This document shows positions 1-60,667 of a stretch of DNA of 60,667 nt, piece after piece (within the stretch, counting starts at the first letter, position 1; every line of letters begins with the position of its first letter). The DNA comes from a virus: IMG/VR virus record IMGVR_UViG_3300023235_000002, one strand, 5' to 3'. The position numbers were made by a program, and so were the translations under genes. The notes under the pieces were generated by a model, which was not told where the DNA came from, made no database searches, and saw only the letters and a program-made list of their open reading frames with translations.

Positions 1-127
1 TTATTATAAAATTTACCCAGAGGGAAATGGTATTTATGGTCAGTATTAATCAAATGTAAAGCTTTTTTTGCTCTAGTAACTCCTGTGTACCAAACTCTTA
101 ATTCCTTTATTTTATCTTGTAAATTCT
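1..127. repeat. 127-nt segment identical to 60541..60667 (overlap of a circular or circularly permuted assembly; unit length 60540 nt)
   Basis: Direct comparison of the first and last 127 nt shows they are identical. Confidence 0.95.
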
Positions 128-1580
128 TGTTTTCGTAATGAGCAGGCCAATTAGATTTACTTAACAGAACTACATGATCCGCCTCTCCTCCTTTAACTGC
201 ATGGATAGTGTCTACGGTAATTTTAGCTGATTCTTTTAAGTTAACATTATTATCTAATAATCTTATTAAATATTGTTTCTCTCTATCTTTAAATCTTATC
301 TTAAAAGCATCTATCCAATGTCCTTTAGGTTCTCTTAACCCTGCTCTTAAACGTAGTTCTTCGTAATTAAATACTTGATTAGGGTGAGCAAAGCTCCATT
401 TAATACTATCTGAGCTTCGGTATCCGTGGTCAATGTTTTGTATGTAGTGGTACGCAATACAAGCTTCCTCTCTACTAACAGAGCCACCTTCCATTAAATG
501 GTTCCAAGCTTTAATAGCTTGCCATTGCTCTATTCTAAATGATTTTCGTCCTTGTACATCTTGAAAATATACTCCTTTTTCATACAAATCTTGCTCTACC
601 TCTTCTTTAATAGACCTGATCCTAGATAATACCATAAAGCTACCTGGTTGATTAAAATCTACATGCCTTAAACTAGAATAAGTTTGAATAGATCCTTCTT
701 CTTTTCTTGGATTAAATTGTTTTTCTTGCCTAAAACCTTTTGCTGGAGCCAATAACAACTGAGAGAAAAAATGAACTCTGTCTGGTATTCTTCTAGATTG
801 ATTTAATACTTTTACCTTACCTGGAAAATGTATAAAGAAATCTGCATCTGCACCATTCCATTCATAGATTGCTTGATCATCATCTCCTGCTAAATAAATT
901 CTATCAGAGTTGTCTGCTAACTTCATAATCAAATCCCATTGTAGTGGAGTTAGATCTTGAGACTCATCTACCATTAATACTTTCAATTTAGGAGCCACTC
1001 CCTCTTCAATAAATTTTTGTATCATATCTGTAAAATCTAATTTATCTTTTTCTCTAACTCCTGGAGAAGTCTCTATCATTTTAAAATTTTCATAAGCAGC
1101 TATAATAGATTGAAACTGAGACTTTCGTACTTCTTTCCTATCTTGCTGCTGATAGGCTTTCATAGGGTCTTGTTTCGTGTTCCGTGCTCGGTCGTATATC
1201 TGTAATGACCAATTATTAAATACCTTCTGGTCTTCAAATCCTTTTTGAGCATTAATTTTTATAGTTCCATAATCCGAATGAAACTGGATCATGTCTTCTG
1301 TAGGATCTAGAACAGGGATCTGAGAGAATTGTCTCCTAGCAAAACTGTGAATAGTGCTAAAATAAGGAAAATCGTCTTCGGTTAAATCAGGTAGTGCTAT
1401 CTTTAATCTTGTTACCGTCTCATCTACGGCTTTATTAGTAAAACTAAAATAAGCTATCTCAGAGGGATGGATGCCATTCTTAATAAACCATTTTACTCTT
1501 CTTAGTAACTGATAGGTCTTTCCAGTTCCAGGAGGACCAAATACTTTAATGGTCTTGCCATGGAGCTTTTGATTTATCAT
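1..1580 (-). CDS. UvrD/PcrA-like SF1 DNA helicase (534 aa in the circular map; the 3' end runs off the window start and continues at 60540..60516)
   Basis: Manual translation; absent from the ORF track because there is no in-window stop. ATG at 1580. Motifs: MINQKLHGKTIKVFGPPGTGKTYQLL (Walker A), LMVDESQDLTPLQW (motif II), AGDDDQAIYEWNGA, LNQSRRIP, TIHAVKGGEADHVVL, WYTGVTRAKKAL (motif VI). Confidence 0.85.
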   Translation of the reverse strand, partial: MINQKLHGKTIKVFGPPGTGKTYQLLRRVKWFIKNGIHPSEIAYFSFTNKAVDETVTRLKIALPDLTEDDFPYFSTIHSFARRQFSQIPVLDPTEDMIQFHSDYGTIKINAQKGFEDQKVFNNWSLQIYDRARNTKQDPMKAYQQQDRKEVRKSQFQSIIAAYENFKMIETSPGVREKDKLDFTDMIQKFIEEGVAPKLKVLMVDESQDLTPLQWDLIMKLADNSDRIYLAGDDDQAIYEWNGADADFFIHFPGKVKVLNQSRRIPDRVHFFSQLLLAPAKGFRQEKQFNPRKEEGSIQTYSSLRHVDFNQPGSFMVLSRIRSIKEEVEQDLYEKGVYFQDVQGRKSFRIEQWQAIKAWNHLMEGGSVSREEACIAYHYIQNIDHGYRSSDSIKWSFAHPNQVFNYEELRLRAGLREPKGHWIDAFKIRFKDREKQYLIRLLDNNVNLKESAKITVDTIHAVKGGEADHVVLLSKSNWPAHYENKNLQDKIKELRVWYTGVTRAKKALHLINTDHKYHFPLGKFYN

Positions 1581-3141
1581 GTTTTACTTCTTTCCTTTTA
1601 TATTCAGGTAATTTAGGCATAGGACTTCTCCAATGTCTGGTCTGTATGTTAGCATGTTTCTTTTTAGGTTCCGCTCCTCCTACTTGTAAGAAATTAGTAC
1701 ACTCTCTATTATTCCAGTTACTACCCATTTTTTTCATAAATCTTTGAAAAGACTGTATCTTAAATCTTAGTTCAGACGATTTAGATGGATCTGGATTATC
1801 TATCCAGATATAACCATTGTCTATTTGATCAAACTCATCGTGTACTTCACAATCTTCAAAAAACTGAACCATTTTAGAATTAAACAAATCATCTTGATCT
1901 GCCATGGCATCATATCCTTCCATATCAATTTTATTTTTAATTAACTCATCTTTAAAATCAGACCATGGATCTGGGTTTTGCTTAGTTTGTTTTAAATTTC
2001 TCCATACTATATCTGCTACTTGAAGCTTCTCTGCAAATAATCTTTGAGAATATAATTCTTTATTATCTAATTTAATATTTACTCCATTTACTGGAAGAAC
2101 CCAGTAAGGCTCAGGATACACATTATACTTAATTAACTTACCTACTTCAGGCATTGCTTCATTAGGATTAATACCTAATTTTTTAGTAATACATTTTTTT
2201 GCATCGCAATTCATTTTAGCAATAGAAGAATTACATCTATAGTTATAATCGGTTTTAGTGTGCTGTTTTATTAATACATTTAATTCCTTAGGATCTAACG
2301 GGGGCTCACCAACTTTTTTATTAAAGTCTCTTACTAATTCTGGCCAGTAATCTGGATCTGGATTAATCTTTTTGGCTAATACGGCACAGTTAAACATAGC
2401 ATCATTTCTACCCTGTCCTTCTTTTACCTTATTCTTCATAAAGTGAGAGACACATGGAGGATAGTCTTTAGTCTCTGGCTCCGAAGTAGATTCAGCGTTA
2501 ATTTTGGTTAATTGTTCTTCACTTACTTTAAAATTCTCTACATGTTTAAATAACTCCTCTATAGGAACGCTCTTTCCATCGTCATACATGGCCATACGAG
2601 TGGATCTTTTAGCATTTTGATAGGGAAGGTTAACAAAGTTTCCTTTTCTCTTATCTTCCCAAGCATCTGGAGTTAAATCTACTACATCCTGAGCAGGGTA
2701 AATGTCGGTTGTTTCGTCTCTTACACCTAAGTCACTAGCCATCTCAATTAGCTTCTGCCTCATTAACTTAGCTGGAACTGCTTCTTTACAGTGAATAAAT
2801 AAATGTAATCCATTAGATTTAGATCTATATGGAACTAAAGGGTACTTTCTCTCTCGTATAATTTTAATTAATTCTAAATGATTTATGTTGTATCTATCTA
2901 CGTCTATTACTCCCCATCCGCAGGTAGAATTATCTCTGATAGGAACGGTACCTATGTGTCTAGTTCCTTCAATGTGTTCTTTCCAATCGTTGTCCGTGAT
3001 CGGTGTTTGTTTAATCCAGCTTTTATATTCAGACTTACCATTAGGTTTCTTTTGACCCGTTGGTTTAGATTCACCATAATATGTGTGTGAGCCTTGGAAC
3101 AGGTTTTTAAACTGTTCCAAGATTGTTACATTAGAGTTCAT
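1546..3141 (-). CDS. Primase-polymerase (archaeo-eukaryotic primase superfamily) with a PriCT-like C-terminal region
   Basis: AEP motifs WGVIDVD (DxD), SKSNGLHLFIH (sGxGxH) and TDIYP. Cys/His segment PPCVSHF...RNDAMFNCA. No Walker A. Overlaps the helicase start by 35 nt. Confidence 0.7.
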   Translation of the reverse strand: MNSNVTILEQFKNLFQGSHTYYGESKPTGQKKPNGKSEYKSWIKQTPITDNDWKEHIEGTRHIGTVPIRDNSTCGWGVIDVDRYNINHLELIKIIRERKYPLVPYRSKSNGLHLFIHCKEAVPAKLMRQKLIEMASDLGVRDETTDIYPAQDVVDLTPDAWEDKRKGNFVNLPYQNAKRSTRMAMYDDGKSVPIEELFKHVENFKVSEEQLTKINAESTSEPETKDYPPCVSHFMKNKVKEGQGRNDAMFNCAVLAKKINPDPDYWPELVRDFNKKVGEPPLDPKELNVLIKQHTKTDYNYRCNSSIAKMNCDAKKCITKKLGINPNEAMPEVGKLIKYNVYPEPYWVLPVNGVNIKLDNKELYSQRLFAEKLQVADIVWRNLKQTKQNPDPWSDFKDELIKNKIDMEGYDAMADQDDLFNSKMVQFFEDCEVHDEFDQIDNGYIWIDNPDPSKSSELRFKIQSFQRFMKKMGSNWNNRECTNFLQVGGAEPKKKHANIQTRHWRSPMPKLPEYKRKEVKHDKSKAPWQDH

Positions 3142-3926
3142 TAGAAAGGAGCTTTTTCTGTTCCTTCTTCTGTATCATATTTAACATTTACATCTCCACC
3201 TGCGCATGATTGATAGAATTCATGTGCTGATTTTAATACAGCCTCATTAGGAACTGGACGTGTATGAGAAATATCCCATCCATACCATGCTCCTAAACTA
3301 TTTTTCTCCAGTACTGTTTTTATATTGTACACTTGAGTAAATGGTGCAGGTCTATATATGCTTCCGTCTTTCTTCTTTGCTTTAACAGACATCATCATAG
3401 AGTTCCACTTTTTAGATTTTTTTCTTTGAGTGGATTTCATAGTAATTAATGCAGTCTCTTGAGGCATGTCATCGGCTACTAAAAGCACAAAGTGACTTGC
3501 TGTCTCCTCTACATAATTACCATTATCTAATCTATCTTTATTATCATCTGCTCTAGTAGTTTCAGACATAATATTAGAATCACTACTATATATATTTACA
3601 GGAGCATTAGATCTTTCTGATCCTCTGTCTCTCCATTCAATATATTGAAGTTTATAATGGCAAGGAACTACTTGAATTCCTTTTTGACCATCATATAGCT
3701 GATTAGTTACTGTGTTAAAAATCATACCAGGTTTTGCTTCTGGGATGTATTTTGAATCACCAGCAGTTACCTGAGGTGATAATTGACCTAAGATTTTTAA
3801 AAATGGTAAAGCAATATCGTTTGCTCCAATATTTTCAAATCCAATGTCTGCGAACTGCTCTGCGTCAACAGTCGCTACTTCAGTGTTTTGTTTTTTCGCA
3901 ACACTTTTTACTTGTTCGTCACTCAT
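3141..3926 (-). CDS. Putative ssDNA-binding protein (T7 gp2.5-like logic)
   Basis: 261 aa in the replication/recombination block. The acidic C-terminal tail ends ...DTEEGTEKAPF, like SSB/gp2.5 tails. No family recognised directly. Confidence 0.35.
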   Translation of the reverse strand: MSDEQVKSVAKKQNTEVATVDAEQFADIGFENIGANDIALPFLKILGQLSPQVTAGDSKYIPEAKPGMIFNTVTNQLYDGQKGIQVVPCHYKLQYIEWRDRGSERSNAPVNIYSSDSNIMSETTRADDNKDRLDNGNYVEETASHFVLLVADDMPQETALITMKSTQRKKSKKWNSMMMSVKAKKKDGSIYRPAPFTQVYNIKTVLEKNSLGAWYGWDISHTRPVPNEAVLKSAHEFYQSCAGGDVNVKYDTEEGTEKAPF

Positions 3927-3935
3927 GTTTTCTCC

Positions 3936-4469
3936 TTATTGTTTGATTGTTGTTTTGTTAGTTATGTATATAGAAAATAGATCCATAGGTATATCTTTAC
4001 CTCGTTCTATTTGATCCGATACAAATGCTTTTAGAGTCATAGGCTCCACTTTTTCTTTACGTTGATAAGTGTAACCTTGATCCTCAAACATTTTCATTAA
4101 AGAGGATGCTCTAGCATCCTCTTCTTTATTAAAGGAAGCAGTGAGCGTGTTTTTTATTAAATCGCCATGGCCATTGTCTCTAAGCCACGAATACGCTTTC
4201 TCGGCATTACCCAATGTTATAGAGGCTTTGATAGAAGGTTTAACTTCTACCGAGTTACCATTTGTAAGTTTAATAGAACTCACTCCTGCTTCCTGCAGCA
4301 AGTCGGGAATGACCCGTTCTTGAAGAAGGTTTGCCCTGTCTTCTACGACAGACAATTCTGCTTTTTTAGTTGCAATCTCTTTTTGTAAATCTTGTAGTTC
4401 ATTACATTTTTCACTGATCTTACCTACTTTATTTTCGTCTACGTTTATTGAGATATGTTCAAAATCCAT
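3936..4469 (-). CDS. Hypothetical protein with an N-terminal coiled coil (recombination-module neighbour)
   Basis: 177-aa ORF, co-oriented and tightly spaced with its neighbours. Confidence 0.6.
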   Translation of the reverse strand: MDFEHISINVDENKVGKISEKCNELQDLQKEIATKKAELSVVEDRANLLQERVIPDLLQEAGVSSIKLTNGNSVEVKPSIKASITLGNAEKAYSWLRDNGHGDLIKNTLTASFNKEEDARASSLMKMFEDQGYTYQRKEKVEPMTLKAFVSDQIERGKDIPMDLFSIYITNKTTIKQ

Positions 4470-4529
4470 GATGTCCTCCTTTTATTTAAATTGTTGTACA
4501 TGTCAAGAAATAGTTTATAAACATTTTTA

Positions 4530-5957
4530 ATGGAATATCAATTTAAAACTGTACCTTATCAGCATCAGTTGGATGCTTTAAAAGATTGCGAAAATAAAGC
4601 GAACTGGGCATTCTTTATGGATATGGGAACGGGTAAGACAAAGACCACCATAGATAATATAGGCATGCTTTATTTAAAAGGAGAAATTGATTCGGCATTA
4701 ATTGTTGCTCCTAAATCTGTATATGCGATGTGGGAAAAAGAAATAGAAAATCATTTATCTGAGCAAGTAAAAACATATATTCAAATATGGAACGTCAAGA
4801 AAAAAATAAAATATGATTTAATGAAAGAGACTGTTCCTAATCATTTAAATATTTTATTAATGAATGTAGAAGCTTTCTCTACTAAAAAGGGAGTAACAAG
4901 TGCTTCCTTGTTTTTTAAGAAACATCCTAAAAGTTTTTTTGTCATTGATGAGGCTACTAGTATTAAAAATCAAAAGGCAAAAAGGACAAAGAACCTTTTA
5001 TCTCTTTCTCCGTTAGCCGTGGTTCGTAGAATATTAACAGGTAGTCCTGTTACTAAATCTCCTTTAGATTTGTTTACTCAATGTAAATTTTTATCTTCTC
5101 AGCTTTTAGGGTATGATTCGTATTATTCATTTAGATCCAGATACGCTGAAATGCAGTCTATTTATACAGGAGTTAATACTCAAATTATGATCCCTAAGTT
5201 TTATAAAAATTTAGATGAGTTGGAAAAAAAGATTAAAACTTTTAGTACGAGAGTTAAGAAAGAAGATTGTTTAGATATACCTCCTAAAGTATACGAACAA
5301 AGAAAAGTATCTTTATCAGGGAAACAGAAGGAAGTGTATGAACGTTTAAAACATCATGCAATGACCGTTTTAAATGATAGTACGGTTTCCTTTAATAATC
5401 AGTTAACCGAGATACTAAGGCTACATCAAGTTACTAATGGTTTTGTTAAAAACGATGACGGAGAAATAGAAGAGTTCAATAATCCTAAGTTAGATGAGTT
5501 AATGACCGTATTAGATGAAATCAACGGTAAGGCTATTATCTGGGCTAACTACATTAAAAACATTGAAGACATTAAAGCTAGAATAGAAAAAGAATATGGT
5601 AAAGGAAGTTGTGTGGAAATGTACGGTGCTACCTCGGTAGATGCTAGAAAAAAAGTGTGCCATGACTTTCAAACAAACGATAAAGTTCGTTTTTTTATTG
5701 GTAATCCTACTGTAGGTGGATATGGATTAACTTTACATGCTGCTAGTTACGTTATTTATTTTTCCAATAGTTATAATTTAGAAGTACGTCTTCAATCTGA
5801 AGACAGAGCACATAGAATAGGTCAAACTAAAAATGTATTATATATAGATATTATAGCTGAAGATACGGTAGATGAAAAAATTGTTTCTGCCTTAGATAAA
5901 AAATTAGTGCTGTCCGCTAAAACAATGGGTGAAGAAATAAAGACTTGGCTTAAATAA
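4530..5957 (+). CDS. SNF2/Rad54-family helicase (SF2 ATPase)
   Basis: MDMGTGKTKTTI (Walker A), VIDEATSIKN (DEAx box), GGYGLTLHAA, QSEDRAHRIGQTKNV (motif VI). Confidence 0.85.
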   Translation: MEYQFKTVPYQHQLDALKDCENKANWAFFMDMGTGKTKTTIDNIGMLYLKGEIDSALIVAPKSVYAMWEKEIENHLSEQVKTYIQIWNVKKKIKYDLMKETVPNHLNILLMNVEAFSTKKGVTSASLFFKKHPKSFFVIDEATSIKNQKAKRTKNLLSLSPLAVVRRILTGSPVTKSPLDLFTQCKFLSSQLLGYDSYYSFRSRYAEMQSIYTGVNTQIMIPKFYKNLDELEKKIKTFSTRVKKEDCLDIPPKVYEQRKVSLSGKQKEVYERLKHHAMTVLNDSTVSFNNQLTEILRLHQVTNGFVKNDDGEIEEFNNPKLDELMTVLDEINGKAIIWANYIKNIEDIKARIEKEYGKGSCVEMYGATSVDARKKVCHDFQTNDKVRFFIGNPTVGGYGLTLHAASYVIYFSNSYNLEVRLQSEDRAHRIGQTKNVLYIDIIAEDTVDEKIVSALDKKLVLSAKTMGEEIKTWLK

Positions 5958-5964
5958 AAGTTTA

Positions 5965-6546
5965 TTAAATATTTTTACTAGTTAACTGAATATGTCCTAA
6001 GACCTTACCTTTGTGAGGTCCTTGTTTTACAGTATACCCTGAACCATTTTCATTAATATTAACTTCTTTTCTGCTTTTAAGTAATATTTTTTCTTTATAT
6101 AATTTTTCTTTCTCTTCCGTTTCTTTAATGATTAAATCTTTAATTCTTGCTTTTTTAATACTTCTACCACCAGCAATATCTTTTAATTCAGTTTCTCTAT
6201 CTATAAATTTATACTCTATCCTAACTATATCAAAATCTTTTTGTATTTTTTTACATATTTCTTCTGGGTCAAATTCTCCGCAAGAGTATACGTCAAATTG
6301 CATTAAGGCAGGTGATGGTTCGTCCCATACATGCATTATAATGTGAGATGTTTCTATAATAGCAACTCCTGTAATACCTCTATTGCCAGGAACATTATGA
6401 TAAATAACATAAGGTCCCATTAATACTTTCATATTAATTGAATCAATAAAATTATAAAGCCAGTCCTTTAGATATTGTTCGTCTGTAGGAGGCTTTACAG
6501 CTTCCGCTCTTACAATCAGATGTTTATGGACTAATACTTCTGTCAT
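5965..6546 (-). CDS. speD: S-adenosylmethionine decarboxylase proenzyme-like (pyruvoyl-dependent, class 1) with a ~70-aa Lys/Glu-rich C-terminal extension
   Basis: GITGVAIIETSHIIMHVWDE...FDVYSCGEFDP aligns with bacterial SpeD GVSGVVIISESHLTIH(T/S)(W/F)PE...D(L/V)(F/Y)TCG. Confidence 0.7.
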   Translation of the reverse strand: MTEVLVHKHLIVRAEAVKPPTDEQYLKDWLYNFIDSINMKVLMGPYVIYHNVPGNRGITGVAIIETSHIIMHVWDEPSPALMQFDVYSCGEFDPEEICKKIQKDFDIVRIEYKFIDRETELKDIAGGRSIKKARIKDLIIKETEEKEKLYKEKILLKSRKEVNINENGSGYTVKQGPHKGKVLGHIQLTSKNI

Positions 6547-6555
6547 TAAGAGAGT

Positions 6556-7257
6556 TTATTGTAGTTTTTTAAATTGTTCTACCCTCTGTAGGAATTTTTC
6601 TCCATATTCTTGAAGCTCTGCTTCCTTTAAGATCCATTGTTGGTAAGTAAGATCTCGTACACATATGGATATTAAACCTTGCTCTATGTCTCCATATTGA
6701 TCTTTATGGGCTAAATAATACGCTCCTAACTGATACTTATAATCTTCAATCCATTCTTCTTTTTTTTCACGGTTAGACTGTTTGAAATCTACAATAGTAG
6801 GCTTACCATCATATAGCACTACCATGTCGGTAGTACCTGCATATTCATATTTGTAAGCTAAACTTACTTCATTACCCCACACCTCTGTAATAGGAGATAA
6901 ATTCTCTAATATTTTATGAGCCATGATCCGTGGTTGTCGGCCATCGGGATCTGTATTGTAATAAGGGGTTCCGTTAAAATAGTTCTCTAATATATAATGC
7001 ATTTCTGTTCCTACTGCAGAAGCATCTTTAGTTATCTTCCTTGCTTGAGCTTCACCTACCCTTTTTCTCCATTCGGTTAAAAAGGATTGATCTTTAGTGG
7101 CTCCTAAAATGGTAGTTACGGAAGGTACTTTCTTCTCTTCTACTAAGTACTTTCTTCCTGTTTCGTCTGAAAATCTATTGTAAAATTTGTAAGGATATTT
7201 ATGAACCTTTTTCAGGTCTTTTATAGTAATAATGCCGTTTTCTTTTTTGTACTTCAC
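6556..7257 (-). CDS. PD-(D/E)XK exonuclease (RecB/lambda-Exo-like)
   Basis: TDMVVLYDGKPTIVDFKQS (D...D/ExK) followed by YKYQLGAYYLA (QxxxY). Confidence 0.65.
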   Translation of the reverse strand: MKYKKENGIITIKDLKKVHKYPYKFYNRFSDETGRKYLVEEKKVPSVTTILGATKDQSFLTEWRKRVGEAQARKITKDASAVGTEMHYILENYFNGTPYYNTDPDGRQPRIMAHKILENLSPITEVWGNEVSLAYKYEYAGTTDMVVLYDGKPTIVDFKQSNREKKEEWIEDYKYQLGAYYLAHKDQYGDIEQGLISICVRDLTYQQWILKEAELQEYGEKFLQRVEQFKKLQ

Positions 7258-7266
7258 TACTTCTTA

Positions 7267-7458
7267 TTACTCAGAAGTAACTTGAAGTAAAGTTAAAAAT
7301 ATAGCAAATAAGCCACCTATTAATACTCTTTCTAGACGACATACTCTTTCTTTCATTTCTTTTATTTGGTCAAACGTTTGCTTTTGCATGATACGACACA
7401 ATTTTTCATGGTTTTCTACTCTTTGTATCGCAGTAGCATCTATATTTTTTTTAGCCAT
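7267..7458 (-). CDS. Small protein with a C-terminal transmembrane helix
   Basis: 63 aa. Hydrophobic C-terminus LIGGLFAIFLTLLQV. 1-nt stop/start overlap with the upstream gene. Confidence 0.5.
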   Translation of the reverse strand: MAKKNIDATAIQRVENHEKLCRIMQKQTFDQIKEMKERVCRLERVLIGGLFAIFLTLLQVTSE

Positions 7459-9992
7459 TATCTTTTTCTCTCCGAAATAGCAGTTCCTATAGTATCACCA
7501 GGGAACAAAGACCCAAATATATTTCTGTCCAATACGGGAGTAGCACCTTGGTTCATTTCACTAGGTTGAATTTGAGGAGGTCGTCTTCCCATTTTGTCCT
7601 CTGTACCTTTAAGTAGCCCCATTGATTGCTGAGCAGCTCCTAGAATAGAGGGAGTTTGTTCAACTCTTACATCAAGTAGTCTATCTCCTCCAGGTGTGTT
7701 TATTCTTTTTTTGATTAAAGGATCTGGTTTTTTTGTAATACCTTTTCTAACTTTCCCCAGAATACTTGTAGTTTCATCACCTATTTGAGAAAGCACTTTA
7801 TCTCTTCCTTTTCTTTGTATTACTAATTCACCTGCTCTGTCGAAAGCATTTCTAGTGGCCAATAAAGCATTAATACCTCCCCATTTTAAGGCAATTGCTC
7901 CTAAAAAACCTCTAGAGGCTTGTTGAACCATTCTTTGCATTAAGCTAGCTGTATTAGACATATTCATTATATCTGTCGGTGCAGTTGTCTTTCTAACTTG
8001 ACCCACAAATCCTCTTAGATGTTTTATTTCTTTTGCAGTGAACAATTCTTTCATAAAATCTTTATTATTTTTAAATACTTCATCAAATTCTCTTACTAAA
8101 GTAGCAGGTAAAAACTTATCATTTTTAATACTATTGGACATAACTCTTTCCAAGGCTGCTGTTCTTAAAGATACAAAATCAGAGTTAGTTAATGATTTTT
8201 CTATGTCGGTTACTCCCATAATTTTTTTTAATCTTTTAATTACCTTTAAAGGAATTTGACCTGCTCCTAGTTTTTTAGCTCCTATTGCATAGTTCATTAC
8301 TTCAAAGGGAGTAATATCTACGTCATTAATAATTTTGTGAAGAACTTCCCCTGCTTTATCTTTGATCACCACTCCATTTTTAACTATAGGATTAATTCCT
8401 AAAAGTCTTTCTCTCTCTACTACGGATCCACGTGCTTTTTTAATTGCTTTTAACACGTCATCTCCACCTGCAAACAATGCGTTATCTACATTATCGGAAA
8501 AAAATTTATCATATGATTTTTTAATGCTGACTAAAGCACGGTAATCAGGGCCTCCTTCTTTTTTAGCTTGACCGATTAAATCATTTAAATACTGTCTTCT
8601 TTTCTCAAAAGTGTCAAATACAACATCCTCTACTTTTTTACCACCTGATGATTTACGTACTTGTGTTACCAAATCATCTATTGATTTTAAAGCAGCTACT
8701 GTACCTGGCATAATTCTAGGCTCAATAACTCCAACCGAATCTATCACTCCTTTTCTTGTGCTGTTGGCTAGTAGTTGAATATTACTTCCTCCTCCTGTGT
8801 ATAGTGCTCGTTTATCTACTTGATTATATGCAGTGTTCGTAACATCAATTGCGTCATCATACTTTTTTCTTATTAATTCTCTTATATTTCCTCCAACTTT
8901 ATCTAGGTCTAGGTCTTCTATATCAATTTGACCTTTATTAAATCTATTCATTATACTTTTAAATCCGTCTTTTATTTGTATATTTTGCTTTTCTAAAAAC
9001 TCTATAGATTGTCTTTGTGCCGTAGTACCAAAGGCACCTTTGGCTGCTTCATATAGATTGGCTAAGGATATTTTATCTTTTGCTAAACCCGTTTGAGATG
9101 ATGCCATATCAATACCAAATTCAGCTTCTTCTTTTACTTTACTAATATCGTTTCTTAGTCCTTTATTAAAATTTTTAAAAAATTTGTCTATAAATTCATC
9201 GTTTACAGTATTAGGATCTGCCCCAGATTCTTCTAATACTTTTTTTCCTTCATCTGTTAAAGATATGGTTCCATCTTCTTTTTTATTTACATATTTTTTA
9301 TTTTTACCCATTCTCTTTAGAACACTCATAATTCCTCGACCAAGGGGAACTACAGCACCTTCAAAAGCAACGGGTACAGCAAGTGCCATACCAGTTTTGG
9401 GTAGATTAATGTAGTCTTCCGCTCCTAGTGCTTTAGCACCAAGATCTTGACCCACAGAAGTAGCTCCACTAACTGCAGATTGACCTAATACTCTTTTTAA
9501 ATAAGATTTAGCAGCTTTTTTAGCTACCATATTATATCCAGGAATATATTGAAGGATTTGACTAGTAGTTTGCAAGGCATCTTGAAAAGAGGCTCCTGGT
9601 TTATTTAAGTAAAAGTTTCTACCATCAGGTACATTAATAATTGCGTTTCCATATTTATCTTCTCGGACAGATGCACCTGGAATAGCTTTTTGAATAATTT
9701 CTGCTTGAGATTTTTGGTCAGGGGTTAAGGATAATGCTACTGCCGTAGTGAAGGATCCCTCACCTGTATAAGATCCAATCTCTGGCATAGCAGCAAATTC
9801 AGTTCTTTTTGTCCCTGAAAAAAGATCCGCTGTTTTATCAAATATATCATCGGTGTCTTCTTGTTGAGCGTTATTTGACCTAGCTTTCTGTATTAGTCTT
9901 TGCTCAATGTCCATGGAAGATGAGTCGGAAGACGAATTAGTTGGATTTGATTTTTGCTTAAGTCTTTGTATAAATTCTTGTTCACTTGACAT
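7458..9992 (-). CDS. Large internal virion (ejection) protein candidate
   Basis: 844 aa. Last of a run of large Gly/Ala/Gln-rich proteins downstream of the tail genes, matching T7 gp14-16 positional logic. Confidence 0.4.
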   Translation of the reverse strand: MSSEQEFIQRLKQKSNPTNSSSDSSSMDIEQRLIQKARSNNAQQEDTDDIFDKTADLFSGTKRTEFAAMPEIGSYTGEGSFTTAVALSLTPDQKSQAEIIQKAIPGASVREDKYGNAIINVPDGRNFYLNKPGASFQDALQTTSQILQYIPGYNMVAKKAAKSYLKRVLGQSAVSGATSVGQDLGAKALGAEDYINLPKTGMALAVPVAFEGAVVPLGRGIMSVLKRMGKNKKYVNKKEDGTISLTDEGKKVLEESGADPNTVNDEFIDKFFKNFNKGLRNDISKVKEEAEFGIDMASSQTGLAKDKISLANLYEAAKGAFGTTAQRQSIEFLEKQNIQIKDGFKSIMNRFNKGQIDIEDLDLDKVGGNIRELIRKKYDDAIDVTNTAYNQVDKRALYTGGGSNIQLLANSTRKGVIDSVGVIEPRIMPGTVAALKSIDDLVTQVRKSSGGKKVEDVVFDTFEKRRQYLNDLIGQAKKEGGPDYRALVSIKKSYDKFFSDNVDNALFAGGDDVLKAIKKARGSVVERERLLGINPIVKNGVVIKDKAGEVLHKIINDVDITPFEVMNYAIGAKKLGAGQIPLKVIKRLKKIMGVTDIEKSLTNSDFVSLRTAALERVMSNSIKNDKFLPATLVREFDEVFKNNKDFMKELFTAKEIKHLRGFVGQVRKTTAPTDIMNMSNTASLMQRMVQQASRGFLGAIALKWGGINALLATRNAFDRAGELVIQRKGRDKVLSQIGDETTSILGKVRKGITKKPDPLIKKRINTPGGDRLLDVRVEQTPSILGAAQQSMGLLKGTEDKMGRRPPQIQPSEMNQGATPVLDRNIFGSLFPGDTIGTAISERKR

Positions 9993-10001
9993 AGCTTACC
10001 T

Positions 10002-11177
10002 TTATTTAACTTTAAACAATTGTTCTTTCAGTACTTTCCCTACTCTTACTTTTCTTATTTCAAACTTATCTCCTAATTGTATACTGGGATCATTTCTTCG
10101 TTCTCTAATTTCGTCTAACTCTTCTTGTGTCTCTATAGTTACCAAGTTCCTACCAAAACTACCCCCTGACTTACTAGAGCCATTTCTTTTTGACCCAGTT
10201 AATATTGCTCTTTGATCAGGAGTCAGAGCTTCCTGTATGTTCTCAGTCTCAAATTGTAGTAATTTCTGGTCAAGACTTTTACCATTGTTATCTCTACCTC
10301 CAGCACCGAAGTTAGCTATATGTGAATTAGTTAGTTTTGCTTTTGCAATGTTATTTTCATTTGCTTTTTTAAATAGGCTAACTAGAACAAGAGCTGATTC
10401 TCTTGTCATCTCTTGGCTTAGGTTTAAATCTTGAATAAACTTTAATTCTTTCTCAGATAAAGCACCTTTTAATTGACCTAGATCAGATAAAATCTTTTGC
10501 CCTGATAATTTTCTTAACACTTCCACTCCTGTTATATCGGTTACACCAGTGCTACCGAAACCTATTCCTTCAAAAACTCTTTGCGCTCCTTCAGAAAGAT
10601 TAGCAAATGCACCAAAAGTCATCTTTGGATTTTCTAAAACTGCAGATATAATTTCTAACGTCTGTTCATTTTTAGCTGCCTTAGAGCCTGCTTCTTGAGC
10701 ACCAAGAATTTTTGTAGCTAGTCCTTTCGCCAAGTCTTTTTCTAGTGTTGATTCAAATAATTTTTGTTTTTCAATGTTTTTCACATCACCTGTAGTTAAA
10801 TCTTTTTTCCAAGTTCCTTGAGGTAATCCTTCACCTACTCTTTGCTTTTCTGTTAGTACAACGAACTTACTGCCGTCTTTTGGTTTGTTGACTTGATCAA
10901 TCGCTGCGATAGTCTTTTTAGCTTCTCCTAGTCCACCTAATCCTTGACCAAATGCTCTTGAAAAACTAGACATTTGAGATTCTCCTGGCATGGTTCGAGC
11001 TCCTGTTAAAGCTTTAACAAAGGGGGCTAAAGTAATTGCAGTTCGCTCTCCTTTGGATAAACCACCTTGATTAAATTTTTGTATGTTAGCTAATCCGCCT
11101 TGATTAAATTTATTTTTTGACTTTTGCTCAGTTAGGTACTTAGCTTTAAATAAAGGTCTTAGTAAAATATCATCCAT
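10002..11177 (-). CDS. Internal virion protein candidate carrying a duplicated KFNQGGL motif
   Basis: 391 aa. N-terminal KNKFNQGGLANIQKFNQGGLSK, shared with 12625..13896. Confidence 0.4.
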   Translation of the reverse strand: MDDILLRPLFKAKYLTEQKSKNKFNQGGLANIQKFNQGGLSKGERTAITLAPFVKALTGARTMPGESQMSSFSRAFGQGLGGLGEAKKTIAAIDQVNKPKDGSKFVVLTEKQRVGEGLPQGTWKKDLTTGDVKNIEKQKLFESTLEKDLAKGLATKILGAQEAGSKAAKNEQTLEIISAVLENPKMTFGAFANLSEGAQRVFEGIGFGSTGVTDITGVEVLRKLSGQKILSDLGQLKGALSEKELKFIQDLNLSQEMTRESALVLVSLFKKANENNIAKAKLTNSHIANFGAGGRDNNGKSLDQKLLQFETENIQEALTPDQRAILTGSKRNGSSKSGGSFGRNLVTIETQEELDEIRERRNDPSIQLGDKFEIRKVRVGKVLKEQLFKVK

Positions 11178-11178
11178 G

Positions 11179-12240
11179 TTACGCTTTCCCTTGAACTCCT
11201 TGATAAGCAGCGAATGCTCCTAATCCAGTTCCTACCGATTGTGCTAAAGGACTACTAGCTGGTGCCGTAGCGGCAGTAATTCCAGACTGTGAAGTAGGAC
11301 CTGCTGCGTATTGGTTTTTTAAAAACTCTAATCTTTGATATGGCTCGTACTGTTGTTGTAGCTGAGACTGTCTTCCTGCATCTAATGTTGATTGAGCAAG
11401 TTGTCTTTGTAATCCGCCACTAGCCATTAATTGATTAATATCACCTTGTGCTTGTGCTTGTTGGGTAGTACCTAATTGACCTAATAATTGACCCCCTTGT
11501 ATTCCAGCCTGAGAAGCTACTTGCTGTTGATTTTGAGCAGCTTGTAATGCAGTACCAAAACCTTGCTGTTGAGATTGTCCTATTTGACCTAAAATTCTAT
11601 TTTGTAACTCTGCTCTTTGAACTCCTTCTCGTCCTCCTCCAAAAGCACCTGCGTTAACTGCTTGATCTGCGATCCCTTGTTGTTGCATTGCTCCTTGTCT
11701 TGTAATTTCGTCCGTTACATATTGTTGATAAGGATTAAAAAATTGAGATACATTAGGACCAGCTTGAGCTGCTTGTATTCCTTGTAGGGTAGAGGCAATA
11801 CCTTGTTGCGTGGTCGCTTGTCCTACTCCCGTTTGTCCAGCAGCGGTTACCCCTTGTTGCTCTAAAGCACTTAATGGTGCTACTTGTATATCAGGTAATC
11901 TTTCGGGTTGTTGGATAAGGTCTCTCGACATATCCATTAATTCTAATTTTCTTTCTTCAATGCCTGGTGCTTCTCGCACAAAAGAAGTAGTAGTAGAAGG
12001 TGCTCCACCTCCACCGCCTCCTCCTCCAAAGTATTGTTTTAATCCTGTTTCGTGGTTGACGGTTCCTGATCCACCAAACATTCTTAATATCTTAGATTCA
12101 AAACTATTGATATGTGCTAGTTCAGTATCTCCCTTAATACCTTTTCCAGATATATCTTTGTATAAATATTTAAATAACTCAACTTTTTCTTGAGTATTTA
12201 ATTTGTTTTTTATTTCTTGTATTAAATTTCTAGAGTTCAT
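11179..12240 (-). CDS. Gln/Gly-rich internal virion protein candidate (LAHIN-GGSG module, Gly8 run)
   Basis: 353 aa. GDTELAHINSFESKILRMFGGSGTVNHETGL, then GGGGGGGG, then a Q-rich region. Confidence 0.4.
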   Translation of the reverse strand: MNSRNLIQEIKNKLNTQEKVELFKYLYKDISGKGIKGDTELAHINSFESKILRMFGGSGTVNHETGLKQYFGGGGGGGGAPSTTTSFVREAPGIEERKLELMDMSRDLIQQPERLPDIQVAPLSALEQQGVTAAGQTGVGQATTQQGIASTLQGIQAAQAGPNVSQFFNPYQQYVTDEITRQGAMQQQGIADQAVNAGAFGGGREGVQRAELQNRILGQIGQSQQQGFGTALQAAQNQQQVASQAGIQGGQLLGQLGTTQQAQAQGDINQLMASGGLQRQLAQSTLDAGRQSQLQQQYEPYQRLEFLKNQYAAGPTSQSGITAATAPASSPLAQSVGTGLGAFAAYQGVQGKA

Positions 12241-12653
12241 AATAGTTTCTCAATTTGTACGTGTGTTTTTTTAAATCCCTTTTCTTTAAGAATTCGTTCC
12301 CATCCAGGTCTTGCAAATATTTCCATTTTTGCACAGCCACTTGATTTAGCCCATTCGCATATACGATCCATGTAGTTATACCAGCGTTCAAATTGTTCAC
12401 CAGTCGTAATCCTAAGGTCGCAAACTTTAAAATTAGGATATTGCCTAATCTCAGTGACGCAACAACAAAGCACAGCATTAGTGTCTTTATCGACAGCCAT
12501 CCATAGTTGCATGAGCCCTGCTTCCAGAAATTCCAATATATGTTTCGCATTATATCCTCCATTTGTATTACATGCTTGTTCCACTAAAGGTTCCGCCAAA
12601 GACCATACCTTATATACTTCTTCTTTAGTGAAGTTTACGAGCTCTGTTTTCAT
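12237..12653 (-). CDS. GNAT-fold acetyltransferase-like protein
   Basis: 138 aa. C-terminal ...ICEWAKSSGCAKMEIFARPGWERILKEKGFKK resembles the GNAT motif A/B region. Confidence 0.35.
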   Translation of the reverse strand: MKTELVNFTKEEVYKVWSLAEPLVEQACNTNGGYNAKHILEFLEAGLMQLWMAVDKDTNAVLCCCVTEIRQYPNFKVCDLRITTGEQFERWYNYMDRICEWAKSSGCAKMEIFARPGWERILKEKGFKKTHVQIEKLL

Positions 12654-13896
12654 TTAACAAATCAAATACTCTTTTAAATCGTTTTTGTTGTTCATAAAAA
12701 AACTTAGCCCCTTTTTCTCTCATTTCTTTTTCACTCTTTGGACTTGCTCCAGCTATAATTCCTGCTCCTAGCACTCCATCTGTTCTGGTAACGAATTCTC
12801 CATCAGCTAACTGAGCCAATAAAGTGTCTTCATTTTTATGTCCATTGTTATCTTCAATATATCCATTAAGTCTCATATAATTATTAACATCATTTTCATC
12901 ATGAGTAATTTTATTAGGTACTTTACTTAATCCACCTTCGTTGAATTTTCGGATACTTGCTAGTCCACCTTGATTGTATTCTTTAGGGTAAAAAGTTTTT
13001 TCAGTAAATTGATAAGGACTTGTATCTCTAGAACCATACAGTTCTTCTGGAGATCTCTGCATCGCTACATCTACTTGATTACCTTGTTCATCAATTCTTT
13101 GTAATGGTCCTCTTGCTTGTCTTAATTCTGGGTAGTTAATATTGTACGTAGGTTGGTACATTGTTTGTGGTTTATCTTTAAAAGCTCCACTAGCATATAG
13201 TAATGCAGGGACACCAAATAAAGTTGCTCCCTTAGCTATCTTGTCAATGTCGTAAGCACCGTCTGTTTTAAATACATCTTGAACTTGTTCTAGATAACCT
13301 CCATCGGTTCCTGTATTAGGAGAAGCTACACCAAAACCATAACCACCACCTATATCTCCTTCATCAAATCCTGCTGTAGGTATTTGAGTAGCGATACCTG
13401 TTGGTGTATTACTCATACTAACATTAGCAGTTTCACCTACTCCATAAGGTACATTAGTAGTAGGGAGCATATTAGAGTTATTAGCTTGATTAATTATGTC
13501 TGAAGTACTCTGTCCTGGAAACGCTTCATCTACGGTCAAGTTGTTAGCCATAGATACTTGATCAGCGGCACTAGTTACTCCAGGTATTTGTCCTGGTGTA
13601 TTAAACATGTTATATCCCATTTGAGCTATCATAGGATCTACTCCTAATTTTTTAGCTCCTCTTTGTAGAACACCTTGCTTAGCACTCTCAATTAATAAAG
13701 ATTTAATTCCTTGTTTTCCACTCTCTTGAGCAAAAGCTTGTGCGTATGGATTAGCTGCTGCTCCAGCTGGATTAATAAAAGACATTCCTCCAGAAAGAGC
13801 ACCTGTCTTTAAAGAATCTTTAGTACTAGCGCCACCAAGTTTAGCCGCCGCCGCTGAGCCTCCTCCTATTATTAATGCAAGTGTTAATGGATCCAT
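12625..13896 (-). CDS. Internal virion protein candidate (Gly-rich N-terminus, NQGGLA/KFNEGGLS motif)
   Basis: 423 aa. EYNQGGLASIRKFNEGGLSK at aa 307-325. Confidence 0.4.
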   Translation of the reverse strand: MDPLTLALIIGGGSAAAAKLGGASTKDSLKTGALSGGMSFINPAGAAANPYAQAFAQESGKQGIKSLLIESAKQGVLQRGAKKLGVDPMIAQMGYNMFNTPGQIPGVTSAADQVSMANNLTVDEAFPGQSTSDIINQANNSNMLPTTNVPYGVGETANVSMSNTPTGIATQIPTAGFDEGDIGGGYGFGVASPNTGTDGGYLEQVQDVFKTDGAYDIDKIAKGATLFGVPALLYASGAFKDKPQTMYQPTYNINYPELRQARGPLQRIDEQGNQVDVAMQRSPEELYGSRDTSPYQFTEKTFYPKEYNQGGLASIRKFNEGGLSKVPNKITHDENDVNNYMRLNGYIEDNNGHKNEDTLLAQLADGEFVTRTDGVLGAGIIAGASPKSEKEMREKGAKFFYEQQKRFKRVFDLLNENRARKLH

Positions 13897-13929
13897 TTTT
13901 TATAAATACTGTTTAACCCTGATTTTATC

Positions 13930-14769
13930 TTATTTATCAGGGAGTATCAACTCATCGGCAAATCTTCCTGTATATTGGTGCTCTCCTACATGAGTAATAT
14001 AATCCATAATCCAAGCATGGCATTTACCCCCAATATTTTTCCACCGTTGACAGAAAGCAAAATCTTCACCTGTGTAAGAATGCTTAATTGGATCAAATTG
14101 TGTATCAAAGAAGTTCCAAAAATTAGGTAGTTTTTCATTTTTACCATTAATAACTTGATCTTGATCAATTCTCATTTCTGGATAAGCTTCTATCATTTTA
14201 AGTATAACTTCTCTTTTAATGAGCATAAATCCAGTAGGGGAATGCTCTACTTCAATAACTCCATCTTTTAATTTTATCTCTTCATTATTATTGACTTTCA
14301 TAGGATACCTATAAAAAGACTTGTTTCTTAAGTCCTTAGCCTCTTTAACCTTACCTTCTTTAATCATATGCATTCCTTTATCCCAATTAATATCTTTCAA
14401 AGGATAGGGGATAGAAATAACATCCTTATCATGAGCCACCATTCGTTCTGGAGATCCTTCATTAAAAGAAATATCCGAATCAATAAATAAAAGATGAGTA
14501 GCTTTACTCCCTAAAAAAGCACTGACACACATATTTCTACCTTGAGTTACCAAGGATGATTTCATTAACTGAAAAGATATTTTTACGTTTTTATTAAAAC
14601 AATAAGCCTGTAATCGTAATAAAGATTGAGCGTAATGAATAGAGCATTCACTATGTACAGGGGTGGCAACAAATAAAGAATATCCTGCTTCTTTTTTCTT
14701 TACCTTAGTTCCCTGATCCGTGGTCTCTGATTTCTCATCAAACCATATAGGTTCATGATTATTTTGCAT
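13930..14769 (-). CDS. Glycosyltransferase, GT-A-like with a DxD motif
   Basis: LFVATPVHS...RNMCVSAFLGSKATHLLFIDSDISF...DKDVISIPYP pattern. Confidence 0.55.
   Translation of the reverse strand: MQNNHEPIWFDEKSETTDQGTKVKKKEAGYSLFVATPVHSECSIHYAQSLLRLQAYCFNKNVKISFQLMKSSLVTQGRNMCVSAFLGSKATHLLFIDSDISFNEGSPERMVAHDKDVISIPYPLKDINWDKGMHMIKEGKVKEAKDLRNKSFYRYPMKVNNNEEIKLKDGVIEVEHSPTGFMLIKREVILKMIEAYPEMRIDQDQVINGKNEKLPNFWNFFDTQFDPIKHSYTGEDFAFCQRWKNIGGKCHAWIMDYITHVGEHQYTGRFADELILPDK
14712..14729 (-). repeat. Recurrent motif copy (minus strand CAGAGACCACGGATCAGG) inside the GT-A gene
   Basis: 18-nt exact identity with 40093..40110. Confidence 0.9.
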
Positions 14770-15685
14770 CTATAACTCCTGTTAAAAAATTAGTCCATTC
14801 ATGTTTTCTATTCTCCCATTTATAAAATTTATTATAAAAAGAAACTTGAGCATCTAATAAATTTTGCATTCCTTTTGTGTGTAACTGATCTGTGATACCT
14901 TCAATAGCATAAGCAAAACATTTAGATAGGTTCCTGTAGTTGGTATCATATTGAACGTACGTGGGCCACTCAGAACATGTTTCAAATAAAGCTCCGTAAT
15001 TAGTTACAATACCATGTAGCCCACTTCCCAACGCTTCTATCGCAGACATACAGGAAGTCTCTTCCCATATATTAGGATAAGCAAATATATGATACTCAGA
15101 TATTTTTTTCATAATATCTTCATTGGAAGCATATCCTATATAATTTACATTAGGTAATTTCTTTGCTTGATCATATAAAGGTTTATATACATCATCGTTT
15201 TTATCTTTAAACGCATCTCCGTAAATTTGTGTAGAGGAATATACATCTAATTCAATTAAAGGGTTTTTAATAAGTTGCATCGCTCCTAGTAACACACTTA
15301 ATCCTCTCCAAGGAGTAGAGGTGTAGATCAGTTTTAATTTTTGACCTTTTTGATATGCCGCTCTACCAGGAAAATGTTCTATAGCATTTTTAATCACCGC
15401 ACATTTATGAGGAGGTAGATGAAACATCATTCTAAATTTTTCAGCAGACCAATGACTGTTGAACACATACCAATCATACTTAGAATGATTGGAAGGGTCT
15501 TTCATCCAAGGTGCAATATTACCTTGATCATAGGAATTTTGTTCCCAAAGAATATTTATTTTAGTAGAAGATAAGGGTATTTTTTCAGGGACAGAAGTAG
15601 TGATCTGAACTTTGTCTAATAGATCATTATCTACATGCTTATACAATTGAGCATGTTGAAGCTCTGTTCCGCCTAAAGGCTTCAT
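14759..15685 (-). CDS. Glycosyltransferase, GT-B fold (group 1/GT4-like)
   Basis: C-terminal FAYPNIWEETSCMSAIEALGSGLHGIVTNYGALFE resembles the EX7E region of GT1-family enzymes. Confidence 0.6.
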   Translation of the reverse strand: MKPLGGTELQHAQLYKHVDNDLLDKVQITTSVPEKIPLSSTKINILWEQNSYDQGNIAPWMKDPSNHSKYDWYVFNSHWSAEKFRMMFHLPPHKCAVIKNAIEHFPGRAAYQKGQKLKLIYTSTPWRGLSVLLGAMQLIKNPLIELDVYSSTQIYGDAFKDKNDDVYKPLYDQAKKLPNVNYIGYASNEDIMKKISEYHIFAYPNIWEETSCMSAIEALGSGLHGIVTNYGALFETCSEWPTYVQYDTNYRNLSKCFAYAIEGITDQLHTKGMQNLLDAQVSFYNKFYKWENRKHEWTNFLTGVIDAK

Positions 15686-15688
15686 AAA

Positions 15689-15883
15689 TTAATTTGCTGC
15701 TGGTTTAGTAGTCAGTGAAGCAACAGTAATTTCTAGATCTTGTTGAAAATCTTCTACTGTGGTATCGGTAGCAGGATTGACTACATCAGCATCAAACTCA
15801 GCCTTGTCGGTATAAACAACACCTGTTCTTTTGTTTTTAACAATCTCTTTTGCTTGTGCGGGTATTTTTATTATTTCAGTCAT
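15689..15883 (-). CDS. Hypothetical protein
   Basis: 64-aa co-oriented ORF. Confidence 0.5.
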   Translation of the reverse strand: MTEIIKIPAQAKEIVKNKRTGVVYTDKAEFDADVVNPATDTTVEDFQQDLEITVASLTTKPAAN

Positions 15884-15921
15884 AGTAATTATATAATAGT
15901 TTTAATTTAATTTGTCTACCT

Positions 15922-16032
15922 TTATAAAGGTTTCCCTTGATTAGTCTTTCTTCTTTTTTGCCATTTAGCATGTCTTCCAGGTCTTTTTCTACGTTTACCT
16001 GCTATATGAACTTGGTTAATCTTGTTAGCCAT
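15922..16032 (-). CDS. Unannotated Arg/Lys-rich micro-ORF (36 aa, MANKINQVHIAGKRRKRPGRHAKWQKRRKTNQGKPL)
   Basis: Manual translation. Its ATG shares 1 nt with the stop of 16032..16376 (TAATG). Confidence 0.4.
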   Translation of the reverse strand: MANKINQVHIAGKRRKRPGRHAKWQKRRKTNQGKPL

Positions 16033-16376
16033 TATACATCTTCTCTGTTAATTTCTAATATGGATGCTGTAATATGCAATCTGTTTGCGTCTGCAGCAAC
16101 TACTTCCAATACTTCATTTTCTTGCATAATTAAAGGTTGAGTTATTAATTGCTCTGTTGCATTACCCGATACAACTTTACTTTTAAATAGAACAATTCCA
16201 CCCCCTGAAGCAGGAGCTCCTGGATATAAAGTGATTGTTATACTACTGCCATTATTAGTGTCATCACAAACTAAAATAGATTTTACAATAGCTCTAGAAT
16301 TAGAAGGAACAGTATACAAAGTAGTATCCGTAGCTGCCGTTAAATCAAGTTTTGCGTTTTTATATATATTAGCCAT
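16032..16376 (-). CDS. Hypothetical virion-module protein
   Basis: 114-aa co-oriented ORF. Confidence 0.55.
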   Translation of the reverse strand: MANIYKNAKLDLTAATDTTLYTVPSNSRAIVKSILVCDDTNNGSSITITLYPGAPASGGGIVLFKSKVVSGNATEQLITQPLIMQENEVLEVVAADANRLHITASILEINREDV

Positions 16377-16541
16377 TTAATTTACAAACCAAGTGTACCT
16401 TTCTACTTCTTGTCTTAAATCTTCTTGAAAAGAATTATTTAATTGATTCTTCATTGTTTCTAATGATTGAAGAACTTGTTGTTGATTATCCATACTGTAC
16501 TCTGGAGTAGGTTCTGGAATGTAATTAGTTATTTTAGCCAT
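16377..16541 (-). CDS. Unannotated small ORF (54 aa, MAKITNYIPEPTPEYSMDNQQQVLQSLETMKNQ...)
   Basis: Manual translation. TAATG overlap with the stop of 16541..18688. Its stop abuts the next ATG. Confidence 0.45.
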   Translation of the reverse strand: MAKITNYIPEPTPEYSMDNQQQVLQSLETMKNQLNNSFQEDLRQEVERYTWFVN

Positions 16542-18688
16542 TATCTTCTACCATCAGGTTGTATGTCTGCTCTAAAAGTACCATATCTCCAAGTTACTCC
16601 GCTAGATAAATTAGATATCTTCAAACTAGCAGATCTTCCTCTAGCACGTGTATCTATTTTCTGAGTACTTGATGTTACAGAAAAAGGTCCTAAAGAAGAA
16701 CTAACAGACGTATCAGAAGGATAGTCTTTTAATAAAATAGTAACCGTTGCAGTTCCATCTAATCTTTGAAAATCAGGTATAAATCTTCTTACTTTCGTAA
16801 AGTATTCTCCGTCACCTTCTAAATGAAGCATGAACTCTCCAGATTCTATAAAAGAAGTAATAGCAGTAGTTACTCCATCCTCTAATTGATCTATTCCCGT
16901 TTCGTGTTCCCAAAAAGTAGAGGAACCAGAAGTATTAGTTACTCCCTGTATAACTGGAAAAGTAGGTACTCCTGTTTCATAAAAAGAAGTAGCATAAGGT
17001 TTATCATATAAATGTGCGTCATAGTAAGTGGTACGAGATAAAGAACTGGTATACCAAACTTTATCTTGATAGTTATAAGTAACGCATCTATCTATTTCAG
17101 TAGCTGAACTAGAAGCATAAAACCAATGTAATTCATTAAACAAAGAATTGTGACTAGCGTAAGTTAATTTTCCAGCATCATAGTTAAAACCTAGGTCTCC
17201 TGGATTAGCGGTATTAAATACAAAATCTTCTACACTACAAGGAAGTTTAACAACGGTTCCGTTATATCCGTTAAAAGAACCTGAGTCGTCCATCCAGTAA
17301 ACAATACCATCTACAAACACAATGGACTTAGAACTCATTGCTCCACAGTTAGATCCTACTTTTCTAATACTAAAAGTGAAAGGAGCTCCTACATACTGCA
17401 TCGTATACGCAGCGGTATCGGTTAATACTAAAATGTAATCTTTTGCTCTTATGGCACCTACAATATGAGTTCCGTCATCTATCCTAAAAGTACCTGCTGT
17501 ATTAATAGAAGTTGGTTGGTAGTCATTAAAGTCTTCTTGGTCAGAAAATCTTATTAACATTGGATCAAAAGTTGAAGTATCTCCAATAGTTTCCTCTGTT
17601 CCTAAATGTATAAAGTGTCTATCTGTATCTGATACGATGGAAATAGCGGTTTTAGTTGGAGCACCTGTCATAATAGTTGCTCTAGTTTCTAAAGCATTGT
17701 TATTATTTTGTATAGGTTGCCATGTGAACGTTCTTCCATTTAATACAGTAGCAGTTAATATTTGACCAAAATTATCTAAACTCCAACTAGCTGGATCTAG
17801 TTGAACCGTAGAAGATAAGGAAGCTGAACCCCATGCAGTGTAATACTCTACCCCTGCTAAAGTAGAATGAGCGGATCGTGTTCCAGCTACTGCTCTCGTA
17901 ATTCCTGTAAGATCATTAGTTGAAATACCTGTATAGGAAATAAATTCTGCTCCAACTTTAATTACTCCCGATGTTGGAAACCCTGTTGTTGAGGTAAGTG
18001 TAATAGAAGTTCCAGATCCTCCAGTACCTGCAGTGTCATCTAATAAAGCACCATCTAAAGTAGTAGTAAGTCCAGATGCTCCTCCGTAAGCACCTGTTCC
18101 AAATCCAAAGCCGAATGTCTGTCCAATAGGACCTACTTTAACATATCTGTTTATAGTACATGCTCCTGACCCTGCAACAGTAACTCCCGCATTCGTTGCC
18201 ATCGTTATGGTAAATGTATTAATCGTTGCACTAGTTACTTCAAAAGTTTGATCAGTAAAATTCGCTGCAGTATACCCCGCTCCAACTGGAGGAGTTACGC
18301 TAGTAAAAGTAAAGTAGTCCCCTGCAATCATGTTGTGACCCACTAAGTTAATGGTGACCGTTGGTGAGGTATTGGTAGTATCAAACGTTCCTCCCGTTTG
18401 CGCTGTCTCTAAAGGAGTAATATCGTAATACGCTCCTCCATAATAAATGTATAATCCTCGTTGAGTACCAATTACTACATATCTATTGCCATCTAAATCC
18501 GACCACTGGTGCTGTGCTCTGGTAGCACCTGCTAAAGTATTGGTAGTAATTTTAGACCAACCGCCTACTTTTTCAGGGAAGCCATAACGAAAACGTACAA
18601 AATCACCGTCCACATACTGTCCTTCAGCTGCGGTATCGGTTATCTGTTTATTAAAGCCTGGTCTTATATTAATTAAATTTAAAGGCAT
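16541..18688 (-). CDS. Tail tubular protein B / nozzle-like tail protein
   Basis: 715 aa. The N-terminus (RPGFNKQ...GFPEKVGGW) and C-terminus (...WRYGTFRADIQPDGRR) resemble podovirus gp12-type proteins. Weak, from memory. Confidence 0.4.
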   Translation of the reverse strand: MPLNLINIRPGFNKQITDTAAEGQYVDGDFVRFRYGFPEKVGGWSKITTNTLAGATRAQHQWSDLDGNRYVVIGTQRGLYIYYGGAYYDITPLETAQTGGTFDTTNTSPTVTINLVGHNMIAGDYFTFTSVTPPVGAGYTAANFTDQTFEVTSATINTFTITMATNAGVTVAGSGACTINRYVKVGPIGQTFGFGFGTGAYGGASGLTTTLDGALLDDTAGTGGSGTSITLTSTTGFPTSGVIKVGAEFISYTGISTNDLTGITRAVAGTRSAHSTLAGVEYYTAWGSASLSSTVQLDPASWSLDNFGQILTATVLNGRTFTWQPIQNNNNALETRATIMTGAPTKTAISIVSDTDRHFIHLGTEETIGDTSTFDPMLIRFSDQEDFNDYQPTSINTAGTFRIDDGTHIVGAIRAKDYILVLTDTAAYTMQYVGAPFTFSIRKVGSNCGAMSSKSIVFVDGIVYWMDDSGSFNGYNGTVVKLPCSVEDFVFNTANPGDLGFNYDAGKLTYASHNSLFNELHWFYASSSATEIDRCVTYNYQDKVWYTSSLSRTTYYDAHLYDKPYATSFYETGVPTFPVIQGVTNTSGSSTFWEHETGIDQLEDGVTTAITSFIESGEFMLHLEGDGEYFTKVRRFIPDFQRLDGTATVTILLKDYPSDTSVSSSLGPFSVTSSTQKIDTRARGRSASLKISNLSSGVTWRYGTFRADIQPDGRR

Positions 18689-18732
18689 GGTTTATTATAC
18701 CTTACCTAACCTATATGTTAAATAGTCCCTTT

Positions 18733-20325
18733 TTAACTTTTAATTAGTAGTTTATTAAAATCTGCAAAGTAGACATATTTTAAACTTGAAGACCTAACTG
18801 TATTCATAATATCGTCTAAACTATCTACAATAGGGTATCCTGCTAAATTAAAAGAGGTGTTCATAAGAACAGGAATAGGAAACATTTTAAGTATTTTATA
18901 TAAATTATTATTATCGTTTCTATTAACTGTTTGTATCCTACATGTATTGTCTACATGAACTAACGAACTTATAGAATGTTGAGCTAAAGGTCTCGCTTGA
19001 GGAGCATGCATCATAAAGGGGGTGCTTTTTATCCCTGCCATATCAAAATAAGTATCTGCTTTTTCTTCTAGTATAGAACAAGCAAAGGGTCTAAAATGTT
19101 CTCTTTTTTTAATATCGTTCATTATATCTTTAGCATTCTTTAATGTAGGATCTAGTAATAAACTCCTGTTTCCTAAAGCTCTAGGTCCTGCTTCTGCTTT
19201 TCCCTGTATTAATCCTACAACATTACCTTGAGTTAATAACTCTACTACTTCGTTTAAACTTACCTCTTTTAAATATTCATTGTCTTTAAAGGAATAATCT
19301 AAACTATTAATTCTGTTACCGATGTAAATATTTTCTAAAGGATGTATTTTTTGTTTCGCTAAAACATTTATGGCATACACTATACCGATTGAATTACCTC
19401 CGTCTCCACATAAAGGATCAAACCACAAATTACATTCAGGGAATGCTTTATGTAATTTATAGTTGTTAACCACATTAAGTGCAGTGCCTCCTGTAAAAAC
19501 CATATTAGGGTGTTTGTATTTATGTACTAAATTTTTATATTTTTGCTCAAATAATTCTTGGCATGAAGATGCTTGATCTTTAGATTGTGTATCTAAACTT
19601 AATACTTCTTTTCCTGTAAATTCTTCTGGTATCGGCTCAGAGGTACCATACGATTGAAACCCCATAAATTTACCTTCCTCATTTTCAAAACCGTAATGTT
19701 GTGAAACTTTTGAATAAAAAAGACCTAAATCTAAATAATGACTTACATCAAAAACAGTTTCGTCTGTAATGGTAAGCGGTTGTTTAACGACATGTCCTTT
19801 GTTTGTATCAGGGTGATACGTGAGGTCGGGTGCATATTTTTCATTATGTATATCATGTGTATATAATTTTTTATAAATACATTTTGAATCTTCATAACTT
19901 AAATCGTATACAGAACAAGTCTCATGGGTAGATGCTTTATTTTCTAAAAACCAATCACTACCTCTATTATCTACTACAAATACTCTAGCACTTTTAAACT
20001 TAGAATCTACAAATGATTTAAAAGCATGAGTTAAATGATGAGAGGCATGCAAAGAATGAGGTTCATTTATTACTTTGATATTTAGATGTTTTAAATAACT
20101 TTTTAAAAATTGAAGTTCTTCTTTAACAAAATTATAAGAAGACAAAAAACAAAAATCTAATTCTTTATTAAAATAGTTCAAGGAGTTAAGTAAAGAGTTA
20201 AAAGGAAAAAAATTATAGTGTTTCTCTTGGATAACTTTTCTTTCCTCGTTGTAAAAAATAAGTTTTCCATTATCAAATAAAGAAACAGAAGGGTCGTGCC
20301 CTGTTTGTATACCTAATATTTTCAC
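18733..20325 (-). CDS. Carbamoyltransferase (NodU/CmcH/TobZ family)
   Basis: N-terminal MKILGIQTGHDPSVSLFDNGKLIFYNEERKVIQEKH. C-terminal CRIQTVNR...PVLMNTSFNLAGYPIVDS. Confidence 0.8.
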   Translation of the reverse strand: MKILGIQTGHDPSVSLFDNGKLIFYNEERKVIQEKHYNFFPFNSLLNSLNYFNKELDFCFLSSYNFVKEELQFLKSYLKHLNIKVINEPHSLHASHHLTHAFKSFVDSKFKSARVFVVDNRGSDWFLENKASTHETCSVYDLSYEDSKCIYKKLYTHDIHNEKYAPDLTYHPDTNKGHVVKQPLTITDETVFDVSHYLDLGLFYSKVSQHYGFENEEGKFMGFQSYGTSEPIPEEFTGKEVLSLDTQSKDQASSCQELFEQKYKNLVHKYKHPNMVFTGGTALNVVNNYKLHKAFPECNLWFDPLCGDGGNSIGIVYAINVLAKQKIHPLENIYIGNRINSLDYSFKDNEYLKEVSLNEVVELLTQGNVVGLIQGKAEAGPRALGNRSLLLDPTLKNAKDIMNDIKKREHFRPFACSILEEKADTYFDMAGIKSTPFMMHAPQARPLAQHSISSLVHVDNTCRIQTVNRNDNNNLYKILKMFPIPVLMNTSFNLAGYPIVDSLDDIMNTVRSSSLKYVYFADFNKLLIKS

Positions 20326-20332
20326 GTGACTA

Positions 20333-20851
20333 TTAATTGTACCAAAGAGGAATAGTGTATCTAAACCCTGATTTTATTATATCCACCGCATGTTCATTTT
20401 TATAACCACTATCAAACATAACAAAATCTAATGCTTTTGGTTTGTATCGTTCTCCATCTTTAAATACTAACTCTCCTCCTTCGTAGTCATCATTAAGATA
20501 CAAGATACTGGAGTAGTTCATTAAATCTTTTCTTCCATCAGAAACATCTTTTTTTTGGTCTATGTGAAAGCTCATATGATGACCCTCTTTCCACCTACAT
20601 AAAATAGGATCTTGAAAAGGATAACATTTTGTATTAAAAAAATGATCTACGAAAAAACAACCTTTTGAAGTTATATATTTTAATATTTCTTTTATTTGAG
20701 GATTGCTTATATCCATTATATGTAAACTTCTTTCTGCATGTCCAGGGGAAAAATCAGTGCACAATCTTTGATTCTTATCCCAGTATTTCATAAGTATCTC
20801 GGCTTCATAAGGTTTGATAAAGTTATGAATTTGTATTCTTACATCATCCAT
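20333..20851 (-). CDS. 2OG-Fe(II) oxygenase, prolyl 4-hydroxylase-like
   Basis: SFHIDQ (HxD), YLNDDYEGGELVF, distal NEHAV, RYTIPLW. Confidence 0.7.
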   Translation of the reverse strand: MDDVRIQIHNFIKPYEAEILMKYWDKNQRLCTDFSPGHAERSLHIMDISNPQIKEILKYITSKGCFFVDHFFNTKCYPFQDPILCRWKEGHHMSFHIDQKKDVSDGRKDLMNYSSILYLNDDYEGGELVFKDGERYKPKALDFVMFDSGYKNEHAVDIIKSGFRYTIPLWYN

Positions 20852-21437
20852 TTGGCATAACTTCTAAATTAAAAGAAAGAGAGACCCTAGGTTCATCACT
20901 CATACTTTGACTAACTGCATGTTTTAAATAAGAAGGAAATATAATTATATCATTTACTTTAGGTGTCACTATGTGAACAGAATGAAAATCGGAGCTACCT
21001 GATATATAAGAGCTATAGTGAGGGGACATTAAATTAACAGGTGAATTTTCATTATAAAATTCTAACTTCCCAGAATTAACAGGTGTCTTTAAATAAAAAA
21101 CTCCTGAAAAACTACTTCCTGCATGAGTATGAATGGTATTAGAAGAGTGTTGGTAATTTTCATTAATCCAACAATTACCTAATCTAATGTTTACAGGTTT
21201 TAATTGAGTGTCTTGAATAATAGACAAGTAGTTGGATAAATGGGTCACTACCAGTTGAGAAGTTTCTTCCAAAACTTTTTTATTTTTAATGTCGGGTGTT
21301 TGGAAACCTCCTACATTGCTTTTAACAACTCCCTTTTGTTGTTTGCATACCTCTAACTCTTCTAAGATAAGTTTATTATAAGTAGGATTGTAATTACTAG
21401 ACCTATAAATAGAAATAGTAAAAATATCTTTCTTCAT
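20844..21437 (-). CDS. 2OG-Fe(II) oxygenase (TIGR02466-like family)
   Basis: CWINENYQ..NTIHTHAGSSFSGVFYL...IIIFPSYLKHAV...RVSLSFNL. Confidence 0.65.
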   Translation of the reverse strand: MKKDIFTISIYRSSNYNPTYNKLILEELEVCKQQKGVVKSNVGGFQTPDIKNKKVLEETSQLVVTHLSNYLSIIQDTQLKPVNIRLGNCWINENYQHSSNTIHTHAGSSFSGVFYLKTPVNSGKLEFYNENSPVNLMSPHYSSYISGSSDFHSVHIVTPKVNDIIIFPSYLKHAVSQSMSDEPRVSLSFNLEVMPNG

Positions 21438-21439
21438 TT

Positions 21440-21661
21440 TTATTTTTCTTTGTAAAAATCAGATACTTTAGTAGGCTTGTTTCTCAAATCAGGTCTAAAG
21501 TTTATATTAAATTTTCCTAAAGCATGAGCAAAAATATTGGTAAAATTTTTAAATGCTTCAGCACTAAAGTGTATTCTTCCATAGCACAAAACAATAAATC
21601 TTTCTCTAAAGGAAAATTTTATGTCAGCGGATCCGTCTTTCTTAGATTGTATAATATTCAT
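21440..21661 (-). CDS. Hypothetical protein
   Basis: 73-aa co-oriented ORF. Confidence 0.5.
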   Translation of the reverse strand: MNIIQSKKDGSADIKFSFRERFIVLCYGRIHFSAEAFKNFTNIFAHALGKFNINFRPDLRNKPTKVSDFYKEK

Positions 21662-21685
21662 GAGAGATCGATACCATAATTAAAT

Positions 21686-22183
21686 TTAATAGTCAATTAT
21701 CCAACACACAACATTAGACAATGTATCAGAAGTATTCTCAAGGAAAGAATAATTTAGACAAGAATCATATATTATATATCGTCCTTTTTTTTCTGGTATT
21801 AGCTTTCCAAAATCATTAAAATAAACGCCATCAAAGTCTTGATTATCTAAAAATAATAAACCAATTAGTTGATTGATGTACTTATTATGTTTTTTCTTAA
21901 AAGGATAATCTTTATTAATTTGATGTACACTCACTGATTTAATAACTATACCGCCATTAACAATTTGTTGTGTATCGTTATTAATACTTGTTATAAATGT
22001 TTGAAAAATTTTATTGTTTTGAAAAAAATTATCTTTAGATGTTTTTACACCTGTATCGTTGACCCATTGATTTTTTTTAAAATTACAAATTTGTTCTTTT
22101 AATTCGTCACATAAACTAGTGTTAGGTAAATCATTAGTAAAAAGGGTAGTATTAATTTTTACTTCATTTTGAGCATAAAACAT
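21686..22183 (-). CDS. Degenerate 2OG-oxygenase-like paralog (metal-binding His residues not evident)
   Basis: LIGLLFLDNQDFDGVYF...GRYIIYDS mirrors the P4H-like spacing, but HxD and the distal His are absent. Confidence 0.3.
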   Translation of the reverse strand: MFYAQNEVKINTTLFTNDLPNTSLCDELKEQICNFKKNQWVNDTGVKTSKDNFFQNNKIFQTFITSINNDTQQIVNGGIVIKSVSVHQINKDYPFKKKHNKYINQLIGLLFLDNQDFDGVYFNDFGKLIPEKKGRYIIYDSCLNYSFLENTSDTLSNVVCWIIDY

Positions 22184-22184
22184 T

Positions 22185-22760
22185 TCATTTTTTTTTATTT
22201 CTTATTACAGCAGGAGCTCCTAAACAATAACGTTTGTCCAACATCCATTCTTTATTAGAACCCTCTTTATCTACGTAATGCATAAAAACTTGAGAGCACC
22301 AATCTCCTTTAAATTCTTCTCTCCAATGCTTGAGTTCACATCCTAAATAAACTACCGCATCCCCTGCCTCTAACTCACAAGGAGTTCCTTCTACAAAAAT
22401 AGGCCACTTAATAACATCTGACCCTAAATTAACTGTAACGCTAATTTCACATGATGGTCTGTCTTTATGTGGAGGAAGTTCCGCATATTGAGTGTACATC
22501 CTCCAGAGAGTATAAGTAGGAAGTAATTGTTTACCTGTTATTTCTTCCATATGTTTTTTCTTCATCATCATAGCAGTCTCCATTACAGGATCTCCATAAA
22601 AAGAAGTATCTAAAGTAGTTAAGTGTGTATTAACGATAGGGTCCATAGATTGTTCTAAAGAATGTTTTATTTTAGTATGCCCACATAACAATTCTGCTAC
22701 TTCTGGACTTAAAAAGTTTTTTATTACTTTGTATTTAAAATCTTTTCCTATAATGCCCAT
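22185..22760 (-). CDS. 2OG-Fe(II) oxygenase superfamily protein
   Basis: PPHKDRP (HxD) ... GDAVVYLGCELKHWRE (distal His). Confidence 0.6.
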   Translation of the reverse strand: MGIIGKDFKYKVIKNFLSPEVAELLCGHTKIKHSLEQSMDPIVNTHLTTLDTSFYGDPVMETAMMMKKKHMEEITGKQLLPTYTLWRMYTQYAELPPHKDRPSCEISVTVNLGSDVIKWPIFVEGTPCELEAGDAVVYLGCELKHWREEFKGDWCSQVFMHYVDKEGSNKEWMLDKRYCLGAPAVIRNKKK

Positions 22761-23341
22761 GATACTACCGAATACCTTGTTCCTTTTGTTACTGATTCTA
22801 CTGTGTGAGGGTACATAAAATTACTTGGCCAAATAATTAATTTATTTCTTTTTGTTTTTATATTAATTTTTTGTTCTTCTTTAGGTAGATGAAAACAAAG
22901 ATCTCCTCCTTCATAATCATCATTGACTAAAAAAATCATAGAATACGTTCTTGGTGTAGTTGTACCATGATCTACATGAGGTTTGTAAAAACCTGCATCT
23001 TCATATTTTAAAACTGAAATATTTTCTAAATGATATCCTTTCCAACTGATATCAAATCGGTTTAAGTAATCAGTTAAATGGTACTTAAATATAGCTATAA
23101 ATCTATTGCACCAATGAATATCTGTAAGTAACTTATTGTTTTGATGTGAGATATTATAAATCCATGTTCTTCTTATATTAAAATCTACCAGTCCTTGTTC
23201 CTCACTTGAATCTCCTGCAATGCCTGCTTGAGCAAATTTTCTAGAATCTAAAACTCTTCTAAAAACATCTAAAGATGTCTCTGGTAGTACATCATCATAG
23301 GCTACTATAAATTTTGCTATATCCATGTTTTCTTTTTCCAA
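22748..23341 (-). CDS. 2OG-Fe(II) oxygenase, prolyl 4-hydroxylase-like
   Basis: PHVDHG (HxD), FLVNDDYEGGDLCF, FMYPHTV, RYSVVSW. Confidence 0.7.
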   Translation of the reverse strand: MEKENMDIAKFIVAYDDVLPETSLDVFRRVLDSRKFAQAGIAGDSSEEQGLVDFNIRRTWIYNISHQNNKLLTDIHWCNRFIAIFKYHLTDYLNRFDISWKGYHLENISVLKYEDAGFYKPHVDHGTTTPRTYSMIFLVNDDYEGGDLCFHLPKEEQKINIKTKRNKLIIWPSNFMYPHTVESVTKGTRYSVVSWAL

Positions 23342-24039
23342 AACCCTGTTTTATAATTCATAAATAAACGAAATCCATAAACAATTTTATCTAACAACTG
23401 TTTTTTATCATTAATAGTTTCTATTTTCATTTTCCAAGATTCTCTTTTAAAAGGAATTACTTGTACATAATTTGTACCCTTTTTAACTAAACTTTTCAAG
23501 GTATCGTATTTATCTCCGTTTAAAATAAAAGGGAAATTTACTCTATTATGAAAGGTATCTGTATCCACGATTCCAGGCATAATAGAAAACCTATCATCGG
23601 TATTATTTAAGGGAGGAACAAATAAACAAGAATACCCTGGTGGCGTTTTTATAATCCAAGGATTTAATATTTTAAATATTGAGGAAGCTTTATTTTTATG
23701 TACTAAAGGAGAACTTTTACCTAGTTGAGTGTAAGGATGAACGTCTGTATTTGTACCTTTATTAAGATTAAAAGAATCGTATACTTCGTTACTAGTATTT
23801 GCAAAGGTAATATTTGCTTCTCCTGTTTTTTTAAAATAAATTTCAAAGTCTTGAGGAACCTCTAAAACATATCCAGAGGTTAAAGTGTCTAAAAAGGGAA
23901 GGCACCCTTTTATAGTTTTATTATCAAACGAATGATTAAGTTTTTTAAACCATTCGGGTATATTATACTTTATGGGTTTTGGGTAATGTTCTTTTAAATC
24001 TACGTATTCTTTAGTAGCTATAAACTCTATGTTATTCAT
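23317..24039 (-). CDS. Hypothetical protein, possibly cupin-like
   Basis: 240 aa. PEWFKKL...TIKGCLPFLD...NPWIIKTPPGYSCLFVPP...GIVDTD. Family not identified. Confidence 0.5.
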   Translation of the reverse strand: MNNIEFIATKEYVDLKEHYPKPIKYNIPEWFKKLNHSFDNKTIKGCLPFLDTLTSGYVLEVPQDFEIYFKKTGEANITFANTSNEVYDSFNLNKGTNTDVHPYTQLGKSSPLVHKNKASSIFKILNPWIIKTPPGYSCLFVPPLNNTDDRFSIMPGIVDTDTFHNRVNFPFILNGDKYDTLKSLVKKGTNYVQVIPFKRESWKMKIETINDKKQLLDKIVYGFRLFMNYKTGFWKKKTWI

Positions 24040-24079
24040 TTAACATTAGTTTATACCCAAATATAAAATAAATGCAATA

Positions 24080-24538
24080 CTAAATCAGTTCTAATAAGCT
24101 ATAGTAAGGCTGAGACGAGTCCTCTAATAGTTGAGGTACTGTTTTTGCCAATGGATAGGTTTTTGAAGAAGCATCAATATTGGATATGTTGGTCTTAAAA
24201 GTGTTCCATAGATTAAAATCAACATGGTCTTTATTTTTTCTTAACCAAATATTTAAAGTATTAATCATTTGTTTTTTTTCTTCGTTTAAACCAGCTTCAT
24301 CAATGAAACTGAAAGTAGATGAAATATCATCGTATAGAACATTATCTGAATCATCATACCTTATATTTACATATAATAGTTTTTGAACATTATTAAATAC
24401 ATTGTCTGTTACAGTTATAACTTTGTATAAATCTTGGTTGATATGTAAATTTGATAAAGAATTATCGGATGCTGCTATACGAACTATAGTCCCTACAACG
24501 TTTGCACAATCTTTATTAAAAATAAAATGTTTAGCCAT
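24080..24538 (-). CDS. Hypothetical protein immediately downstream of the fibre gene (fibre assembly factor?)
   Basis: 152 aa. 1-nt stop/start overlap with the fibre gene. Confidence 0.5.
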   Translation of the reverse strand: MAKHFIFNKDCANVVGTIVRIAASDNSLSNLHINQDLYKVITVTDNVFNNVQKLLYVNIRYDDSDNVLYDDISSTFSFIDEAGLNEEKKQMINTLNIWLRKNKDHVDFNLWNTFKTNISNIDASSKTYPLAKTVPQLLEDSSQPYYSLLELI

Positions 24539-25749
24539 TAACTTTCTTCTCCAAATACAAGTAAATGACCATTACCACCTACAAGTCCTGGAACAATTTG
24601 TAGTCTACCATCAGCGGCATGACTTGAAAATGTATTTCCTACAAATCCTCCATTAAAACCTAAGGGTAAAGTATTTAGAGGTGCTGGACCAGATGAATTT
24701 CCTGGATTCCCACTACTACCAGTGCTATTCGGACTTGCTGCTCCGCCACCGTTGCCTCCGTTTACTGTTGCAAAGTTTGCAATAGAGGTTGCTCCGCCAG
24801 CTCCACCAGATCCTCCTGGAAAATTACCTAAATTACCACCAGCACCAATTGAATAAGGTTGAGAGAATGGAGCCGCAACTGATCCTGTAGCAAGCACTGT
24901 TAGACCTTCTCCTCCGCCGCCGCCTGTGTTACTAGGACCACCTCCGCCACTTCCTCCGCCACCTGAAGACATGATAGCTGTAAGACTATCTGTTCCAGCG
25001 GGTGGAGTAAATGTCCCTGAAGCAGGTCCATCTCCGATTAGTAAAGCAGCTACTCCAGCTCCTCCTGCTGCACCTGAAGATGCAGATGTAATTCTTCCTT
25101 GAGCATCTACAGTCAAAGCAGTAGCTGTGTAGTCACCTGCAGTTACTGCAGTGTTTGCTAATTTATCAGCGGTGACTGCATCGTCTGCAATTTTAGCTGT
25201 CGTGATTTGTAAATCAGAAACTTTCGCTGTCGTAATTTGATTGTCTGAAATTTTAGCTGTTGTAATTTGATTGTCTGAAATTTTAGCTGTTGTAATTGCG
25301 TTGTCTGCAATTTGTGCTGTTGCAATAGTTCCACCTAAAGTGTTTAATGCAATTTCATTTAAATTAGTTCCATCAGAATAAGCTGCTACAATAGCCGCTT
25401 CTCCTGCTGTAAAACCTGTACCAGAAACTGTTTTAATAGTTAAGTTAGTAACTCCTACTACAGCACTTAAATCAATAATATAAAATTTTTCTAAAGCGTC
25501 TGGGATAGTTACTGTAGAAGCTGATGTAAGAGTTCCAGTGAACTTTAAAATCATATTTCTTGCGTTGGATACGGCTCCATCCGTCAATGCAAGAGTAACT
25601 GTTCCTCCATCGCTTAAAGCAATTGATTCGTAACCAGCGGCTACTTGATTAATTAAATTTAAATTTGTATTTGTTTTATCTCCCCATGTACCAGCGTTTT
25701 CGCCAGTGACCATAAGCTCTAAACCGAGATCTGAATAACTTGATGCCAT
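24538..25749 (-). CDS. Tail fibre protein with 10-aa tandem repeats and a Gly/Pro/Ser-rich C-terminal half
   Basis: TAKISDNQIT x3-5 repeats. GGGGSGGGGPSNTGGGGGEG, GGSGGAGG, GSSGNPGNSSGPAP. Confidence 0.65.
   Translation of the reverse strand: MASSYSDLGLELMVTGENAGTWGDKTNTNLNLINQVAAGYESIALSDGGTVTLALTDGAVSNARNMILKFTGTLTSASTVTIPDALEKFYIIDLSAVVGVTNLTIKTVSGTGFTAGEAAIVAAYSDGTNLNEIALNTLGGTIATAQIADNAITTAKISDNQITTAKISDNQITTAKVSDLQITTAKIADDAVTADKLANTAVTAGDYTATALTVDAQGRITSASSGAAGGAGVAALLIGDGPASGTFTPPAGTDSLTAIMSSGGGGSGGGGPSNTGGGGGEGLTVLATGSVAAPFSQPYSIGAGGNLGNFPGGSGGAGGATSIANFATVNGGNGGGAASPNSTGSSGNPGNSSGPAPLNTLPLGFNGGFVGNTFSSHAADGRLQIVPGLVGGNGHLLVFGEES
25162..25320. repeat. Tandem 30-nt (10-codon) repeats, about 5 units, inside the fibre gene
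   Basis: Units start at 25162, 25192, 25222, 25252 and 25282. The 25222 and 25252 units are nearly identical. Confidence 0.85.
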
Positions 25750-25791
25750 AAAATTTTATGCTCCTGTTTTTATATTAATATTTTACTATAG

Positions 25792-26757
25792 TTAAGCTGC
25801 AAGATCAACTGGCGACCAGGTTACTTCTGTCCCTACGTCTACTTCAGCCCATGCGATTACATTAACCCCCCCTGTAGAAGCTGTCAATCCTACGCCTGTA
25901 GGAACCACAGTGGATCCTCCTATAACTACTACATTTCCAGGGGTTGAAAAAGTAGCGGAAATTCCAGATACATCGTATCCAGAAACTGGAACACTATCTC
26001 CAATAGCAAAAGTAGACTCTATGCCAGTAAGTGAAACGTTTGCATCTCCTGTTATCTCTTCTGAATTACCTAAAGTCATTTGAAGAGAAGTTCCTGTTAC
26101 AGGGACGTCTGTTTTTAACCCTGCTTCAGCGGCACCTATAGTAGTAGATAGCGCTATTCCTGTTAATTCAACTAACCCTGAACCTACGATAGAGACATCC
26201 TCTAAAGTAGTTTGAATTAAGAAGCTGTGTGCAATTTCGTTATCAGAAGTACCTGAGGTTCCTACGGGAGTAATGTCTGCAGATAATTCAATTCCTGATA
26301 CTGCTACCACCACATCGGTAAAGGCATCTTCATTACCTATAACTACTGATAAGGATATACCTTGTAGTTGAACAGAATAATTATCTCCCCATGCAAAACT
26401 TCCCCAAGTTTCTCTACCCCATCCTGCACCGATTAAATATTGATCATCGATAGTAACTCCAGTGATATTTGTAGACACAGGACTACCTGTTACAGGGACA
26501 CCAATTCCAATACCCTCATTACCTGTAACAATGTTAAACCCAATACCTGTTACAGATACATCAGCAGAAGCTCCTGCTACTACTCCTTGAAGAGTGAATG
26601 TTGCGGATAAAGTGGTAGGTTCAACATCTGCATTTGCTTCAGTGGTTACTGAAGATATAGATGTTTGTGCGACAATGGATGAGGCAACTACGGTTTCACC
26701 AGATAGGTCTCCCCATTCCGATGCCCCCCAAGTTTTATTGCCCCATCCAGTTGCCAT
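25792..26757 (-). CDS. Fibre-like / tail appendage protein with an internal duplication
   Basis: GWGNKTWGASEWGD at the N-terminus and GWGRETWGSFAWGD around aa 112. Repetitive V/T/G/S-rich sequence. Confidence 0.5.
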   Translation of the reverse strand: MATGWGNKTWGASEWGDLSGETVVASSIVAQTSISSVTTEANADVEPTTLSATFTLQGVVAGASADVSVTGIGFNIVTGNEGIGIGVPVTGSPVSTNITGVTIDDQYLIGAGWGRETWGSFAWGDNYSVQLQGISLSVVIGNEDAFTDVVVAVSGIELSADITPVGTSGTSDNEIAHSFLIQTTLEDVSIVGSGLVELTGIALSTTIGAAEAGLKTDVPVTGTSLQMTLGNSEEITGDANVSLTGIESTFAIGDSVPVSGYDVSGISATFSTPGNVVVIGGSTVVPTGVGLTASTGGVNVIAWAEVDVGTEVTWSPVDLAA

Positions 26758-26776
26758 TATTCATGTTATTTCTCTA

Positions 26777-27220
26777 TTACGCTATTCTTATAATCGCTTG
26801 CGTATCGTTTGCGTTCGGGAACTGAATCGTAAATGTTCCAGCTGTTGCAGTTTTATCTCCGCCAAAATCTAGAACACATACAGACGGATCGCCTGCTTCA
26901 GTGTCATTATAAATTAAAGCTCCTCTTGCTGTTAAAGTAACTCCCGTAAAAGATAGATCATCAAAATCAACGAAAGCAGTTGCTCCGTTTACAGATACTA
27001 AAGCAGTAACTAATGCTCCGCCACCTGCTGCGTATTCACCAGAGTCTGGAACTTGTCCTCCGATACCTACTACATAAGAAGTAGTATCTGCTCCGATAGT
27101 TGCAGCACTTGTGTATAGTGCTAATTTAAAAGTATCTCCGCCTGCTGCTACGAAAGTTTGTGATCCTTGTAACAAATCTTCTTTAAAAGAATTTGTGATT
27201 GCGTTTGTTGTTATTGCCAT
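26777..27220 (-). CDS. Virion-module hypothetical protein
   Basis: 147-aa Ala/Gly/Thr-rich ORF between connector-type and fibre genes. Confidence 0.5.
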   Translation of the reverse strand: MAITTNAITNSFKEDLLQGSQTFVAAGGDTFKLALYTSAATIGADTTSYVVGIGGQVPDSGEYAAGGGALVTALVSVNGATAFVDFDDLSFTGVTLTARGALIYNDTEAGDPSVCVLDFGGDKTATAGTFTIQFPNANDTQAIIRIA

Positions 27221-27241
27221 ATTTTTTCTCCTTGTTTAATT

Positions 27242-27901
27242 TTATGGTGATGGAGAGGACACTTTAACTCGTGGCACTCCATCGGTATATTCGTCTCTTC
27301 TTCGTCTGCCCATTTGTTGTAGAGCAAATTGTTGCACCTGTTCATTATACTTGTCAGAATACAGTTTGTACATATCAGCGGGTCCTTTTAAATAAGCAAA
27401 AGACTCAACTAAAACTCCGTACAATAGTAATGATTGCTGGTAGGTAGATAAGTAAGTAGTGTTAGAACTCGTAAAATGAGGGGGATATTTAATATAATTA
27501 ATTTGAACTTGTCCAGCTGCTGCCGTGGCATCTGGTGTTGGGGCTACTAAAAAATTATTTTCATCCCAATTTGCATAATATAAAGGAGAGCCTGTAGCTC
27601 CATCATTATTATATTCAGAGATAAAACTAGTGTCTCTTTTTTCTAAAAAAGTTCTAGTATTTGATATAATAGTCTGTACGGATCTTAAAACAAGTATATC
27701 AGAAGGTAAAGATATATATCTTTGACCAGATATAAAACTAGCAATTGAGTATTTTCTTAAATCATCATAATCTACTTTTCCTGCAACGTCTAATTCAACA
27801 TTAGTAATAAATTGATCTAGTAAAGTATCCGTTAATACATTAGAATCTACTTCTGTATAACTTCTTATTTGAGCTAAAAAATCTGTGTAACTAATTGCCA
27901 T
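27242..27901 (-). CDS. Virion-module protein (possible head-tail connector component)
   Basis: 219 aa. Call rests on position and translational coupling only. Confidence 0.4.
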   Translation of the reverse strand: MAISYTDFLAQIRSYTEVDSNVLTDTLLDQFITNVELDVAGKVDYDDLRKYSIASFISGQRYISLPSDILVLRSVQTIISNTRTFLEKRDTSFISEYNNDGATGSPLYYANWDENNFLVAPTPDATAAAGQVQINYIKYPPHFTSSNTTYLSTYQQSLLLYGVLVESFAYLKGPADMYKLYSDKYNEQVQQFALQQMGRRRRDEYTDGVPRVKVSSPSP

Positions 27902-28263
27902 TATGATATCCCTATAGTTACTTGCCCTACTTGAGGCAATAATTGTCTATTTCTGTTTTCTTGTGCTCCGTTGTCAGGTTGCATTCCATTAGAACTAAAA
28001 GAAAATACTCCAGGTAAAGTTAAATCTACTGTAGTAAAACGAGCTCCTCCAGAATTAAAAGTAAAATCTTGAGGTCTTGAATTCTGTATAGCTATTCTAT
28101 CAGCGGAAATAGTTTTTCTTCTTATCTGAGGTTGTTTTGACTCATATTCTGAAATGTGAACTAAAGAACCATTCCATTCCCTAACCATTTCATTATAAGG
28201 AAAGGCTAATCCAGATCTATCCGATATGGATTTAGAAAACCTACCTGTAGCCCATCCTGCCAT
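27901..28263 (-). CDS. Virion-module hypothetical protein
   Basis: 120 aa. 1-nt overlaps on both sides. Confidence 0.5.
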   Translation of the reverse strand: MAGWATGRFSKSISDRSGLAFPYNEMVREWNGSLVHISEYESKQPQIRRKTISADRIAIQNSRPQDFTFNSGGARFTTVDLTLPGVFSFSSNGMQPDNGAQENRNRQLLPQVGQVTIGIS

Positions 28264-28958
28264 TATACGCCATCTCCAAAATAACTTTGAGGAGAAATAT
28301 ATAAAGAAGTTCTTCCTCCATCTTGATCTAAAGCTCTTAATAATTCGTCTTCATAAACTTGTTTTAGAATTGCTATTTTGTTAGGATCATAATTAAAAGA
28401 CAGATAGTATGCCAAGCCAGAAATCATTGCTGGAATAAATCTAAATACAACATCTGCTGTATTGGTGTAGGATCCAACATCCTCAATTCTATTAATAGAA
28501 TAATATTTTAAATAAGTGTAAGTAATAGTATCTGGAGCTTGGTATAAATAAATAGCAGGAACAGTTAATCTATCCACATAATACATAGAAGGTTGTCCAG
28601 TGCTTAATTTATTAGGTAAAGCTGCGTAAGCAGATCTGTCTATTTTAGTGATAGATACGTCTTGAGTATTAATGTTATCGCCTCCTCCTCCAGTAGTAGA
28701 AACATAGGCTTCTAAAACATCACTAACATCTGTAGGTGTGGTATAACTAGCTTGACCAGAGACAAGAGCAATTTCATTAAGAGCAACTTTCCACATATGC
28801 ACTCCTCTATTACCCCAGTCTGAAAAAAGTATATTCAAGTTTCTTCTAGCACGTTTCATGTCATTACCAGAATTAGGTCTTATACCATTTCTATTGAAAG
28901 CTTCATCAATAATGTCATCTATGCTTAAATTAAAAGAAGTAGTTCCAGAAGTAGCCAT
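28263..28958 (-). CDS. Tail tubular protein A / gatekeeper (T7 gp11-like)
   Basis: N-terminal SIDDIIDEAFNRNGIRP...ARRNLNILFSDWGNRGVHMW parallels T7 gp11 AVNDILASIGEPP...ARRILNKINRQIQSRGWTF. Confidence 0.5.
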   Translation of the reverse strand: MATSGTTSFNLSIDDIIDEAFNRNGIRPNSGNDMKRARRNLNILFSDWGNRGVHMWKVALNEIALVSGQASYTTPTDVSDVLEAYVSTTGGGGDNINTQDVSITKIDRSAYAALPNKLSTGQPSMYYVDRLTVPAIYLYQAPDTITYTYLKYYSINRIEDVGSYTNTADVVFRFIPAMISGLAYYLSFNYDPNKIAILKQVYEDELLRALDQDGGRTSLYISPQSYFGDGV

Positions 28959-29056
28959 TATTTTTTAAATTCTTTCTTACAGGCGCATTCATGCGAACAC
29001 GAACACGGGACAATGCATAAAATTTTACAGATAAGCTTTTTTATATACTTAATCAT

Positions 29057-29257
29057 TTATATCTCCTCTATAGTGGCCACTTTAAGAGTGTTTAGTTTCT
29101 CTTCTTTGCGGTTGTACAACTTTTTAGATTGTACCACTTGAGGTCGGTAAGTTCTAGACCTTACTTTTTTTGCTACTGGGTTTGATTTGTTCTTTATAAA
29201 TGGTTCCATGCGTCTTTTTAATAACTTTTTTATATTCTTTTGAATCTTTAGAACCAA
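29057..29257 (-). CDS. Small basic protein
   Basis: 66-aa Lys/Arg-rich ORF. Confidence 0.45.
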   Translation of the reverse strand: MVLKIQKNIKKLLKRRMEPFIKNKSNPVAKKVRSRTYRPQVVQSKKLYNRKEEKLNTLKVATIEEI

Positions 29258-29296
29258 GCCCTGGTTCTAATTGTCTAGATATCTGTCCTCTTGATA

Positions 29297-29752
29297 TTAC
29301 CATGGTTTGTATATTACCTTATCTTCTTCTCTGGAAGCTTTTAACACACTGTTTCTATTTTTTTCTCCATTCCAAGAAACGTGTATCCACCCTGAGTTAG
29401 GCTCATCTTTTTTATAAAACTCAAGTATTAATTGATCAAATTCTAGATTATCTCTAATCCATTGAGCTAGTTCTTTATTATCTACACTGGTTATTTCTAG
29501 GTCAGCCGCTTTTCCTTCGGCATGTTGACTGCTTATTTTAGATCCAATGGCAATACACAATTCTTGAGATCGATATCCTGATGAAATTAATACTGGAGAA
29601 TCAAATTGAGAGCGTATGGGCTGTAGTATATTCACGCACAATGCCTTTAAATTATCTATATGAGATGGAGACGGATTGTTAGGTATTCCTTTTCTCTCCG
29701 CTACTTGAGACTTAACAAGTTCACTTAATTGAAAATTAGCAGAAAGTTTCAT
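29297..29752 (-). CDS. Endolysin, peptidase M15 family (VanY / L-Ala-D-Glu peptidase-like)
   Basis: FQLSEL...ISSGYRSQELCIAIGSKISSQHAEGKAADLE (SxHxxGxAxD signature). Confidence 0.75.
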   Translation of the reverse strand: MKLSANFQLSELVKSQVAERKGIPNNPSPSHIDNLKALCVNILQPIRSQFDSPVLISSGYRSQELCIAIGSKISSQHAEGKAADLEITSVDNKELAQWIRDNLEFDQLILEFYKKDEPNSGWIHVSWNGEKNRNSVLKASREEDKVIYKPW

Positions 29753-30393
29753 TATTTTTTTTCTTTAATTTCATAGAACATATCATCGCTGTCGTCTGTT
29801 TTCCAGTCTTTGTTTTCTACGTTCCACGTGGTAGTTTGGACTTTATAGTCTGGCTTAGCGTCACTAGTAGTAAAACTAGGAATGTTCCACAGAATACGAT
29901 TATTAGGCTGAGCTGCATAATTACCGTTATCAAGAGCCAATATATGTGCACACTTATGTTCATGAGAAATTTCAGAATGGTCCGTATCCAACACATTAGG
30001 TTCTGGGTGAGCCCAATCAATAGTAAATAAATATTCTCCGTGATACATTTTTTTATCTTTGCCAAAAAATTTACCACGTTGTCCATCTAAAAAAGAATAA
30101 TTAGTAACAGCAGGATGATAACTAAAACAGTTCCACAACTGTAACTCGTCAACTTGCATATCGGGCACTTTGGTTCTTTGAAGATGTTTTTGAAAAAAAG
30201 CTGAGATAGGCAATCGATAGTAGACCGCACCATTCGGTAGTAAGGCGTGAAACAAGATGGCTCGGGTGGTGATTGATGCAAACCCGAAGACCACACACTC
30301 CTCACTTTCTCCATGATGACTTTTAAGATCATAAAGATACTCTTTCCTAACGGAACAATACAGTGGTGGTATATTTGAATTAAGATATGCCAT
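29752..30393 (-). CDS. Hypothetical protein
   Basis: 213-aa ORF with ordinary protein-like composition. Preferred over two alternative-frame ORFs in the same span. Confidence 0.6.
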   Translation of the reverse strand: MAYLNSNIPPLYCSVRKEYLYDLKSHHGESEECVVFGFASITTRAILFHALLPNGAVYYRLPISAFFQKHLQRTKVPDMQVDELQLWNCFSYHPAVTNYSFLDGQRGKFFGKDKKMYHGEYLFTIDWAHPEPNVLDTDHSEISHEHKCAHILALDNGNYAAQPNNRILWNIPSFTTSDAKPDYKVQTTTWNVENKDWKTDDSDDMFYEIKEKK

Positions 30394-30422
30394 AATTTCA
30401 TAGAGTGTATTAACTTACCACA

Positions 30423-30635
30423 TTAAGTACTAGATGTGAATAAACAATTAAATTTAAAAAATATTTTTTCTTGATTAACTAAAGATTCTTCTAAAATATT
30501 AATAGCTTCAATAGATAATTCATAACCAGCTAAAGCACACTCTTTATGAGTATTATATAATTCAGGGCTTTGTACCCTTTCACCACAAGCACCATAAACA
30601 ACGGAGCAGGCATAAATAACTAACATAAATTTCAT
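30423..30635 (-). CDS. Secreted/lipoprotein-like small protein (o-spanin candidate)
   Basis: Signal-like N-terminus MKFMLVIYACSVVYGAC. 4-nt overlap with the upstream TM/coiled-coil ORF. Confidence 0.35.
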   Translation of the reverse strand: MKFMLVIYACSVVYGACGERVQSPELYNTHKECALAGYELSIEAINILEESLVNQEKIFFKFNCLFTSST

Positions 30636-30820
30636 CTATCTGCCAATCTATCCATATGAGAATATATACGACCTATTACCTTGTCCAGAGACATTAACTC
30701 TTGTTGCATCATAGCAACGATAGTCTGTAGTTCAATTAAAGTAATAAGCACCCACGTACTTAGGCTCATTAATATAGTGCCCAATAATCCAATTAGAATC
30801 GTGTTAGTTTTCCTGCTCAT
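30632..30820 (-). CDS. N-terminal TM plus coiled-coil protein (i-spanin candidate)
   Basis: ILIGLLGTILMSLSTWVLITLI followed by a helical segment. Confidence 0.35.
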   Translation of the reverse strand: MSRKTNTILIGLLGTILMSLSTWVLITLIELQTIVAMMQQELMSLDKVIGRIYSHMDRLADR

Positions 30821-30924
30821 TATTTTTTTTCCTTTTTTTTATTACAAACGTACAACTCTTTCCAAATTTTGTTCTCCATTCTACCAAAAAAAGTCAAAAG
30901 TTTTCTTAAAACCCAGTTTTTCAT
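30820..30924 (-). CDS. Unannotated micro-ORF (34 aa, MKNWVLRKLLTFFGRMENKIWKELYVCNKKKEKK)
   Basis: Manual translation. GGGAGGG Shine-Dalgarno-like sequence 7 nt upstream. TAATG overlap with the next gene. Confidence 0.5.
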   Translation of the reverse strand: MKNWVLRKLLTFFGRMENKIWKELYVCNKKKEKK

Positions 30925-31003
30925 AATAACCCTCCCTATAAAATATAAGGTAAGTTTAACTCTGTTTTTTGGCTTTATCTACTGGAAGGTAATAATAATT
31001 AAA

Positions 31004-31486
31004 CTAACATTTCCAACGTTTACGAGCTTGTCTTAATCTTGAGTTGGGGTCTTTTGCTGCTTTGGGAAATTGTTTCATTTGTCCTGCTGATCTTGCACAA
31101 TAGGACTTTCGTCTTTTTGAAGCTTTACTTCCCTTTTTAACCTTACCTGTAACTGCTGTTTTTAATTTAGATCCAGGATTTTTTCTTCTATAAGACATAA
31201 CACCTGCTTGGGTCATACCTGCACCAGATTTAGTAGATCTAAAATTTTTTTTATTTCTAGAAGGCATCCCTCCTTCTTTTAAAGAAGTGGTCTTCTTTTC
31301 TTTTTTTATTTCTTTATAAACTGGTATGTTTACTTTTTTTTTAGAAACAGGAACACCTTGTTGAAATTGCCTAGCCTGAATAGATAAAGGACTGTTTTGA
31401 AGCATAGGACCAGCTAAAGCCATTACCCCAGTAGCAGCTTTTAAGACAGCTTTACCTATGCCTCTTTTTTGACAACCGTATTTCAT
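31004..31486 (-). CDS. Highly basic protein (Lys/Arg-rich; possible DNA-associated virion protein)
   Basis: 160 aa. C-terminal ...KRRKSYCARSAGQMK...SRLRQARKRWKC. Confidence 0.5.
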   Translation of the reverse strand: MKYGCQKRGIGKAVLKAATGVMALAGPMLQNSPLSIQARQFQQGVPVSKKKVNIPVYKEIKKEKKTTSLKEGGMPSRNKKNFRSTKSGAGMTQAGVMSYRRKNPGSKLKTAVTGKVKKGSKASKRRKSYCARSAGQMKQFPKAAKDPNSRLRQARKRWKC

Positions 31487-31488
31487 AC

Positions 31489-31815
31489 TTACCCGTTAGT
31501 AGAAGTAAGATTAGGTCCTGAAAATTTGTCTGTTAATAATGTGTAAGCTTCAATATTTGTTTTTGTTTTAACAAAAATTCCTTTTGGAAATAAGATACCA
31601 TCATCTGGAAAAGAAAAATTAATTACATCGCCACTAGGACAGTCTGCAATAAATAAAGTATCTCCAGTATTTGAAGTAGTAGTTAATTCTAAAAGACCAG
31701 CTCCAACACCATCGTTAGCAACAATAATTCCTTTTAGCCTTATTGGCTGTGCAATTACAGCTGTTCCTGTGTTACCTGCCGTAGATCTCGTTGCTTGTAT
31801 ATCGCCTTTAAACAT
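31489..31815 (-). CDS. Hypothetical head-module protein
   Basis: 108-aa ORF preceded by AAGGAG. Confidence 0.55.
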   Translation of the reverse strand: MFKGDIQATRSTAGNTGTAVIAQPIRLKGIIVANDGVGAGLLELTTTSNTGDTLFIADCPSGDVINFSFPDDGILFPKGIFVKTKTNIEAYTLLTDKFSGPNLTSTNG

Positions 31816-31830
31816 AAGTCTCCTTTAGTT

Positions 31831-31850
31831 GTGGCTCCCGAAGGAGCCAC
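31831..31850 (-). other. GC-rich stem-loop GTGGCTCC-UUCG-GGAGCCAC (RNA stability or processing element, or a weak terminator)
   Basis: Perfect 8-bp stem with a UUCG tetraloop on the minus-strand RNA. No U-tract follows. Confidence 0.5.
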
Positions 31851-31863
31851 TAATTTATTATTA

Positions 31864-32142
31864 TTATGATGCTGATATGTTAGCTAATGTGTCTAATCTT
31901 TTCCAGTTTGTACCATCTGAAAAAGCGTATACTGCAGCACCTGCTGCACCATTATCAACATAGATTAAAACAGCGGTGTTACCAACTGCTTCTAATGAAC
32001 TAGTTCCATCTGAAACAGTGTTTGCATCAACAACTGTCCAAGTGTTAGTTCCACCTTGTTGAGTGTCGCCTGCATTAGGGTTAGGTCCACCAATAAAACC
32101 ATTTAGTGAAGTTACTGGACCTGTAAAAGTCGTGTTTGCCAT
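31864..32142 (-). CDS. Hypothetical head-module protein
   Basis: 92-aa ORF between two hairpins, downstream of the capsid gene. Confidence 0.55.
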   Translation of the reverse strand: MANTTFTGPVTSLNGFIGGPNPNAGDTQQGGTNTWTVVDANTVSDGTSSLEAVGNTAVLIYVDNGAAGAAVYAFSDGTNWKRLDTLANISAS

Positions 32143-32241
32143 TATTATATTCTCCTAGTTTATTTAATACAGTCTCTAGGTCGTCTGCTGAACTCAGTCT
32201 GTATCAAATATTAAATTTATGTTCAGTGAAAGTATTATACA

Positions 32242-32272
32242 TAAAAAAAGGGGCGATGTGAACACCGCCCCT
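32242..32272 (-). terminator. Rho-independent terminator downstream of the major capsid gene
   Basis: Minus strand reads AGGGGCG-loop-CGCCCCT followed by TTTTTTT. Confidence 0.7.
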
Positions 32273-32296
32273 AATTTGTTATCAATCTAACTTAGA

Positions 32297-33214
32297 TTAG
32301 CTAGTTGGTAAGTTTCCGTTACCAAAGATAGCTCTAGGATCAGACCAGCCGAAGCTGTATCTTTCTCTAGCTTTAAATCTAACGTTACCTGTATCGAAGT
32401 CACCTTCCATAGCAGTTTTGATTGGACTTCTAACAAAATGCTTCATTCCATTAGGAACATCCGTTAAAATAAAGAAAGAATCAGTATCTGTTAAGAAGTG
32501 ATTAATTCTGTATCCTTCAGGGACCATTCCCATAGAAGCTAAAGCATTGATGTCATTGTCAGCTGTTCCTGTTCTTAGAGGAGATTTCATCAATCTCTCA
32601 GCAGTAAATTGTAATTCTTTTGGAATTATCATTTTTCTGCCTGAAAGAGCAATTTTTAATCCTCTTTCATCTACAAAACCAGCGATATCAATCAATGATT
32701 GCTCTAGTGATGTTTCATTCAAGTCAGCTGCAGTTGCAAGAACGTTTGAGAAAGTACCACCTGTTGCTAATGGGTGAGCGTTTCCGATTAGGGATTCGCC
32801 GTCTCCACCTGTAACAGTAGTAATTTGCGCATTGTTCAAAACAGAAGCCGCTGTGACTTGTTTTGAGTGTGACATAGATCTTGCTAAAGCTTTTGTGTAT
32901 CTTCCTGCAAGTTTGTCATACAAGTTGTCTTCAATCGCTTCTTCAGTTATAGAGAAAGCAAGAGCAACAGTGTTGTGTGTGTATCTAGCAGTGAAAGTTT
33001 CATTTGCTTGATCGAACACAACGCCCGCACCTTCTTGTTTAACTGGAGCACCAGCGAAACCTGATAGCATAACTTCTTCTTCAAACGCTCTGTCTGAAGA
33101 TTCTGCCATGAAGATTTCTGTATGCTCATTGTCGTAACGATTGTATTCCAGGCCGAATAGTGCATTCAATCCTGGCTCTAGTTCTTTAACTAGCTGTGAT
33201 CGTGATATAGCCAT
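32297..33214 (-). CDS. Major capsid protein
   Basis: 305 aa. Sits after the scaffold and auxiliary genes and is followed by a strong terminator. The sequence style resembles phage major head proteins; family not confirmed. Confidence 0.6.
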   Translation of the reverse strand: MAISRSQLVKELEPGLNALFGLEYNRYDNEHTEIFMAESSDRAFEEEVMLSGFAGAPVKQEGAGVVFDQANETFTARYTHNTVALAFSITEEAIEDNLYDKLAGRYTKALARSMSHSKQVTAASVLNNAQITTVTGGDGESLIGNAHPLATGGTFSNVLATAADLNETSLEQSLIDIAGFVDERGLKIALSGRKMIIPKELQFTAERLMKSPLRTGTADNDINALASMGMVPEGYRINHFLTDTDSFFILTDVPNGMKHFVRSPIKTAMEGDFDTGNVRFKARERYSFGWSDPRAIFGNGNLPTS

Positions 33215-33229
33215 TATTTATTTCTCCTA

Positions 33230-33805
33230 TTATAAGCCTGTACCACTTCTATAGAAGTGATTGTTGATTCTAACAAGAATATTAGCGTTAGCAGAAGCAA
33301 CGTCTGAGTTTGCTGGATCTTGCGAAATATCAATTGCTTGCACAACAAATGTTCCGTTAGTTCCAGAAACGCTAACGTCAAGTTGCACTTCCGATATTCC
33401 TGTTTTTGTGTTTCCAGTACCAGTGGTTACTGAGTAGTTTTGAAACAGATCCGCTCTTGCGAAAGTCGCATCAGCATCCATCAAAAAAACTGCATCTGGG
33501 TCATCAACAACAAACGCTGTAATATCGTTTGTTGCGACTCCGCCAGGATAGTAGTTTTTCCAAGTCGGCTTTTGAGTTGTAGGATCTGAGTAAAATACTC
33601 CGTTGAATACACCTACTACAGCAGTACTAGTATTAGCAGTTGCTCTTTCAATGTTTCCCCCAGTTACAGGTACAACCAAGTCACCTTGGTAAATTGCTGT
33701 AGCATAATTGCTAGCAATCGTGTATCTGTTCTGAGCTCCAACCAATGGGGTACCGTCTAGTTTTCTGTACGGTCTTAAACCGAACTTTTCACTTACGTTT
33801 GCCAT
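33230..33805 (-). CDS. Virion structural protein, possible capsid auxiliary/decoration protein
   Basis: 191 aa immediately upstream of the capsid gene. Confidence 0.3.
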   Translation of the reverse strand: MANVSEKFGLRPYRKLDGTPLVGAQNRYTIASNYATAIYQGDLVVPVTGGNIERATANTSTAVVGVFNGVFYSDPTTQKPTWKNYYPGGVATNDITAFVVDDPDAVFLMDADATFARADLFQNYSVTTGTGNTKTGISEVQLDVSVSGTNGTFVVQAIDISQDPANSDVASANANILVRINNHFYRSGTGL

Positions 33806-33875
33806 TTTATTTTTACTCCTATTTTATTGTTAAGTTAAAGCCGACCTTACGTTGGTAGATATAGCCAAAAAAATT

Positions 33876-34346
33876 TTAGCGTTTACGTCCACCACCAAAG
33901 GTCACTCTGGTCTGCCTATCAATATTGATCGGCATACCTGGGTGCTGTTCCTTCATGAGATCATTTTGTACAGCTGTCATTTGGTCCTGAGTAATTTTTG
34001 AAAAATACTCATTACGCTGTTTTAAAATCTCTTCGGGTATCCTTGCCAGCACAAGGCCTCCAATCCCGATGAACCCCTGATATTGTCCTGTAGCAATAAT
34101 AGGGTACTTCATTATTTCAACTGAATCTTTATATTCATCAGCTCTAACAAATTCATAACCTTCTCTTAGTTTCTTTGATACATTTCCTGCATCTTGGAAA
34201 CCAGCTACTTCGGTTCTTATCCATCTATGAATATAACCGTGTGGTGCAGGTGGTGCATCCAAACTCGATGGTAAAGTCCAACTTTTTTTTCTAGTAGTCT
34301 CAATTCTAGAATCGGACTTGCGTGAAGACTTGTCTAGTGTAGTCAT
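33876..34346 (-). CDS. Hypothetical head-module protein
   Basis: 156-aa ORF between the scaffold and auxiliary genes. Confidence 0.5.
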   Translation of the reverse strand: MTTLDKSSRKSDSRIETTRKKSWTLPSSLDAPPAPHGYIHRWIRTEVAGFQDAGNVSKKLREGYEFVRADEYKDSVEIMKYPIIATGQYQGFIGIGGLVLARIPEEILKQRNEYFSKITQDQMTAVQNDLMKEQHPGMPINIDRQTRVTFGGGRKR

Positions 34347-34347
34347 A

Positions 34348-35394
34348 TTATCTTTCCTCCTTCACGAATTTAGCATATTCCTCTAGTGGCACCCCTAATT
34401 TTTTAGCAATAGCCACCTGTGACTTGGTGAGAGTCACGGTTCTGCGTCCACCTTGCCTTCTAGAAACTCCAGCAACAGATTGGACGGGCTTCTTGTTGCT
34501 ACTTTCCTCACGGACAGTTTCTTTGGCATTAGCAAACTTAGAAGGAAAATATTCCTTCATTCGTTTATTAATTTCATTATAGTAGTCATCACTCTCTGCG
34601 TCAAACCCTTGACCTAAAAGCTCATCATGCAGACCCATAGCAGCAGAGGTCAATACTCTATCTTGACCAAACCAACTATTGTCTTGAGCCCAAGTTCTTG
34701 CTCTAGGGCTTATAGGAGCAGTATTTTGAGTGATTGCTTGCTCTGTAGATACTTGTTCTTTAGGTTGAGACTCTATTTCTTTTTGTCTTTTTTCTTTTTC
34801 CGATAAAGAAATTCTTACTTTTTCTTTTTCTACAGCTAATCTAGTTAAACTATCGTTAGCCTCCATTACTTGATCGGTATCCTGAACATCTAACGCATCT
34901 TTTAACTGTCTTCTTACTTTATCTCTCTCAGCGTCAATTCTAGCGTCATACTGTTTTAAGTATTCCGTATCGCTAGTCTCATACTTCTCAGAAACATCAG
35001 AATATTTTTTTTGAAGACCTTTAGCATACTCAAGTGCAGCTTTTTCTCTTCTTTCTGACTCTCTGTATTTAAAAGTTAATTCTTTAATTCTTTTTTGAGC
35101 ATTCTCAGAAACTTTAGAAAGATTATCCTTAGACTCTTCTTTTTTAGTTTCCGTTTCTTGAATAAAATCAACTTCAGGTTGTTCTTTTTTATTTTCTTGC
35201 TCTATCTCTTTTTTGTCTTCTGTTTTTTCTTTAGATAGAGTAGAAATATCTGTATATCCTAAATCTACATCTTCCTTTTTAATCTCAGAAGCATGTTTTT
35301 CTTTGTCTGTATCGGTAGTCTCAAAGTTAATGCTTGTTTCTTGAGCATCATCTGTATCAAGATCTACTTCGTTATTATTTGTTTGTTCTTGCAT
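34348..35394 (-). CDS. Scaffolding protein
   Basis: Acidic, Glu/Lys-rich coiled-coil protein between portal and capsid. C-terminal helix-turn-helix-like TLTKSQVAIAKKLGVPLEEYAKF. Confidence 0.55.
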   Translation of the reverse strand: MQEQTNNNEVDLDTDDAQETSINFETTDTDKEKHASEIKKEDVDLGYTDISTLSKEKTEDKKEIEQENKKEQPEVDFIQETETKKEESKDNLSKVSENAQKRIKELTFKYRESERREKAALEYAKGLQKKYSDVSEKYETSDTEYLKQYDARIDAERDKVRRQLKDALDVQDTDQVMEANDSLTRLAVEKEKVRISLSEKEKRQKEIESQPKEQVSTEQAITQNTAPISPRARTWAQDNSWFGQDRVLTSAAMGLHDELLGQGFDAESDDYYNEINKRMKEYFPSKFANAKETVREESSNKKPVQSVAGVSRRQGGRRTVTLTKSQVAIAKKLGVPLEEYAKFVKEER

Positions 35395-35402
35395 AGTTTC
35401 TC

Positions 35403-35840
35403 CTAGTAGTTATGAATGATATTTTGTGGATCACTGACCGTGCCGATAATTTCATCGTCATTAAGAATCCTTACTTCTCCAAGATCTGTTTTAAATCTAG
35501 ATCCAGCGTATCTTCCAAAGATTACCCACTGTCCTTCTTTACACCAAGCTCCTGTGGGAAATTTAGTTTCGTCTTGATAACAAAGAGGTCCCATTTTTAT
35601 TACGAGAGCACATACAGTTGCTATAGACATTCTTTCTTGAGCTTCATCCGATATATGAATTCCACCTTTTGTTTTGGAAGGCGGCATGTAGGGACGTACT
35701 AAAATTCTCCAGCCAGTAGGCTCTGGAACTTTACTAAGCATTTCTGATATGTCATTTGGATCGGTAGGTATAGTTGAATCTTTTTCTTTTTTAAGACTCG
35801 AAACTATCGCTGACCCGTCTGGTTTCACTAAGGTCGTCAT
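35403..35840 (-). CDS. GroES-like co-chaperonin (Cpn10 fold)
   Basis: WRILVRP...SKTKGGIHISDEAQE...ALVIKMGP...GQWVIFGRYAG...VRILNDDEIIGTV follows the GroES pattern. Confidence 0.5.
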   Translation of the reverse strand: MTTLVKPDGSAIVSSLKKEKDSTIPTDPNDISEMLSKVPEPTGWRILVRPYMPPSKTKGGIHISDEAQERMSIATVCALVIKMGPLCYQDETKFPTGAWCKEGQWVIFGRYAGSRFKTDLGEVRILNDDEIIGTVSDPQNIIHNY

Positions 35841-36027
35841 CTTCTATATCCTCATTTTTCAGCAGGTATTGAATCACCTGAAGCAGTTCTTCTAAAGAAC
35901 TGAGTTGACCCCTAGAATACTGAAGCTTCTCTATAGTGTCAACACCATGCACGATGTGTTCGGATTTGACCTTAATTAAATTTTTTATTTCGGATCGTAA
36001 ACGGTTAACTGTATCTATATCCATCAT
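35791..36027 (-). CDS. Hypothetical protein
   Basis: 78-aa co-oriented ORF. Confidence 0.45.
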   Translation of the reverse strand: MMDIDTVNRLRSEIKNLIKVKSEHIVHGVDTIEKLQYSRGQLSSLEELLQVIQYLLKNEDIEDDDLSETRRVSDSFES

Positions 36028-36065
36028 AGGAAAGTACTAACAAATATCAAAAGTAAAAGATATAG

Positions 36066-36452
36066 TTATTTTTTCTTAGTATTAATAATATCCGTTGCTT
36101 TTATGCCATATACAGCCGCTACCACTGAAATCCAAAGTCCAGTAATCCACCATGGCATAGCCTGTAATTTTTCAAAATAAATATCTAATTTTTCACCTAT
36201 CTTCTCGTCTTCTGCAAAGACTGAATAGGCTAATAAAAACAAAGGTGAAGATAAAACTAAAAGTATAAATTCATCTTTCCAGTCTCCTTTTTGAGACTCA
36301 GATACTTGATGCTTGAGCTCTATTTCTCCTCGAGACATTTTCTCTGCGTGCAGTAATCTTGCCTGTGAGATAGCTTGTTTTTCTTTTTGTTTGTTTTCGT
36401 ATACCGTGGTCGCCGTTTTGAACGCTGACCCTAAAAGATTCAACCATATCAT
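36066..36452 (-). CDS. Membrane protein, holin-like (resembles GTA-type 3-TM holins)
   Basis: 128 aa. N-terminal LLGSAFK..., then hydrophobic segments ILLVLSSPLFLLAYSVF and WWITGLWISVVAAVYGI. Confidence 0.4.
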   Translation of the reverse strand: MIWLNLLGSAFKTATTVYENKQKEKQAISQARLLHAEKMSRGEIELKHQVSESQKGDWKDEFILLVLSSPLFLLAYSVFAEDEKIGEKLDIYFEKLQAMPWWITGLWISVVAAVYGIKATDIINTKKK

Positions 36453-36813
36453 AATATTTTTTCGTCCTTCTTTTGCCTAAAAAGGGTATCATCTGTTCTA
36501 AGACCTGTAAAGCATGTAGTCCACTTACTGACCATGCCCAAGCTTGTTTGTGGTAATCTCTTAATTTTATTTTTCTAAAACTACCAGCATTAAAAAAAAC
36601 TTGAAATCTTTCTATAATATCTAAATCGGTCATAGATACAGAAAGTTCTATTCGTTTTCGATTAGATCCACTTTTCCAATATCCAAAGCTACCTTCTCCT
36701 TCAAATACTCCAGCAAGAAATGATAATTTTTGTTTTTTACTCCAAAGAGAAAAATTCACTTTAATAAAGTTTAATTTTTTTATGACCTTGAACTTGAATA
36801 GATTTAGTACCAC
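36298..36813 (-). mobile_element. Free-standing single-motif LAGLIDADG homing endonuclease gene
   Basis: LSFLAGVFEGEGSFGYW motif, ~170 aa like I-CreI-type enzymes. Overlaps both neighbours (53 nt and 155 nt). Confidence 0.65.
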
Positions 36814-37396
36814 GAGTAGAAACGGAAGTTCCTGTTTTCGCTCGTATAAAATTGATTCTTTTAAAAGTAGATGGCTTATCTATAGATAGAGAAGATAAAG
36901 AATTAATTTTAGGTAAAGAAGAATCTGAACCATCTGAAGTCTGAGTAGAGGTAGGGGTAGTTTTATTTTTCATACCCATAGCTTTTCTTCCTTTAGAAGT
37001 GTCACTTAACGTTTTGATACCAGTATACACACCAGCACCAGGCACTACCATGGCTGGTCCCATTGCACTAACATTAGCTGAAAAATTATCTCCGAAAGAA
37101 GTTATACTTCCTTTAGGAGCATACGCTTGCGTCTCGTAATCAAAATCACCATCATTTCCATAACTACTATCTTGGCTAGTATCTACACCTGCTGCATTTG
37201 CTTCTGCTTCGGAATATCCACCACCGCCAGTATCTTCAGCGTCAAGGAAACTAGGTATACCGTTTATCTTTTTTCCAGAGCCACCTAATTTTTTTAAAAG
37301 CTTAGCTTCTTTTTTGTTAATGTAAGCAAGGAACTCACCTTTAGGAGCTTTGTCCTCTAAAGTCTTCTTAGCTGATTTTATTTTTCTTTTTACCAT
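36761..37396 (-). CDS. Virion-module protein with an LAYIN-GGSG module
   Basis: 211 aa. GEFLAYINKKEAKLLKKLGGSGKKINGIPSF, shared with 11179..12240. Confidence 0.5.
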   Translation of the reverse strand: MVKRKIKSAKKTLEDKAPKGEFLAYINKKEAKLLKKLGGSGKKINGIPSFLDAEDTGGGGYSEAEANAAGVDTSQDSSYGNDGDFDYETQAYAPKGSITSFGDNFSANVSAMGPAMVVPGAGVYTGIKTLSDTSKGRKAMGMKNKTTPTSTQTSDGSDSSLPKINSLSSLSIDKPSTFKRINFIRAKTGTSVSTRGTKSIQVQGHKKIKLY

Positions 37397-37523
37397 TGTT
37401 TAAGTATAACACCTTTCGTAAAGGTACGTTAATACCTTGAGGGTTAGGTCCTCTTTTGGGAGGAACTCCAAATCGTACTCCTCCACTGAGTCCTTTTCTA
37501 TGATTTTGTGAATTTACACTCAT
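37368..37523 (-). CDS. Unannotated basic micro-ORF (51 aa, MSVNSQNHRKGLSGGVRFGVPPKRGPNPQG...)
   Basis: Manual translation. TAATG overlap with the preceding 35-aa ORF. Confidence 0.35.
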   Translation of the reverse strand: MSVNSQNHRKGLSGGVRFGVPPKRGPNPQGINVPLRKVLYLNNGKKKNKIS

Positions 37524-37630
37524 TATTTTTTCATTTTTTTAATATGTTTTTTAACTAGCTTAGCTTGTTTGGCATGTGTCTTTGATGCTTTTTTTAATCC
37601 TTTTAATACTTTTTTTAATTCTTTTACCAT
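37523..37630 (-). CDS. Unannotated Lys-rich micro-ORF (35 aa, MVKELKKVLKGLKKASKTHAKQAKLVKKHIKKMKK)
   Basis: Manual translation. GAGGA lies 8 nt upstream of the ATG. Confidence 0.4.
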   Translation of the reverse strand: MVKELKKVLKGLKKASKTHAKQAKLVKKHIKKMKK

Positions 37631-37670
37631 TATTTTTTCCTCACAATTGTTTTAGCATTTAAGTCCTTCT

Positions 37671-37850
37671 CTATGCTTTTGATTTTTTTGTCTTAGGTTT
37701 TTTAGCAGTCTTAGCTGCTTGAGCAAATTGAGCTGACGTAGGTCTTCCTTTGGATCCCTTTTTTCTCATTGTTTCACCACTGCCTTCTTTAATTCTTTTT
37801 TTCTTAGCGAGTATGTTTGCGTATAGTCCTGGTTTAGTAGTAGTAGCCAT
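37671..37850 (-). CDS. Unannotated basic small ORF (59 aa, MATTTKPGLYANILAKKKRIKEGSGETMRKKGSKGRPTSAQF...)
   Basis: Manual translation; one codon below the track cutoff. TAATG overlap with the portal stop. Confidence 0.5.
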   Translation of the reverse strand: MATTTKPGLYANILAKKKRIKEGSGETMRKKGSKGRPTSAQFAQAAKTAKKPKTKKSKA

Positions 37851-40228
37851 TATTGTCCTTTTGTTTGGTTTAATTTTTGTGCTTGTAGATTTAATTTTTC
37901 TTTAGCAATACCTAATCGATCTTGTTGTGAATCTTCTTGAGATTTTAACTTCTCCATACCTAAAGCTAGATCCGCTTCCTGTCTATCCATCTGTCCTTGC
38001 TCTTTCATTTGAGATTCTTGAGATTTACGTTGTAAGTCTAGAGCTCTCAGATCTATTTCTTGCTGCTTCAATTGAATTAAAGGATCTTGTTGAGCATTAT
38101 TAGCTTGAGCCTCCATCTGTTGTAAGCTAGACGTAATCTCTACTATCTTTTTAGCGATCAGCATATCTACTTGTGCTTGCATGGCTTCTGGATTTTGTTG
38201 AGCCATTTGCATCATTCTAGGATCTTGTTGAACCATTGCTGTAACTTCAGCGGTAGCTTTTAAACTAATGTGCTCTGAGATGTGAGACTGTAGTAAAGCA
38301 TACACCTGAGGATTAATTTGAACCATTCTAGATTGCATAAAGATAGAATGAGCTTGAATATGTGCCTCATGGTCTTGTTGAGGGAATGCTTGTAACAACT
38401 GTACCTTTAAAGATTCTGCATTTTCTCTCGCAGGGTCTATAGGAGCTGGTTGTTTCGGTGGAACTAGGATCATATCAATATTTTTAGTTCCTAAACTCTC
38501 ATATACACGTCTATAGGCTTCATATACGTTATGTAAATTAGGTGCAGACTGAGCAATTTGTAATTGTGTCTGTGCTAACGTCACTCTTTGTGTCATGGAC
38601 CATAAATTAGGGTCTGCCATCGGCAAAACATCAATACGATCATCGAAATCTGCTGATTTAATGTTTCTTTCTGCTCCATATACATCATAAGGATACTCTT
38701 CAGGTAGAGATTCATTACAAATTCTAGCTAAAATTTTAAATTCTTGTTTCATTGCGTAGTAACAACGCTTATGAATAGCGCTCATCACTCTAGAACCACG
38801 TTCCATAAGAGCAACGGTAGTACCCACAGCTGCTTGTTGATTACCATCTCCTACTTGAATGTCTGCAATAGCCGCAAATCTCTGACCAGCAGTCACAACA
38901 AAGTTTAATAAAGCAAATAAAGTTTGGGAAGGTTCTTTGAAAGGCAACATTTGGAACTGATCTTTGATATTTCCTCCTGGTGCATCCACATCTCTAAACT
39001 CTCCTGGTTGAATAGGTTGGTCATCGTCTCGTACTTTCATTCCTCTAGACTTAAATCCAGCAGGAAGATTGGACAACGTACCAGCGTCCAGTAATTGTCT
39101 TAATGCTTCGGTGGCCGTTCTAGTTAAACCACCAATCATGTGTAGTAAACCAAAGCCATAGAAACCTAATCCTGGTAAAAACTTAAAGTGAACAAAGTAT
39201 TCAATACGCTTGTACTTAGCGTCATCGGCTCGGTAGTTTCTATAGATAGATAAAATTTGTCCTGTGTTCTCTACTACCGTTACAATGTAAGGAACTTTAA
39301 TATTCGTTTCTTTGTTCATTTCTTGGGAAGTATATTCTTCTAAATCTAAGTCCACATGAACTTCTAATACATTATACAGTAGTTCATTGTAGGTAGGAGT
39401 AATTCCTTCAATCTTATTGATTTTTTCTTGAGTAGAATTTTGCTCCATGGTAGGTTCTTGTAGATCTATTTTAGAGTACACACCAATTTCCATTTTTTTA
39501 AGAATATCATTCTCTGTCATTTTCATAACTTGAGAAATTCTTTCGCACTCGGCTAAACTAGTAGCATAATAAGGAACCACTAAATCTCTTGGATGAATAT
39601 ATTTAGAAACAGGTCGTTCTAATAATTCATCATAATATACTTTTTTAAACGTGGATCCTGTTAGAGGTAAGTAATACAACATTTGATCTACATCGGTGGT
39701 ATATTCTTCCATCTTATCCATGATTAAATAATTCATGTAATCTTTAACACGGGTAGACTGTAATTCTTTCTCTGCGTTAGGAGAGCCTACAATCTGAGTA
39801 CGAACAGGACCATCTGCGGGTAGGAGCTCTTTATAAGCTTGTGCTTGAAACTGAACGCATGCTTCATTAAGCATAGGATGAGTAACACCGCTCGCACCTT
39901 TAAATGGTCTGTTCAATGGATTGTATTGTATGCCGAGTAAATCTAAACCTTTGGTGATGGTGTCTTCCCATTCTTTCCTTGACCCTAAATCATTTTTGTA
40001 GTCGTCTATTAAATCGTTAGCTAAGTTTTTTAATTCTCTTTCATCTAAACGATCTGCAATGTTTTCTGCGAAGTTGAATTCTGGTTCAGGTTCCTGATCC
40101 GTGGTCTCTGCTCCTTCTTCCACGATATCTATTTCTTCCATCACGGCCGAGGGATCAACGTCAGGTGAATCCTGTTGCTGTACTAATTCTTCTACGGACA
40201 ACTCTTGATTGTCTTTTTCAATTGCCAT
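37850..40228 (-). CDS. Portal protein
   Basis: 792 aa, downstream of terL. Acidic N-terminus and a long Gln-rich helical C-terminus (barrel-like). Call rests on position and size. Confidence 0.6.
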   Translation of the reverse strand: MAIEKDNQELSVEELVQQQDSPDVDPSAVMEEIDIVEEGAETTDQEPEPEFNFAENIADRLDERELKNLANDLIDDYKNDLGSRKEWEDTITKGLDLLGIQYNPLNRPFKGASGVTHPMLNEACVQFQAQAYKELLPADGPVRTQIVGSPNAEKELQSTRVKDYMNYLIMDKMEEYTTDVDQMLYYLPLTGSTFKKVYYDELLERPVSKYIHPRDLVVPYYATSLAECERISQVMKMTENDILKKMEIGVYSKIDLQEPTMEQNSTQEKINKIEGITPTYNELLYNVLEVHVDLDLEEYTSQEMNKETNIKVPYIVTVVENTGQILSIYRNYRADDAKYKRIEYFVHFKFLPGLGFYGFGLLHMIGGLTRTATEALRQLLDAGTLSNLPAGFKSRGMKVRDDDQPIQPGEFRDVDAPGGNIKDQFQMLPFKEPSQTLFALLNFVVTAGQRFAAIADIQVGDGNQQAAVGTTVALMERGSRVMSAIHKRCYYAMKQEFKILARICNESLPEEYPYDVYGAERNIKSADFDDRIDVLPMADPNLWSMTQRVTLAQTQLQIAQSAPNLHNVYEAYRRVYESLGTKNIDMILVPPKQPAPIDPARENAESLKVQLLQAFPQQDHEAHIQAHSIFMQSRMVQINPQVYALLQSHISEHISLKATAEVTAMVQQDPRMMQMAQQNPEAMQAQVDMLIAKKIVEITSSLQQMEAQANNAQQDPLIQLKQQEIDLRALDLQRKSQESQMKEQGQMDRQEADLALGMEKLKSQEDSQQDRLGIAKEKLNLQAQKLNQTKGQ
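40093..40110 (-). repeat. Recurrent motif copy (minus strand CAGAGACCACGGATCAGG) inside the portal gene
   Basis: 18-nt exact identity with 14712..14729. Confidence 0.9.
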
Positions 40229-40264
40229 TATAATTCCCTATCAAAAGTACTACAATTTGCAAGC

Positions 40265-40663
40265 TTAACAAATTTTAGTTTTTTTGTTTCTTCCTAATTT
40301 GGTCTTAACAGTAATGTAAGAACCTGACTTGTACTTGTTTACCGAACCACCCATCATGGATCCCATATGCTTAGGCTTTCGTCCTTTTTTTAAATCCTTT
40401 TTATCTTCTTCGTAATCAGGGTACATATCAGGAGAGCCTTCGTAACCTTCGCCTGGATCATTAATAACTGGAGCGTTAAGAAAGTGGCCTGGAGTCATAG
40501 GGGGCATTTTTCTTTTAAAGTTTTTAAAATCAGATTCATCTATCCCTTCATCTAAAACAGGTTTTTTTCCTACTTTAGAAATTTTTTTCCTTGCTAAATC
40601 TCTCAATGCTTTCCTTTCTTCTGGAGAAAGCCTTTCAGGTCTATCTTTTATTCCTCTAGGCAT
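40265..40663 (-). CDS. Lys/Arg-rich small protein
   Basis: 132-aa ORF between terL and portal. Confidence 0.5.
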   Translation of the reverse strand: MPRGIKDRPERLSPEERKALRDLARKKISKVGKKPVLDEGIDESDFKNFKRKMPPMTPGHFLNAPVINDPGEGYEGSPDMYPDYEEDKKDLKKGRKPKHMGSMMGGSVNKYKSGSYITVKTKLGRNKKTKIC

Positions 40664-40665
40664 AA

Positions 40666-41163
40666 TTAAAATATTCCTTTGAAGTTAGTTCCTCTGACAG
40701 CTATTCCTGTACCTCTAACTTTGTTAGTAGGACCTTCTGAAGATATCATAGAACCTTTTGAAGCTTTCATCATTTTGCCGTACTTAGCTTTCTTGATTGC
40801 TCCGCCTTTAGATTTTTTTTCAGCTAAATTTTGCAGGCGAGATAATTCCTTTTCAGATACTGCACCTTTTAATTTACTTAAATCTTTAGGATATATGCCA
40901 TCTTGAAGATCTTTTCTTGCCCTATCAGACAGTATTCCTCTACGGCTTAACTTTTGTTTAGCCTCTGCTCTTCTCAGTTGACGATTCAAATCTTCTTTAA
41001 AACCATTTTCTTTTGGTGATTTTTTTGTAGTTACTCCAAATTTTTGTAACTCTTCAAATGTCTTGACGCTTTTACCGTCTTTGGCTTTCATCATTTTAAA
41101 ATCTTCTCCAGATATTTTACCATCTTTATTCTTATCTAATTTCTTTTGTTTACCTTTTAACAT
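40666..41163 (-). CDS. Lys-rich protein ending in a GIAxRGTxFKG motif
   Basis: 165 aa. C-terminus VRGTGIAVRGTNFKGIF, shared with 44409..44720. Confidence 0.5.
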   Translation of the reverse strand: MLKGKQKKLDKNKDGKISGEDFKMMKAKDGKSVKTFEELQKFGVTTKKSPKENGFKEDLNRQLRRAEAKQKLSRRGILSDRARKDLQDGIYPKDLSKLKGAVSEKELSRLQNLAEKKSKGGAIKKAKYGKMMKASKGSMISSEGPTNKVRGTGIAVRGTNFKGIF

Positions 41164-41174
41164 TATATCTCTCC

Positions 41175-42656
41175 CTATGCGTAATATTTATATTCACGTT
41201 CTAATCTAGGCTCATCCTTCTCATCAGAGTACGTACTAATTAAACCGCCTTGTCGGTATCTTAACATAGCTTGTGTGGTGCTGTCGACATAGTCATCGTG
41301 TTGACCATGAGGAAACGCTGCACACTCTTCAATCACATCTTGAGCCCAATGTTCTTCTGGAGCCCATACCATTCCGCTCTCAAAAATAGGAGCCACTACA
41401 TTGGCTCTGGTAAATTTATCTCTTCCTTTAGCTGGAACATAATCTAAAACAGGTATGCCCATTCTTCGTAACTCTTGAATTAAAGGCGTACCAGTAGCTT
41501 TTGCTTCAATAACAATACTTTCTGGTTCCCAATATTTATATAAATCGTAAGCAACTACTTTAAGATCAGGGAAATCCCATCTTCCTTTTTGAGCATCTAA
41601 TAAAATAAGATTAGGTTCATAACCTTCTACAGGATGAAACACTCCCCATACCGTAATAGCAGAATAATCGGCAGATTCTTTTTTAGAATAAGCAGTATCC
41701 ATACTCATAATAACATGATCTAGTTTAGGAATATCTTCTCTATCCCAAACCTTCCACCATTCACGTTTTAATATAGCTCCTTCCTCTGCAACAGGATTTT
41801 GCATATACTGTGCATTCCAATTGTGAACTGAAATAGAAGCTTTCACTTTTTCTAATTCTTCTAGGCTCCAATATTCTGGCCATACGGATCTACCTGATTC
41901 TAATATGGCAGGGAAATTAATAACTTTCCATTGATCGGACTTAGGTTCTTTTTGAGCCTTGATGAGCCTTCCTGTTAAATCATCCTGTGCCCAACGGGTC
42001 ATAACTACCACAATCGTTCCACCAGGTTGTAAACGCTGACGAGGACCTGAGCTGTACCAATCGTAAGCTCGCTCCATTGCTGTATCAGACATAGAGTCTT
42101 GCTCGGTATGGGGATCATCAATAATTAATAAATCTGCACCACGTCCTGTAATGGAACCTCCTACACCAGCAGCAAAATATTCTCCACCATGATTAGTTTC
42201 CCAACGTCCTTTTGCTTTACTGTCTTCTCTAAGTTTAACGTCTCCAAAAATTTGTTTATATTCTGGGGTATCCATTAAGTTTCGAACCTTAGAACCAAAT
42301 CTACTAGCAAGTTCAGCATTGTGGGATACTTGCATAATTTTCATCTTAGGGAACCTTCCTATCATCCAAGCGGGGAACAGGTAAGAAGCAAATTCAGATT
42401 TAGTATGTCTAGGAGGCATATTCACAATGAGCCTTTTTAAATCTTTACTAGCAATCTTAGTGAACTCATTGGCAATAATTTGATGGTGTCCCCATTCATC
42501 TTTTTTATTGGTATTACGATAAATAAAATCTGGCCAGACTTCTTGAACAAAAATAAGAAAGTCATCCTGACATAATTTTATATATTCTAATTGCTTTTTT
42601 AAAACTATATCTTGTAATTCTTCATCGGTTAATGTAACTAAATTTTTTAAAACCAT
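41175..42656 (-). CDS. terL: Terminase large subunit
   Basis: LIVNMPPRHTKSE (Walker A-like), ADLLIIDDPH (Walker B). Nuclease half: MSMDTAYSKKESADYSAITVWG ... HDDYVDSTTQAM. Confidence 0.9.
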   Translation of the reverse strand: MVLKNLVTLTDEELQDIVLKKQLEYIKLCQDDFLIFVQEVWPDFIYRNTNKKDEWGHHQIIANEFTKIASKDLKRLIVNMPPRHTKSEFASYLFPAWMIGRFPKMKIMQVSHNAELASRFGSKVRNLMDTPEYKQIFGDVKLREDSKAKGRWETNHGGEYFAAGVGGSITGRGADLLIIDDPHTEQDSMSDTAMERAYDWYSSGPRQRLQPGGTIVVVMTRWAQDDLTGRLIKAQKEPKSDQWKVINFPAILESGRSVWPEYWSLEELEKVKASISVHNWNAQYMQNPVAEEGAILKREWWKVWDREDIPKLDHVIMSMDTAYSKKESADYSAITVWGVFHPVEGYEPNLILLDAQKGRWDFPDLKVVAYDLYKYWEPESIVIEAKATGTPLIQELRRMGIPVLDYVPAKGRDKFTRANVVAPIFESGMVWAPEEHWAQDVIEECAAFPHGQHDDYVDSTTQAMLRYRQGGLISTYSDEKDEPRLEREYKYYA

Positions 42657-42942
42657 AATCGCAATTCTATCGAACCTTCCTTTTTTTACTTGTTTATTGG
42701 AACCTTCCTTTTATATCATTTGAAACCTGTGTGCGTCTATGTAACTTACACCTTTAGTCCTAGATCTAGGGTACCTAAAAATTACAACCTGTGATTGAAT
42801 CGATTAAACTAGAATCGAAATCGCAATCCTGTCTGAGCCTTGGGGTTTCGTGGTACAGTGCCCAGAGACCACGAGGCAACGTCCAGGGAAGAACAAACCG
42901 TGAAACATTCCGATAACTTTATATTATCGGAAGGTTGTAATA
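42657..42942. promoter_or_regulatory. 286-nt structured non-coding island upstream of terL (hairpins, palindrome, direct repeats; locally GC-enriched)
   Basis: No ORF. GAACCTTCCTTTT x2 (42672, 42700), palindrome CCTAGATCTAGG (42759..42770), hairpins at 42848..42874 and 42908..42932. Confidence 0.6.
42908..42932 (-). terminator. 9-bp perfect hairpin just downstream of the VRR-NUC gene stop (possible terminator or attenuator)
   Basis: TTCCGATAA-7 nt-TTATCGGAA. Followed on the minus strand by TGTTTC, a weak U-tract. Confidence 0.35.
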
Positions 42943-43335
42943 TTATTTATGTATCAGTTCTAGCCATGCATCTTGCACCTGATCCCACGCACCATGCATA
43001 GGGAATTCCCTGTCAGCAATCAAAAGCTTTGGATCTTCAACCACAGATTGTATTCTGTAGAGTTTCAGAGCCCTCTGCAAGAGGGCTCTATTGCAGATAA
43101 TCATAACGCCTCCTCGCATTACATAGGTATTGATCCAGGATACTTGCCACTTAGAAAGCTTCGGATAACTGACGTAATCAGATTTTAACTCACACCAGAA
43201 GCTAACGCCTTTATGTATTCCAAATAGATCAGGGATGCCGTTGATCGTTCTACTTTCTATTCTTGTGAAATGTATATTTGTCAGGTGTTTTTTGAGAGAG
43301 TGCCACAACTTCGTCTCGCTTTTTTGCTCTGCCAT
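42943..43335 (-). CDS. VRR-NUC domain nuclease (PD-(D/E)XK superfamily)
   Basis: INGIPDLFGIHKGVSFWCELKS...KLSKWQVSW matches the VRR-NUC D...ExK...Q pattern. Confidence 0.6.
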   Translation of the reverse strand: MAEQKSETKLWHSLKKHLTNIHFTRIESRTINGIPDLFGIHKGVSFWCELKSDYVSYPKLSKWQVSWINTYVMRGGVMIICNRALLQRALKLYRIQSVVEDPKLLIADREFPMHGAWDQVQDAWLELIHK

Positions 43336-43690
43336 TTTTATTATTTATTCCTTTTTTTATGATAGTCATAAGCTTAGGATTGTCCCGTAAGATTTGACAC
43401 AGTTGATTAGCTAAAACATTTATCACATGTTCTTCTTTGTTGTCATCCTCAAGTGGAGCTCCATCGTCTTTTAACCCACCATACCAAGCCGAGGCGTGCA
43501 GTAATTCATGCATCAATGTGTTAATTAAATCTTTGTCTTCTATGTCGTTGGCTACAGTGATTTTATTACTCCTGCAATCATACTCTCCATAACAATCTTC
43601 CTGGAAGGTCTTACAGGTACTGATATCTATATCTACATCAGCGTAACAAACTTTAATTGTCTTTGGTAGTAATTTTAACAGTTCCGACAT
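43250..43690 (-). CDS. HExxH zinc-metallopeptidase-like protein
   Basis: 146 aa. LINTLMHELLHASAWYGG. Confidence 0.4.
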   Translation of the reverse strand: MSELLKLLPKTIKVCYADVDIDISTCKTFQEDCYGEYDCRSNKITVANDIEDKDLINTLMHELLHASAWYGGLKDDGAPLEDDNKEEHVINVLANQLCQILRDNPKLMTIIKKGINNKNGRAKKRDEVVALSQKTPDKYTFHKNRK

Positions 43691-43737
43691 TAGTTCCTAT
43701 CTTTCCACTGGTTAATAATTCCCAAAACTCATGTTCA

Positions 43738-44253
43738 CTAATCTTCGATCGTTTTTGCTTCGATCGTTTTTGCGTTGTGCCCATCGATTTTTTTCGAGAG
43801 TTCTTGTAATTTCTTTTCAAGTTCAACACGACTCATGCCCTCCAATCCACTTACGGTTAGTTCACGTTTATCAACATACATTCCAGCTAATTGCCCTGAA
43901 CGATACTCGGCGTTAATTGCTGAAGCCCATTGTTTATCCCCCGCAGCGGAATTGGCATAATATTCTAATTTCTTATAACGTCTTAATTTATCTTTCTCAT
44001 AAAAAGCAACGGCCTCTGCTTTTCTTTTATCTAAGTAAGCGACTACATGAGGATTTATTCTTCTGTTAGTAAGCCTGCCTCCAATAGCACTAGCAGAAGC
44101 ATCCGTCATTTCTTTTCCTTCTTCACCGTAAACTTCTTTGACGATGTCTTTTTTATGTTTCTGTCCCCAATGTTCAATAAGCTTATCAACAAATAGTTGT
44201 TGCTTCATGGTTAGGTCATCAATAGTTAAATCTTTTTTTGCTTTTTGTCCCAT
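43738..44253 (-). CDS. terS: Terminase small subunit
   Basis: 171 aa. N-terminal LTMKQQLFVDKLIEHWG (Terminase_2-like). First sizeable gene of the packaging block. Confidence 0.55.
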   Translation of the reverse strand: MGQKAKKDLTIDDLTMKQQLFVDKLIEHWGQKHKKDIVKEVYGEEGKEMTDASASAIGGRLTNRRINPHVVAYLDKRKAEAVAFYEKDKLRRYKKLEYYANSAAGDKQWASAINAEYRSGQLAGMYVDKRELTVSGLEGMSRVELEKKLQELSKKIDGHNAKTIEAKTIED

Positions 44254-44256
44254 TGT

Positions 44257-44409
44257 CTATTGGCAAGATAAACACTCATCCGAATTTTTATCTAATTCTT
44301 CCAGTGTTTGTTTTTTGTTTGGTTTACATTTATCACAAAAGAATTGATTGTCTGTTACAAAAAAATCTTCTGCACACTTACTACATTTACTAGTTTGTGG
44401 TTGCCCCAT
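44257..44409 (-). CDS. Unannotated zinc-ribbon micro-ORF (50 aa, CxxC-x12-CxxC...CxxC)
   Basis: Manual translation: MGQPQTSKCSKCAEDFFVTDNQFFCDKCKPNKKQTLEELDKNSDECLSCQ. TAATG overlap with the upstream gene. Confidence 0.5.
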   Translation of the reverse strand: MGQPQTSKCSKCAEDFFVTDNQFFCDKCKPNKKQTLEELDKNSDECLSCQ

Positions 44410-44720
44410 TATTTAACACCTTTAAATTTTGTACCTTGGATAGCAATACCACCGCCTCTACTAAATTTTTTAGAATAATAGAGCTCAACTCTATCTTTTC
44501 CCAATCTAGCTCCTTTGGCAGTTCCTTTTTCTTCATTGAATTTTTCAAAGCTTATATTAGGACCAAATTCATATTTATCATTTTCTATATCTCTCAAAGA
44601 TATAACCTTCTTTGGTTCAGAGGTATCTATTTTTTTCTGTCTATACAAAGACAATCTTGTTTTTGTAGTAGAGTCAGAAGCAGGATTGATTTTATTTTTC
44701 TTTTTCTTTTTTTCGCTCAT
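44409..44720 (-). CDS. Lys-rich small protein ending in a GIAxQGTxFKG motif
   Basis: 103 aa. C-terminus SRGGGIAIQGTKFKGVK. Confidence 0.5.
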   Translation of the reverse strand: MSEKKKKKNKINPASDSTTKTRLSLYRQKKIDTSEPKKVISLRDIENDKYEFGPNISFEKFNEEKGTAKGARLGKDRVELYYSKKFSRGGGIAIQGTKFKGVK

Positions 44721-44739
44721 ATCAATTAGTTTAAATTCT

Positions 44740-44766
44740 ATTATAGAGATTATACAGGAAATTCAA
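44740..44766 (-). promoter_or_regulatory. Sigma70-like promoter TTGAAT-N15-TATAAT (a second TATAAT lies 3 nt upstream) in front of the packaging/structural operon
   Basis: Minus strand reads TTGAATttcctgTATAATctcTATAAT, about 20 nt upstream of the ATG at 44720. Confidence 0.4.
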
Positions 44767-44828
44767 TACACTTACATAGTCCGTGTAAAATTCGAACGGC
44801 AAGAACGTAGTTAGTCATTATCCCCTTT

Positions 44829-44932
44829 AGAGGTACACTTTTTTGTACCTAGGTACACCAGAGGTACACTACTAAAATAGGCTATAAGTGTTGGTATATA
44901 TAGATAATAGAGCGAGAGGTACAGAGGTACAC
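44829..44932. repeat. Iteron-like array: five direct AGGTACA(C) copies plus one inverted copy (GTACCTAGGTAC palindrome)
   Basis: Copies at 44831, 44851, 44862, 44917 and 44925. Inverted half at 44845..44850. Confidence 0.8.
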
Positions 44933-44996
44933 TAGTTGGACGTATTTTTTTTATGTGTGTTCGGATTCGTACAGAACCTCTATAGGGGAATTTGAA

Positions 44997-45188
44997 TTAT
45001 TGATCTCTACAGATGTATCCAAAGACTGGTTGTCCCTGGTACGTGGTCACTGATCCGTGATTACCGAAATGTCCTTCAAATACCGTCATCTCATCAAATA
45101 ATGCTTCACAGCTAGCACTACCCGACCCACGAACCGTGGTTAAGTCTCCAGAGGCCATAATTAACGCAATAACTACTACTTTAAACAT
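44997..45188 (-). CDS. Small secreted/membrane-anchored protein
   Basis: 63 aa. Hydrophobic N-terminus MFKVVVIALIMASG and two Cys. Confidence 0.45.
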   Translation of the reverse strand: MFKVVVIALIMASGDLTTVRGSGSASCEALFDEMTVFEGHFGNHGSVTTYQGQPVFGYICRDQ

Positions 45189-45307
45189 TTCTTCTTAGCT
45201 AAAGCCTCCATGATTTTACGTTTCATTATAGAAAGACCTGGACTGGCTAAAATATTCTTAATGGTCTCTTCTTTTAGCTTTTTTAGGTCTATCTTTAGTT
45301 TAATCAT
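45176..45307 (-). CDS. Possible unannotated small ORF (43 aa, MIKLKIDLKKLKEETIKNILASPGLSIMKRKIMEALAKKKCLK)
   Basis: Manual translation. The ATG overlaps the methyltransferase stop (ATGATTAA). Confidence 0.3.
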   Translation of the reverse strand: MIKLKIDLKKLKEETIKNILASPGLSIMKRKIMEALAKKKCLK

Positions 45308-46319
45308 TAAACAAACCTAATTCTTTTTCAATTCTATCTTCTGCTATTTTTATATATTCAGGATTAAGTTCTATAAGAATAGCATTACGATTATTAAGAG
45401 CTGCAACAATACCTGTTGTACCACTTCCACCAAAAGGATCTAAGATTGTACCATTCTCTGGACAACCAGCTTTAATACATGGCTCTATTAAGTCTTTAGG
45501 ATAAGTTGCAAAATGTGCGCCTTTAAAAGGTTTGGTAGTTACAGTCCAAACATTTCTTTTATTTCTAGTTGGATTAATCATATATGTTCCATCAGCTTTT
45601 TTATAACCAGAATGATCTACAAAAGAAGTGCCACTACCTCCCATATTTTTATCAAACTTTTTTCTACCCATAGCTTTCATATTGCCATTTGATTTCATAC
45701 CACCATTGGCTCTTGAAGATCCTTCTTGATTATCAATATTTTTTTGCAATAATCTTATTGCAGTTGTATCTGTAATAGGTTCTTTAATAGCCTCTGCATC
45801 ATAATAATATTTTTTAGATTTAGTTATTAACCATATTTTTTCATGGCATGATGTAGGTCTATCTTTAACACTTTCTGGCATGGGATTAGGTTTATGCCAA
45901 ATTATTTCTGATCTAATATACCAACCTGCATCTTGTAAGGCTATGGCAACTCTATTAGGTATCATTAATAAATCTTTTTCTTTAATACCATTTTGTACTG
46001 GGGTTCTAGTTACTCCATATTCTTTATTACCTCTCAAAGATTGATTCGTAGTAGATGTTCTTTTACCACTTGAATAACTATCGCCAACATTCCACCAAAT
46101 TGTAGCTGTATCTTTTAATTTAGGTTTAAAAGTTTCAAAAACCTTAACTGTATTAGCTAAATAATCTTGATAGGTTTTTTCTAAACCAAACTGACCATCA
46201 GCTCCATAATCTCTTAAACCAAAGTAAGGTGGAGAACTAACAACAGAATCAATAGAATTATCTTTTAATTCTTTAATTTTATCTATGCAATTACCATGTA
46301 TTATTTTTATTTTTTTCAT
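45300..46319 (-). CDS. DNA methyltransferase, N4-C/N6-A class (beta architecture: motif IV precedes motif I)
   Basis: DSVVSSPPYFGL (motif IV) and ILDPFGGSGTTG (motif I). No cognate endonuclease is evident. Confidence 0.8.
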   Translation of the reverse strand: MKKIKIIHGNCIDKIKELKDNSIDSVVSSPPYFGLRDYGADGQFGLEKTYQDYLANTVKVFETFKPKLKDTATIWWNVGDSYSSGKRTSTTNQSLRGNKEYGVTRTPVQNGIKEKDLLMIPNRVAIALQDAGWYIRSEIIWHKPNPMPESVKDRPTSCHEKIWLITKSKKYYYDAEAIKEPITDTTAIRLLQKNIDNQEGSSRANGGMKSNGNMKAMGRKKFDKNMGGSGTSFVDHSGYKKADGTYMINPTRNKRNVWTVTTKPFKGAHFATYPKDLIEPCIKAGCPENGTILDPFGGSGTTGIVAALNNRNAILIELNPEYIKIAEDRIEKELGLFND

Positions 46320-46321
46320 AG

Positions 46322-46678
46322 CTACTTACCAAACCGATCCTTGATTAATTGTTTCACTAAAGGATCCCTTTTATTTAAATGATCCGTGCTCCCTTGTTCG
46401 GTCTTCTTCTTTTTTGGTTGTACTTCCTTCAAGGCCACTACCTTAATAAATTCTCTGCAGTGATGAACTGTTTTCCAACGATAGTATTTAGGCAGACTGA
46501 AAAAATGATCTCTAGCCTCTTTCTCATTTAAAAACAAACCATAATGTTTAATTTCTTTTGTGTGTTTCCTGTCGTCCCTTAAGGTAAACTCACGATACTT
46601 CACTACAAATTTAGGTGCACTACGATAGTACTCATAGTCTTTTAATTCTAACAAAGTTGGTTCTGGTAATATGCTCAT
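46322..46678 (-). CDS. Hypothetical protein
   Basis: 118-aa co-oriented ORF. Confidence 0.55.
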   Translation of the reverse strand: MSILPEPTLLELKDYEYYRSAPKFVVKYREFTLRDDRKHTKEIKHYGLFLNEKEARDHFFSLPKYYRWKTVHHCREFIKVVALKEVQPKKKKTEQGSTDHLNKRDPLVKQLIKDRFGK

Positions 46679-46998
46679 TATGCTGCCTCCTTCATTAGTT
46701 CTTCGAAAGAAATTTTATTTTCAGGGAAAGAAAAATCTCTTTCAATCTTTAAGCCCATAGGAAGGGCAAGGTTTTTAAGTTCGTCTATACTGACATAACC
46801 TAATTCTTTTTCATGTAGATCAGCCAAACCAAATGCAACATTAGTATCAGGATTTAATTCCGACAGATACCAAGTACCTAATCCAGCAGGATTAAATAAT
46901 TTAACCACCACTTTAAAATCCTTGGTGCCTCCCTCTTGTTGGTTAAAGTTGTCCACTAACTTTTTATATTGTGCTGCTGTAAACATTTTTTGTTTCAT
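46678..46998 (-). CDS. DUF2958-family protein
   Basis: VVVKLFNPAGLGTWYLSELNPDTNVAFGLADLHEKELGYVSIDELKNL..GLKIERDFSF matches the DUF2958 pattern. Confidence 0.65.
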   Translation of the reverse strand: MKQKMFTAAQYKKLVDNFNQQEGGTKDFKVVVKLFNPAGLGTWYLSELNPDTNVAFGLADLHEKELGYVSIDELKNLALPMGLKIERDFSFPENKISFEELMKEAA

Positions 46999-47183
46999 TA
47001 TACATTCTCCTTTTTATATTGATTAAACATGTCTGTCACTATTTTTTCTTTAGCTTTTAAAATAAAGTCTAATTGTTTTTTGTCTGTAAACAAATCTGGT
47101 TTAGCAGTTGCTAAAGCAATTAGATCTATAAGATTTAGTTTTTTCATGTTGGCTCCTTTTTTTTGGTTAATTGTTTTTTTCAT
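46998..47183 (-). CDS. Hypothetical protein
   Basis: 61 aa. The ATG lies 5 nt downstream of a conserved promoter-like -10 element. Confidence 0.5.
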   Translation of the reverse strand: MKKTINQKKGANMKKLNLIDLIALATAKPDLFTDKKQLDFILKAKEKIVTDMFNQYKKENV

Positions 47184-47187
47184 TCCT

Positions 47188-47224
47188 ATTTATCCCACAT
47201 AATCCCATAGTATACAAGCATTAA
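47188..47224 (-). promoter_or_regulatory. Conserved promoter-like element TTAATGCTTGTAT-N15-GGGATAAAT (P47)
   Basis: Both blocks and the spacing are identical to 50949..50985. Fits TTGTAT-N17-GATAAA. Confidence 0.5.
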
Positions 47225-47254
47225 AAAGCCTTGATTTTCCTTACTTATTTAACC

Positions 47255-47446
47255 TCAGGATGCTTTTTTTAGATAATTATCTATTTTTTCTTTAGATTCT
47301 GATTCGATATCTATCAAAGTTTTGGAGGTATCCATTCTGTATTGGCCTAAGACAAAATCTTTTTTATTTAGTTTTAATACCCAGGGAGATTCTATTCCAT
47401 AAGGTTGGTACATTAATTTAATTTCGTGTCCTTTGTAGGTGGTCAT
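47255..47446 (-). CDS. Hypothetical protein (start moved from the track's 47485 to the internal ATG at 47446)
   Basis: GAAGGAG lies 5 nt upstream of the ATG at 47446. ATGA overlap with the upstream 43-aa ORF. Confidence 0.5.
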   Translation of the reverse strand: MTTYKGHEIKLMYQPYGIESPWVLKLNKKDFVLGQYRMDTSKTLIDIESESKEKIDNYLKKAS

Positions 47447-47574
47447 GTTAACTCCTTCGCATATTGTTGGATTAGTTGATACCATTTATCCGTCCATATT
47501 TTTTTCATTTCAGGGCTCCTGGCGTTGTTCACTGCGTTAGCTAATGCATCTAACTTTTTCATTTTTTCATTCAT
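47443..47574 (-). CDS. Unannotated small ORF (43 aa, MNEKMKKLDALANAVNNARSPEMKKIWTDKWYQLIQQYAKELT)
   Basis: Manual translation. ATGA overlaps at both ends. Confidence 0.45.
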   Translation of the reverse strand: MNEKMKKLDALANAVNNARSPEMKKIWTDKWYQLIQQYAKELT

Positions 47575-47708
47575 TGTTTTTTCTCCTTCTCTAGTTGGTT
47601 TAGTTTGTTATCTAACTCTTTAATATTTTTATTCATTTGTAATAGAATATCTGTGTATGCTATTTTCAATGCTAACAATTGAAGAGTGTCTAAATTGTTA
47701 TAGTCCAT
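47571..47708 (-). CDS. Unannotated small ORF (45 aa, MDYNNLDTLQLLALKIAYTDILLQMNKNIKELDNKLNQLEKEKKQ)
   Basis: Manual translation. TAATG overlap with the stop of 47708..48049. Confidence 0.45.
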   Translation of the reverse strand: MDYNNLDTLQLLALKIAYTDILLQMNKNIKELDNKLNQLEKEKKQ

Positions 47709-48049
47709 TATTTTCCTCCTTGGTTTAGTTTATATGATTTACTCCAATGAGCATCAAAAGAATCAAATTCATTATATTGTTTTTTTGATCTCCGTCTTAA
47801 AAGGTAATTAAGATATTTATATGCTTTGGCAGTTTGATTTATTCTCAGGAACATCTCGTCCCAGTTACCTCTTTTTCTTTTTATACAAAATTGAAATCTT
47901 TCACTCTGTTCTTTATCTTGTTTTTCTAATCGTTCCCATTTTTTACTCAAAGGATTTGTTACTTGCCATTCATATGGTGGCACTTCTTTGACGCTTAGCC
48001 AACGACAGAACTCTCTCATTTCTTTTATTTTAAATAATCTTGTGTTCAT
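47708..48049 (-). CDS. Hypothetical protein
   Basis: 113-aa co-oriented, coupled ORF. Confidence 0.55.
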   Translation of the reverse strand: MNTRLFKIKEMREFCRWLSVKEVPPYEWQVTNPLSKKWERLEKQDKEQSERFQFCIKRKRGNWDEMFLRINQTAKAYKYLNYLLRRRSKKQYNEFDSFDAHWSKSYKLNQGGK

Positions 48050-48357
48050 TATTTTCCTCCTTTTACTTTCATGACTCTGGTTATTTTATTAGGATATCTT
48101 TTTGATTCTTCTACGTCATCAGAAGTTTCAAATGGAACATACCAAATTTTATCTTCAGTTTTTTCTGTAACATCTTCACCTTTAATTATTCTTTTATTTA
48201 ATTTAATTTTGTAACAAGAATAATACTTGTCGTCACAAGTGCCCTTAGTAAGTACCGCTCCTTCTATGTAACAAGTATCTTCTCCAAATTGAGCAAAGTC
48301 ATATGCTCTGATTTGATCTCCTGCATTAGCGATATTTTCAAACATTAGTTCTTTCAT
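48049..48357 (-). CDS. Hypothetical protein
   Basis: 102-aa co-oriented, coupled ORF. Confidence 0.55.
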   Translation of the reverse strand: MKELMFENIANAGDQIRAYDFAQFGEDTCYIEGAVLTKGTCDDKYYSCYKIKLNKRIIKGEDVTEKTEDKIWYVPFETSDDVEESKRYPNKITRVMKVKGGK

Positions 48358-49316
48358 TATTGGTTCTCCTTTAGTTGTTTGTTTTTATTTTTTCTAGCTA
48401 GTGCCACCTCTCTGTAGGTGGCCACTGCTTTCCATACTTTTAACTTTGCTTCTTCTCTATCAATAAACATTTGTTGTCTGTCCACAGCATTATTAAAAAT
48501 TTTGTTTAACTGCTCTAAAGTAACCTTTCCGTACAAGGGACTTTCTAAAAAATATCTTGATTGAAAAGTTCCTATATCCCTGTCATACATTTTATTCGAA
48601 GACATACTTCCAGTCTTTCCTTTGTTATAGTTATCAATTTTTTCTTTAGTCCACTGAAACTGAACACTGTTATAAAAATCAACTGTTTCTTGATTAGGTT
48701 CTTCTTTTTGAATAGTAGCCAGGTCTTCTTTTAAATGTTCTACTAACAATTCTTTTGCTTGAGGGCTTCTTTCGTAAGGAGTTATTTGCGCTCCTGGGCA
48801 AACACCATTTCTGAAACCTTGGCCAACTGTAAAACCGTGATCGTAAATCACACTGTTTTCAATCTCTTGCTCTCTCTCACAGTAACCACAAGTTCCGATG
48901 TCCGTGAGTAGTGCTCTCTGTAATCTTTTTTCTTGATACTCTTCTGTATCTTGCACGGGTCTTTTACCTGACTTGATGTTTTCTTTATTCCACTTCTTTA
49001 AAGTAACATGAATAGTGTCGGACAATGATTGCCAAACTTTTGTTTTATATCTAGTCAACAAAGGAACTTCAACAAGCCATGCTTGTGAATACACATCATC
49101 CGCAATGTAAAAACTGTCGTTCATCATGCCTCTGTAAAACTTTTTTAATCTCTTATATTCTCCGTTATAGATCACGTTTTCTTTTGTACATTTTCTAAAT
49201 AATTTTAAAAAAGATACATTAGTTTTTTTTACTTTATGTAAGTATCTAAGTTGGTTGTCCATGTTTAGTGGTTTAGTTATTGTTCTCATTGTTTCTCCTT
49301 TGTTGTTCATGCCCAT
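48357..49316 (-). CDS. Hypothetical protein (the start may be the third codon, ATG at 49310)
   Basis: 319-aa ORF. A promoter-like element abuts the first ATG. Confidence 0.6.
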   Translation of the reverse strand: MGMNNKGETMRTITKPLNMDNQLRYLHKVKKTNVSFLKLFRKCTKENVIYNGEYKRLKKFYRGMMNDSFYIADDVYSQAWLVEVPLLTRYKTKVWQSLSDTIHVTLKKWNKENIKSGKRPVQDTEEYQEKRLQRALLTDIGTCGYCEREQEIENSVIYDHGFTVGQGFRNGVCPGAQITPYERSPQAKELLVEHLKEDLATIQKEEPNQETVDFYNSVQFQWTKEKIDNYNKGKTGSMSSNKMYDRDIGTFQSRYFLESPLYGKVTLEQLNKIFNNAVDRQQMFIDREEAKLKVWKAVATYREVALARKNKNKQLKENQ

Positions 49317-49345
49317 AATATCTCATTTTATCCCAGTATAGTCAA
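49317..49345 (-). promoter_or_regulatory. Sigma70-like promoter TTGACT-N17-GATATT (P49); the spacer contains GGGATAAAAT
   Basis: Minus strand reads TTGACTatactgggataaaatgaGATATTatgggcATG. Confidence 0.45.
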
Positions 49346-49346
49346 A

Positions 49347-49526
49347 TCATTTTTTTCCTTTGTTTTCAATGGTTTTATGCTCCAGTCCCATGTTATTTAG
49401 GAAAATTTTGGCATGTTTTAGGTTTTGCCAGTAATCATTTTGCCTAACCCATTCTTTAAATGATTCGTTTATTCCTGGGTCTTGGATCTCCACTAGTCCT
49501 GTTTTAATAATCTGAATAACTACCAT
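49347..49526 (-). CDS. Unannotated small ORF (59 aa, MVVIQIIKTGLVEIQDPGINESFKEWVRQNDYWQNLKHAKIF...)
   Basis: Manual translation; one codon below the track cutoff. The start overlaps the end of the upstream gene. Confidence 0.45.
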   Translation of the reverse strand: MVVIQIIKTGLVEIQDPGINESFKEWVRQNDYWQNLKHAKIFLNNMGLEHKTIENKGKK

Positions 49527-49747
49527 TGTTGTTTGTCCTCCATTGCTTCACGTTCATAATCAATCAGTTTGGTTATTTGTTTATCTGAATAATTAAATTT
49601 AGTTTTTAGTTTACTGATCGCATACTGCCTACATTCTTTTGGAGTAGAGCACTCTATCCAAGAATTAAAAAAATAGGCCTTGGTTGGATTGGTTACTGCA
49701 TCTCGTAGTATCTTTACGTAATGATAGACGGCTGGGTTCTTGCTCAT
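49520..49747 (-). CDS. Hypothetical protein
   Basis: 75-aa co-oriented ORF. Confidence 0.5.
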   Translation of the reverse strand: MSKNPAVYHYVKILRDAVTNPTKAYFFNSWIECSTPKECRQYAISKLKTKFNYSDKQITKLIDYEREAMEDKQQW

Positions 49748-50085
49748 GCTTGCTCTCCTCTGGTTAAAGTAAAGTCCGTGATCGGATTAAAAATACACCA
49801 TCCTCCAGACTTCATTAGTTTAAATAAATTATTGTAAGCATATTGAGTTAAAAAGATTTCATCTAGATTATCTTTTGGTGCTAGTACTAATCTCTCTAAA
49901 CTATACCCATACATTATTTCATTTTCGATATCACTTCCTCTATATCTACCCACTACTTGATAGTTAGATTCATTGTTTATTTTAGTTACTACCTCATTTA
50001 GTTCTATTGTTTTTTTATCTTTCATTTTTTGTGTTTTTTCCTTTCTTTTTTTACTTCTCGCTAGTTCCAATTGTTCTATGTTCAT
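49744..50085 (-). CDS. Hypothetical protein
   Basis: 113-aa co-oriented ORF. Confidence 0.55.
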   Translation of the reverse strand: MNIEQLELARSKKRKEKTQKMKDKKTIELNEVVTKINNESNYQVVGRYRGSDIENEIMYGYSLERLVLAPKDNLDEIFLTQYAYNNLFKLMKSGGWCIFNPITDFTLTRGEQA

Positions 50086-50591
50086 TACGCTACCTCCTGT
50101 TGTTTAAGTTTAATTTCAAATAAATATCCTTTGCCACCAAAAGGAAACTTACCTTTTTCTTTGACCAAAGCTTCCAGTACATCTTGCCAAGTGTCTCTGT
50201 TAAAAACATCTTTTAAGCTGCTTACAAACTTGTACCATCCACACTCTTGTCCATTAACGTAATAAGAATGCTCCCAATATTGATCTAAAGCATTTAAAAT
50301 ATTTTGAGCTCTTTCATCTCTGATAGATAAATACTTAGTTTGTGGAATATTTTCATTGTAATTGTTGATGTCATAATAATCTGTCATGCCATCAAATTTT
50401 CCATATACAAATTGTTTGGAATAATCGTTCAGGTCTTTGATCGCTTGATCGGATCCTTTAGATACATCCACATCCACTGAATTACCTCCAGCAAATGATT
50501 GAGATTTTGCTGAAAGAGTTAATCCCAGTTCTTTACCCTTTTGTTTTAGTAGCTTAGCTACCTGTGCTTGTTTTGATACTTGTTTAGTCAT
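50085..50591 (-). CDS. LPD29-like domain protein (large polyvalent-protein-associated domain, stand-alone)
   Basis: VAKLLKQKGKELGLTLSAKSQSFAGGNSVDVDVSKGSD...YGKFDGMTDYYD resembles the LPD29 pattern (recalled, not searched). Confidence 0.45.
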   Translation of the reverse strand: MTKQVSKQAQVAKLLKQKGKELGLTLSAKSQSFAGGNSVDVDVSKGSDQAIKDLNDYSKQFVYGKFDGMTDYYDINNYNENIPQTKYLSIRDERAQNILNALDQYWEHSYYVNGQECGWYKFVSSLKDVFNRDTWQDVLEALVKEKGKFPFGGKGYLFEIKLKQQEVA

Positions 50592-50788
50592 TATGCGTTC
50601 TCCTTTTTTTTGTTTTTTTCAAATACTTTAGTTACTTCAATAAGTTTTTTTGCTGCATCTAATTGCTTGTCACTCAAGCAACTTAAGATGTATTTCATTA
50701 CATCAAATTGAAGGTCAAAATCCTCAATGTCTCTATAGTTAACATCGATGGCATTTATTTTAATTAATGTTTTTTTGTCTATCATCAT
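50591..50788 (-). CDS. Hypothetical protein
   Basis: 65-aa co-oriented ORF. Confidence 0.5.
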   Translation of the reverse strand: MMIDKKTLIKINAIDVNYRDIEDFDLQFDVMKYILSCLSDKQLDAAKKLIEVTKVFEKNKKKENA

Positions 50789-50982
50789 AAGTAGTAGTCC
50801 TCCGTGTTTGTTGGAGCCTTTACATTTAACATGCTAGCAACTCCAGTTAATTTAAGTACTGAGTAATTCACTTTGAAACCAACAGTATGCAGTAGCATCG
50901 TAACCGCTGATAAAAAGATTGGTAAAAAAAGTAAAATGCTCATATGGGATTTATCCCATTTTATTAGATACAATACAAGCAT
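50785..50982 (-). CDS. Small membrane protein (probable true start at the ATG at 50943)
   Basis: Hydrophobic MSILLFLPIFLSAVTMLLHTVGF. The first 13 codons of the track ORF overlap promoter-like element P50. Confidence 0.45.
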   Translation of the reverse strand: MLVLYLIKWDKSHMSILLFLPIFLSAVTMLLHTVGFKVNYSVLKLTGVASMLNVKAPTNTEDYYL

Positions 50983-50985
50983 TAA
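50949..50985 (-). promoter_or_regulatory. Conserved promoter-like element TTAATGCTTGTAT-N15-GGGATAAAT (P50)
   Basis: Same blocks and spacing as 47188..47224. The ATG at 50943 lies 6 nt after GATAAA. Confidence 0.5.
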
Positions 50986-51023
50986 TAAACCGCATAAAAT
51001 AAGGGTTTTTTGACTATTTTAGA

Positions 51024-51380
51024 TTATTTTTTAGGTTTTTTCTTATTATCTACGACTAATTTAATAATATTATCATTTTTTTTAGGAGATGATTCGTTAC
51101 CTTCTTTTAATGAATTAAAAAATAAATCTTCATCAAATATATTTAAGGTATAGTTTTTTACTTGGTCATAATGATCTTTAGGACTGGTGATTTTAATATG
51201 ATCTATTAATAAGGTTAGTAGTATTCTGTGTGCCCAAGTTTCATCTAATCGTAAGTACTTAAATTTTTCGGTAGCATAAGAAGTAAAGTCGTCAAATGTA
51301 TTTGTCCATTTGTCATAAAATTCTATTAGTTCTTTTTTTTCTTGCTCCTTTTCTTTTTTTATTTGATCTTTATCTTTCAT
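51024..51380 (-). CDS. Hypothetical protein
   Basis: 118-aa co-oriented ORF. Confidence 0.55.
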   Translation of the reverse strand: MKDKDQIKKEKEQEKKELIEFYDKWTNTFDDFTSYATEKFKYLRLDETWAHRILLTLLIDHIKITSPKDHYDQVKNYTLNIFDEDLFFNSLKEGNESSPKKNDNIIKLVVDNKKKPKK

Positions 51381-51577
51381 TTCATTCTTTTAAAATTAAA
51401 AAAAGTTCTCCAAAACCATGATCTAAATACAGACATGCAAGTAAAAATAATAGCTATATGAAAGCTTTCCCACATCGTGGGATACATATTAAAATAAGGA
51501 AAGATAGTTATTTGCACTGCAATGGCTAATAACAATCCACTTCCTACATCTATAGTACTTTCAAATAACTCTCTCAC
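51377..51577 (-). CDS. Small two-TM membrane protein
   Basis: 66 aa. LLLAIAVQITIFPYF and HIAIIFTCMSVF segments. C-terminal RTFFNFKR. Confidence 0.5.
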   Translation of the reverse strand: MRELFESTIDVGSGLLLAIAVQITIFPYFNMYPTMWESFHIAIIFTCMSVFRSWFWRTFFNFKRMK

Positions 51578-52011
51578 TATTTTAATTTTTTAAATTGAAT
51601 AATCTTACATTTAATTCGTTCTATGTTTTTACGTATTAGAGCTCTTTGTTCTTTTGTTTTAGTTGCTCTGTATGTTTTATAGTTTTCTCTATAGGCTTTC
51701 CATTTCAATTGCATTTCAGTAAACCTAATTATATTTTTTTCGAATAACTCTTTATATCTATTACTAACCATCAAAGGTTCCAGACCTGCTAGATAACAAA
51801 CTTTCTCAAAGTCTTCAGCTCCAGACATAAGCCAATCATGAGCATCTTGTTTTCTATAACTTTCTGCTTTACTTCCAGATAAGTTTAAACAATCTTCAAA
51901 AGCAGTGGCCACTACTGCTTTCCATAACCGCTCCTCTGGAGACAACAGCTCCTTAGTGAACTCAGACGCTAATCTAATGCCCATGTTTTTTAATAAGTCT
52001 TGAGAGTACAT
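51577..52011 (-). CDS. Hypothetical protein
   Basis: 144-aa co-oriented ORF. Confidence 0.55.
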   Translation of the reverse strand: MYSQDLLKNMGIRLASEFTKELLSPEERLWKAVVATAFEDCLNLSGSKAESYRKQDAHDWLMSGAEDFEKVCYLAGLEPLMVSNRYKELFEKNIIRFTEMQLKWKAYRENYKTYRATKTKEQRALIRKNIERIKCKIIQFKKLK

Positions 52012-52183
52012 CTTTATAATAAATTAAAAGTTTAGGGTGGGTCTTATGCTCTAAGATGTATTCATAGTCATCAAGAACGTATTCAATAAAGTTCATTTTT
52101 TCTATTCCTGATAAACTGTTTATTGTATTTTCGTCAAACTCTATGTCGGGCATAACAAATTTGTCTTCTTTAGCCATAATCAT
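51974..52183 (-). CDS. Hypothetical protein
   Basis: 69-aa co-oriented ORF. Confidence 0.45.
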   Translation of the reverse strand: MIMAKEDKFVMPDIEFDENTINSLSGIEKMNFIEYVLDDYEYILEHKTHPKLLIYYKDVLSRLIKKHGH

Positions 52184-52437
52184 TTAACCAGTCTCAGTCC
52201 CTTTTTCTGTGCTATTTTTTTTCGGTTCTTTAACCAATTATAATCAATCAGATCCTTGAACTGACTTATATCTGTTAAGCCAAACGTATTCCCCATCCAT
52301 AATTGAAAGAACAATTCTGTTACCTTACCGTACAAACGTTTATCGTTGGTAAGGTTAGCTAACGCTTTTAATGAACGTTCTAGTTCATCTATTTGATCTT
52401 TCTTTACATCTTTTATAGCAGTCATATTAATTAACAT
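52180..52437 (-). CDS. Hypothetical protein
   Basis: 85-aa ORF. The tandem CACGGAT motif lies 17 nt upstream of its ATG. Confidence 0.5.
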   Translation of the reverse strand: MLINMTAIKDVKKDQIDELERSLKALANLTNDKRLYGKVTELFFQLWMGNTFGLTDISQFKDLIDYNWLKNRKKIAQKKGLRLVK

Positions 52438-52454
52438 TGTTAAGTTAAATTAAC

Positions 52455-52470
52455 TGATCCGTGATCCGTG
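52455..52470 (-). repeat. Intergenic tandem copy of the recurrent motif (minus strand CCACGGATCACGGATCAG)
   Basis: Two overlapping TGATCCGTG 9-mers on the plus strand, at 52455 and 52462. Confidence 0.9.
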
Positions 52471-52497
52471 GGTAGTGTGTGATAAGTAGATTAACCT

Positions 52498-52632
52498 CTA
52501 CTTTTCATTAAGGCGTAAGGAATACTCTTTAAGGTTTAATGAATCCATTGAATTTGTCAATCGCTTTAGTATGCATTGATCAGGGTTCTTTGGGTCTGGG
52601 GCTAGGCCATATTCTATGCCTAGAAGATCCAT
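52498..52632 (-). CDS. Possible unannotated small ORF (44 aa, MDLLGIEYGLAPDPKNPDQCILKRLTNSMDSLNLKEYSLRLNEK)
   Basis: Manual translation. The ATG lies 1 nt after the upstream stop. Confidence 0.35.
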   Translation of the reverse strand: MDLLGIEYGLAPDPKNPDQCILKRLTNSMDSLNLKEYSLRLNEK

Positions 52633-52633
52633 T

Positions 52634-52903
52634 TTATTCAATGATTGTTTTTTGATCGAGGGTAACGGTTCCATGTGTTTCTATCCATACTTTAGCACCG
52701 CAGCTTAATGGCTTGTCAGGGCTATAAATAACTTTAGAGTCTCCTTGTATATCCACTTCATGGGCATAGTCGTTAGCTTTAGAAGTCTTAACGGTTAATA
52801 CAGGATCCTTTTTATTTTGTTTACTGTTAGATCGTATTACATGCTGATTTACATGAATACGTTTAAGAAGGTTACTTGGTTTCTTTTTCGACACTTGCTT
52901 CAT
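52634..52903 (-). CDS. Hypothetical protein
   Basis: 89-aa ORF. Overlaps the end of the 980-aa gene by 32 nt. Confidence 0.5.
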   Translation of the reverse strand: MKQVSKKKPSNLLKRIHVNQHVIRSNSKQNKKDPVLTVKTSKANDYAHEVDIQGDSKVIYSPDKPLSCGAKVWIETHGTVTLDQKTIIE

Positions 52904-55814
52904 TAGAAGCTATTGGTTTGGATTGTCCGAGTTTTTGAACGTAGTTGGATCCTGAGAGGTTTGAGTAGTCTCTGTCTCTTGCGCTTGAGATGTTTTGGAT
53001 TTTTTTGGTGATACTGTCGATATCACGTCTATATTTTCTGGTAGCCCCTTCGCCTTCCACTCCGCTAACGTCACTGTTCTGAATGCCATTTATATACCTT
53101 TCATAGTTGTTTGATTCTAAATAATCGCCTTTCCAAGACGAGTCTATATAGTCCATTTCAGCGTTTTTGCCAAACACTTTTTCAAAACCTTTTTGTATTT
53201 TATCCTTATCTGGTTTTCCATCAAATGATATCACGGAACCAATAAAACCTCCAGCTACAGGAGTTATATTGTAATCATATCCAGTTTGTTTGTGTAATTC
53301 TTGTATTTTAATTTGATCTACAGGTGATTTAACATAAATTTGTCCTGTAGACATACGTCCTTCCGTTACTTCTCCTGCTTTAAAATTAGAGGCAGCCATT
53401 GCTGCTTGATTTAAATTTTTACCTAATAAAGCTAAAGTAGTTAGTCGCTCTTCCTCTGTTAACGGTCTAGGTCCTTTAGAGGTAGTTACCGTTAAAGGTA
53501 CAATAACATTGTAATTAGATTTTCCTTCATACGTTCCAATGCCTTCTTGCATTCTAGAGACTTCTACTTTTTGGTTTAATACATTAGACAATACTTCTTC
53601 CATAATCGATGGCTGTTTAGCTTGTTTAGTGATTAATGATTTTAAGTGTTTTCTATGAATTTTATTAACCTCGCCCATCAGTCTTTCGTCAGTTCCATAC
53701 TGATTAATTAATTGTTCTATTTGTTTTCCTTGAGGGGTTAAAAAAGATCCTACTTCAATAGTGGCCTTCATAGACTCTTTATAAGGAGTAATAGTTTTTT
53801 GTAATCGTTCAGCAAAATCTGGTGTCATTACATCTTTCGTAACATCAATTCCTTGGTCATTTAATTCTTTAATTAATTCTTGACCTACTTGTTCGTAGTT
53901 AGATGCCATACCTCTAGATTGAGACCACATTAAAGATTGTAATTCAAATGGTTGAAGTTCTTGTCCCTCAGGTAAATTTTTATTAACTTCTTTAGTAATG
54001 TTATTCATAGTGGTAGTCATCGCATTATATAATTCTGGGTTAGATGCTAATTGATCTGGCTTAACTCCAAACAGTTTGGCCATTTGCAAATCATTAACTA
54101 CATTAGGTTCTCTGTCTCCCACACCAGCAAAATATTTCATAGTGTCTGTAAAATTACCAAATTTAGGTGTGTTAACTGCTTGTTCTTTATTAGATAAATA
54201 TTTATCTAAACTTTTTGCTGTTTTAAAACCTGTTAACATAGGTTGATTTTGTTTCATGTCAGAATAAACACCTAATGCTATTTTAAGATTTTGTTTAGGT
54301 TCTACTCCCCCTGAAGTAACCGATACAATATCTATAAAATCAGCTACATCTTTTGGTGTTGCGTTAGGATCTATGGTGGTTACTAGATCTTTTAAATACC
54401 CTCCAGATTTTTGATACCAATATCTTTCGTCAGGATTTTGAGCTACCGCTAATGATTTATTAATTAAATTAATATCGGGTGCTTTCATTCCAAATTTTTT
54501 AGTTATGTCTTCAATATTTACATTAACTTTATCATTAATTTCTTTTAATGAATCGTCATAAACTTTTTGATAGGTTCCTTGATCAAATCTATACTCAATG
54601 GGTGTAGGTAATTCTTTAGAGTAATCTTTTGCTCGTAAATCTTGATTGCCAAAAATTTTAACTGGATTAGTTGCTTCAATATATTGTTTTGTATTTTTAT
54701 CTTTAGCTAAAAATTTACTAGGGTCCTTAAATTGAGAGAGGGGTGAATCATTTGTTAATGAGAATACTTTTTTATCGGTCTTAGACATTTGATATTGTTC
54801 ATTTATAAGAGGATTTCCTTTTTGATCATATTTTTGATTTTCAAAATTTTTTCTTAACGGACTTTCTTTATCTAATAAACCCTTAGCTAAATAGTCTGCC
54901 ATAACAGTTTTAGCTTCTGCAATTGAATCGACAGTGTCGATTGCTCCTTCGGGATTACCCCTTGCGTCTAAACCAGATAAGTTAAATATTTTTTGATTTC
55001 CTTTATATACTTCAGGATTATCGTTTTTTAAATCTTGAGTAACATCACTCATATTTCCTATGAGTTTTCCATCAAAATAAACATTGTAACCAATATCACT
55101 TTTTTTAAATTTTATTTGTTTTTTTACTCCTGCTAATTCTACCTCCTCAAAAGGTATTTTATCTTTCTCAGATCTTTGCTTAACTTCTTCAACATTTTTA
55201 AATTTATCTCCCAATAAACCCTCCCAAGTTTTAATTTGATTTTTGGTTTCCTCTGGTTTGTCTTGGTTTAAAATACTTGTGTCTGGAGTAGTAGGCATAC
55301 TGAATCCAGGAGTTTTAGCAGGAGTAGGTGCTGGATCCATTCCAGGTAATACGTTTGTTTTTTCTGGTACAGGAGTAGATAAAGGTTTAGTATCTACTTC
55401 TCCTGGTATAGTTATTAAAGGTTTAGATCTAGCTTCTTCTCTTCCTTTTTCTATTTCTCCCACAGTGGGGCCTAATACGATTCCTGATGGAGTTTGTTCA
55501 TAGAATAAAGTTCCCTTCATGATATCTTCTTCAGAAGGAGGAGCCTTTTTTTGCCCCTGATCCGTGGTCGTTGGTTTCTTGTCTTGTATTTCTGATAATA
55601 AATTAGGGTTAATTAACTGACTAGCAGGACCCATGAATACGCTTTTTAAAGCCTGATCCATAATTCCAGGATCTTTATCAATAGTAGATTGAATTTCTTT
55701 TCTCATTTGATTGGTTGCTACTGCTCCACCTGCAAGAGCTCCTGCTCCAACAAGCATTTGGTATACTGCGGGTATTCCTAAAGGTGCAACCATAATGATT
55801 TTATTATACCGCAT
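52872..55814 (-). CDS. Large (980 aa) protein of unknown function with a hydrophobic N-terminal segment; first gene of the leftward early-type block
   Basis: Long uninterrupted ORF. N-terminal MVAPLGIPAVYQMLVGAGALAGGAVA, then a Pro/Thr-rich linker. No catalytic motif recognised. Confidence 0.7.
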   Translation of the reverse strand: MRYNKIIMVAPLGIPAVYQMLVGAGALAGGAVATNQMRKEIQSTIDKDPGIMDQALKSVFMGPASQLINPNLLSEIQDKKPTTTDQGQKKAPPSEEDIMKGTLFYEQTPSGIVLGPTVGEIEKGREEARSKPLITIPGEVDTKPLSTPVPEKTNVLPGMDPAPTPAKTPGFSMPTTPDTSILNQDKPEETKNQIKTWEGLLGDKFKNVEEVKQRSEKDKIPFEEVELAGVKKQIKFKKSDIGYNVYFDGKLIGNMSDVTQDLKNDNPEVYKGNQKIFNLSGLDARGNPEGAIDTVDSIAEAKTVMADYLAKGLLDKESPLRKNFENQKYDQKGNPLINEQYQMSKTDKKVFSLTNDSPLSQFKDPSKFLAKDKNTKQYIEATNPVKIFGNQDLRAKDYSKELPTPIEYRFDQGTYQKVYDDSLKEINDKVNVNIEDITKKFGMKAPDINLINKSLAVAQNPDERYWYQKSGGYLKDLVTTIDPNATPKDVADFIDIVSVTSGGVEPKQNLKIALGVYSDMKQNQPMLTGFKTAKSLDKYLSNKEQAVNTPKFGNFTDTMKYFAGVGDREPNVVNDLQMAKLFGVKPDQLASNPELYNAMTTTMNNITKEVNKNLPEGQELQPFELQSLMWSQSRGMASNYEQVGQELIKELNDQGIDVTKDVMTPDFAERLQKTITPYKESMKATIEVGSFLTPQGKQIEQLINQYGTDERLMGEVNKIHRKHLKSLITKQAKQPSIMEEVLSNVLNQKVEVSRMQEGIGTYEGKSNYNVIVPLTVTTSKGPRPLTEEERLTTLALLGKNLNQAAMAASNFKAGEVTEGRMSTGQIYVKSPVDQIKIQELHKQTGYDYNITPVAGGFIGSVISFDGKPDKDKIQKGFEKVFGKNAEMDYIDSSWKGDYLESNNYERYINGIQNSDVSGVEGEGATRKYRRDIDSITKKIQNISSARDRDYSNLSGSNYVQKLGQSKPIASNEASVEKETK
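55556..55569 (-). repeat. Recurrent motif copy (minus strand GACCACGGATCAGG) inside the 980-aa gene
   Basis: 14-nt exact identity with the copies at 14712 and 40093. Confidence 0.9.
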
Positions 55815-55934
55815 ATAAAGAATACAAACAATCTATGCTAAAGGTATGGAAAAAAATGTAATTTTATGGGTTGACTTCCATATACAGTAATTTAAAAACG
55901 TTTGTAATATTTAATTTAAACAGAAAGAAAAAAA
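55815..55934. promoter_or_regulatory. Divergent AT-rich intergenic control region between the 980-aa gene (minus) and the plus-strand islet
   Basis: 120 nt with no ORF. Contains TTGACT (55871..55876) and TGTAATAT (55903..55910) on the plus strand. Exact promoters not resolved. Confidence 0.35.
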
Positions 55935-56147
55935 ATGGATATAAGTAAATGGAAATCTGTAGCTGTAGGTACCGATAGTTACTACATATTACAGGCATTA
56001 TGCAAACACGGCTATCGTAAACCTGGTGCTATGATTGATAAAATGGTGGATCAAGAAGTATCTAAGGTGTCTAAAAAACAAGGTGTTTCTCATTCTAAAA
56101 TGAGATCTCAAATGATTGAAGAAGGTAAGGAGATGAAACAAGCATGA
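55935..56147 (+). CDS. Small plus-strand protein, possible ribbon-helix-helix DNA-binding regulator
   Basis: 70 aa. N-terminal KWKSVAVGTDSYYILQALC (strand then helix). Preceded by a GAAAGAAAAAAAA leader. Confidence 0.35.
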   Translation: MDISKWKSVAVGTDSYYILQALCKHGYRKPGAMIDKMVDQEVSKVSKKQGVSHSKMRSQMIEEGKEMKQA

Positions 56148-56329
56148 GCACTAGAAAATTTACGATGGAAGATGTGAAAATTGCTCATTCTTTAAAGCCT
56201 TATTTACCTGAAGAAAAGTTTCTGAAACAATTTGCTTTTTTAAATTTAAAGATAACTCAAGGTTGGAGTATGAACAAAATCGTACAGTTGTATGATAAAA
56301 TGCACACTGACGATAAAACTGTTAATTAA
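56144..56329 (+). CDS. Small plus-strand hypothetical protein
   Basis: 61 aa. ATGA overlap with the upstream plus-strand ORF. Confidence 0.45.
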   Translation: MSTRKFTMEDVKIAHSLKPYLPEEKFLKQFAFLNLKITQGWSMNKIVQLYDKMHTDDKTVN

Positions 56330-56386
56330 TATTTTATCTTAGGGTCAAGAATAGCTCTACTGAAAACAGTGTAATTTAACAATATA

Positions 56387-56410
56387 ACCAATCCTAATTA
56401 TAGGATTGGT
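56387..56410. terminator. Perfect 10-bp hairpin between convergent genes (bidirectional terminator candidate)
   Basis: ACCAATCCTA-ATTA-TAGGATTGGT. Followed on the minus strand by TATATTGTT. Confidence 0.5.
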
Positions 56411-56414
56411 AAAA

Positions 56415-56642
56415 TTAAGTAGCTACAGATATGAAATCGTCTGCAACTTCTAAAGCTTTACTTTCAAATTTAGCATCTAGTTCATCTCTTTGAACCAATT
56501 CTCTTCTGCATTTTTTTATTTCATAAGAGATATTGTTCATTTCTGGAGTTACGTAACCGTTCTCCAAATACGAAATGTTCCAATAAGACTCAAGTCTCAT
56601 CTTCTCAGCTAGGATCTGCTTTGAGCTTCTCATCATACTCAA
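56415..56642 (-). CDS. Hypothetical protein
   Basis: 75-aa co-oriented ORF. Confidence 0.5.
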   Translation of the reverse strand: MSMMRSSKQILAEKMRLESYWNISYLENGYVTPEMNNISYEIKKCRRELVQRDELDAKFESKALEVADDFISVAT

Positions 56643-56823
56643 TCTCCTCGTAAGTTATAAAGTGCATATCGCTACGATAGGCACCACTATGTACTCCTTT
56701 AAATTCGCCAGATTTAATTTTTTCAGCAAATTTAAAGCCTGCTTTTTCAGCATCAATATCTTTGACTATCCCATCAAAGTACATGCCTTTGTATCTAGTC
56801 TGATATCTATATGCTTTTATCAT
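56605..56823 (-). CDS. Hypothetical protein
   Basis: 72-aa co-oriented ORF. Confidence 0.5.
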   Translation of the reverse strand: MIKAYRYQTRYKGMYFDGIVKDIDAEKAGFKFAEKIKSGEFKGVHSGAYRSDMHFITYEEIEYDEKLKADPS

Positions 56824-56859
56824 GTAATTTTATCATTATTTTCATTATTTTACAATAGT

Positions 56860-57006
56860 TTAACGGTTGTAGCATTCCTTTTGCATTTTTCTAGCTTCTT
56901 CCACTTGATGATCTAGATGTCTAAATTCCTCTTTTATTATTTTAGTAGAACCATTATCCTGTTTTTCAATAACAAAAGAATCTTTACCATCCCAATAATA
57001 ACCCAT
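56860..57006 (-). CDS. Possible unannotated small ORF (48 aa, MGYYWDGKDSFVIEKQDNGSTKIIKEEFRHLDHQVEEARKMQKECYNR)
   Basis: Manual translation. Fills an otherwise empty 190-nt gap. Confidence 0.35.
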   Translation of the reverse strand: MGYYWDGKDSFVIEKQDNGSTKIIKEEFRHLDHQVEEARKMQKECYNR

Positions 57007-57013
57007 TAGTTCT

Positions 57014-57202
57014 TTATTCTTCATCGTACTCCTCCTCTTTTTTCTCTTTTGGATAATATACTTCTATTAATGAATTACAATTAGGACAGGATAGATTAGT
57101 GACCATAGAAAATTCCTCATTTTCTTCTTCAATATCTTCCTCTCCTCCCCATATTAATTCTTCTTCACAGTGCCAACAGTTCATTCTTTTGCTTCTCCCC
57201 AA
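57014..57202 (-). CDS. Zinc-ribbon small protein
   Basis: CWHCEEE...CPNCNS with an acidic C-terminus. Overlaps the polymerase 3' end by 22 nt. Confidence 0.5.
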   Translation of the reverse strand: MGRSKRMNCWHCEEELIWGGEEDIEEENEEFSMVTNLSCPNCNSLIEVYYPKEKKEEEYDEE

Positions 57203-59052
57203 CTTCTTCCTAATGCCACGTCTACTGTAAAAGGAACTTTAAGTCCTTCTATACAGTTTTCCATTAAATTAGATATTTTTTTAATATCTGTTTCTTCGTT
57301 AATAGAAAAACATAATTCATCGTGTATCTGTAATAATGGTCTATAGCCAGCATTATAGCAATCTATCATAGCTCTTTTTGATTGATCTGCAGCGGATCCT
57401 TGTATAAGTCTATTTAAAGCCTTATAGGTACCTGCTCTCTTTATATTATTACCATAATGAGCCTTAGCTTCTTCATACTTCATAGATTTATGCATTCCGA
57501 AGGTAGATGGCTCCCACATATCAAATCTACACTTACGTCCTCCAATAGTCCTAATATATCCAAATTTATTAGCTGAACTCATAACTTCATTCGCTAACTT
57601 TTTAACAAAGGGAACTCTACTGTCGTACCTTTGAAGTAATTGCTCTGCCTCCACTTTAGAAATACCTAATTCTTTAGATAGTTTATTTTTACCCATTCCA
57701 TAAAAGATACCTAAGTTAATAGTCTTAGCAGCGGATCTTGGTATTCCTGCCATATCTGCTACCAACTGATGAAAATCAGCTTGTTCATTTTGATAAGCTT
57801 TAATAAAATCTTCTGCTCCAGAAGTAAGGCCAGAATCAATAGATGCTGCATAGTGAGCCACGAGCCGTGGTTCTTGCTGAGAGTAATCAAAAGAACCCCA
57901 CTGTCTTCCTTCTTCAGGTAAGAATAAACTTCTTATCTTATTTCCATAATCTTTATTCTTAGAAGGTATTTGTTGTAAATTCATATTAGAGTAACTTAAT
58001 CTACCTGAAACCGTTCCTCCACCATCTGATCTTAGTTGATGTATTTCAGAATGAATTCTTCCTTTAAAAGCATACCTATCAATAGCATCTAAAAAAGTAG
58101 AATGAAATTTATTTACTTCTCTTGCATCTCTTACTAATTTAGCAATTCTATGTTCACAGTTCTGTAACCAATTAGAAGTAAAGCTAGGCTCTTTTGCTTT
58201 CTCAGACAATGGATAATCTACTCCTAAATGATCAAAGGCTTTTGCTACTGATCTATTTGCCCAAATGTCTACACTCATACCAGTTAATTCTCTTAATTCT
58301 TTTAATATTTTATTTTCGTCTAGAATAAATTCTTTTTTAAGAACTTTGATTTTATCAAAATCTACTCTTATTCCTGTCATTCTCATTTCAATAAGAATAG
58401 GTAGTAGCTCCATTTCCATATCAAAAACATCCTGTAAGTTTTCTTTAATGATAACTGGTTTTAAATATTCCCAAAGCTTATAGGTTAATGCAGCATCTTG
58501 CTCTGCATAGTGCCCTACAAAACCAGCAGGCATTCTCCAGAGATCTGCTTTAGGATCTAATCCCCATTCTTTTGCCTTATCTTTTAAAAAAGCTTCTGAT
58601 TTAATTTCTCCCAATAAATCAAAACCTAAAGCATTTAATGAGTAAGAGTACCTATTCTCATTTACTACCGCAGCGGCTACCATAGTATCAATGATCTTAC
58701 CGTTAATTTCAAAACCATTTATTTTTAACCAACCTACATCATATGAAGCATTGTGAAATATTTTAGTACAAGGTAATTTTAATAAATCTTGTATGTATGC
58801 TACGGTGACTCCTTCATCCATATTACCACCTGCATCATGTTTAATAGGAAAATAATATTGCTGACCAGCAGTAGCTACTGCAAAGCCTACAATACCTCCG
58901 TCAAATCTAGGCCAACCAGGTCCTAATTTCTTAAGGTTAGGATCCTTTGTTTCTAAGTCAATTGCTATTGCATCTGCGTGAGATAGATCTGGATACTCTG
59001 ACGGGCATACCCAATCAGCTTCTTGAAATACAAAGTTAAGATTGTGTGCCAT
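57181..59052 (-). CDS. polA: Family A DNA polymerase with a 3'-5' exonuclease domain
   Basis: Exo motifs IAIDLETKD, HNASYDVGWL and HYAEQDA. Pol motif A DYSQQEPRL, motif B RSAAKTINLGIFYGMG, motif C LQIHDEL. Confidence 0.9.
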   Translation of the reverse strand: MAHNLNFVFQEADWVCPSEYPDLSHADAIAIDLETKDPNLKKLGPGWPRFDGGIVGFAVATAGQQYYFPIKHDAGGNMDEGVTVAYIQDLLKLPCTKIFHNASYDVGWLKINGFEINGKIIDTMVAAAVVNENRYSYSLNALGFDLLGEIKSEAFLKDKAKEWGLDPKADLWRMPAGFVGHYAEQDAALTYKLWEYLKPVIIKENLQDVFDMEMELLPILIEMRMTGIRVDFDKIKVLKKEFILDENKILKELRELTGMSVDIWANRSVAKAFDHLGVDYPLSEKAKEPSFTSNWLQNCEHRIAKLVRDAREVNKFHSTFLDAIDRYAFKGRIHSEIHQLRSDGGGTVSGRLSYSNMNLQQIPSKNKDYGNKIRSLFLPEEGRQWGSFDYSQQEPRLVAHYAASIDSGLTSGAEDFIKAYQNEQADFHQLVADMAGIPRSAAKTINLGIFYGMGKNKLSKELGISKVEAEQLLQRYDSRVPFVKKLANEVMSSANKFGYIRTIGGRKCRFDMWEPSTFGMHKSMKYEEAKAHYGNNIKRAGTYKALNRLIQGSAADQSKRAMIDCYNAGYRPLLQIHDELCFSINEETDIKKISNLMENCIEGLKVPFTVDVALGRSWGEAKE

Positions 59053-59723
59053 TATTTATTCTCCTTATAGTATAGTTTATCGTTTTCTAATGAAGTTACT
59101 TTAGGTAACTTTTTATTTACAAAAATAAAATCGATCGCCATTAATTTCCCGTTGTAGAAAATACTGTCTAAGTCAAAAACTTTAAAATTACAATTAGCCA
59201 TGTAATTAATATAACACTCAAATAAAGGAGCTCCTTTGTTGTTTGGATGCACAGGACACTCTAATTGTACAAATTTAGTTTTTTCAAATAAATCTAAAGA
59301 TCCTTCTATAATCTCAAGTTCTGCTCCTTGTACGTCCATTTTTATATAATCCATAGTAACCTCTTTAGGTAAGATATCGGATAATTTTTTAGTTTCTTTC
59401 TTTATGGTTTTAAAAGGGACATTAGAATTTTCTTCATACAAAGAGGATCCTGTTTGGTCAGCTTTTTCTTCAGAGTAATGAAAAGATCGTTCTCTACCTT
59501 TTTCAGAAATAATACTACAGTAAAAAGTACCTAACTTTTCTAACTCTTTTTTATAGGTGTCATTAGCATCTATTAAATAATACTGAGCATCTTTGTAAGT
59601 TTGTTTAGCTAGTTCTGTCCACTTACCTCTATAGCATCCAACATCTACTATATGTTTGAAATCAAGATTAGCTTCTTTCATTCGTTTAAAAAATCTTGTG
59701 TTTACTTCTCTAGGTATGCTCAT
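59052..59723 (-). CDS. FkbM-family SAM-dependent methyltransferase
   Basis: VDVGCYRGKWT (motif I) and MDYIKMDVQGAELEIIEG (FkbM signature). Confidence 0.75.
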   Translation of the reverse strand: MSIPREVNTRFFKRMKEANLDFKHIVDVGCYRGKWTELAKQTYKDAQYYLIDANDTYKKELEKLGTFYCSIISEKGRERSFHYSEEKADQTGSSLYEENSNVPFKTIKKETKKLSDILPKEVTMDYIKMDVQGAELEIIEGSLDLFEKTKFVQLECPVHPNNKGAPLFECYINYMANCNFKVFDLDSIFYNGKLMAIDFIFVNKKLPKVTSLENDKLYYKENK

Positions 59724-60202
59724 TATTTTTTATCTATTTTTTGTATATGGGTTAATTGTTCTATATCTTGAAAAGGAACCATAGTAATTTTATCCTTACG
59801 TCCTTCTCTTTGATATATCATATAAATCCCCTTTCCTTTTTTTTTGTTGTTTTCTTTTATTTTATTAGTAACAAAGTTTAATAACTCTTCTCTATCCACT
59901 AATAACCAATAAGAAGTCCGTTCAAAAACAATAAAGTCAGCTTTGCCCTTAATCCAGCCAGGGTTACCACGGACATTGGTTTCTTCCACCCAAGTAATAT
60001 CGTCTTGATAATTAACATCTGAACGATTAATTTTTTTTCTTCCCTTAACATCAAATTTCAATAGTTTTCCATCCAACTCTCCTTCTATGTCCCAATGCTC
60101 AAACATATCTTGTTCACTATTAGCCCATTTTGGATTTATTAAACATTTAGAAAAATGTTCTTCTACAATTTTACCTTGTGTTTTAAAATTTTTCCAACTC
60201 AT
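59723..60202 (-). CDS. PD-(D/E)XK nuclease-like protein
   Basis: EHWDIEGELDGKLLKFDVKGRKK fits D...(D/E)xK. 159 aa. Confidence 0.4.
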   Translation of the reverse strand: MSWKNFKTQGKIVEEHFSKCLINPKWANSEQDMFEHWDIEGELDGKLLKFDVKGRKKINRSDVNYQDDITWVEETNVRGNPGWIKGKADFIVFERTSYWLLVDREELLNFVTNKIKENNKKKGKGIYMIYQREGRKDKITMVPFQDIEQLTHIQKIDKK

Positions 60203-60250
60203 TTTTTATCTATTTTTCTCCAGGCTGTGTTTGATAAGTAGCAAGCTAAC

Positions 60251-60526
60251 TTACTTACCTTTGCCCAAAACCATTTTCGTAGTTTCATTATCTTCCTTTC
60301 TAAGTTCTTCTATTTCTAATTCACAATAATGAATTATCTTTTTTAAATCCTCTACTCCGTTTTTATCTTTATATCTCACTGCATATTTAATTACGTTGCC
60401 TTGAAAGAAAGATAATTCGTTAGTTTGTATAAATGTGTAAGGTTGAATTTTATGTTTAGAGTAATGGTCTCCTCCTTCTTGTCTTGTTTTAGGGAATGCA
60501 CGTTCCATATCTGATTTATTTGTCAT
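60251..60526 (-). CDS. DUF3310-family protein
   Basis: GGDHYSKHKIQPYTFI...FFQGNVIKYAVRYKDKNGVEDLKKIIHY matches the DUF3310 pattern. Confidence 0.65.
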   Translation of the reverse strand: MTNKSDMERAFPKTRQEGGDHYSKHKIQPYTFIQTNELSFFQGNVIKYAVRYKDKNGVEDLKKIIHYCELEIEELRKEDNETTKMVLGKGK

Positions 60527-60667
60527 AGTTTGCCTTATATTTATTATAAAATTTACCCAGAGGGAAATGGTATTTATGGTCAGTATTAATCAAATGTAAA
60601 GCTTTTTTTGCTCTAGTAACTCCTGTGTACCAAACTCTTAATTCCTTTATTTTATCTTGTAAATTCT
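60516..60667 (-). CDS. 3'-terminal fragment of the UvrD-like helicase gene (same gene as 1..1580; 5' part cut by the window end)
   Basis: The frame from the duplicated 127 nt continues ...GKFYNKYKANYDK to a TAA at 60518..60516, overlapping the DUF3310 start. Confidence 0.8.
   Translation of the reverse strand, partial: NLQDKIKELRVWYTGVTRAKKALHLINTDHKYHFPLGKFYNKYKANYDK
60541..60667. repeat. Second copy of the 127-nt window/assembly overlap
   Basis: Identical to 1..127. Confidence 0.95.

Follow-up and report, generated by a model that had tools for sequence, protein, structure and literature searches.

Strand-polar tandem heptad arrays in a relative of Pelagibacter phage HTVC023P and in its wider podovirus group

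Phage packaging signals by terminase genes may be built of short repeats, e.g., the TGATCA/G hexamers of P1 pac or the CCTAAAG heptamers beside the terminal repeat of T7; a genome normally has its pac site at one locus, and conserved copies scattered elsewhere would be unexpected. The nick sites of T5, tf and phiKMV-like phages lie on one strand and follow a 9–19-nt consensus, each genome having from a few to about 14 of them. Chi, as well as the KOPS/SRS motifs orienting FtsK/SpoIIIE, are single 5–8-nt host words, enriched in the host chromosome and strictly co-oriented along the replicon. In plasmid pSM19035, contiguous 7-bp repeats are the target of the omega (ParB) protein, each heptad being bound by a single dimer and tight binding taking at least two units (PMC9499535). 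The AEP primase of plasmid pRN1 (ORF904) requires GTG in the template (PMC2965215), while oriV of RSF1010 combines iterons with hairpin ssi sites (PMC8567376), RepB' starting at ssiA and ssiB.

The DNA analyzed here (the window, that is, the whole stretch of 60,667 nt from IMG/VR record IMGVR_UViG_3300023235_000002) is a circularly assembled genome of approximately 60.5 kb, a relative of Pelagibacter phage HTVC023P, with nearly all genes on the – strand. The 9-mer TGATCCGTG, described as over-represented in the initial annotation, indeed has eight copies on the + strand and none on the – strand, compared to a mean of 0.12 and a maximum of two in 100 dinucleotide shuffles. No other 9-mer of the window with at least five G/C matches this number, and the maximum in 100 shuffled genomes is five. 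The previously listed exact matches of the 14-mer CCTGATCCGTGGTC at 14712, 40093 and 55556, and the 18-nt identity between 14712–14729 and 40093–40110, are reproduced; of the two additional cores CCGTGGTC, the one at 36404–36411 stands, and the other occupies 424–431, one position away from the reported 423–430. The 8:0 bias towards the + strand is also reproduced, and the motif may equally be called strand-specific or coding-strand-specific within the window, as the – strand carries nearly all genes. In relatives fetched by protein similarity, and hence unbiased with respect to the motif, the strand counts are 8:0 in 771 kb and 23:0 in 592 kb, the sites not all being independent.

Read on the – (coding) strand, the 9-mer, CACGGATCA, comprises a complete unit of a tandem 7-nt repeat and two further bases. 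What stands out as a repeated GC-rich word is the core of short tandem heptad arrays, with two to four units per site in the window genome (Table 1). The consensus is CAnGGAy in the window lineage, and the core common to the family is CACG (CACGnnn). At 16 sites with flanks left free by the search pattern, C is observed at –7 in 11 and at +14 in 10, compared to the 15% background, and G at +10/+11 and A at –2/+12 echo the motif core. Of the spacings from N0 to N8, enrichment is confined to the 7-nt one: the coding strand of 714 kb of dereplicated, motif-unbiased family loci has 24 instances of CACG-N3-CACG, versus 0–5 for the other spacings, and HTVC023P has seven CACG pairs at this spacing, versus 0–1 at others. 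As single CACG shows no enrichment (60 observed versus 55.6 expected) and 7-nt pairs do, it is the tandem arrangement that is selected. The 9-mer being part of a tandem repeat, the element being family-wide, and its largest copies being intergenic beside terminase genes were all missed initially, and no earlier description of these arrays was found in the literature searched.

Table 1. Heptad arrays, single units, associated repeats and 9-mer copies in the window
Feature	Units or sequence	Position	Strand	Location
Isolated single unit	within GACCACGGATACCG	422..428	–	
Array	CACGGAA CACGAAA CAAGACC	1166..1186	–	helicase gene spanning the circular junction
Weaker array	CACCGAT CACGGAC AACGATT	2985..3005	–	136 nt into AEP-type primase gene
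Weaker pair	CACGGCT AACGGAG	5008..5021	–	inside SNF2 helicase gene (+ strand)
Array	CGACAAC CACGGAT CATGGCT CATAAAA	6912..6939	–	in PD-(D/E)XK exonuclease gene
Array	CAGAGAC CACGGAT CAGGGAA	14709..14729	–	47 nt into ORF 13930–14769, frame TTDQG
Similar single unit	GACCACGGTATACG	36398–36411		
Array	CAGAGAC CACGGAT CAGGAAC	40090..40110	–	125 nt into portal gene, frame TTDQE
Direct repeats, lineage-specific	GTGTACCTCT ×4 + GGTGTACCTAGGTAC	44829..44932	–	non-coding gap between four-unit array and terS
Strongest array (four heptads)	CACGGAT CAGTGAC CACGTAC CAGGGAC	45032..45059	–	end of small-gene cluster, ~0.8 kb upstream of terS start (44253)
Array	CAAGGGA-g-CACGGAT CATTTAA	46375..46396	–	3' end of ORF 46322–46678, frame STDH; 69 nt upstream of DNA methyltransferase start (46319)
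Intergenic array	CACTACC CACGGAT CACGGAT CAGTTAA	52450..52477	–	ends 17 nt before ATG of ORF 52180–52437; preceded by small hairpin after stop of ORF 52498–52674
Array	CAACGAC CACGGAT CAGGGGC	55553..55573	–	248 nt into 980-aa gene, frame TTDQG
9-mer copies	TGATCCGTG	6924, 14714, 40095, 45051, 46380, 52455, 52462, 55558	+	

About six to ten short arrays are dispersed on the same DNA strand, mostly in variable linker-coding stretches and with rare codons. As stated initially, the motif encodes TTDQ three times, in ORF 13930–14769, the portal gene (37850–40228) and the 980-aa gene (52872–55814), as well as STDH in ORF 46322–46678, PRIM in the exonuclease gene (6556–7257) and NHGS in the small ORF 44997–45188, and a tandem copy is intergenic, upstream of the ATG at 52437. 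ORF 13930–14769 has a group-1 glycosyltransferase gene as a neighbour, and the sole basis of its "GT-A" label is a Pfam Anp1 match below the family threshold. The Thr codon use at the motif is atypical, as had been noted, ACG constituting only 8% of Thr codons in the window; CAG constitutes 17% of Gln codons and CGG, present in the PRIM frame, 1% of Arg codons. The chance of TTDQ being written as ACC ACG GAT CAG is 0.0017 per gene.

Moreover, the 14-nt cores are kept at the same positions in relatives, while flanks and neighbouring residues have changed. The core of the portal-gene array is identical, with variable flanks, in nine relatives (L200–L207, L214; 84–99% portal identity) and in L099. 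The array in the 980-aa gene, located in a linker following an N-terminal hydrophobic (putative transmembrane) segment, is conserved in L130, L123, L122 and L126, where this gene region is unaligned by blastn, and the exonuclease-gene 9-mer is conserved in L130 and L127 amid diverged flanks. The intergenic array is kept in the degenerate form CACGGAC AACGGAT CA in L123, L130 and L122. The pair antisense to the SNF2 helicase gene, co-oriented with all other arrays, is kept in L121, L122, L130 and L131 and lost in L127; an analogous antisense pair is found in the helicase gene of DSL-LC04 at 36148. The primase-gene array is window-specific. The use of three frames and intergenic DNA, the rare codons and the positional conservation amid diverged flanks thus bear out the earlier suggestion that selection acts on nucleotides rather than on a peptide.

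Conserved peptides overlap with some of the intragenic pairs (ARNTKQDP in the helicase, PPRHTK in TerL), and there protein sequence may be the driver; the array at 1166..1186, encoding ARNTKQDP, may owe something to this constraint. Such coincidences, and the 18 nt common to two sites, which could reflect copying, would suit arrays without a function, left behind by slippage or gene conversion in combination with shared peptide motifs. We consider this very improbable, as the core and spacing are constant across a family whose core proteins are 27–60% identical, and given the conserved positions, rare codons, strict strand bias and specific spacing described above.

In the wider HTVC023P-like podovirus group, spanning 31–58% G+C, arrays reach nine units; they are located in non-coding DNA near terS or terL, often with hairpin-forming palindromes and lineage-specific iterons. 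Long arrays are seen in L423, L421, L446 and DSL-LC04, and perfect arrays of eight or nine units occur in relatives. Heptad pairs are denser in the 1 kb upstream of terS/terL than elsewhere (0.81 versus 0.08 per kb). The strongest array of the window is taken as the counterpart of these intergenic hub arrays, arrays in the equivalent place being found in L206 (at 4512), HTVC023P (11601–11620), L408, L400 and L441. The order of heptads, then iterons, then terS is common to the window, HTVC023P and L408, with ACTAGGAAAA ×5 in HTVC023P and TTTTCCTAG repeats in L408 occupying the same place in the hub; by this shared layout, we infer that the direct repeats at 44829..44932 are likely part of the heptad hub. 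The direction of the arrays with respect to gene order varies within the family, as hub arrays of L423-type relatives are opposite in direction to terL and the portal gene; in L239, arrays are found in both orientations, at gene ends and overlapping hairpins. Out of 18 tested contigs with (CACGGAT)2CA, 17 encode relatives of the window TerL, portal, DNA polymerase or TerS, independently of G+C, and the element is family-wide and linked to the phage, not to the host.

This distribution bears on a host-directed signal, e.g., a Chi-like attenuator of the host RecBCD/AddAB nuclease or a borrowed host architecture motif, which would explain a polar, over-represented and co-oriented word. However, relatives with 31–58% G+C use the same heptad, their hosts presumably being very different; HTVC023P, a confirmed SAR11 phage, has heptad arrays and no copy of the 9-mer; and, unlike Chi and KOPS/SRS, the element is tandem and phage-family-specific. 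Each strand of the sampled Pelagibacteraceae DNA, 872 kb of rRNA-operon neighbourhoods, has a single occurrence of the word, which is not enriched there; SAR11 is the presumed host of the window phage. The host-directed reading, proposed initially in its Chi-like form, is thus largely refuted and we regard it as extremely unlikely.

Equally remote is the proposal that the motif, via GGATC, is the target of the phage N6/N4 DNA methyltransferase (45300–46319) or of a restriction enzyme. The methyltransferase gene is flanked by two motif copies (46380 and 45051), but its L206 homologue is not, and HTVC023P has heptad arrays without a homologue. GATC and GGATC occur at approximately the expected frequency, GATC is absent from the CACGTTG, CACGAAC and CACGGCC units of other lineages, and sites of defence enzymes are usually avoided rather than enriched.

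Recognition by a phage nickase making site-specific single-strand interruptions would agree with the location on one strand only, with some 8–10 sites per 60 kb, a number similar to that in T5, tf and phiKMV-like phages, and with a 9–14-nt consensus; endonuclease genes (LAGLIDADG, 36298–36813, and the PD-(D/E)XK exonuclease) are present in the window. Still, this role is also very improbable: the perfect arrays of relatives would yield clustered nicks and the hubs in both orientations double-strand breaks, the conserved part is only CACG at a fixed 7-nt spacing, and no nickase is linked to the motif. Tandem arrays and long perfect repeats set the element apart from the nick sites of T5, tf and phiKMV-like phages.

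At the RNA level, the heptads (CACGGAU...) could be bound in mRNA by a multimeric protein affecting translation, stability or antitermination of the carrier genes, with parallels in HutP, acting on UAG-N4 repeats, and CsrA/Rsm, acting on CANGGA, which the units resemble. The exact copies are all on the sense strand in a genome transcribed almost wholly in one direction; several sites are near gene 5' ends or in leaders, as before the ATG at 52437 or in the first 47–250 nt of the portal gene, ORF 13930–14769, the 980-aa gene and the ~750-aa genes of relatives; and the L239 arrays at gene ends overlap hairpins. On the other hand, the array sites have no stable or shared fold and fold no better than shuffles (z-scores –0.2 to –1.5), an Rfam search yields no match, and genome-wide GGA-N4-GGA shows no enrichment. 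A CsrA-like protein could not be detected in the phage, and hub arrays in many relatives are on the strand opposite to the adjacent terminase genes, or in both orientations, as in L239. A structured RNA is therefore not supported, and an RNA-level role in general appears unlikely. The absence of an RNA fold and of an Rfam match, and two arrays that lie antisense in an oppositely transcribed helicase gene but retain the orientation seen genome-wide (an argument from only two sites), point to DNA.

We tentatively favour, at somewhat short of an even chance, the cooperative recognition of strand-polar arrays, as DNA, by a conserved phage protein; a binding site for a phage factor is the best fit among the four roles suggested initially. 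A conserved multimeric protein encoded by the phage would place one subunit on each heptad, and recognition, at the DNA level and dependent on polarity, would need at least two adjacent units. The array at the hub, lying in an origin or a packaging-control region, would act as the primary site, and the dispersed co-oriented arrays might serve as secondary entry sites for the hub machinery. A search for the binding protein yielded none: Pfam gave no ribbon-helix-helix match in approximately 59 scanned ORFs, and phmmer found neither a CsrA relative nor one of the ribbon-helix-helix proteins omega, Arc and MetJ.

A possible, if rather unlikely, role for such a DNA element is to signal, in a strand-specific manner, where the phage AEP primase and helicases prime or load, as suggested by the template strand carrying CGTG in every unit, given the GTG needed by the pRN1 primase. 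By analogy, AEP priming sites are also strand-specific, an AEP-type primase is encoded by the phage, and the hubs combine lineage-specific iterons, hairpins and heptads, similarly to the iterons and hairpin ssi sites of RSF1010 oriV; however, primase sites are not known to have a tandem 7-nt periodicity, CACG on its own shows no enrichment, and in two siphophages with a homologous primase (~27% identity) CACG heptads are not enriched. A role in terminase recognition or orientation is about as doubtful. The arrays resemble the P1 and T7 packaging signals in being clusters of 6–7-nt repeats in non-coding or terS-proximal DNA, the largest of the family lying within approximately 1 kb of terS or terL, and the + strand tandem TGATCCG TGATCCG resembles the P1 pac hexamer; but the known pac and cos regions are single loci, while conserved co-oriented mini-arrays are also dispersed here in genes.

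A role as operators, bound by a cooperative repressor akin to that of the pSM19035 heptads, is slightly less probable again. Similarly to the pSM19035 heptads (5'-WATCACW-3'), the phage units are gapless and contiguous, with arrays of 2–10 units, several array loci per replicon and, in hubs of relatives, direct and inverted arrangements; in another register the phage tandem reads GATCACG, sharing the ATCAC core. By contrast, omega arrays are in promoters, not inside genes, and have no genome-wide strand polarity; no ribbon-helix-helix protein was found in the phage, and the replicon is a lytic phage, not a plasmid needing partitioning. A repressor of duplex DNA by itself would not explain the 39:0 strand polarity. 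Whatever reads them, tandem heptads next to DNA-packaging genes are common to relatives within the HTVC023P group, a group of abundant marine phages.

There are eight copies of the plus-strand 9-mer TGATCCGTG in the window, all in one orientation, compared to 0.12 copies on average and two at most in dinucleotide-shuffled sequences; no 9-mer with at least five G/C exceeds five copies in 100 shuffled genomes, and eight is never reached. The over-representation of this word is confirmed, and the eight co-oriented copies reported in the initial annotation are all recovered at their positions, the excess and the 8:0 strand bias holding against the shuffled model. The 14-mer CCTGATCCGTGGTC is matched exactly at 14712, 40093, and 55556, the first two sites having 18 nt in common, also as described previously, while among the additional copies of CCGTGGTC the one at 36404–36411 stands and the first is located at 424–431, that is, one nucleotide off its reported start (423). 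As nearly all ORFs are on the minus strand, the motif is read as (G)ACCACGGATCA(GG) on the coding strand.

The first 127 bases of the window are identical to the last 127 (60541–60667), and therefore it is a circularly closed assembly with a unique genome of ~60,540 bp (about 60.5 kb); one helicase gene spans the junction. The genome is syntenic with that of Pelagibacter phage HTVC023P (60,878 bp), their proteins sharing about 27–85% identity. HTVC023P-like phages reportedly form the most abundant group of marine viruses known, and in its two cultured members function has been assigned for only 17% of predicted ORFs. Two genome papers on the group, including an 80-genome study (PMC9599517), mention no cis-acting element or motif, a full-text literature search for the word returned unrelated primers only, and nothing relevant was found in the literature on cis-elements of HTVC023P-type phages. 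Features of the genome are listed in the table.

Features of the window phage and its relatives discussed in the text
Feature	Location	Strand	Remarks
Heptad run CACGGAT CACGGAT CAG	window, 52470		
Heptad run CACGGAT CAGTGAC CACGTAC CAGGGAC	window, 45059		
Heptad run CACGGAA CACGGAT CATGGAT	L123 (metagenome locus)		
Window hub, four-unit array	45032–45059	−	followed by four GTGTACCTCT repeats, a 103-aa ORF, and terS
GTGTACCTCT, four direct repeats, and GGTGTACCTAGGTAC	44829–44932	−	277-nt non-coding gap upstream of Lys-rich 103-aa ORF and terS
HTVC023P hub, CACGAAC CACGGCT	260 nt upstream of terS		followed by five ACTAGGAAAA repeats
L408 (metagenome locus) hub, heptads			followed by TTTTCCTAG repeats
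Promoter-like repeat AATGCTTGTAT..TATnnGAT..TGGGATAAATA	47187–47222, 50948–50983	−	just upstream of small early-region genes
89-aa protein	52634–52903	−	beside tandem site; >8000 metagenome homologues, 27 invariant columns
980-aa protein	52872–55814	−	N-terminal hydrophobic (putative transmembrane) segment; no Pfam or PHROG match
LAGLIDADG endonuclease	36298–36813		~30% identity over 102 aa to annotated endonuclease gp08 of HTVC023P
N6/N4 DNA methyltransferase (SPPY motif)	45300–46319		no detectable HTVC023P homologue
Accessory SAM decarboxylase, FkbM-type methyltransferase, carbamoyltransferase	5965–6546, 59052–59723, 18733–20325 (listed jointly for the three genes)		no detectable HTVC023P homologue

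Other strand-biased words are also present. CTCCGCCAC and TGCTCCGCC, enriched on the plus strand, represent Gly-linker codons (coding strand, GTGGCGGAG), and their enrichment is seen in HTVC023P too; GCAGCGG and TCAGCGG have strand ratios of 6:0 and 8:2, respectively, and the palindrome AGGAGCTCCT is found in four copies with 0.06 expected.

The copies of TGATCCGTG encode TTDQ in three genes (ORF 13930–14769, the portal gene, and the gene of the 980-aa protein), STDH, PRIM (in the exonuclease gene), and NHGS, and two further copies are intergenic, in agreement with the peptides, the differing frames, and the intergenic tandem copy noted initially. The codons involved are rare: ACG accounts for 8% of Thr codons in the window, as suspected from the sequence, CAG for 17% of Gln, and CGG for 1% of Arg codons, and the chance of TTDQ being spelled ACC ACG GAT CAG is 0.0017 per gene. 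Relatives for conservation counts were chosen by protein similarity, blind to the motif. Among them, two loci, L130 and L127, retain the exonuclease site with changed flanks. Four contigs retain that of the 980-aa gene, in a region for which blastn gives no alignment, and nine contigs with 84–99% portal identity, as well as L099, retain the portal site. The sites are thus kept at the same positions while the flanks have diverged, and the 9-mer in these relatives is co-oriented along the replicon as in the window, with 31 coding-strand copies and none on the opposite strand, many of these copies being non-independent. Three reading frames, intergenic copies, and identical rare codons across genes and relatives lead us to reject a peptide-level cause, and the proposal that selection acts on the DNA or RNA sequence holds.

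The exact 14-mer has also been found by the IMG/VR scan in DNA polymerase genes of a more distant AT-rich marine branch (L003–L119), where it encodes GPRIR within the conserved NLQQIPARNKDLGPRIRSLF motif of DNA polymerase A and the flanks CAAGGAA CTTGGAC CACGGAT CAGGAGT hold a 7-nt register; this set is ascertainment-biased. The DNA polymerase of the window has GNKIR and lacks the motif.

Scans with one mismatch reveal runs in 7-nt register around the motif. In a position matrix of 16 sites, all with flanks left free by the search patterns, C is found at –7 in 11 sites and at +14 in ten (background 15%), and G at +10/+11 and A at –2/+12 mirror the core pattern. CACG-N3-CACG has 24 coding-strand copies in the dereplicated, unbiased family loci (714 kb), compared to 0–5 copies at each other spacing from N0 to N8. 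HTVC023P lacks the 9-mer itself, and its respective numbers are seven and 0–1. Lone CACG shows no excess (60 copies, with 55.6 expected), nor is there general enrichment of GGA-N4-GGA. The selected unit is, hence, at least two adjacent CACGnnn heptads. We observe seven strong and at least three weak array loci in the window, and up to eight or nine perfect contiguous 7-bp units at single sites in relatives (L423, L419). The conservation of such arrays throughout the family makes it highly improbable that they have no function.

Scanning IMG/VR with (CACGGAT)2CA yields 47 contigs with G+C content of 31–64%, and 17 of the 18 contigs tested encode relatives of the window phage's proteins, with identities of ~57–63% for TerL (where most of the gene is present), 45–50% for the portal protein, ~50% for the DNA polymerase, and ~30% for TerS. 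The arrays are found in non-coding DNA directly upstream of terL (L423, L421, L440, L446, L404, L415, L416, L425), interspersed with the palindrome TTGTTTCACGTGAAACAA, or 0.5–1.1 kb upstream of terS (L408, L400, L441). The array of L423 has eight perfect units, or nine including CACGGATCA, the minus-strand counterpart of the 9-mer, one unit beyond, and a near-identical array is present in L419, a locus with only a terL fragment. The core is conserved, and the remainder of the unit varies: the annotated relative DSL-LC04 (51% G+C) has CACGGCC, CACGGTT, and CACGGGC units upstream of terL, and L239 has CACGTTG arrays past gene stops that overlap strong hairpins. In portal-selected, dereplicated loci, the density of heptad pairs is 0.81/kb within 1 kb upstream of terS or terL and 0.08/kb elsewhere, and this approximately tenfold concentration beside the terminase genes is accompanied by arrays so placed in 17 relatives, HTVC023P, and DSL-LC04. 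The window, HTVC023P, and L408 have a common layout at this hub, with conserved heptads followed by lineage-specific iterons and then terS; the repeats GTGTACCTCT of the window and ACTAGGAAAA of HTVC023P are candidate sites for a lineage-specific initiator or TerS.

The hub position fits a packaging signal, that is, a pac site recognized by the terminase. Packaging would, however, be expected to involve a single locus per genome, coinciding with the packaging start or the genome ends, and the dispersed conserved copies do not fit it. As a rough estimate, we consider this role rather unlikely.

Most copies in the window are intragenic. Intergenic arrays are found at 52450–52477 of the window and at L130:19788, ~45 nt upstream of a promoter-like repeat. 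The promoter-like repeat listed in the table, which probably represents early promoters, is also seen at ~19830–19870 of L130, and a second copy near 21.4 kb of that locus is suggested solely by a shared reverse-strand ORF peptide. A cooperative repressor bound to operators would account for the heptad logic and the intergenic copies, but the strand polarity does not fit, and in our rough estimate this reading is unlikely. No consistent –10-like element is seen downstream of the sites, and they were rejected as sigma-70-type promoters. In L130 (19780–19868) and L123 (16006–16028), the intergenic array CACGGAA CACGGAT CATGGAT is located at the exact position of an additional 2.3-kb block of six genes in the window (~47227–49556), and may mark a module boundary. 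A recombination hot spot at module boundaries was considered, as this array is at the junction of the 2.3-kb indel, but other arrays are in collinear DNA.

The window has one sizeable plus-strand gene, encoding an SNF2 helicase (4530–5957), and it contains a heptad pair, CACGGCT AACGGAG, on the minus strand, that is, antisense to the gene and co-oriented with the other arrays. This pair is kept in four relatives inside a variable stretch, and a comparable antisense pair is present in the helicase gene of DSL-LC04. Moreover, the hub arrays are on the strand opposite terL in several relatives, and L239 has both orientations. These antisense pairs and hub orientations, albeit in a small sample, favor recognition on DNA, with polarity tied to the DNA strand. 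We found no match of the arrays to Rfam families or tRNAs, no fold that they share or that is exceptionally stable, and no CsrA homologue in the six-frame translation of the phage; CsrA/Rsm-type GGA sites and a structured RNA were rejected accordingly, and a role at the RNA level appears quite improbable. Nick sites of the T5, tf, or phiKMV type are very improbable.

The initial annotation also suggested a Chi-like signal and a methyltransferase target containing GGATC, and neither suggestion survives. In 872 kb of Pelagibacteraceae DNA (120 loci fetched with a SAR11 16S probe, thus representing rRNA-operon neighborhoods of an inferred host), CACGGATCA and TGATCCGTG occur once each, the latter in a 23S rRNA gene. 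This sample and the use of the heptad by relatives with 31–58% G+C speak against a host Chi or architecture word, and a host signal is extremely improbable. The 5′ region of SAR11 23S rRNA (L280–L399, ~1.58 kb past the site of the 16S probe, in the downstream direction) contains TGATCCGT(A/G), which is complementary to ACGGATCA, probably by coincidence. As for methylation, the motif does contain GGATC, but GATC has the expected frequency, HTVC023P has arrays and no methyltransferase homologue, the methyltransferase gene of the relative L206 is not flanked by the motif, and heptads of other lineages lack GATC; the probability of this reading is likewise minimal. On these observations, the element is not a Chi signal, a methyltransferase target, or a structured RNA. 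Two further candidates were set aside: the T7-type primase site TGGTC, which is found at the 3′ end of the plus-strand motif in only three of the eight copies, and, by comparison alone, the alphaproteobacterial DnaA box, TGATCCACA, from which TGATCCGTG differs at all three positions of the ACA end.

Since one core is used across 31–58% G+C, the reader of the heptads is most likely encoded by the phage rather than by the host. Searches with phmmer gave no relatives of CsrA, omega, Arc, or MetJ in the phage, and no candidate binder or ribbon-helix-helix protein emerged from scans of ~59 ORFs with Pfam and of 20 with PHROG, small proteins of this type being easily missed by sequence. The 89-aa protein encoded beside the tandem site was considered as a candidate reader. 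It retains 60–70% identity even in relatives with 42–51% G+C, but its confident AlphaFold model (pLDDT 84.5) matched no solved fold, and we saw no consistent adjacency to arrays. In relatives, an unrelated gene of 750–825 aa is located between terL and the portal gene (annotated as "PcfJ-like" in DSL-LC04, 10344–12821), which in L226, L239, and L260 also opens with a hydrophobic segment followed by a linker. It has a heptad pair ~160–300 nt from its start, a distance similar to that in the gene of the 980-aa protein, in a different reading frame.

The tandem architecture, strict 7-nt spacing, family-wide conservation, and the hub beside the terminase genes are established, as are the strand polarity of the dispersed copies and their location in variable linkers, where they are spelled with rare codons. 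In our estimate, the general model, in which a phage protein recognizes the arrays on DNA and in a polar manner, falls somewhat short of an even chance. A multimeric protein encoded by the phage would read the arrays, one subunit per heptad, and would require two units or more. In pSM19035, omega/ParB binds one 7-bp unit per dimer and needs at least two contiguous units (PMC9499535), an architecture that the phage arrays share; as no cognate protein was found, we do not assign them to the omega family. They resemble in kind known arrays of short repeats bound by proteins, namely omega heptads, primase ssi/iteron origins, and pac-region repeats.

Within the general model, priming or loading is possible, though doubtful; the estimates for priming, packaging, and operators are rough, with overlapping ranges, and do not add up exactly to that of the model. 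An AEP-TOTE Pfam domain is identified in ORF 1546–3141 (E = 4.6e-17), and the complement of CACG is CGTG, which contains a triplet recognized on the template by such an enzyme: the AEP primase of pRN1 strictly requires GTG in the template (PMC2965215). Priming is attractive because an AEP-type primase is encoded and would use the CGTG of the complementary strand, present in every unit, and the need for many co-oriented sites on one strand then follows naturally. A combination of iterons with hairpin ssi sites for the plasmid's own primase is known in RSF1010 (PMC8567376). Acinetobacter phage Bhz9 and Providencia phage Kokobel2, siphophages with a homologous primase, show no excess of CACG-N3-CACG, a weak comparison given primase identity of only ~27%.

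In a more far-reaching reading, to which we give a probability well below one half, the tandem CACG heptads may serve HTVC023P-like phages as a strand-polar "address code" that the phage itself encodes. Its main array would be located at the hub of packaging or at the origin, smaller arrays of like orientation would be written into gene regions encoding tolerant linkers, and the replication or packaging motor of the phage would read them, allowing for one-way loading and for phage DNA to be told apart from host DNA. If true, such a code would correspond to a Chi or KOPS system of viral origin, one that has not been taken over from the host.

If the arrays are ordinary repressor operators, they are a modest addition to known iteron systems. 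What is unusual is the combination of a conserved hub array with co-oriented mini-arrays recoded into genes, and its occurrence in a very abundant, poorly understood phage group. In this lineage, the signal has been written into coding sequence with rare codons, always on one strand, which makes it a clear example of how codes overlap in a streamlined phage genome. Tandem CACGnnn heptads by the terminase genes are easily recognized and may help to spot family members in metagenomes; they offer a concrete bait for the protein that reads them and a handle on the start of replication, packaging, or late control in these genomes.

Follow-up and report, generated by a model that had tools for sequence, protein, structure and literature searches.

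Gene content and lineage

The window, meaning the whole 60,667-nucleotide stretch of viral DNA that was analysed, carries nine enzyme-like ORFs on the minus strand (Table 1), and the coordinates and the co-directional, tightly packed or overlapping layout given for them by a first-pass annotation were confirmed. Judged by orthologs of the nozzle, adaptor, helicase and glycosyltransferase (GT) proteins, the source virus is an HTVC023P-type pelagiphage; phages of this type are very abundant, marine, and infect SAR11 bacteria. The proposed setting of the enzyme genes between fibre and internal-virion-protein genes also held, with matches to tail-fibre PHROGs, a DNA-ejection PHROG match at 11179–12240 and an SU10-type adaptor at 27242–27901. 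The tail gene described as nozzle-like lies within the island as claimed, and its profile matches solved phage nozzle proteins (8zkk, 8zkm, 9nwi_Y). Besides this gene, four small ORFs rather than the three previously counted interrupt the enzyme run. Three follow the nozzle gene, belong to families of 38, 60 and 66 ORFs kept in the same order in related loci, and include one match to phrog_1276 (16032–16376); the fourth, within the oxygenase run, gave no match in the family search and belongs to a family of 11 members found in the same hotspot of related loci.

The N-terminal 197 residues of the tail fibre are 63% identical to HTVC023P gp69, and the C-terminal half consists of 28% Gly, 12% Ser and 7% Pro, in line with its earlier description as Gly/Pro/Ser-rich. 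Family searches gave no match for the second fibre-like protein or for the 152-residue ORF after the fibre gene; in related loci, ORFs at a position equivalent to that of the latter separate the fibre gene from the DUF6065 gene.

Table 1. Features of the enzyme region and its structural neighbours, by position in the window
Coordinates	Strand	Assignment	Basis
13930..14769	-	GT-A-like (DxD) glycosyltransferase, second gene of conserved GT pair	sub-threshold Anp1/GT62; invariant residues; phrog_1574
14759..15685	-	GT-B (GT4-like, Glycos_transf_1) glycosyltransferase, first gene of GT pair	Pfam; phrog_2170 glycosyltransferase
15689..15883, 16032..16376, 16377..16541	-	three conserved small tail-module ORFs after nozzle, not enzymes	conserved families
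16541..18688	-	tail nozzle protein	phrog_3287; 57% identity to HTVC023P gp72
18733..20325	-	NodU/CmcH/TobZ-family O-carbamoyltransferase, mobile accessory cassette	Pfam, PHROG and solved-structure matches
20333..20851	-	P4H/PKHD-type 2OG-Fe(II) oxygenase, paralog a	PF13640 (2OG-FeII_Oxy_3) at 2e-12; H96-x-D98...H154 intact
20844..21437	-	TIGR02466 / PF13759 2OG-oxygenase-like protein	both curated cut-offs exceeded; H-x-H...H invariant
21440..21661	-	small ORF, 73 aa, within oxygenase run	homologs at same hotspot in relatives
21686..22183	-	degenerate TIGR02466-like oxygenase paralog, probably inactive	hhalign; metal ligands replaced
22185..22760	-	PHD/P4H-like 2OG oxygenase, phage-specific family	phrog_2954 at 4.7e-46; AF2 and Foldseek
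22748..23341	-	P4H/PKHD-type 2OG-Fe(II) oxygenase, paralog b, centre of recurring three-gene cassette	PF13640 at 2e-17; H122-V-D124...H179...R189 intact
23317..24039	-	DUF6065-like protein, first gene of cassette	sub-threshold DUF6065; phrog_7084; AF2 model
24080..24538	-	small ORF, 152 aa, right after fibre gene, one base shared; candidate fibre-associated or chaperone protein	
24538..25749	-	tail fibre, conserved N-terminal anchor and variable Gly-rich C-terminal domain	tail-fibre PHROGs; Gly_rich_2 sub-threshold
25792..26757	-	second fibre-like protein, upstream of island	syntenic with fibre-region ORFs in relatives

Enzyme families

Most of the family calls made earlier were borne out by profile and structure searches, namely those of the carbamoyltransferase, the GT-B, the DxD GT-A-like protein, two P4H-type oxygenases, one TIGR02466-like protein and one dead paralog. 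The GT-B scored 32.7 bits against Glycos_transf_1 (Pfam cut-off 26.4), showed weak NCBIfam similarities to LPS, LTA-anchor and EPS GT4 enzymes, and shares 53–58% identity with HTVC023P gp77 and HTVC027P gp80. The GT-A-like protein, 47–54% identical to HTVC023P gp78 and HTVC027P gp81, had Anp1/GT62 as its sole match (20.4 bits against a cut-off of 28.8), and the same match recurs, again sub-threshold, in 24 of 30 orthologs. D97-S98-D99, E235-D236 and H260 are invariant in the ortholog alignment; the DxD motif of the original call is thus upheld, while the family match stays below threshold. Distant homologs of this protein in a Manatee Spring phage and Caulobacter phage Cr30 are encoded among recombination/replication genes.

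Both Pfam domains of the carbamoyltransferase were recovered (Carbam_trans_C, 5e-50; Carbam_trans_N, 2e-15), as were matches to the solved O-carbamoyltransferases 7xb6, NovN, GdmN and TobZ. The catalytic residues are invariant among eight phage homologs (H96-H97-x-x-H100, D119, D308 and GPRALGNRS). The substrates of all solved relatives are small molecules or sugars rather than proteins.

Among 63 relatives of the P4H-type oxygenases, the first His, Asp/Glu, distal His and Arg/Lys positions are each conserved in 63 of 63, and the two paralogs resemble YbiX/PiuC PKHD hydroxylases; the gene of paralog b overlaps both adjoining genes. The TIGR02466-like protein scored 87 bits (cut-off 62.5) and also matched PF13759, its histidines being invariant across the family alignment. 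The gene product of 21686–22183 matched nothing in Pfam or PHROG but aligned with the TIGR02466-like profile (hhalign E 4.6e-5); two of its three metal ligands are replaced (second His by Lys, distal His by Tyr), and it is probably an inactive, degenerate paralog of these oxygenases, as had been proposed.

The product of 22185–22760 had no match in the Pfam search. Its family carries the label "ferrochelatase" in PHROGs and GenBank, which we regard as a mislabel; the AF2 model (pLDDT 90) has a predicted PHD/P4H-like 2OG oxygenase fold (Foldseek E about 3e-7, TM about 0.6, 12–16% identity). The best matches were protein prolyl hydroxylases, comprising PPHD in its EF-Tu complex (4iw3), PHD2 and a Dictyostelium PHD; Ofd2, the small-molecule enzymes EctD, SnoN, EvdO1 and OkaE, and ALKBH6 and ALKBH8 were matched as well. 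H98, D100, R101, H145 and R147 are invariant in the family, and the H98-x-D100...H145 motif agrees with the previous reading as an HKD...H oxygenase. The only PDB sequence match of the profile, a Naegleria Tet-like dioxygenase, was not significant (E 0.25). Another oxygenase gene comes before a gene of this family in 36 of 43 cases, and a P4H-type gene always accompanies the family (27 of 27).

The cupin-like reading of 23317–24039 was rejected, since its AF2 model (pLDDT 82) gave weak matches to dUTPase barrels (E about 2e-3) and otherwise only matches to uncharacterised phage proteins. The Pfam match is to DUF6065, sub-threshold, and a bacterial homolog does reach the DUF6065 cut-off. The gene always occurs in a trio with two oxygenases (9 of 9), here the overlapping genes of paralog b and the mislabelled family. 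By sequence, the island genes are genuine, mostly intact enzymes within the tail and ejection gene block, and the oxygenases, which are small and single-domain, resemble protein hydroxylases of the Pro/Lys/Asp type.

Distribution in related phages

The comparison covered 84 related loci, 80 of them nozzle-anchored, with the nozzle gene as the anchor of every locus comparison, and the gene arrangement was found to be kept in related genomes. Both GT genes were present in 26 of the 31 informative loci (those covering the nozzle-to-ejection-gene interval) and one gene alone in none; the genes overlap by 14–65 nt in all 30 loci examined. Pairwise identities of GT-B and GT-A co-vary (rho 0.52), and those of the pair co-vary moderately with the nozzle (rho 0.28–0.45). 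These comparisons point to a translationally coupled pair whose place, flanked by small nozzle-associated genes on one side and ejection-protein genes on the other, is fixed.

The fibre–nozzle stretch is a hypervariable insertion hotspot with 0–6 oxygenase genes per locus (1–6 in 36 of 44 loci), and in 9 loci hotspot enzymes are encoded on the other strand. Oxygenases occur without the GT pair (L076, L078, L082 and 023Pt_psg01), and the pair occurs without an oxygenase in the fibre–nozzle interval (L020, L034 and L048). Of the 80 nozzle-anchored loci, 9 carry the carbamoyltransferase, which is absent from HTVC023P and HTVC027P; it lies upstream or downstream of the nozzle, on the opposite strand or beside replication genes (adjoining the primase in L004), and is an occasional add-on that the other island enzymes do not require. 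The island is thus composed of two independent units, the GT pair and a variable hotspot with a mobile carbamoyltransferase.

The DUF6065/oxygenase cassette is co-inherited with a Gly-rich fibre C-terminus (8 of 11 loci versus 1 of 33; Fisher p = 8e-6, in a test that ignores phylogeny), which may reflect plain physical linkage of adjacent genes. Cassette genes hardly co-vary with the nozzle (rho 0.08–0.13), and inverted cassette genes show about 10-fold lower expression; weak co-variation and inversion typify mobile accessory genes, which can have functions unrelated to those of the genes beside them.

Expression and earlier reports

The expected late co-expression with structural genes is documented in the cultured relative HTVC027P, whose RNA-seq classifies gp72–74 (oxygenases) and gp80 and gp81 (the GT pair) as "Late", like the structural genes, with TPM of the GT pair comparable to the nozzle gene (PMC12753301, Table S3). 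The GT pair of HTVC027P is orthologous to that of the window, whereas its oxygenase cassette consists of paralogs.

The novelty initially ascribed to combining three chemistries in a tail module was overstated. HTVC023P-type phages have been reported to carry co-located 2OG oxygenases, "ferrochelatases" and GTs (PMC9599517), and pelagimyophages carry enzyme-rich "host recognition clusters" within structural regions (PMC7029224). Cyanomyophages share the enzyme repertoire of the island, with 2OG oxygenases, a "ferrochelatase-domain" protein, a carbamoyltransferase and a Trp halogenase (PMC3037559).

Interpretation

Our main reading, to which we assign a probability of roughly 0.4, is late-acting decoration of virion proteins by a zone of accessory enzymes that is characteristic of the lineage and belongs to the late (tail and ejection) operon of HTVC023P-type phages; the two units of this zone are inherited independently. 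Accessory genes (morons, AMGs) often insert in late operons, so position inside one is weak evidence alone.

As a somewhat unlikely alternative, the GT pair, with the carbamoyltransferase if present, could change a glycan on the SAR11 cell surface (LPS, capsule or glycolipid) while infection is under way, with superinfection blocked or progeny kept from adsorbing to infected cells or debris. The LPS-, LTA-anchor- and EPS-type similarities of the GT-B are consistent with this, as are the carbamoylation of sugars by NodU/TobZ-type enzymes and the location of the island beside receptor-binding genes, which account for the other side of adsorption. Analogous pelagimyophage islands have been read as serving O-chain modification and co-infection avoidance (PMC7029224), and the "host recognition cluster" of pelagimyophages and cyanomyophages has been suggested to play a similar role. 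However, late expression fits superinfection exclusion poorly, flippase, polymerase, lipid-carrier and nucleotide-sugar genes were not found in the region, PHD/P4H-type oxygenases lack an obvious role in glycan synthesis, and the authors who isolated the phages describe them as strictly lytic.

It is less probable still that the PHD/P4H/PKHD-type oxygenases hydroxylate EF-Tu, ribosomal or regulatory proteins of the host and tune late protein synthesis, or merely consume 2-oxoglutarate, with the GT pair functionally unrelated. Bacterial PPHD and ribosomal oxygenases do hydroxylate EF-Tu and ribosomal proteins, and the model of 22185–22760 has its best structural match in the P. putida prolyl hydroxylase–EF-Tu complex; the likeness of the P4H-type paralogs to YbiX/PiuC and the independent occurrence of oxygenases and GTs also fit. 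The same oxygenase families occur across cyanomyophages whatever the tail type and have been proposed to take part in 2OG metabolism there (PMC3037559). Nevertheless, a substrate cannot be inferred from a TM of about 0.6 at 12–16% identity, up to six divergent paralogs per genome are hard to square with one conserved host target, and the cassette is linked to fibre type.

Late modification of DNA or nucleotides before packaging, with a TET/JBP-like oxygenase hydroxylating a base, GTs glycosylating it, the carbamoyltransferase capping it and the dUTPase-like DUF6065 protein binding nucleotide, seems quite improbable. The dUTPase-like barrel of the model, the replication-gene setting of the distant GT-A-like homologs, the non-significant Tet-like match and the ALKBH6 and ALKBH8 matches could be taken in its favour, but no oxygenase matches Tet_JBP or phage DNA glucosyltransferase families even at E ≤ 0.1, and the best folds are protein hydroxylases. 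The known hypermodification genes of the lineage (TS, aGPT-Pplase, HMC glucosyltransferase) lie near the DNA polymerase rather than among the tail genes (PMC9599517); the window ORFs that were scanned include none of them, and no thymidylate-synthase or aGPT-Pplase gene is annotated in HTVC023P. Only an N6/N4 methylase, not a C5-methyltransferase, was found, and the GT pair occurs without neighbouring oxygenases.

Least probable is the multi-step pathway first envisaged, an obligate sequence on the fibre of hydroxylation, O-glycosylation of the new hydroxyl and carbamoylation of the sugar: genuine enzymes in a late block, three chemistries within 10 kb of the fibre genes and late co-expression in a relative stand, but the pathway itself is unsupported, since some loci have GTs but lack oxygenases and others the reverse, each of the three modules comes and goes on its own, the carbamoyltransferase being rare and roaming, and no collagen-like Gly-X-Y substrate is present anywhere in the window.

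Late-acting decoration of virion proteins by an accessory-enzyme zone is our best guess, held with moderate-to-low confidence; the tentative candidates for preferred enzyme targets are virion proteins, which are synthesised in the same period. The GT pair would add a short glycan (two sugars, or a primer and its extension) to a late-present acceptor, perhaps a tail or ejection protein, the oxygenase cassette might act on the Gly/Pro/Ser-rich fibre C-terminal domain, and the carbamoyltransferase would most plausibly cap a sugar hydroxyl. Relatives with the same structural proteins can lack the GT pair or the oxygenases, so any such decoration would be dispensable, and, if the reading is true, the island would provide an optional surface decoration of the virus particle.

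The phage and the gene frame of the island

The window was identified as an HTVC023P-type pelagiphage genome of ~60.7 kb, based on the nozzle, adaptor, fibre and ejection genes (see table) together with the remaining gene content. Elsewhere it encodes a family-A DNA polymerase, an AEP primase, an SNF2 helicase and a large terminase, as well as an N6/N4 DNA methylase, an FkbM methyltransferase and an AdoMet decarboxylase. With one exception, all long ORFs of the window lie on the minus strand. A near-identity DNA search with the island against 50,697 phage records returned a sole match of 112 nt, and the window genome is thus absent from those records. The nozzle, fibre and ejection matches agree with the gene order proposed in the first-pass annotation, in which fibres are followed by the nozzle and then by the ejection proteins.

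Three further genes lie outside the island. A SpeD-like S-adenosylmethionine decarboxylase gene (Pfam 1.7e-16; TIGR03330 under cut-off), a polyamine-related accessory gene of a kind that cyanomyophages list too, sits between the SNF2 helicase and a PD-(D/E)XK nuclease. The FkbM-family gene is found immediately downstream of the DNA polymerase gene, 40 kb from the island, and its product could be a sugar/natural-product O-methyltransferase functionally related to the glycosyltransferase (GT) and carbamoyltransferase set. An ORF of 165 aa, located between the large terminase and a 792-aa ORF, has a sub-threshold N-terminal EF-hand match.

Coordinates of the features discussed, in order along the window
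Feature	Coordinates	Strand	Remarks
SpeD-like decarboxylase	5965-6546	-	
DNA-ejection protein	11179-12240		DNA-ejection PHROG matched
GT-A-like protein	13930-14769	-	
GT-B glycosyltransferase	14759-15685	-	
Nozzle	16541-18688	-	715 aa; 57% identity to HTVC023P gp72, 49% to HTVC027P gp75; profile matches solved phage nozzle proteins
Sigma-70-like site	18694-18721	-	TTAACA, 16 nt, TATAAT
Carbamoyltransferase	18733-20325	-	
P4H-type oxygenase, downstream copy	20333-20851	-	
TIGR02466-like oxygenase	20844-21437	-	
Degenerate paralog	21686-22183	-	
FeCh ('ferrochelatase') protein	22185-22760	-	
P4H-type oxygenase, copy preceding FeCh	22748-23341	-	
DUF6065-like protein	23317-24039	-	
Tail fibre	24538-25749	-	Tail-fibre PHROGs matched
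SU10-type adaptor	27242-27901		
792-aa ORF	37850-40228		
165-aa ORF	40666-41163	-	
Large terminase	41175-42656		
FkbM-family methyltransferase	59052-59723	-	

The oxygenases and the 'ferrochelatase'

The two P4H-type oxygenases, proposed as such at first reading, were confirmed by PF13640 scores of 48.3 bits (downstream copy) and 64.3 bits (copy preceding FeCh) against a gathering cut-off of 27, and by an intact H-x-D/E...H iron triad and basic residue in both. In the alignment of the family, the His, the Asp/Glu, the distal His and the basic 2OG-binding Arg/Lys were each conserved in 63/63 sequences. The TIGR02466-like oxygenase was likewise upheld (TIGR02466, 87.1 bits vs. 62.5; PF13759, 79.9 vs. 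27), its H-x-H...H motif being invariant among 18 relatives. The ORF called a degenerate paralog aligns with the TIGR02466-like profile at an hhalign E of 4.6e-5 and has substitutions at two of its three metal ligands.

The FeCh family carries the label 'ferrochelatase' in PHROGs, GenBank and the literature (PMC9599517). An AlphaFold2 model of the window protein (pLDDT 90.2), compared with the PDB, gave 512 matches at E <= 1e-3, of which the best were PPHD-EF-Tu and PHD2 (E ~3e-7, TM ~0.6), and H98, D100, H145 and R147 (HxD...H) were found to be invariant. By the model and these residues, the protein is a PHD/P4H-type 2OG oxygenase with a double-stranded beta-helix (DSBH) fold, which bears out the earlier call of an 'HKD...H' oxygenase. 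As the protein had no Pfam match at E <= 0.1, and no ferrochelatase was among the best 50 of the 512 structural matches, a ferrochelatase function was rejected. The mislabel spans the window protein, HTVC023P gp67 (10295-10915 in its locus, L001), phrog_2954 and phrog_3531, and has spread through PHROGs, GenBank, Du et al. 2022 (as an iron/heme 'partner AMG') and Sullivan et al. 2010 ('Hyp. with ferrochelatase domain'). Structurally, the small single-domain oxygenases are nearest to protein prolyl hydroxylases.

When the alignment profiles of the FeCh, DUF6065-like and GT-A-like proteins were compared to PDB sequences, nothing significant was found, and the homologous-protein searches for the model alignments matched only unannotated marine metagenome and phage proteins.

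The DUF6065-like protein

This ORF had been called cupin-like, a fold assignment that had to be corrected, as its AlphaFold2 model (pLDDT 81.8) matched no cupin or DSBH fold. The sole named structural resemblance was to dUTPase-type barrels, at a weak level (E ~2e-3, TMq 0.3-0.4), and all other structural matches were uncharacterised phage proteins. With this one correction, the initial observation of nine enzyme-like ORFs stands. The only Pfam signal of the protein is a DUF6065 (PF19541) score of 19.1 bits, below the cut-off of 26.6; sub-threshold DUF6065 matches recurred in 20/36 homologs, and a homolog from Variovorax (~34% identity) reaches the cut-off with 27.0 bits. Residues ~155-163 form a nearly invariant PGIVDTDTF stretch, which we take to resemble dUTPase motif III (G-x-I-D-x-x-Y) and which, agreeing with the weak barrel matches, hints at nucleotide binding.

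Bacterial DUF6065 homologs recur beside an ECF sigma factor, a zf-HC2 anti-sigma factor and a subtilase S8 peptidase (loci L105, L107, L113, L116, L118, L122 and L129, from Devosia, Variovorax, Paracoccaceae, Salaquimonas, Rhodovulum and Rhizobiales). No oxygenases or GTs were found near the homologs in the loci examined, and these neighbourhoods therefore give no functional lead for the phage genes. A 'long contig' with a DUF6065-like gene proved to consist of concatenated copies of an HTVC023P-type phage rather than of cellular sequence.

The carbamoyltransferase

The identification of a carbamoyltransferase was borne out by matches to Carbam_trans_N (57.5 bits vs. 24) and Carbam_trans_C (169.7 vs. 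27), with 7xb6, NovN, GdmN and TobZ as solved relatives. In an alignment with eight phage homologs, H96, H97, H100, D119 and D308 were invariant, as were G380, R382, L384, G385, N386, R387 and S388 of the GPRALGNRS motif. By analogy to the residue roles in TobZ, we assume the HxxxH and the two Asp residues to be a Kae1-like metal site and GPRALGNRS to be a YrdC-like motif. The score against the NodU equivalog NF041651 was far below its threshold (138 bits vs. a cut-off of 1000), so that the protein belongs to the family without being an ortholog of NodU.

The phage homologs are mostly cyanomyophage genes; HTVC023P and HTVC027P lack the enzyme, which was found in only 9/80 nozzle-anchored loci. 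Its site varies between loci: it may precede the nozzle, be inverted, sit where the small ORFs meet the GT pair, or adjoin a primase gene. In the last case (L004, 4340-5893) a 49%-identical copy lies outside the tail module, downstream of Pam3 gp33/gp34-like genes and an AEP primase; the gene thus moves between hotspots in the lineage. In relatives the gene is frequently broken into two or three ORFs (L023, L047, L061 and L064 regions), with L064 holding a split copy as well as an intact one, and cyanomyophage records also annotate it as two CDSs; the split genes represent either a two-subunit form or decay. A near-consensus sigma-70-like site is present in the 44-nt gap between the window carbamoyltransferase and nozzle genes, in a region where promoter-like sites are not more numerous than in shuffled sequences.

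The glycosyltransferase pair

The GT-B assignment was sustained by matches to Glycos_transf_1 (32.7 bits vs. 26.4) and phrog_2170 (4.6e-26); phmmer against the PDB returned nothing, so by sequence the enzyme has no solved close relative. Its partner is described as GT-A-like, a putative assignment based on residues invariant in 30 orthologs (D97-S98-D99, E235-D236 and H260) and on a sub-threshold Anp1/GT62 match (20.4 bits vs. 28.8) that recurs in 24/30 orthologs. Single GT-A-like homologs (33-35% identical) without a GT-B partner were seen in L089 (MW202753.1), next to RusA, exonuclease and methyltransferase genes, and in L090 (Caulobacter phage Cr30), next to gp46/47 and gp45, i.e. among recombination and replication genes.

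Two independently inherited units

Gene families were mapped on 80 nozzle-anchored IMG/VR loci, HTVC023P, HTVC027P and two loci found via the carbamoyltransferase. The comparison yields two units: the GT pair, and a hotspot in the interval between fibre and nozzle. The GT pair follows immediately on the nozzle with its small companion ORFs and precedes the ejection-protein genes. It was complete in 26/31 loci covering the nozzle-to-ejection interval, and no locus held a single GT gene; the GT-A-like ORF overlapped the end of the GT-B gene in 30/30 loci examined. The pair was absent from the most divergent relatives (L073, L076, L078, L079 and L082) and from phage 023Pt_psg01. Pairwise identities of GT-B and GT-A were correlated with a rho of 0.52, and those of the GTs with the nozzle moderately (0.28-0.45). 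Within the tail/ejection block, the GT pair is a stable element.

The hotspot held one to six oxygenase genes in 36/44 informative loci and none in 8/44, and its enzymes were encoded on the opposite strand in nine loci, an arrangement like that of HTVC027P. Of the two cultured phages, HTVC023P has four genes of the oxygenase families and HTVC027P an inverted cassette of three oxygenase genes, each in addition to the GT pair. FeCh was always accompanied by a P4H-type oxygenase (27/27), with an oxygenase gene immediately preceding it in 36/43 cases, and a DUF6065-like gene was the first gene of the trio in 9/9. The Gly-rich C-terminal domain of the fibre co-occurred with this DUF6065-oxygenase-oxygenase cassette (8/11 vs. 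1/33 loci; Fisher p = 8e-6, relatedness ignored), an association that may be mere linkage of adjacent genes. A promoter/terminator scan revealed no enrichment over shuffled sequences and no clear terminator within the island. In L085/L086, a two-copy concatemer of an HTVC023P-type phage (JGI contig Ga0610007_01147), the adaptor genes have a tryptophan halogenase gene on their upstream side, and an ORF with faint JmjC similarity lies in the stretch from the nozzle to the GT pair; both add to the tailoring-type enzymes of the late block.

Oxygenases, GT pair and carbamoyltransferase were present or absent independently (44 upstream-complete and 31 downstream-complete loci): L020, L034 and L048 have the GT pair and no oxygenase in the fibre-nozzle interval, while L076, L078, L082 and 023Pt_psg01 have oxygenases and no GT pair. 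An obligate three-step pathway of hydroxylation, glycosylation and carbamoylation, as a literal reading of the first-pass annotation would have it, is not supported, because the three chemistries are inherited separately from one another. The carbamoyltransferase is moreover rare, and no run of at least four Gly-X-Y triplets occurs in any frame of the window, on which ground a collagen-type P4H system was also rejected. The part of the early interpretation that is plausible is a late, possibly virion-directed role. We hold the architecture of two independent units, taken by itself, with considerable confidence.

Expression and possible targets

In RNA-seq data of HTVC027P (PMC12753301 Table S3), the oxygenases gp72-74 and the GT-pair orthologs gp80 and gp81 are classed as 'Late', the GT pair at a nozzle-like level and the inverted oxygenases at a level about ten-fold lower. 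The late expression anticipated for the island thus holds in a relative. Two predictions of a late, virion-linked role hold, namely the 'Late' class in HTVC027P and the co-occurrence of fibre domain and cassette.

We propose two independent late-acting modifying units, for which optional decoration of virion proteins would be the most economical reading; in the window genome the oxygenase cassette is inherited with a particular fibre tip, and the carbamoyltransferase may act as an occasional sugar-capping add-on. Overall, we give this reading a probability of about 40%; virion proteins as the targets are a tentative proposal. A fuller version, which we regard as unlikely, makes the Gly/Pro/Ser-rich receptor-binding domain of the fibre the substrate for hydroxylation by the oxygenases and their DUF6065 partner, and a tail or ejection protein the substrate for glycosylation by the GT-B/GT-A pair; with carbamoyl caps occasionally added, the result would be a swappable post-translational 'coat' through which adsorption, stability or host range could be tuned. 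To our knowledge, protein hydroxylation of a phage virion has never been shown, and a literature search for a characterised phage P4H/PHD substrate, or for virion proteomics of the HTVC023P lineage, returned nothing usable.

Among the alternatives, the oxygenases may hydroxylate host proteins or serve to consume 2OG, which stands as a rival to virion decoration. Modification of DNA or nucleotides is a further rival, in keeping with the dUTPase-like fold of the DUF6065-like protein and with the GT-A-like homologs in replication/recombination modules of other phages. Against it, neither a Tet_JBP match (E <= 0.1, any island ORF) nor a DNA-GT family signal was found, and hydroxymethyl-pyrimidine genes (C5-MTase, TS-like hydroxymethylase, aGPT-Pplase) were absent from the scanned ORFs, a set comprising the window except its 28-37 kb structural region and small ORFs; in addition, the known DNA-hypermodification genes of the lineage lie near the polymerase. 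Remodelling of host-envelope glycans, an idea put forward for the host recognition cluster of myophages, loses weight because expression is late and flippase or lipid-carrier genes are lacking.

Comparison with known systems

Glycosylation of capsid and tail-tube proteins occurs in mycobacteriophages, and chlorovirus PBCV-1 has both capsid glycans and a viral prolyl 4-hydroxylase. Such virus-encoded glycosylation, with GTs acting on late virus proteins (and in PBCV-1 also a P4H), resembles the mechanism favoured here as a proposal for the GT pair and the oxygenase cassette of the pelagiphage. Phages also harbour DNA-hypermodification islands with TET/JBP dioxygenases and GTs, which likewise combine a 2OG oxygenase and GTs within one phage. 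The window oxygenases, however, belong to the PF13640, PF13759 and PHD-like families and are encoded in the tail rather than the replication module. Lambdoid morons are accessory genes inserted between tail genes of the late operon, and they share with the island a content that varies among close relatives, sometimes on the opposite strand with its own expression. Classic morons are prophage-expressed and flanked by their own promoter and terminator, whereas HTVC023P-type phages are lytic and the island shows no enrichment of either element.

One close precedent comes from the same lineage, where the layout around the nozzle gene is alike in HTVC023P, HTVC027P and the window. Du et al. 2022 (PMC9599517) described the same gene families there as 'partner AMGs', with eight non-orthologous groups of 2OG-Fe(II) oxygenases, often close together and beside 'ferrochelatases', and three glycosyltransferases; they also reported that clades V, VIII and IX of the HTVC023P type have gene clusters for thymidine hypermodification. 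In that work the genes were read as metabolic AMGs with a link to iron/heme, whereas the 'ferrochelatase' is here another 2OG oxygenase; the fixed tail/ejection position, the obligate GT-B/GT-A pairing and the link to fibre type do not feature, and the carbamoyltransferase is unmentioned in the main text. Pelagimyophages carry enzyme-rich hypervariable islands within the structural region (Zaragoza-Solas et al. 2020, PMC7029224), and cyanomyophages carry multiple 2OG oxygenases, a 'ferrochelatase-domain' protein, a carbamoyltransferase, a Trp halogenase, SpeD and PurM (Sullivan et al. 2010, PMC3037559), a repertoire in common with the window lineage. The host recognition cluster and hyperplastic regions of these myophages (PMC7029224; PMC3037559) similarly mix tail-fibre genes, glycosyltransferases and other accessory enzymes in a hypervariable island. 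These phages are, however, T4-like myoviruses with islands of 30-45 kb, in contrast to two small nozzle-flanking units in a 60-kb podovirus, and the predominance of GT8 in pelagimyophages (PMC7029224) is unlike the window.

Implications

The novelty is modest, because co-located oxygenases, 'ferrochelatases' and GTs (PMC9599517), the cyanomyophage repertoire (PMC3037559) and the pelagimyophage islands (PMC7029224) were already known. Several points are added here: the 'ferrochelatase' is reassigned to the 2OG oxygenases; GT-B and GT-A form an obligate overlapping pair whose place in the tail module is fixed; the DUF6065-oxygenase-oxygenase cassette is defined and linked with fibre type; and the carbamoyltransferase is mobile within the HTVC023P-type lineage. 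The 'ferrochelatase' annotation has been copied widely, and '2OG oxygenase' should take its place and that of the attached iron/heme story. The GT pair and the cassette have now been delimited as units, which makes them testable in the two cultured phages.

HTVC023P-type phages are the most abundant known pelagiphage lineage in the ocean, and as most members carry these late-expressed enzymes, modification would take place on an enormous scale, whatever its target. If virion proteins are modified, phage virion glycosylation would extend to marine podoviruses and protein hydroxylation would be a new virion modification, and adsorption and host range would be affected; if host glycans or proteins are the targets, the enzymes would constitute a takeover function of ecological weight.
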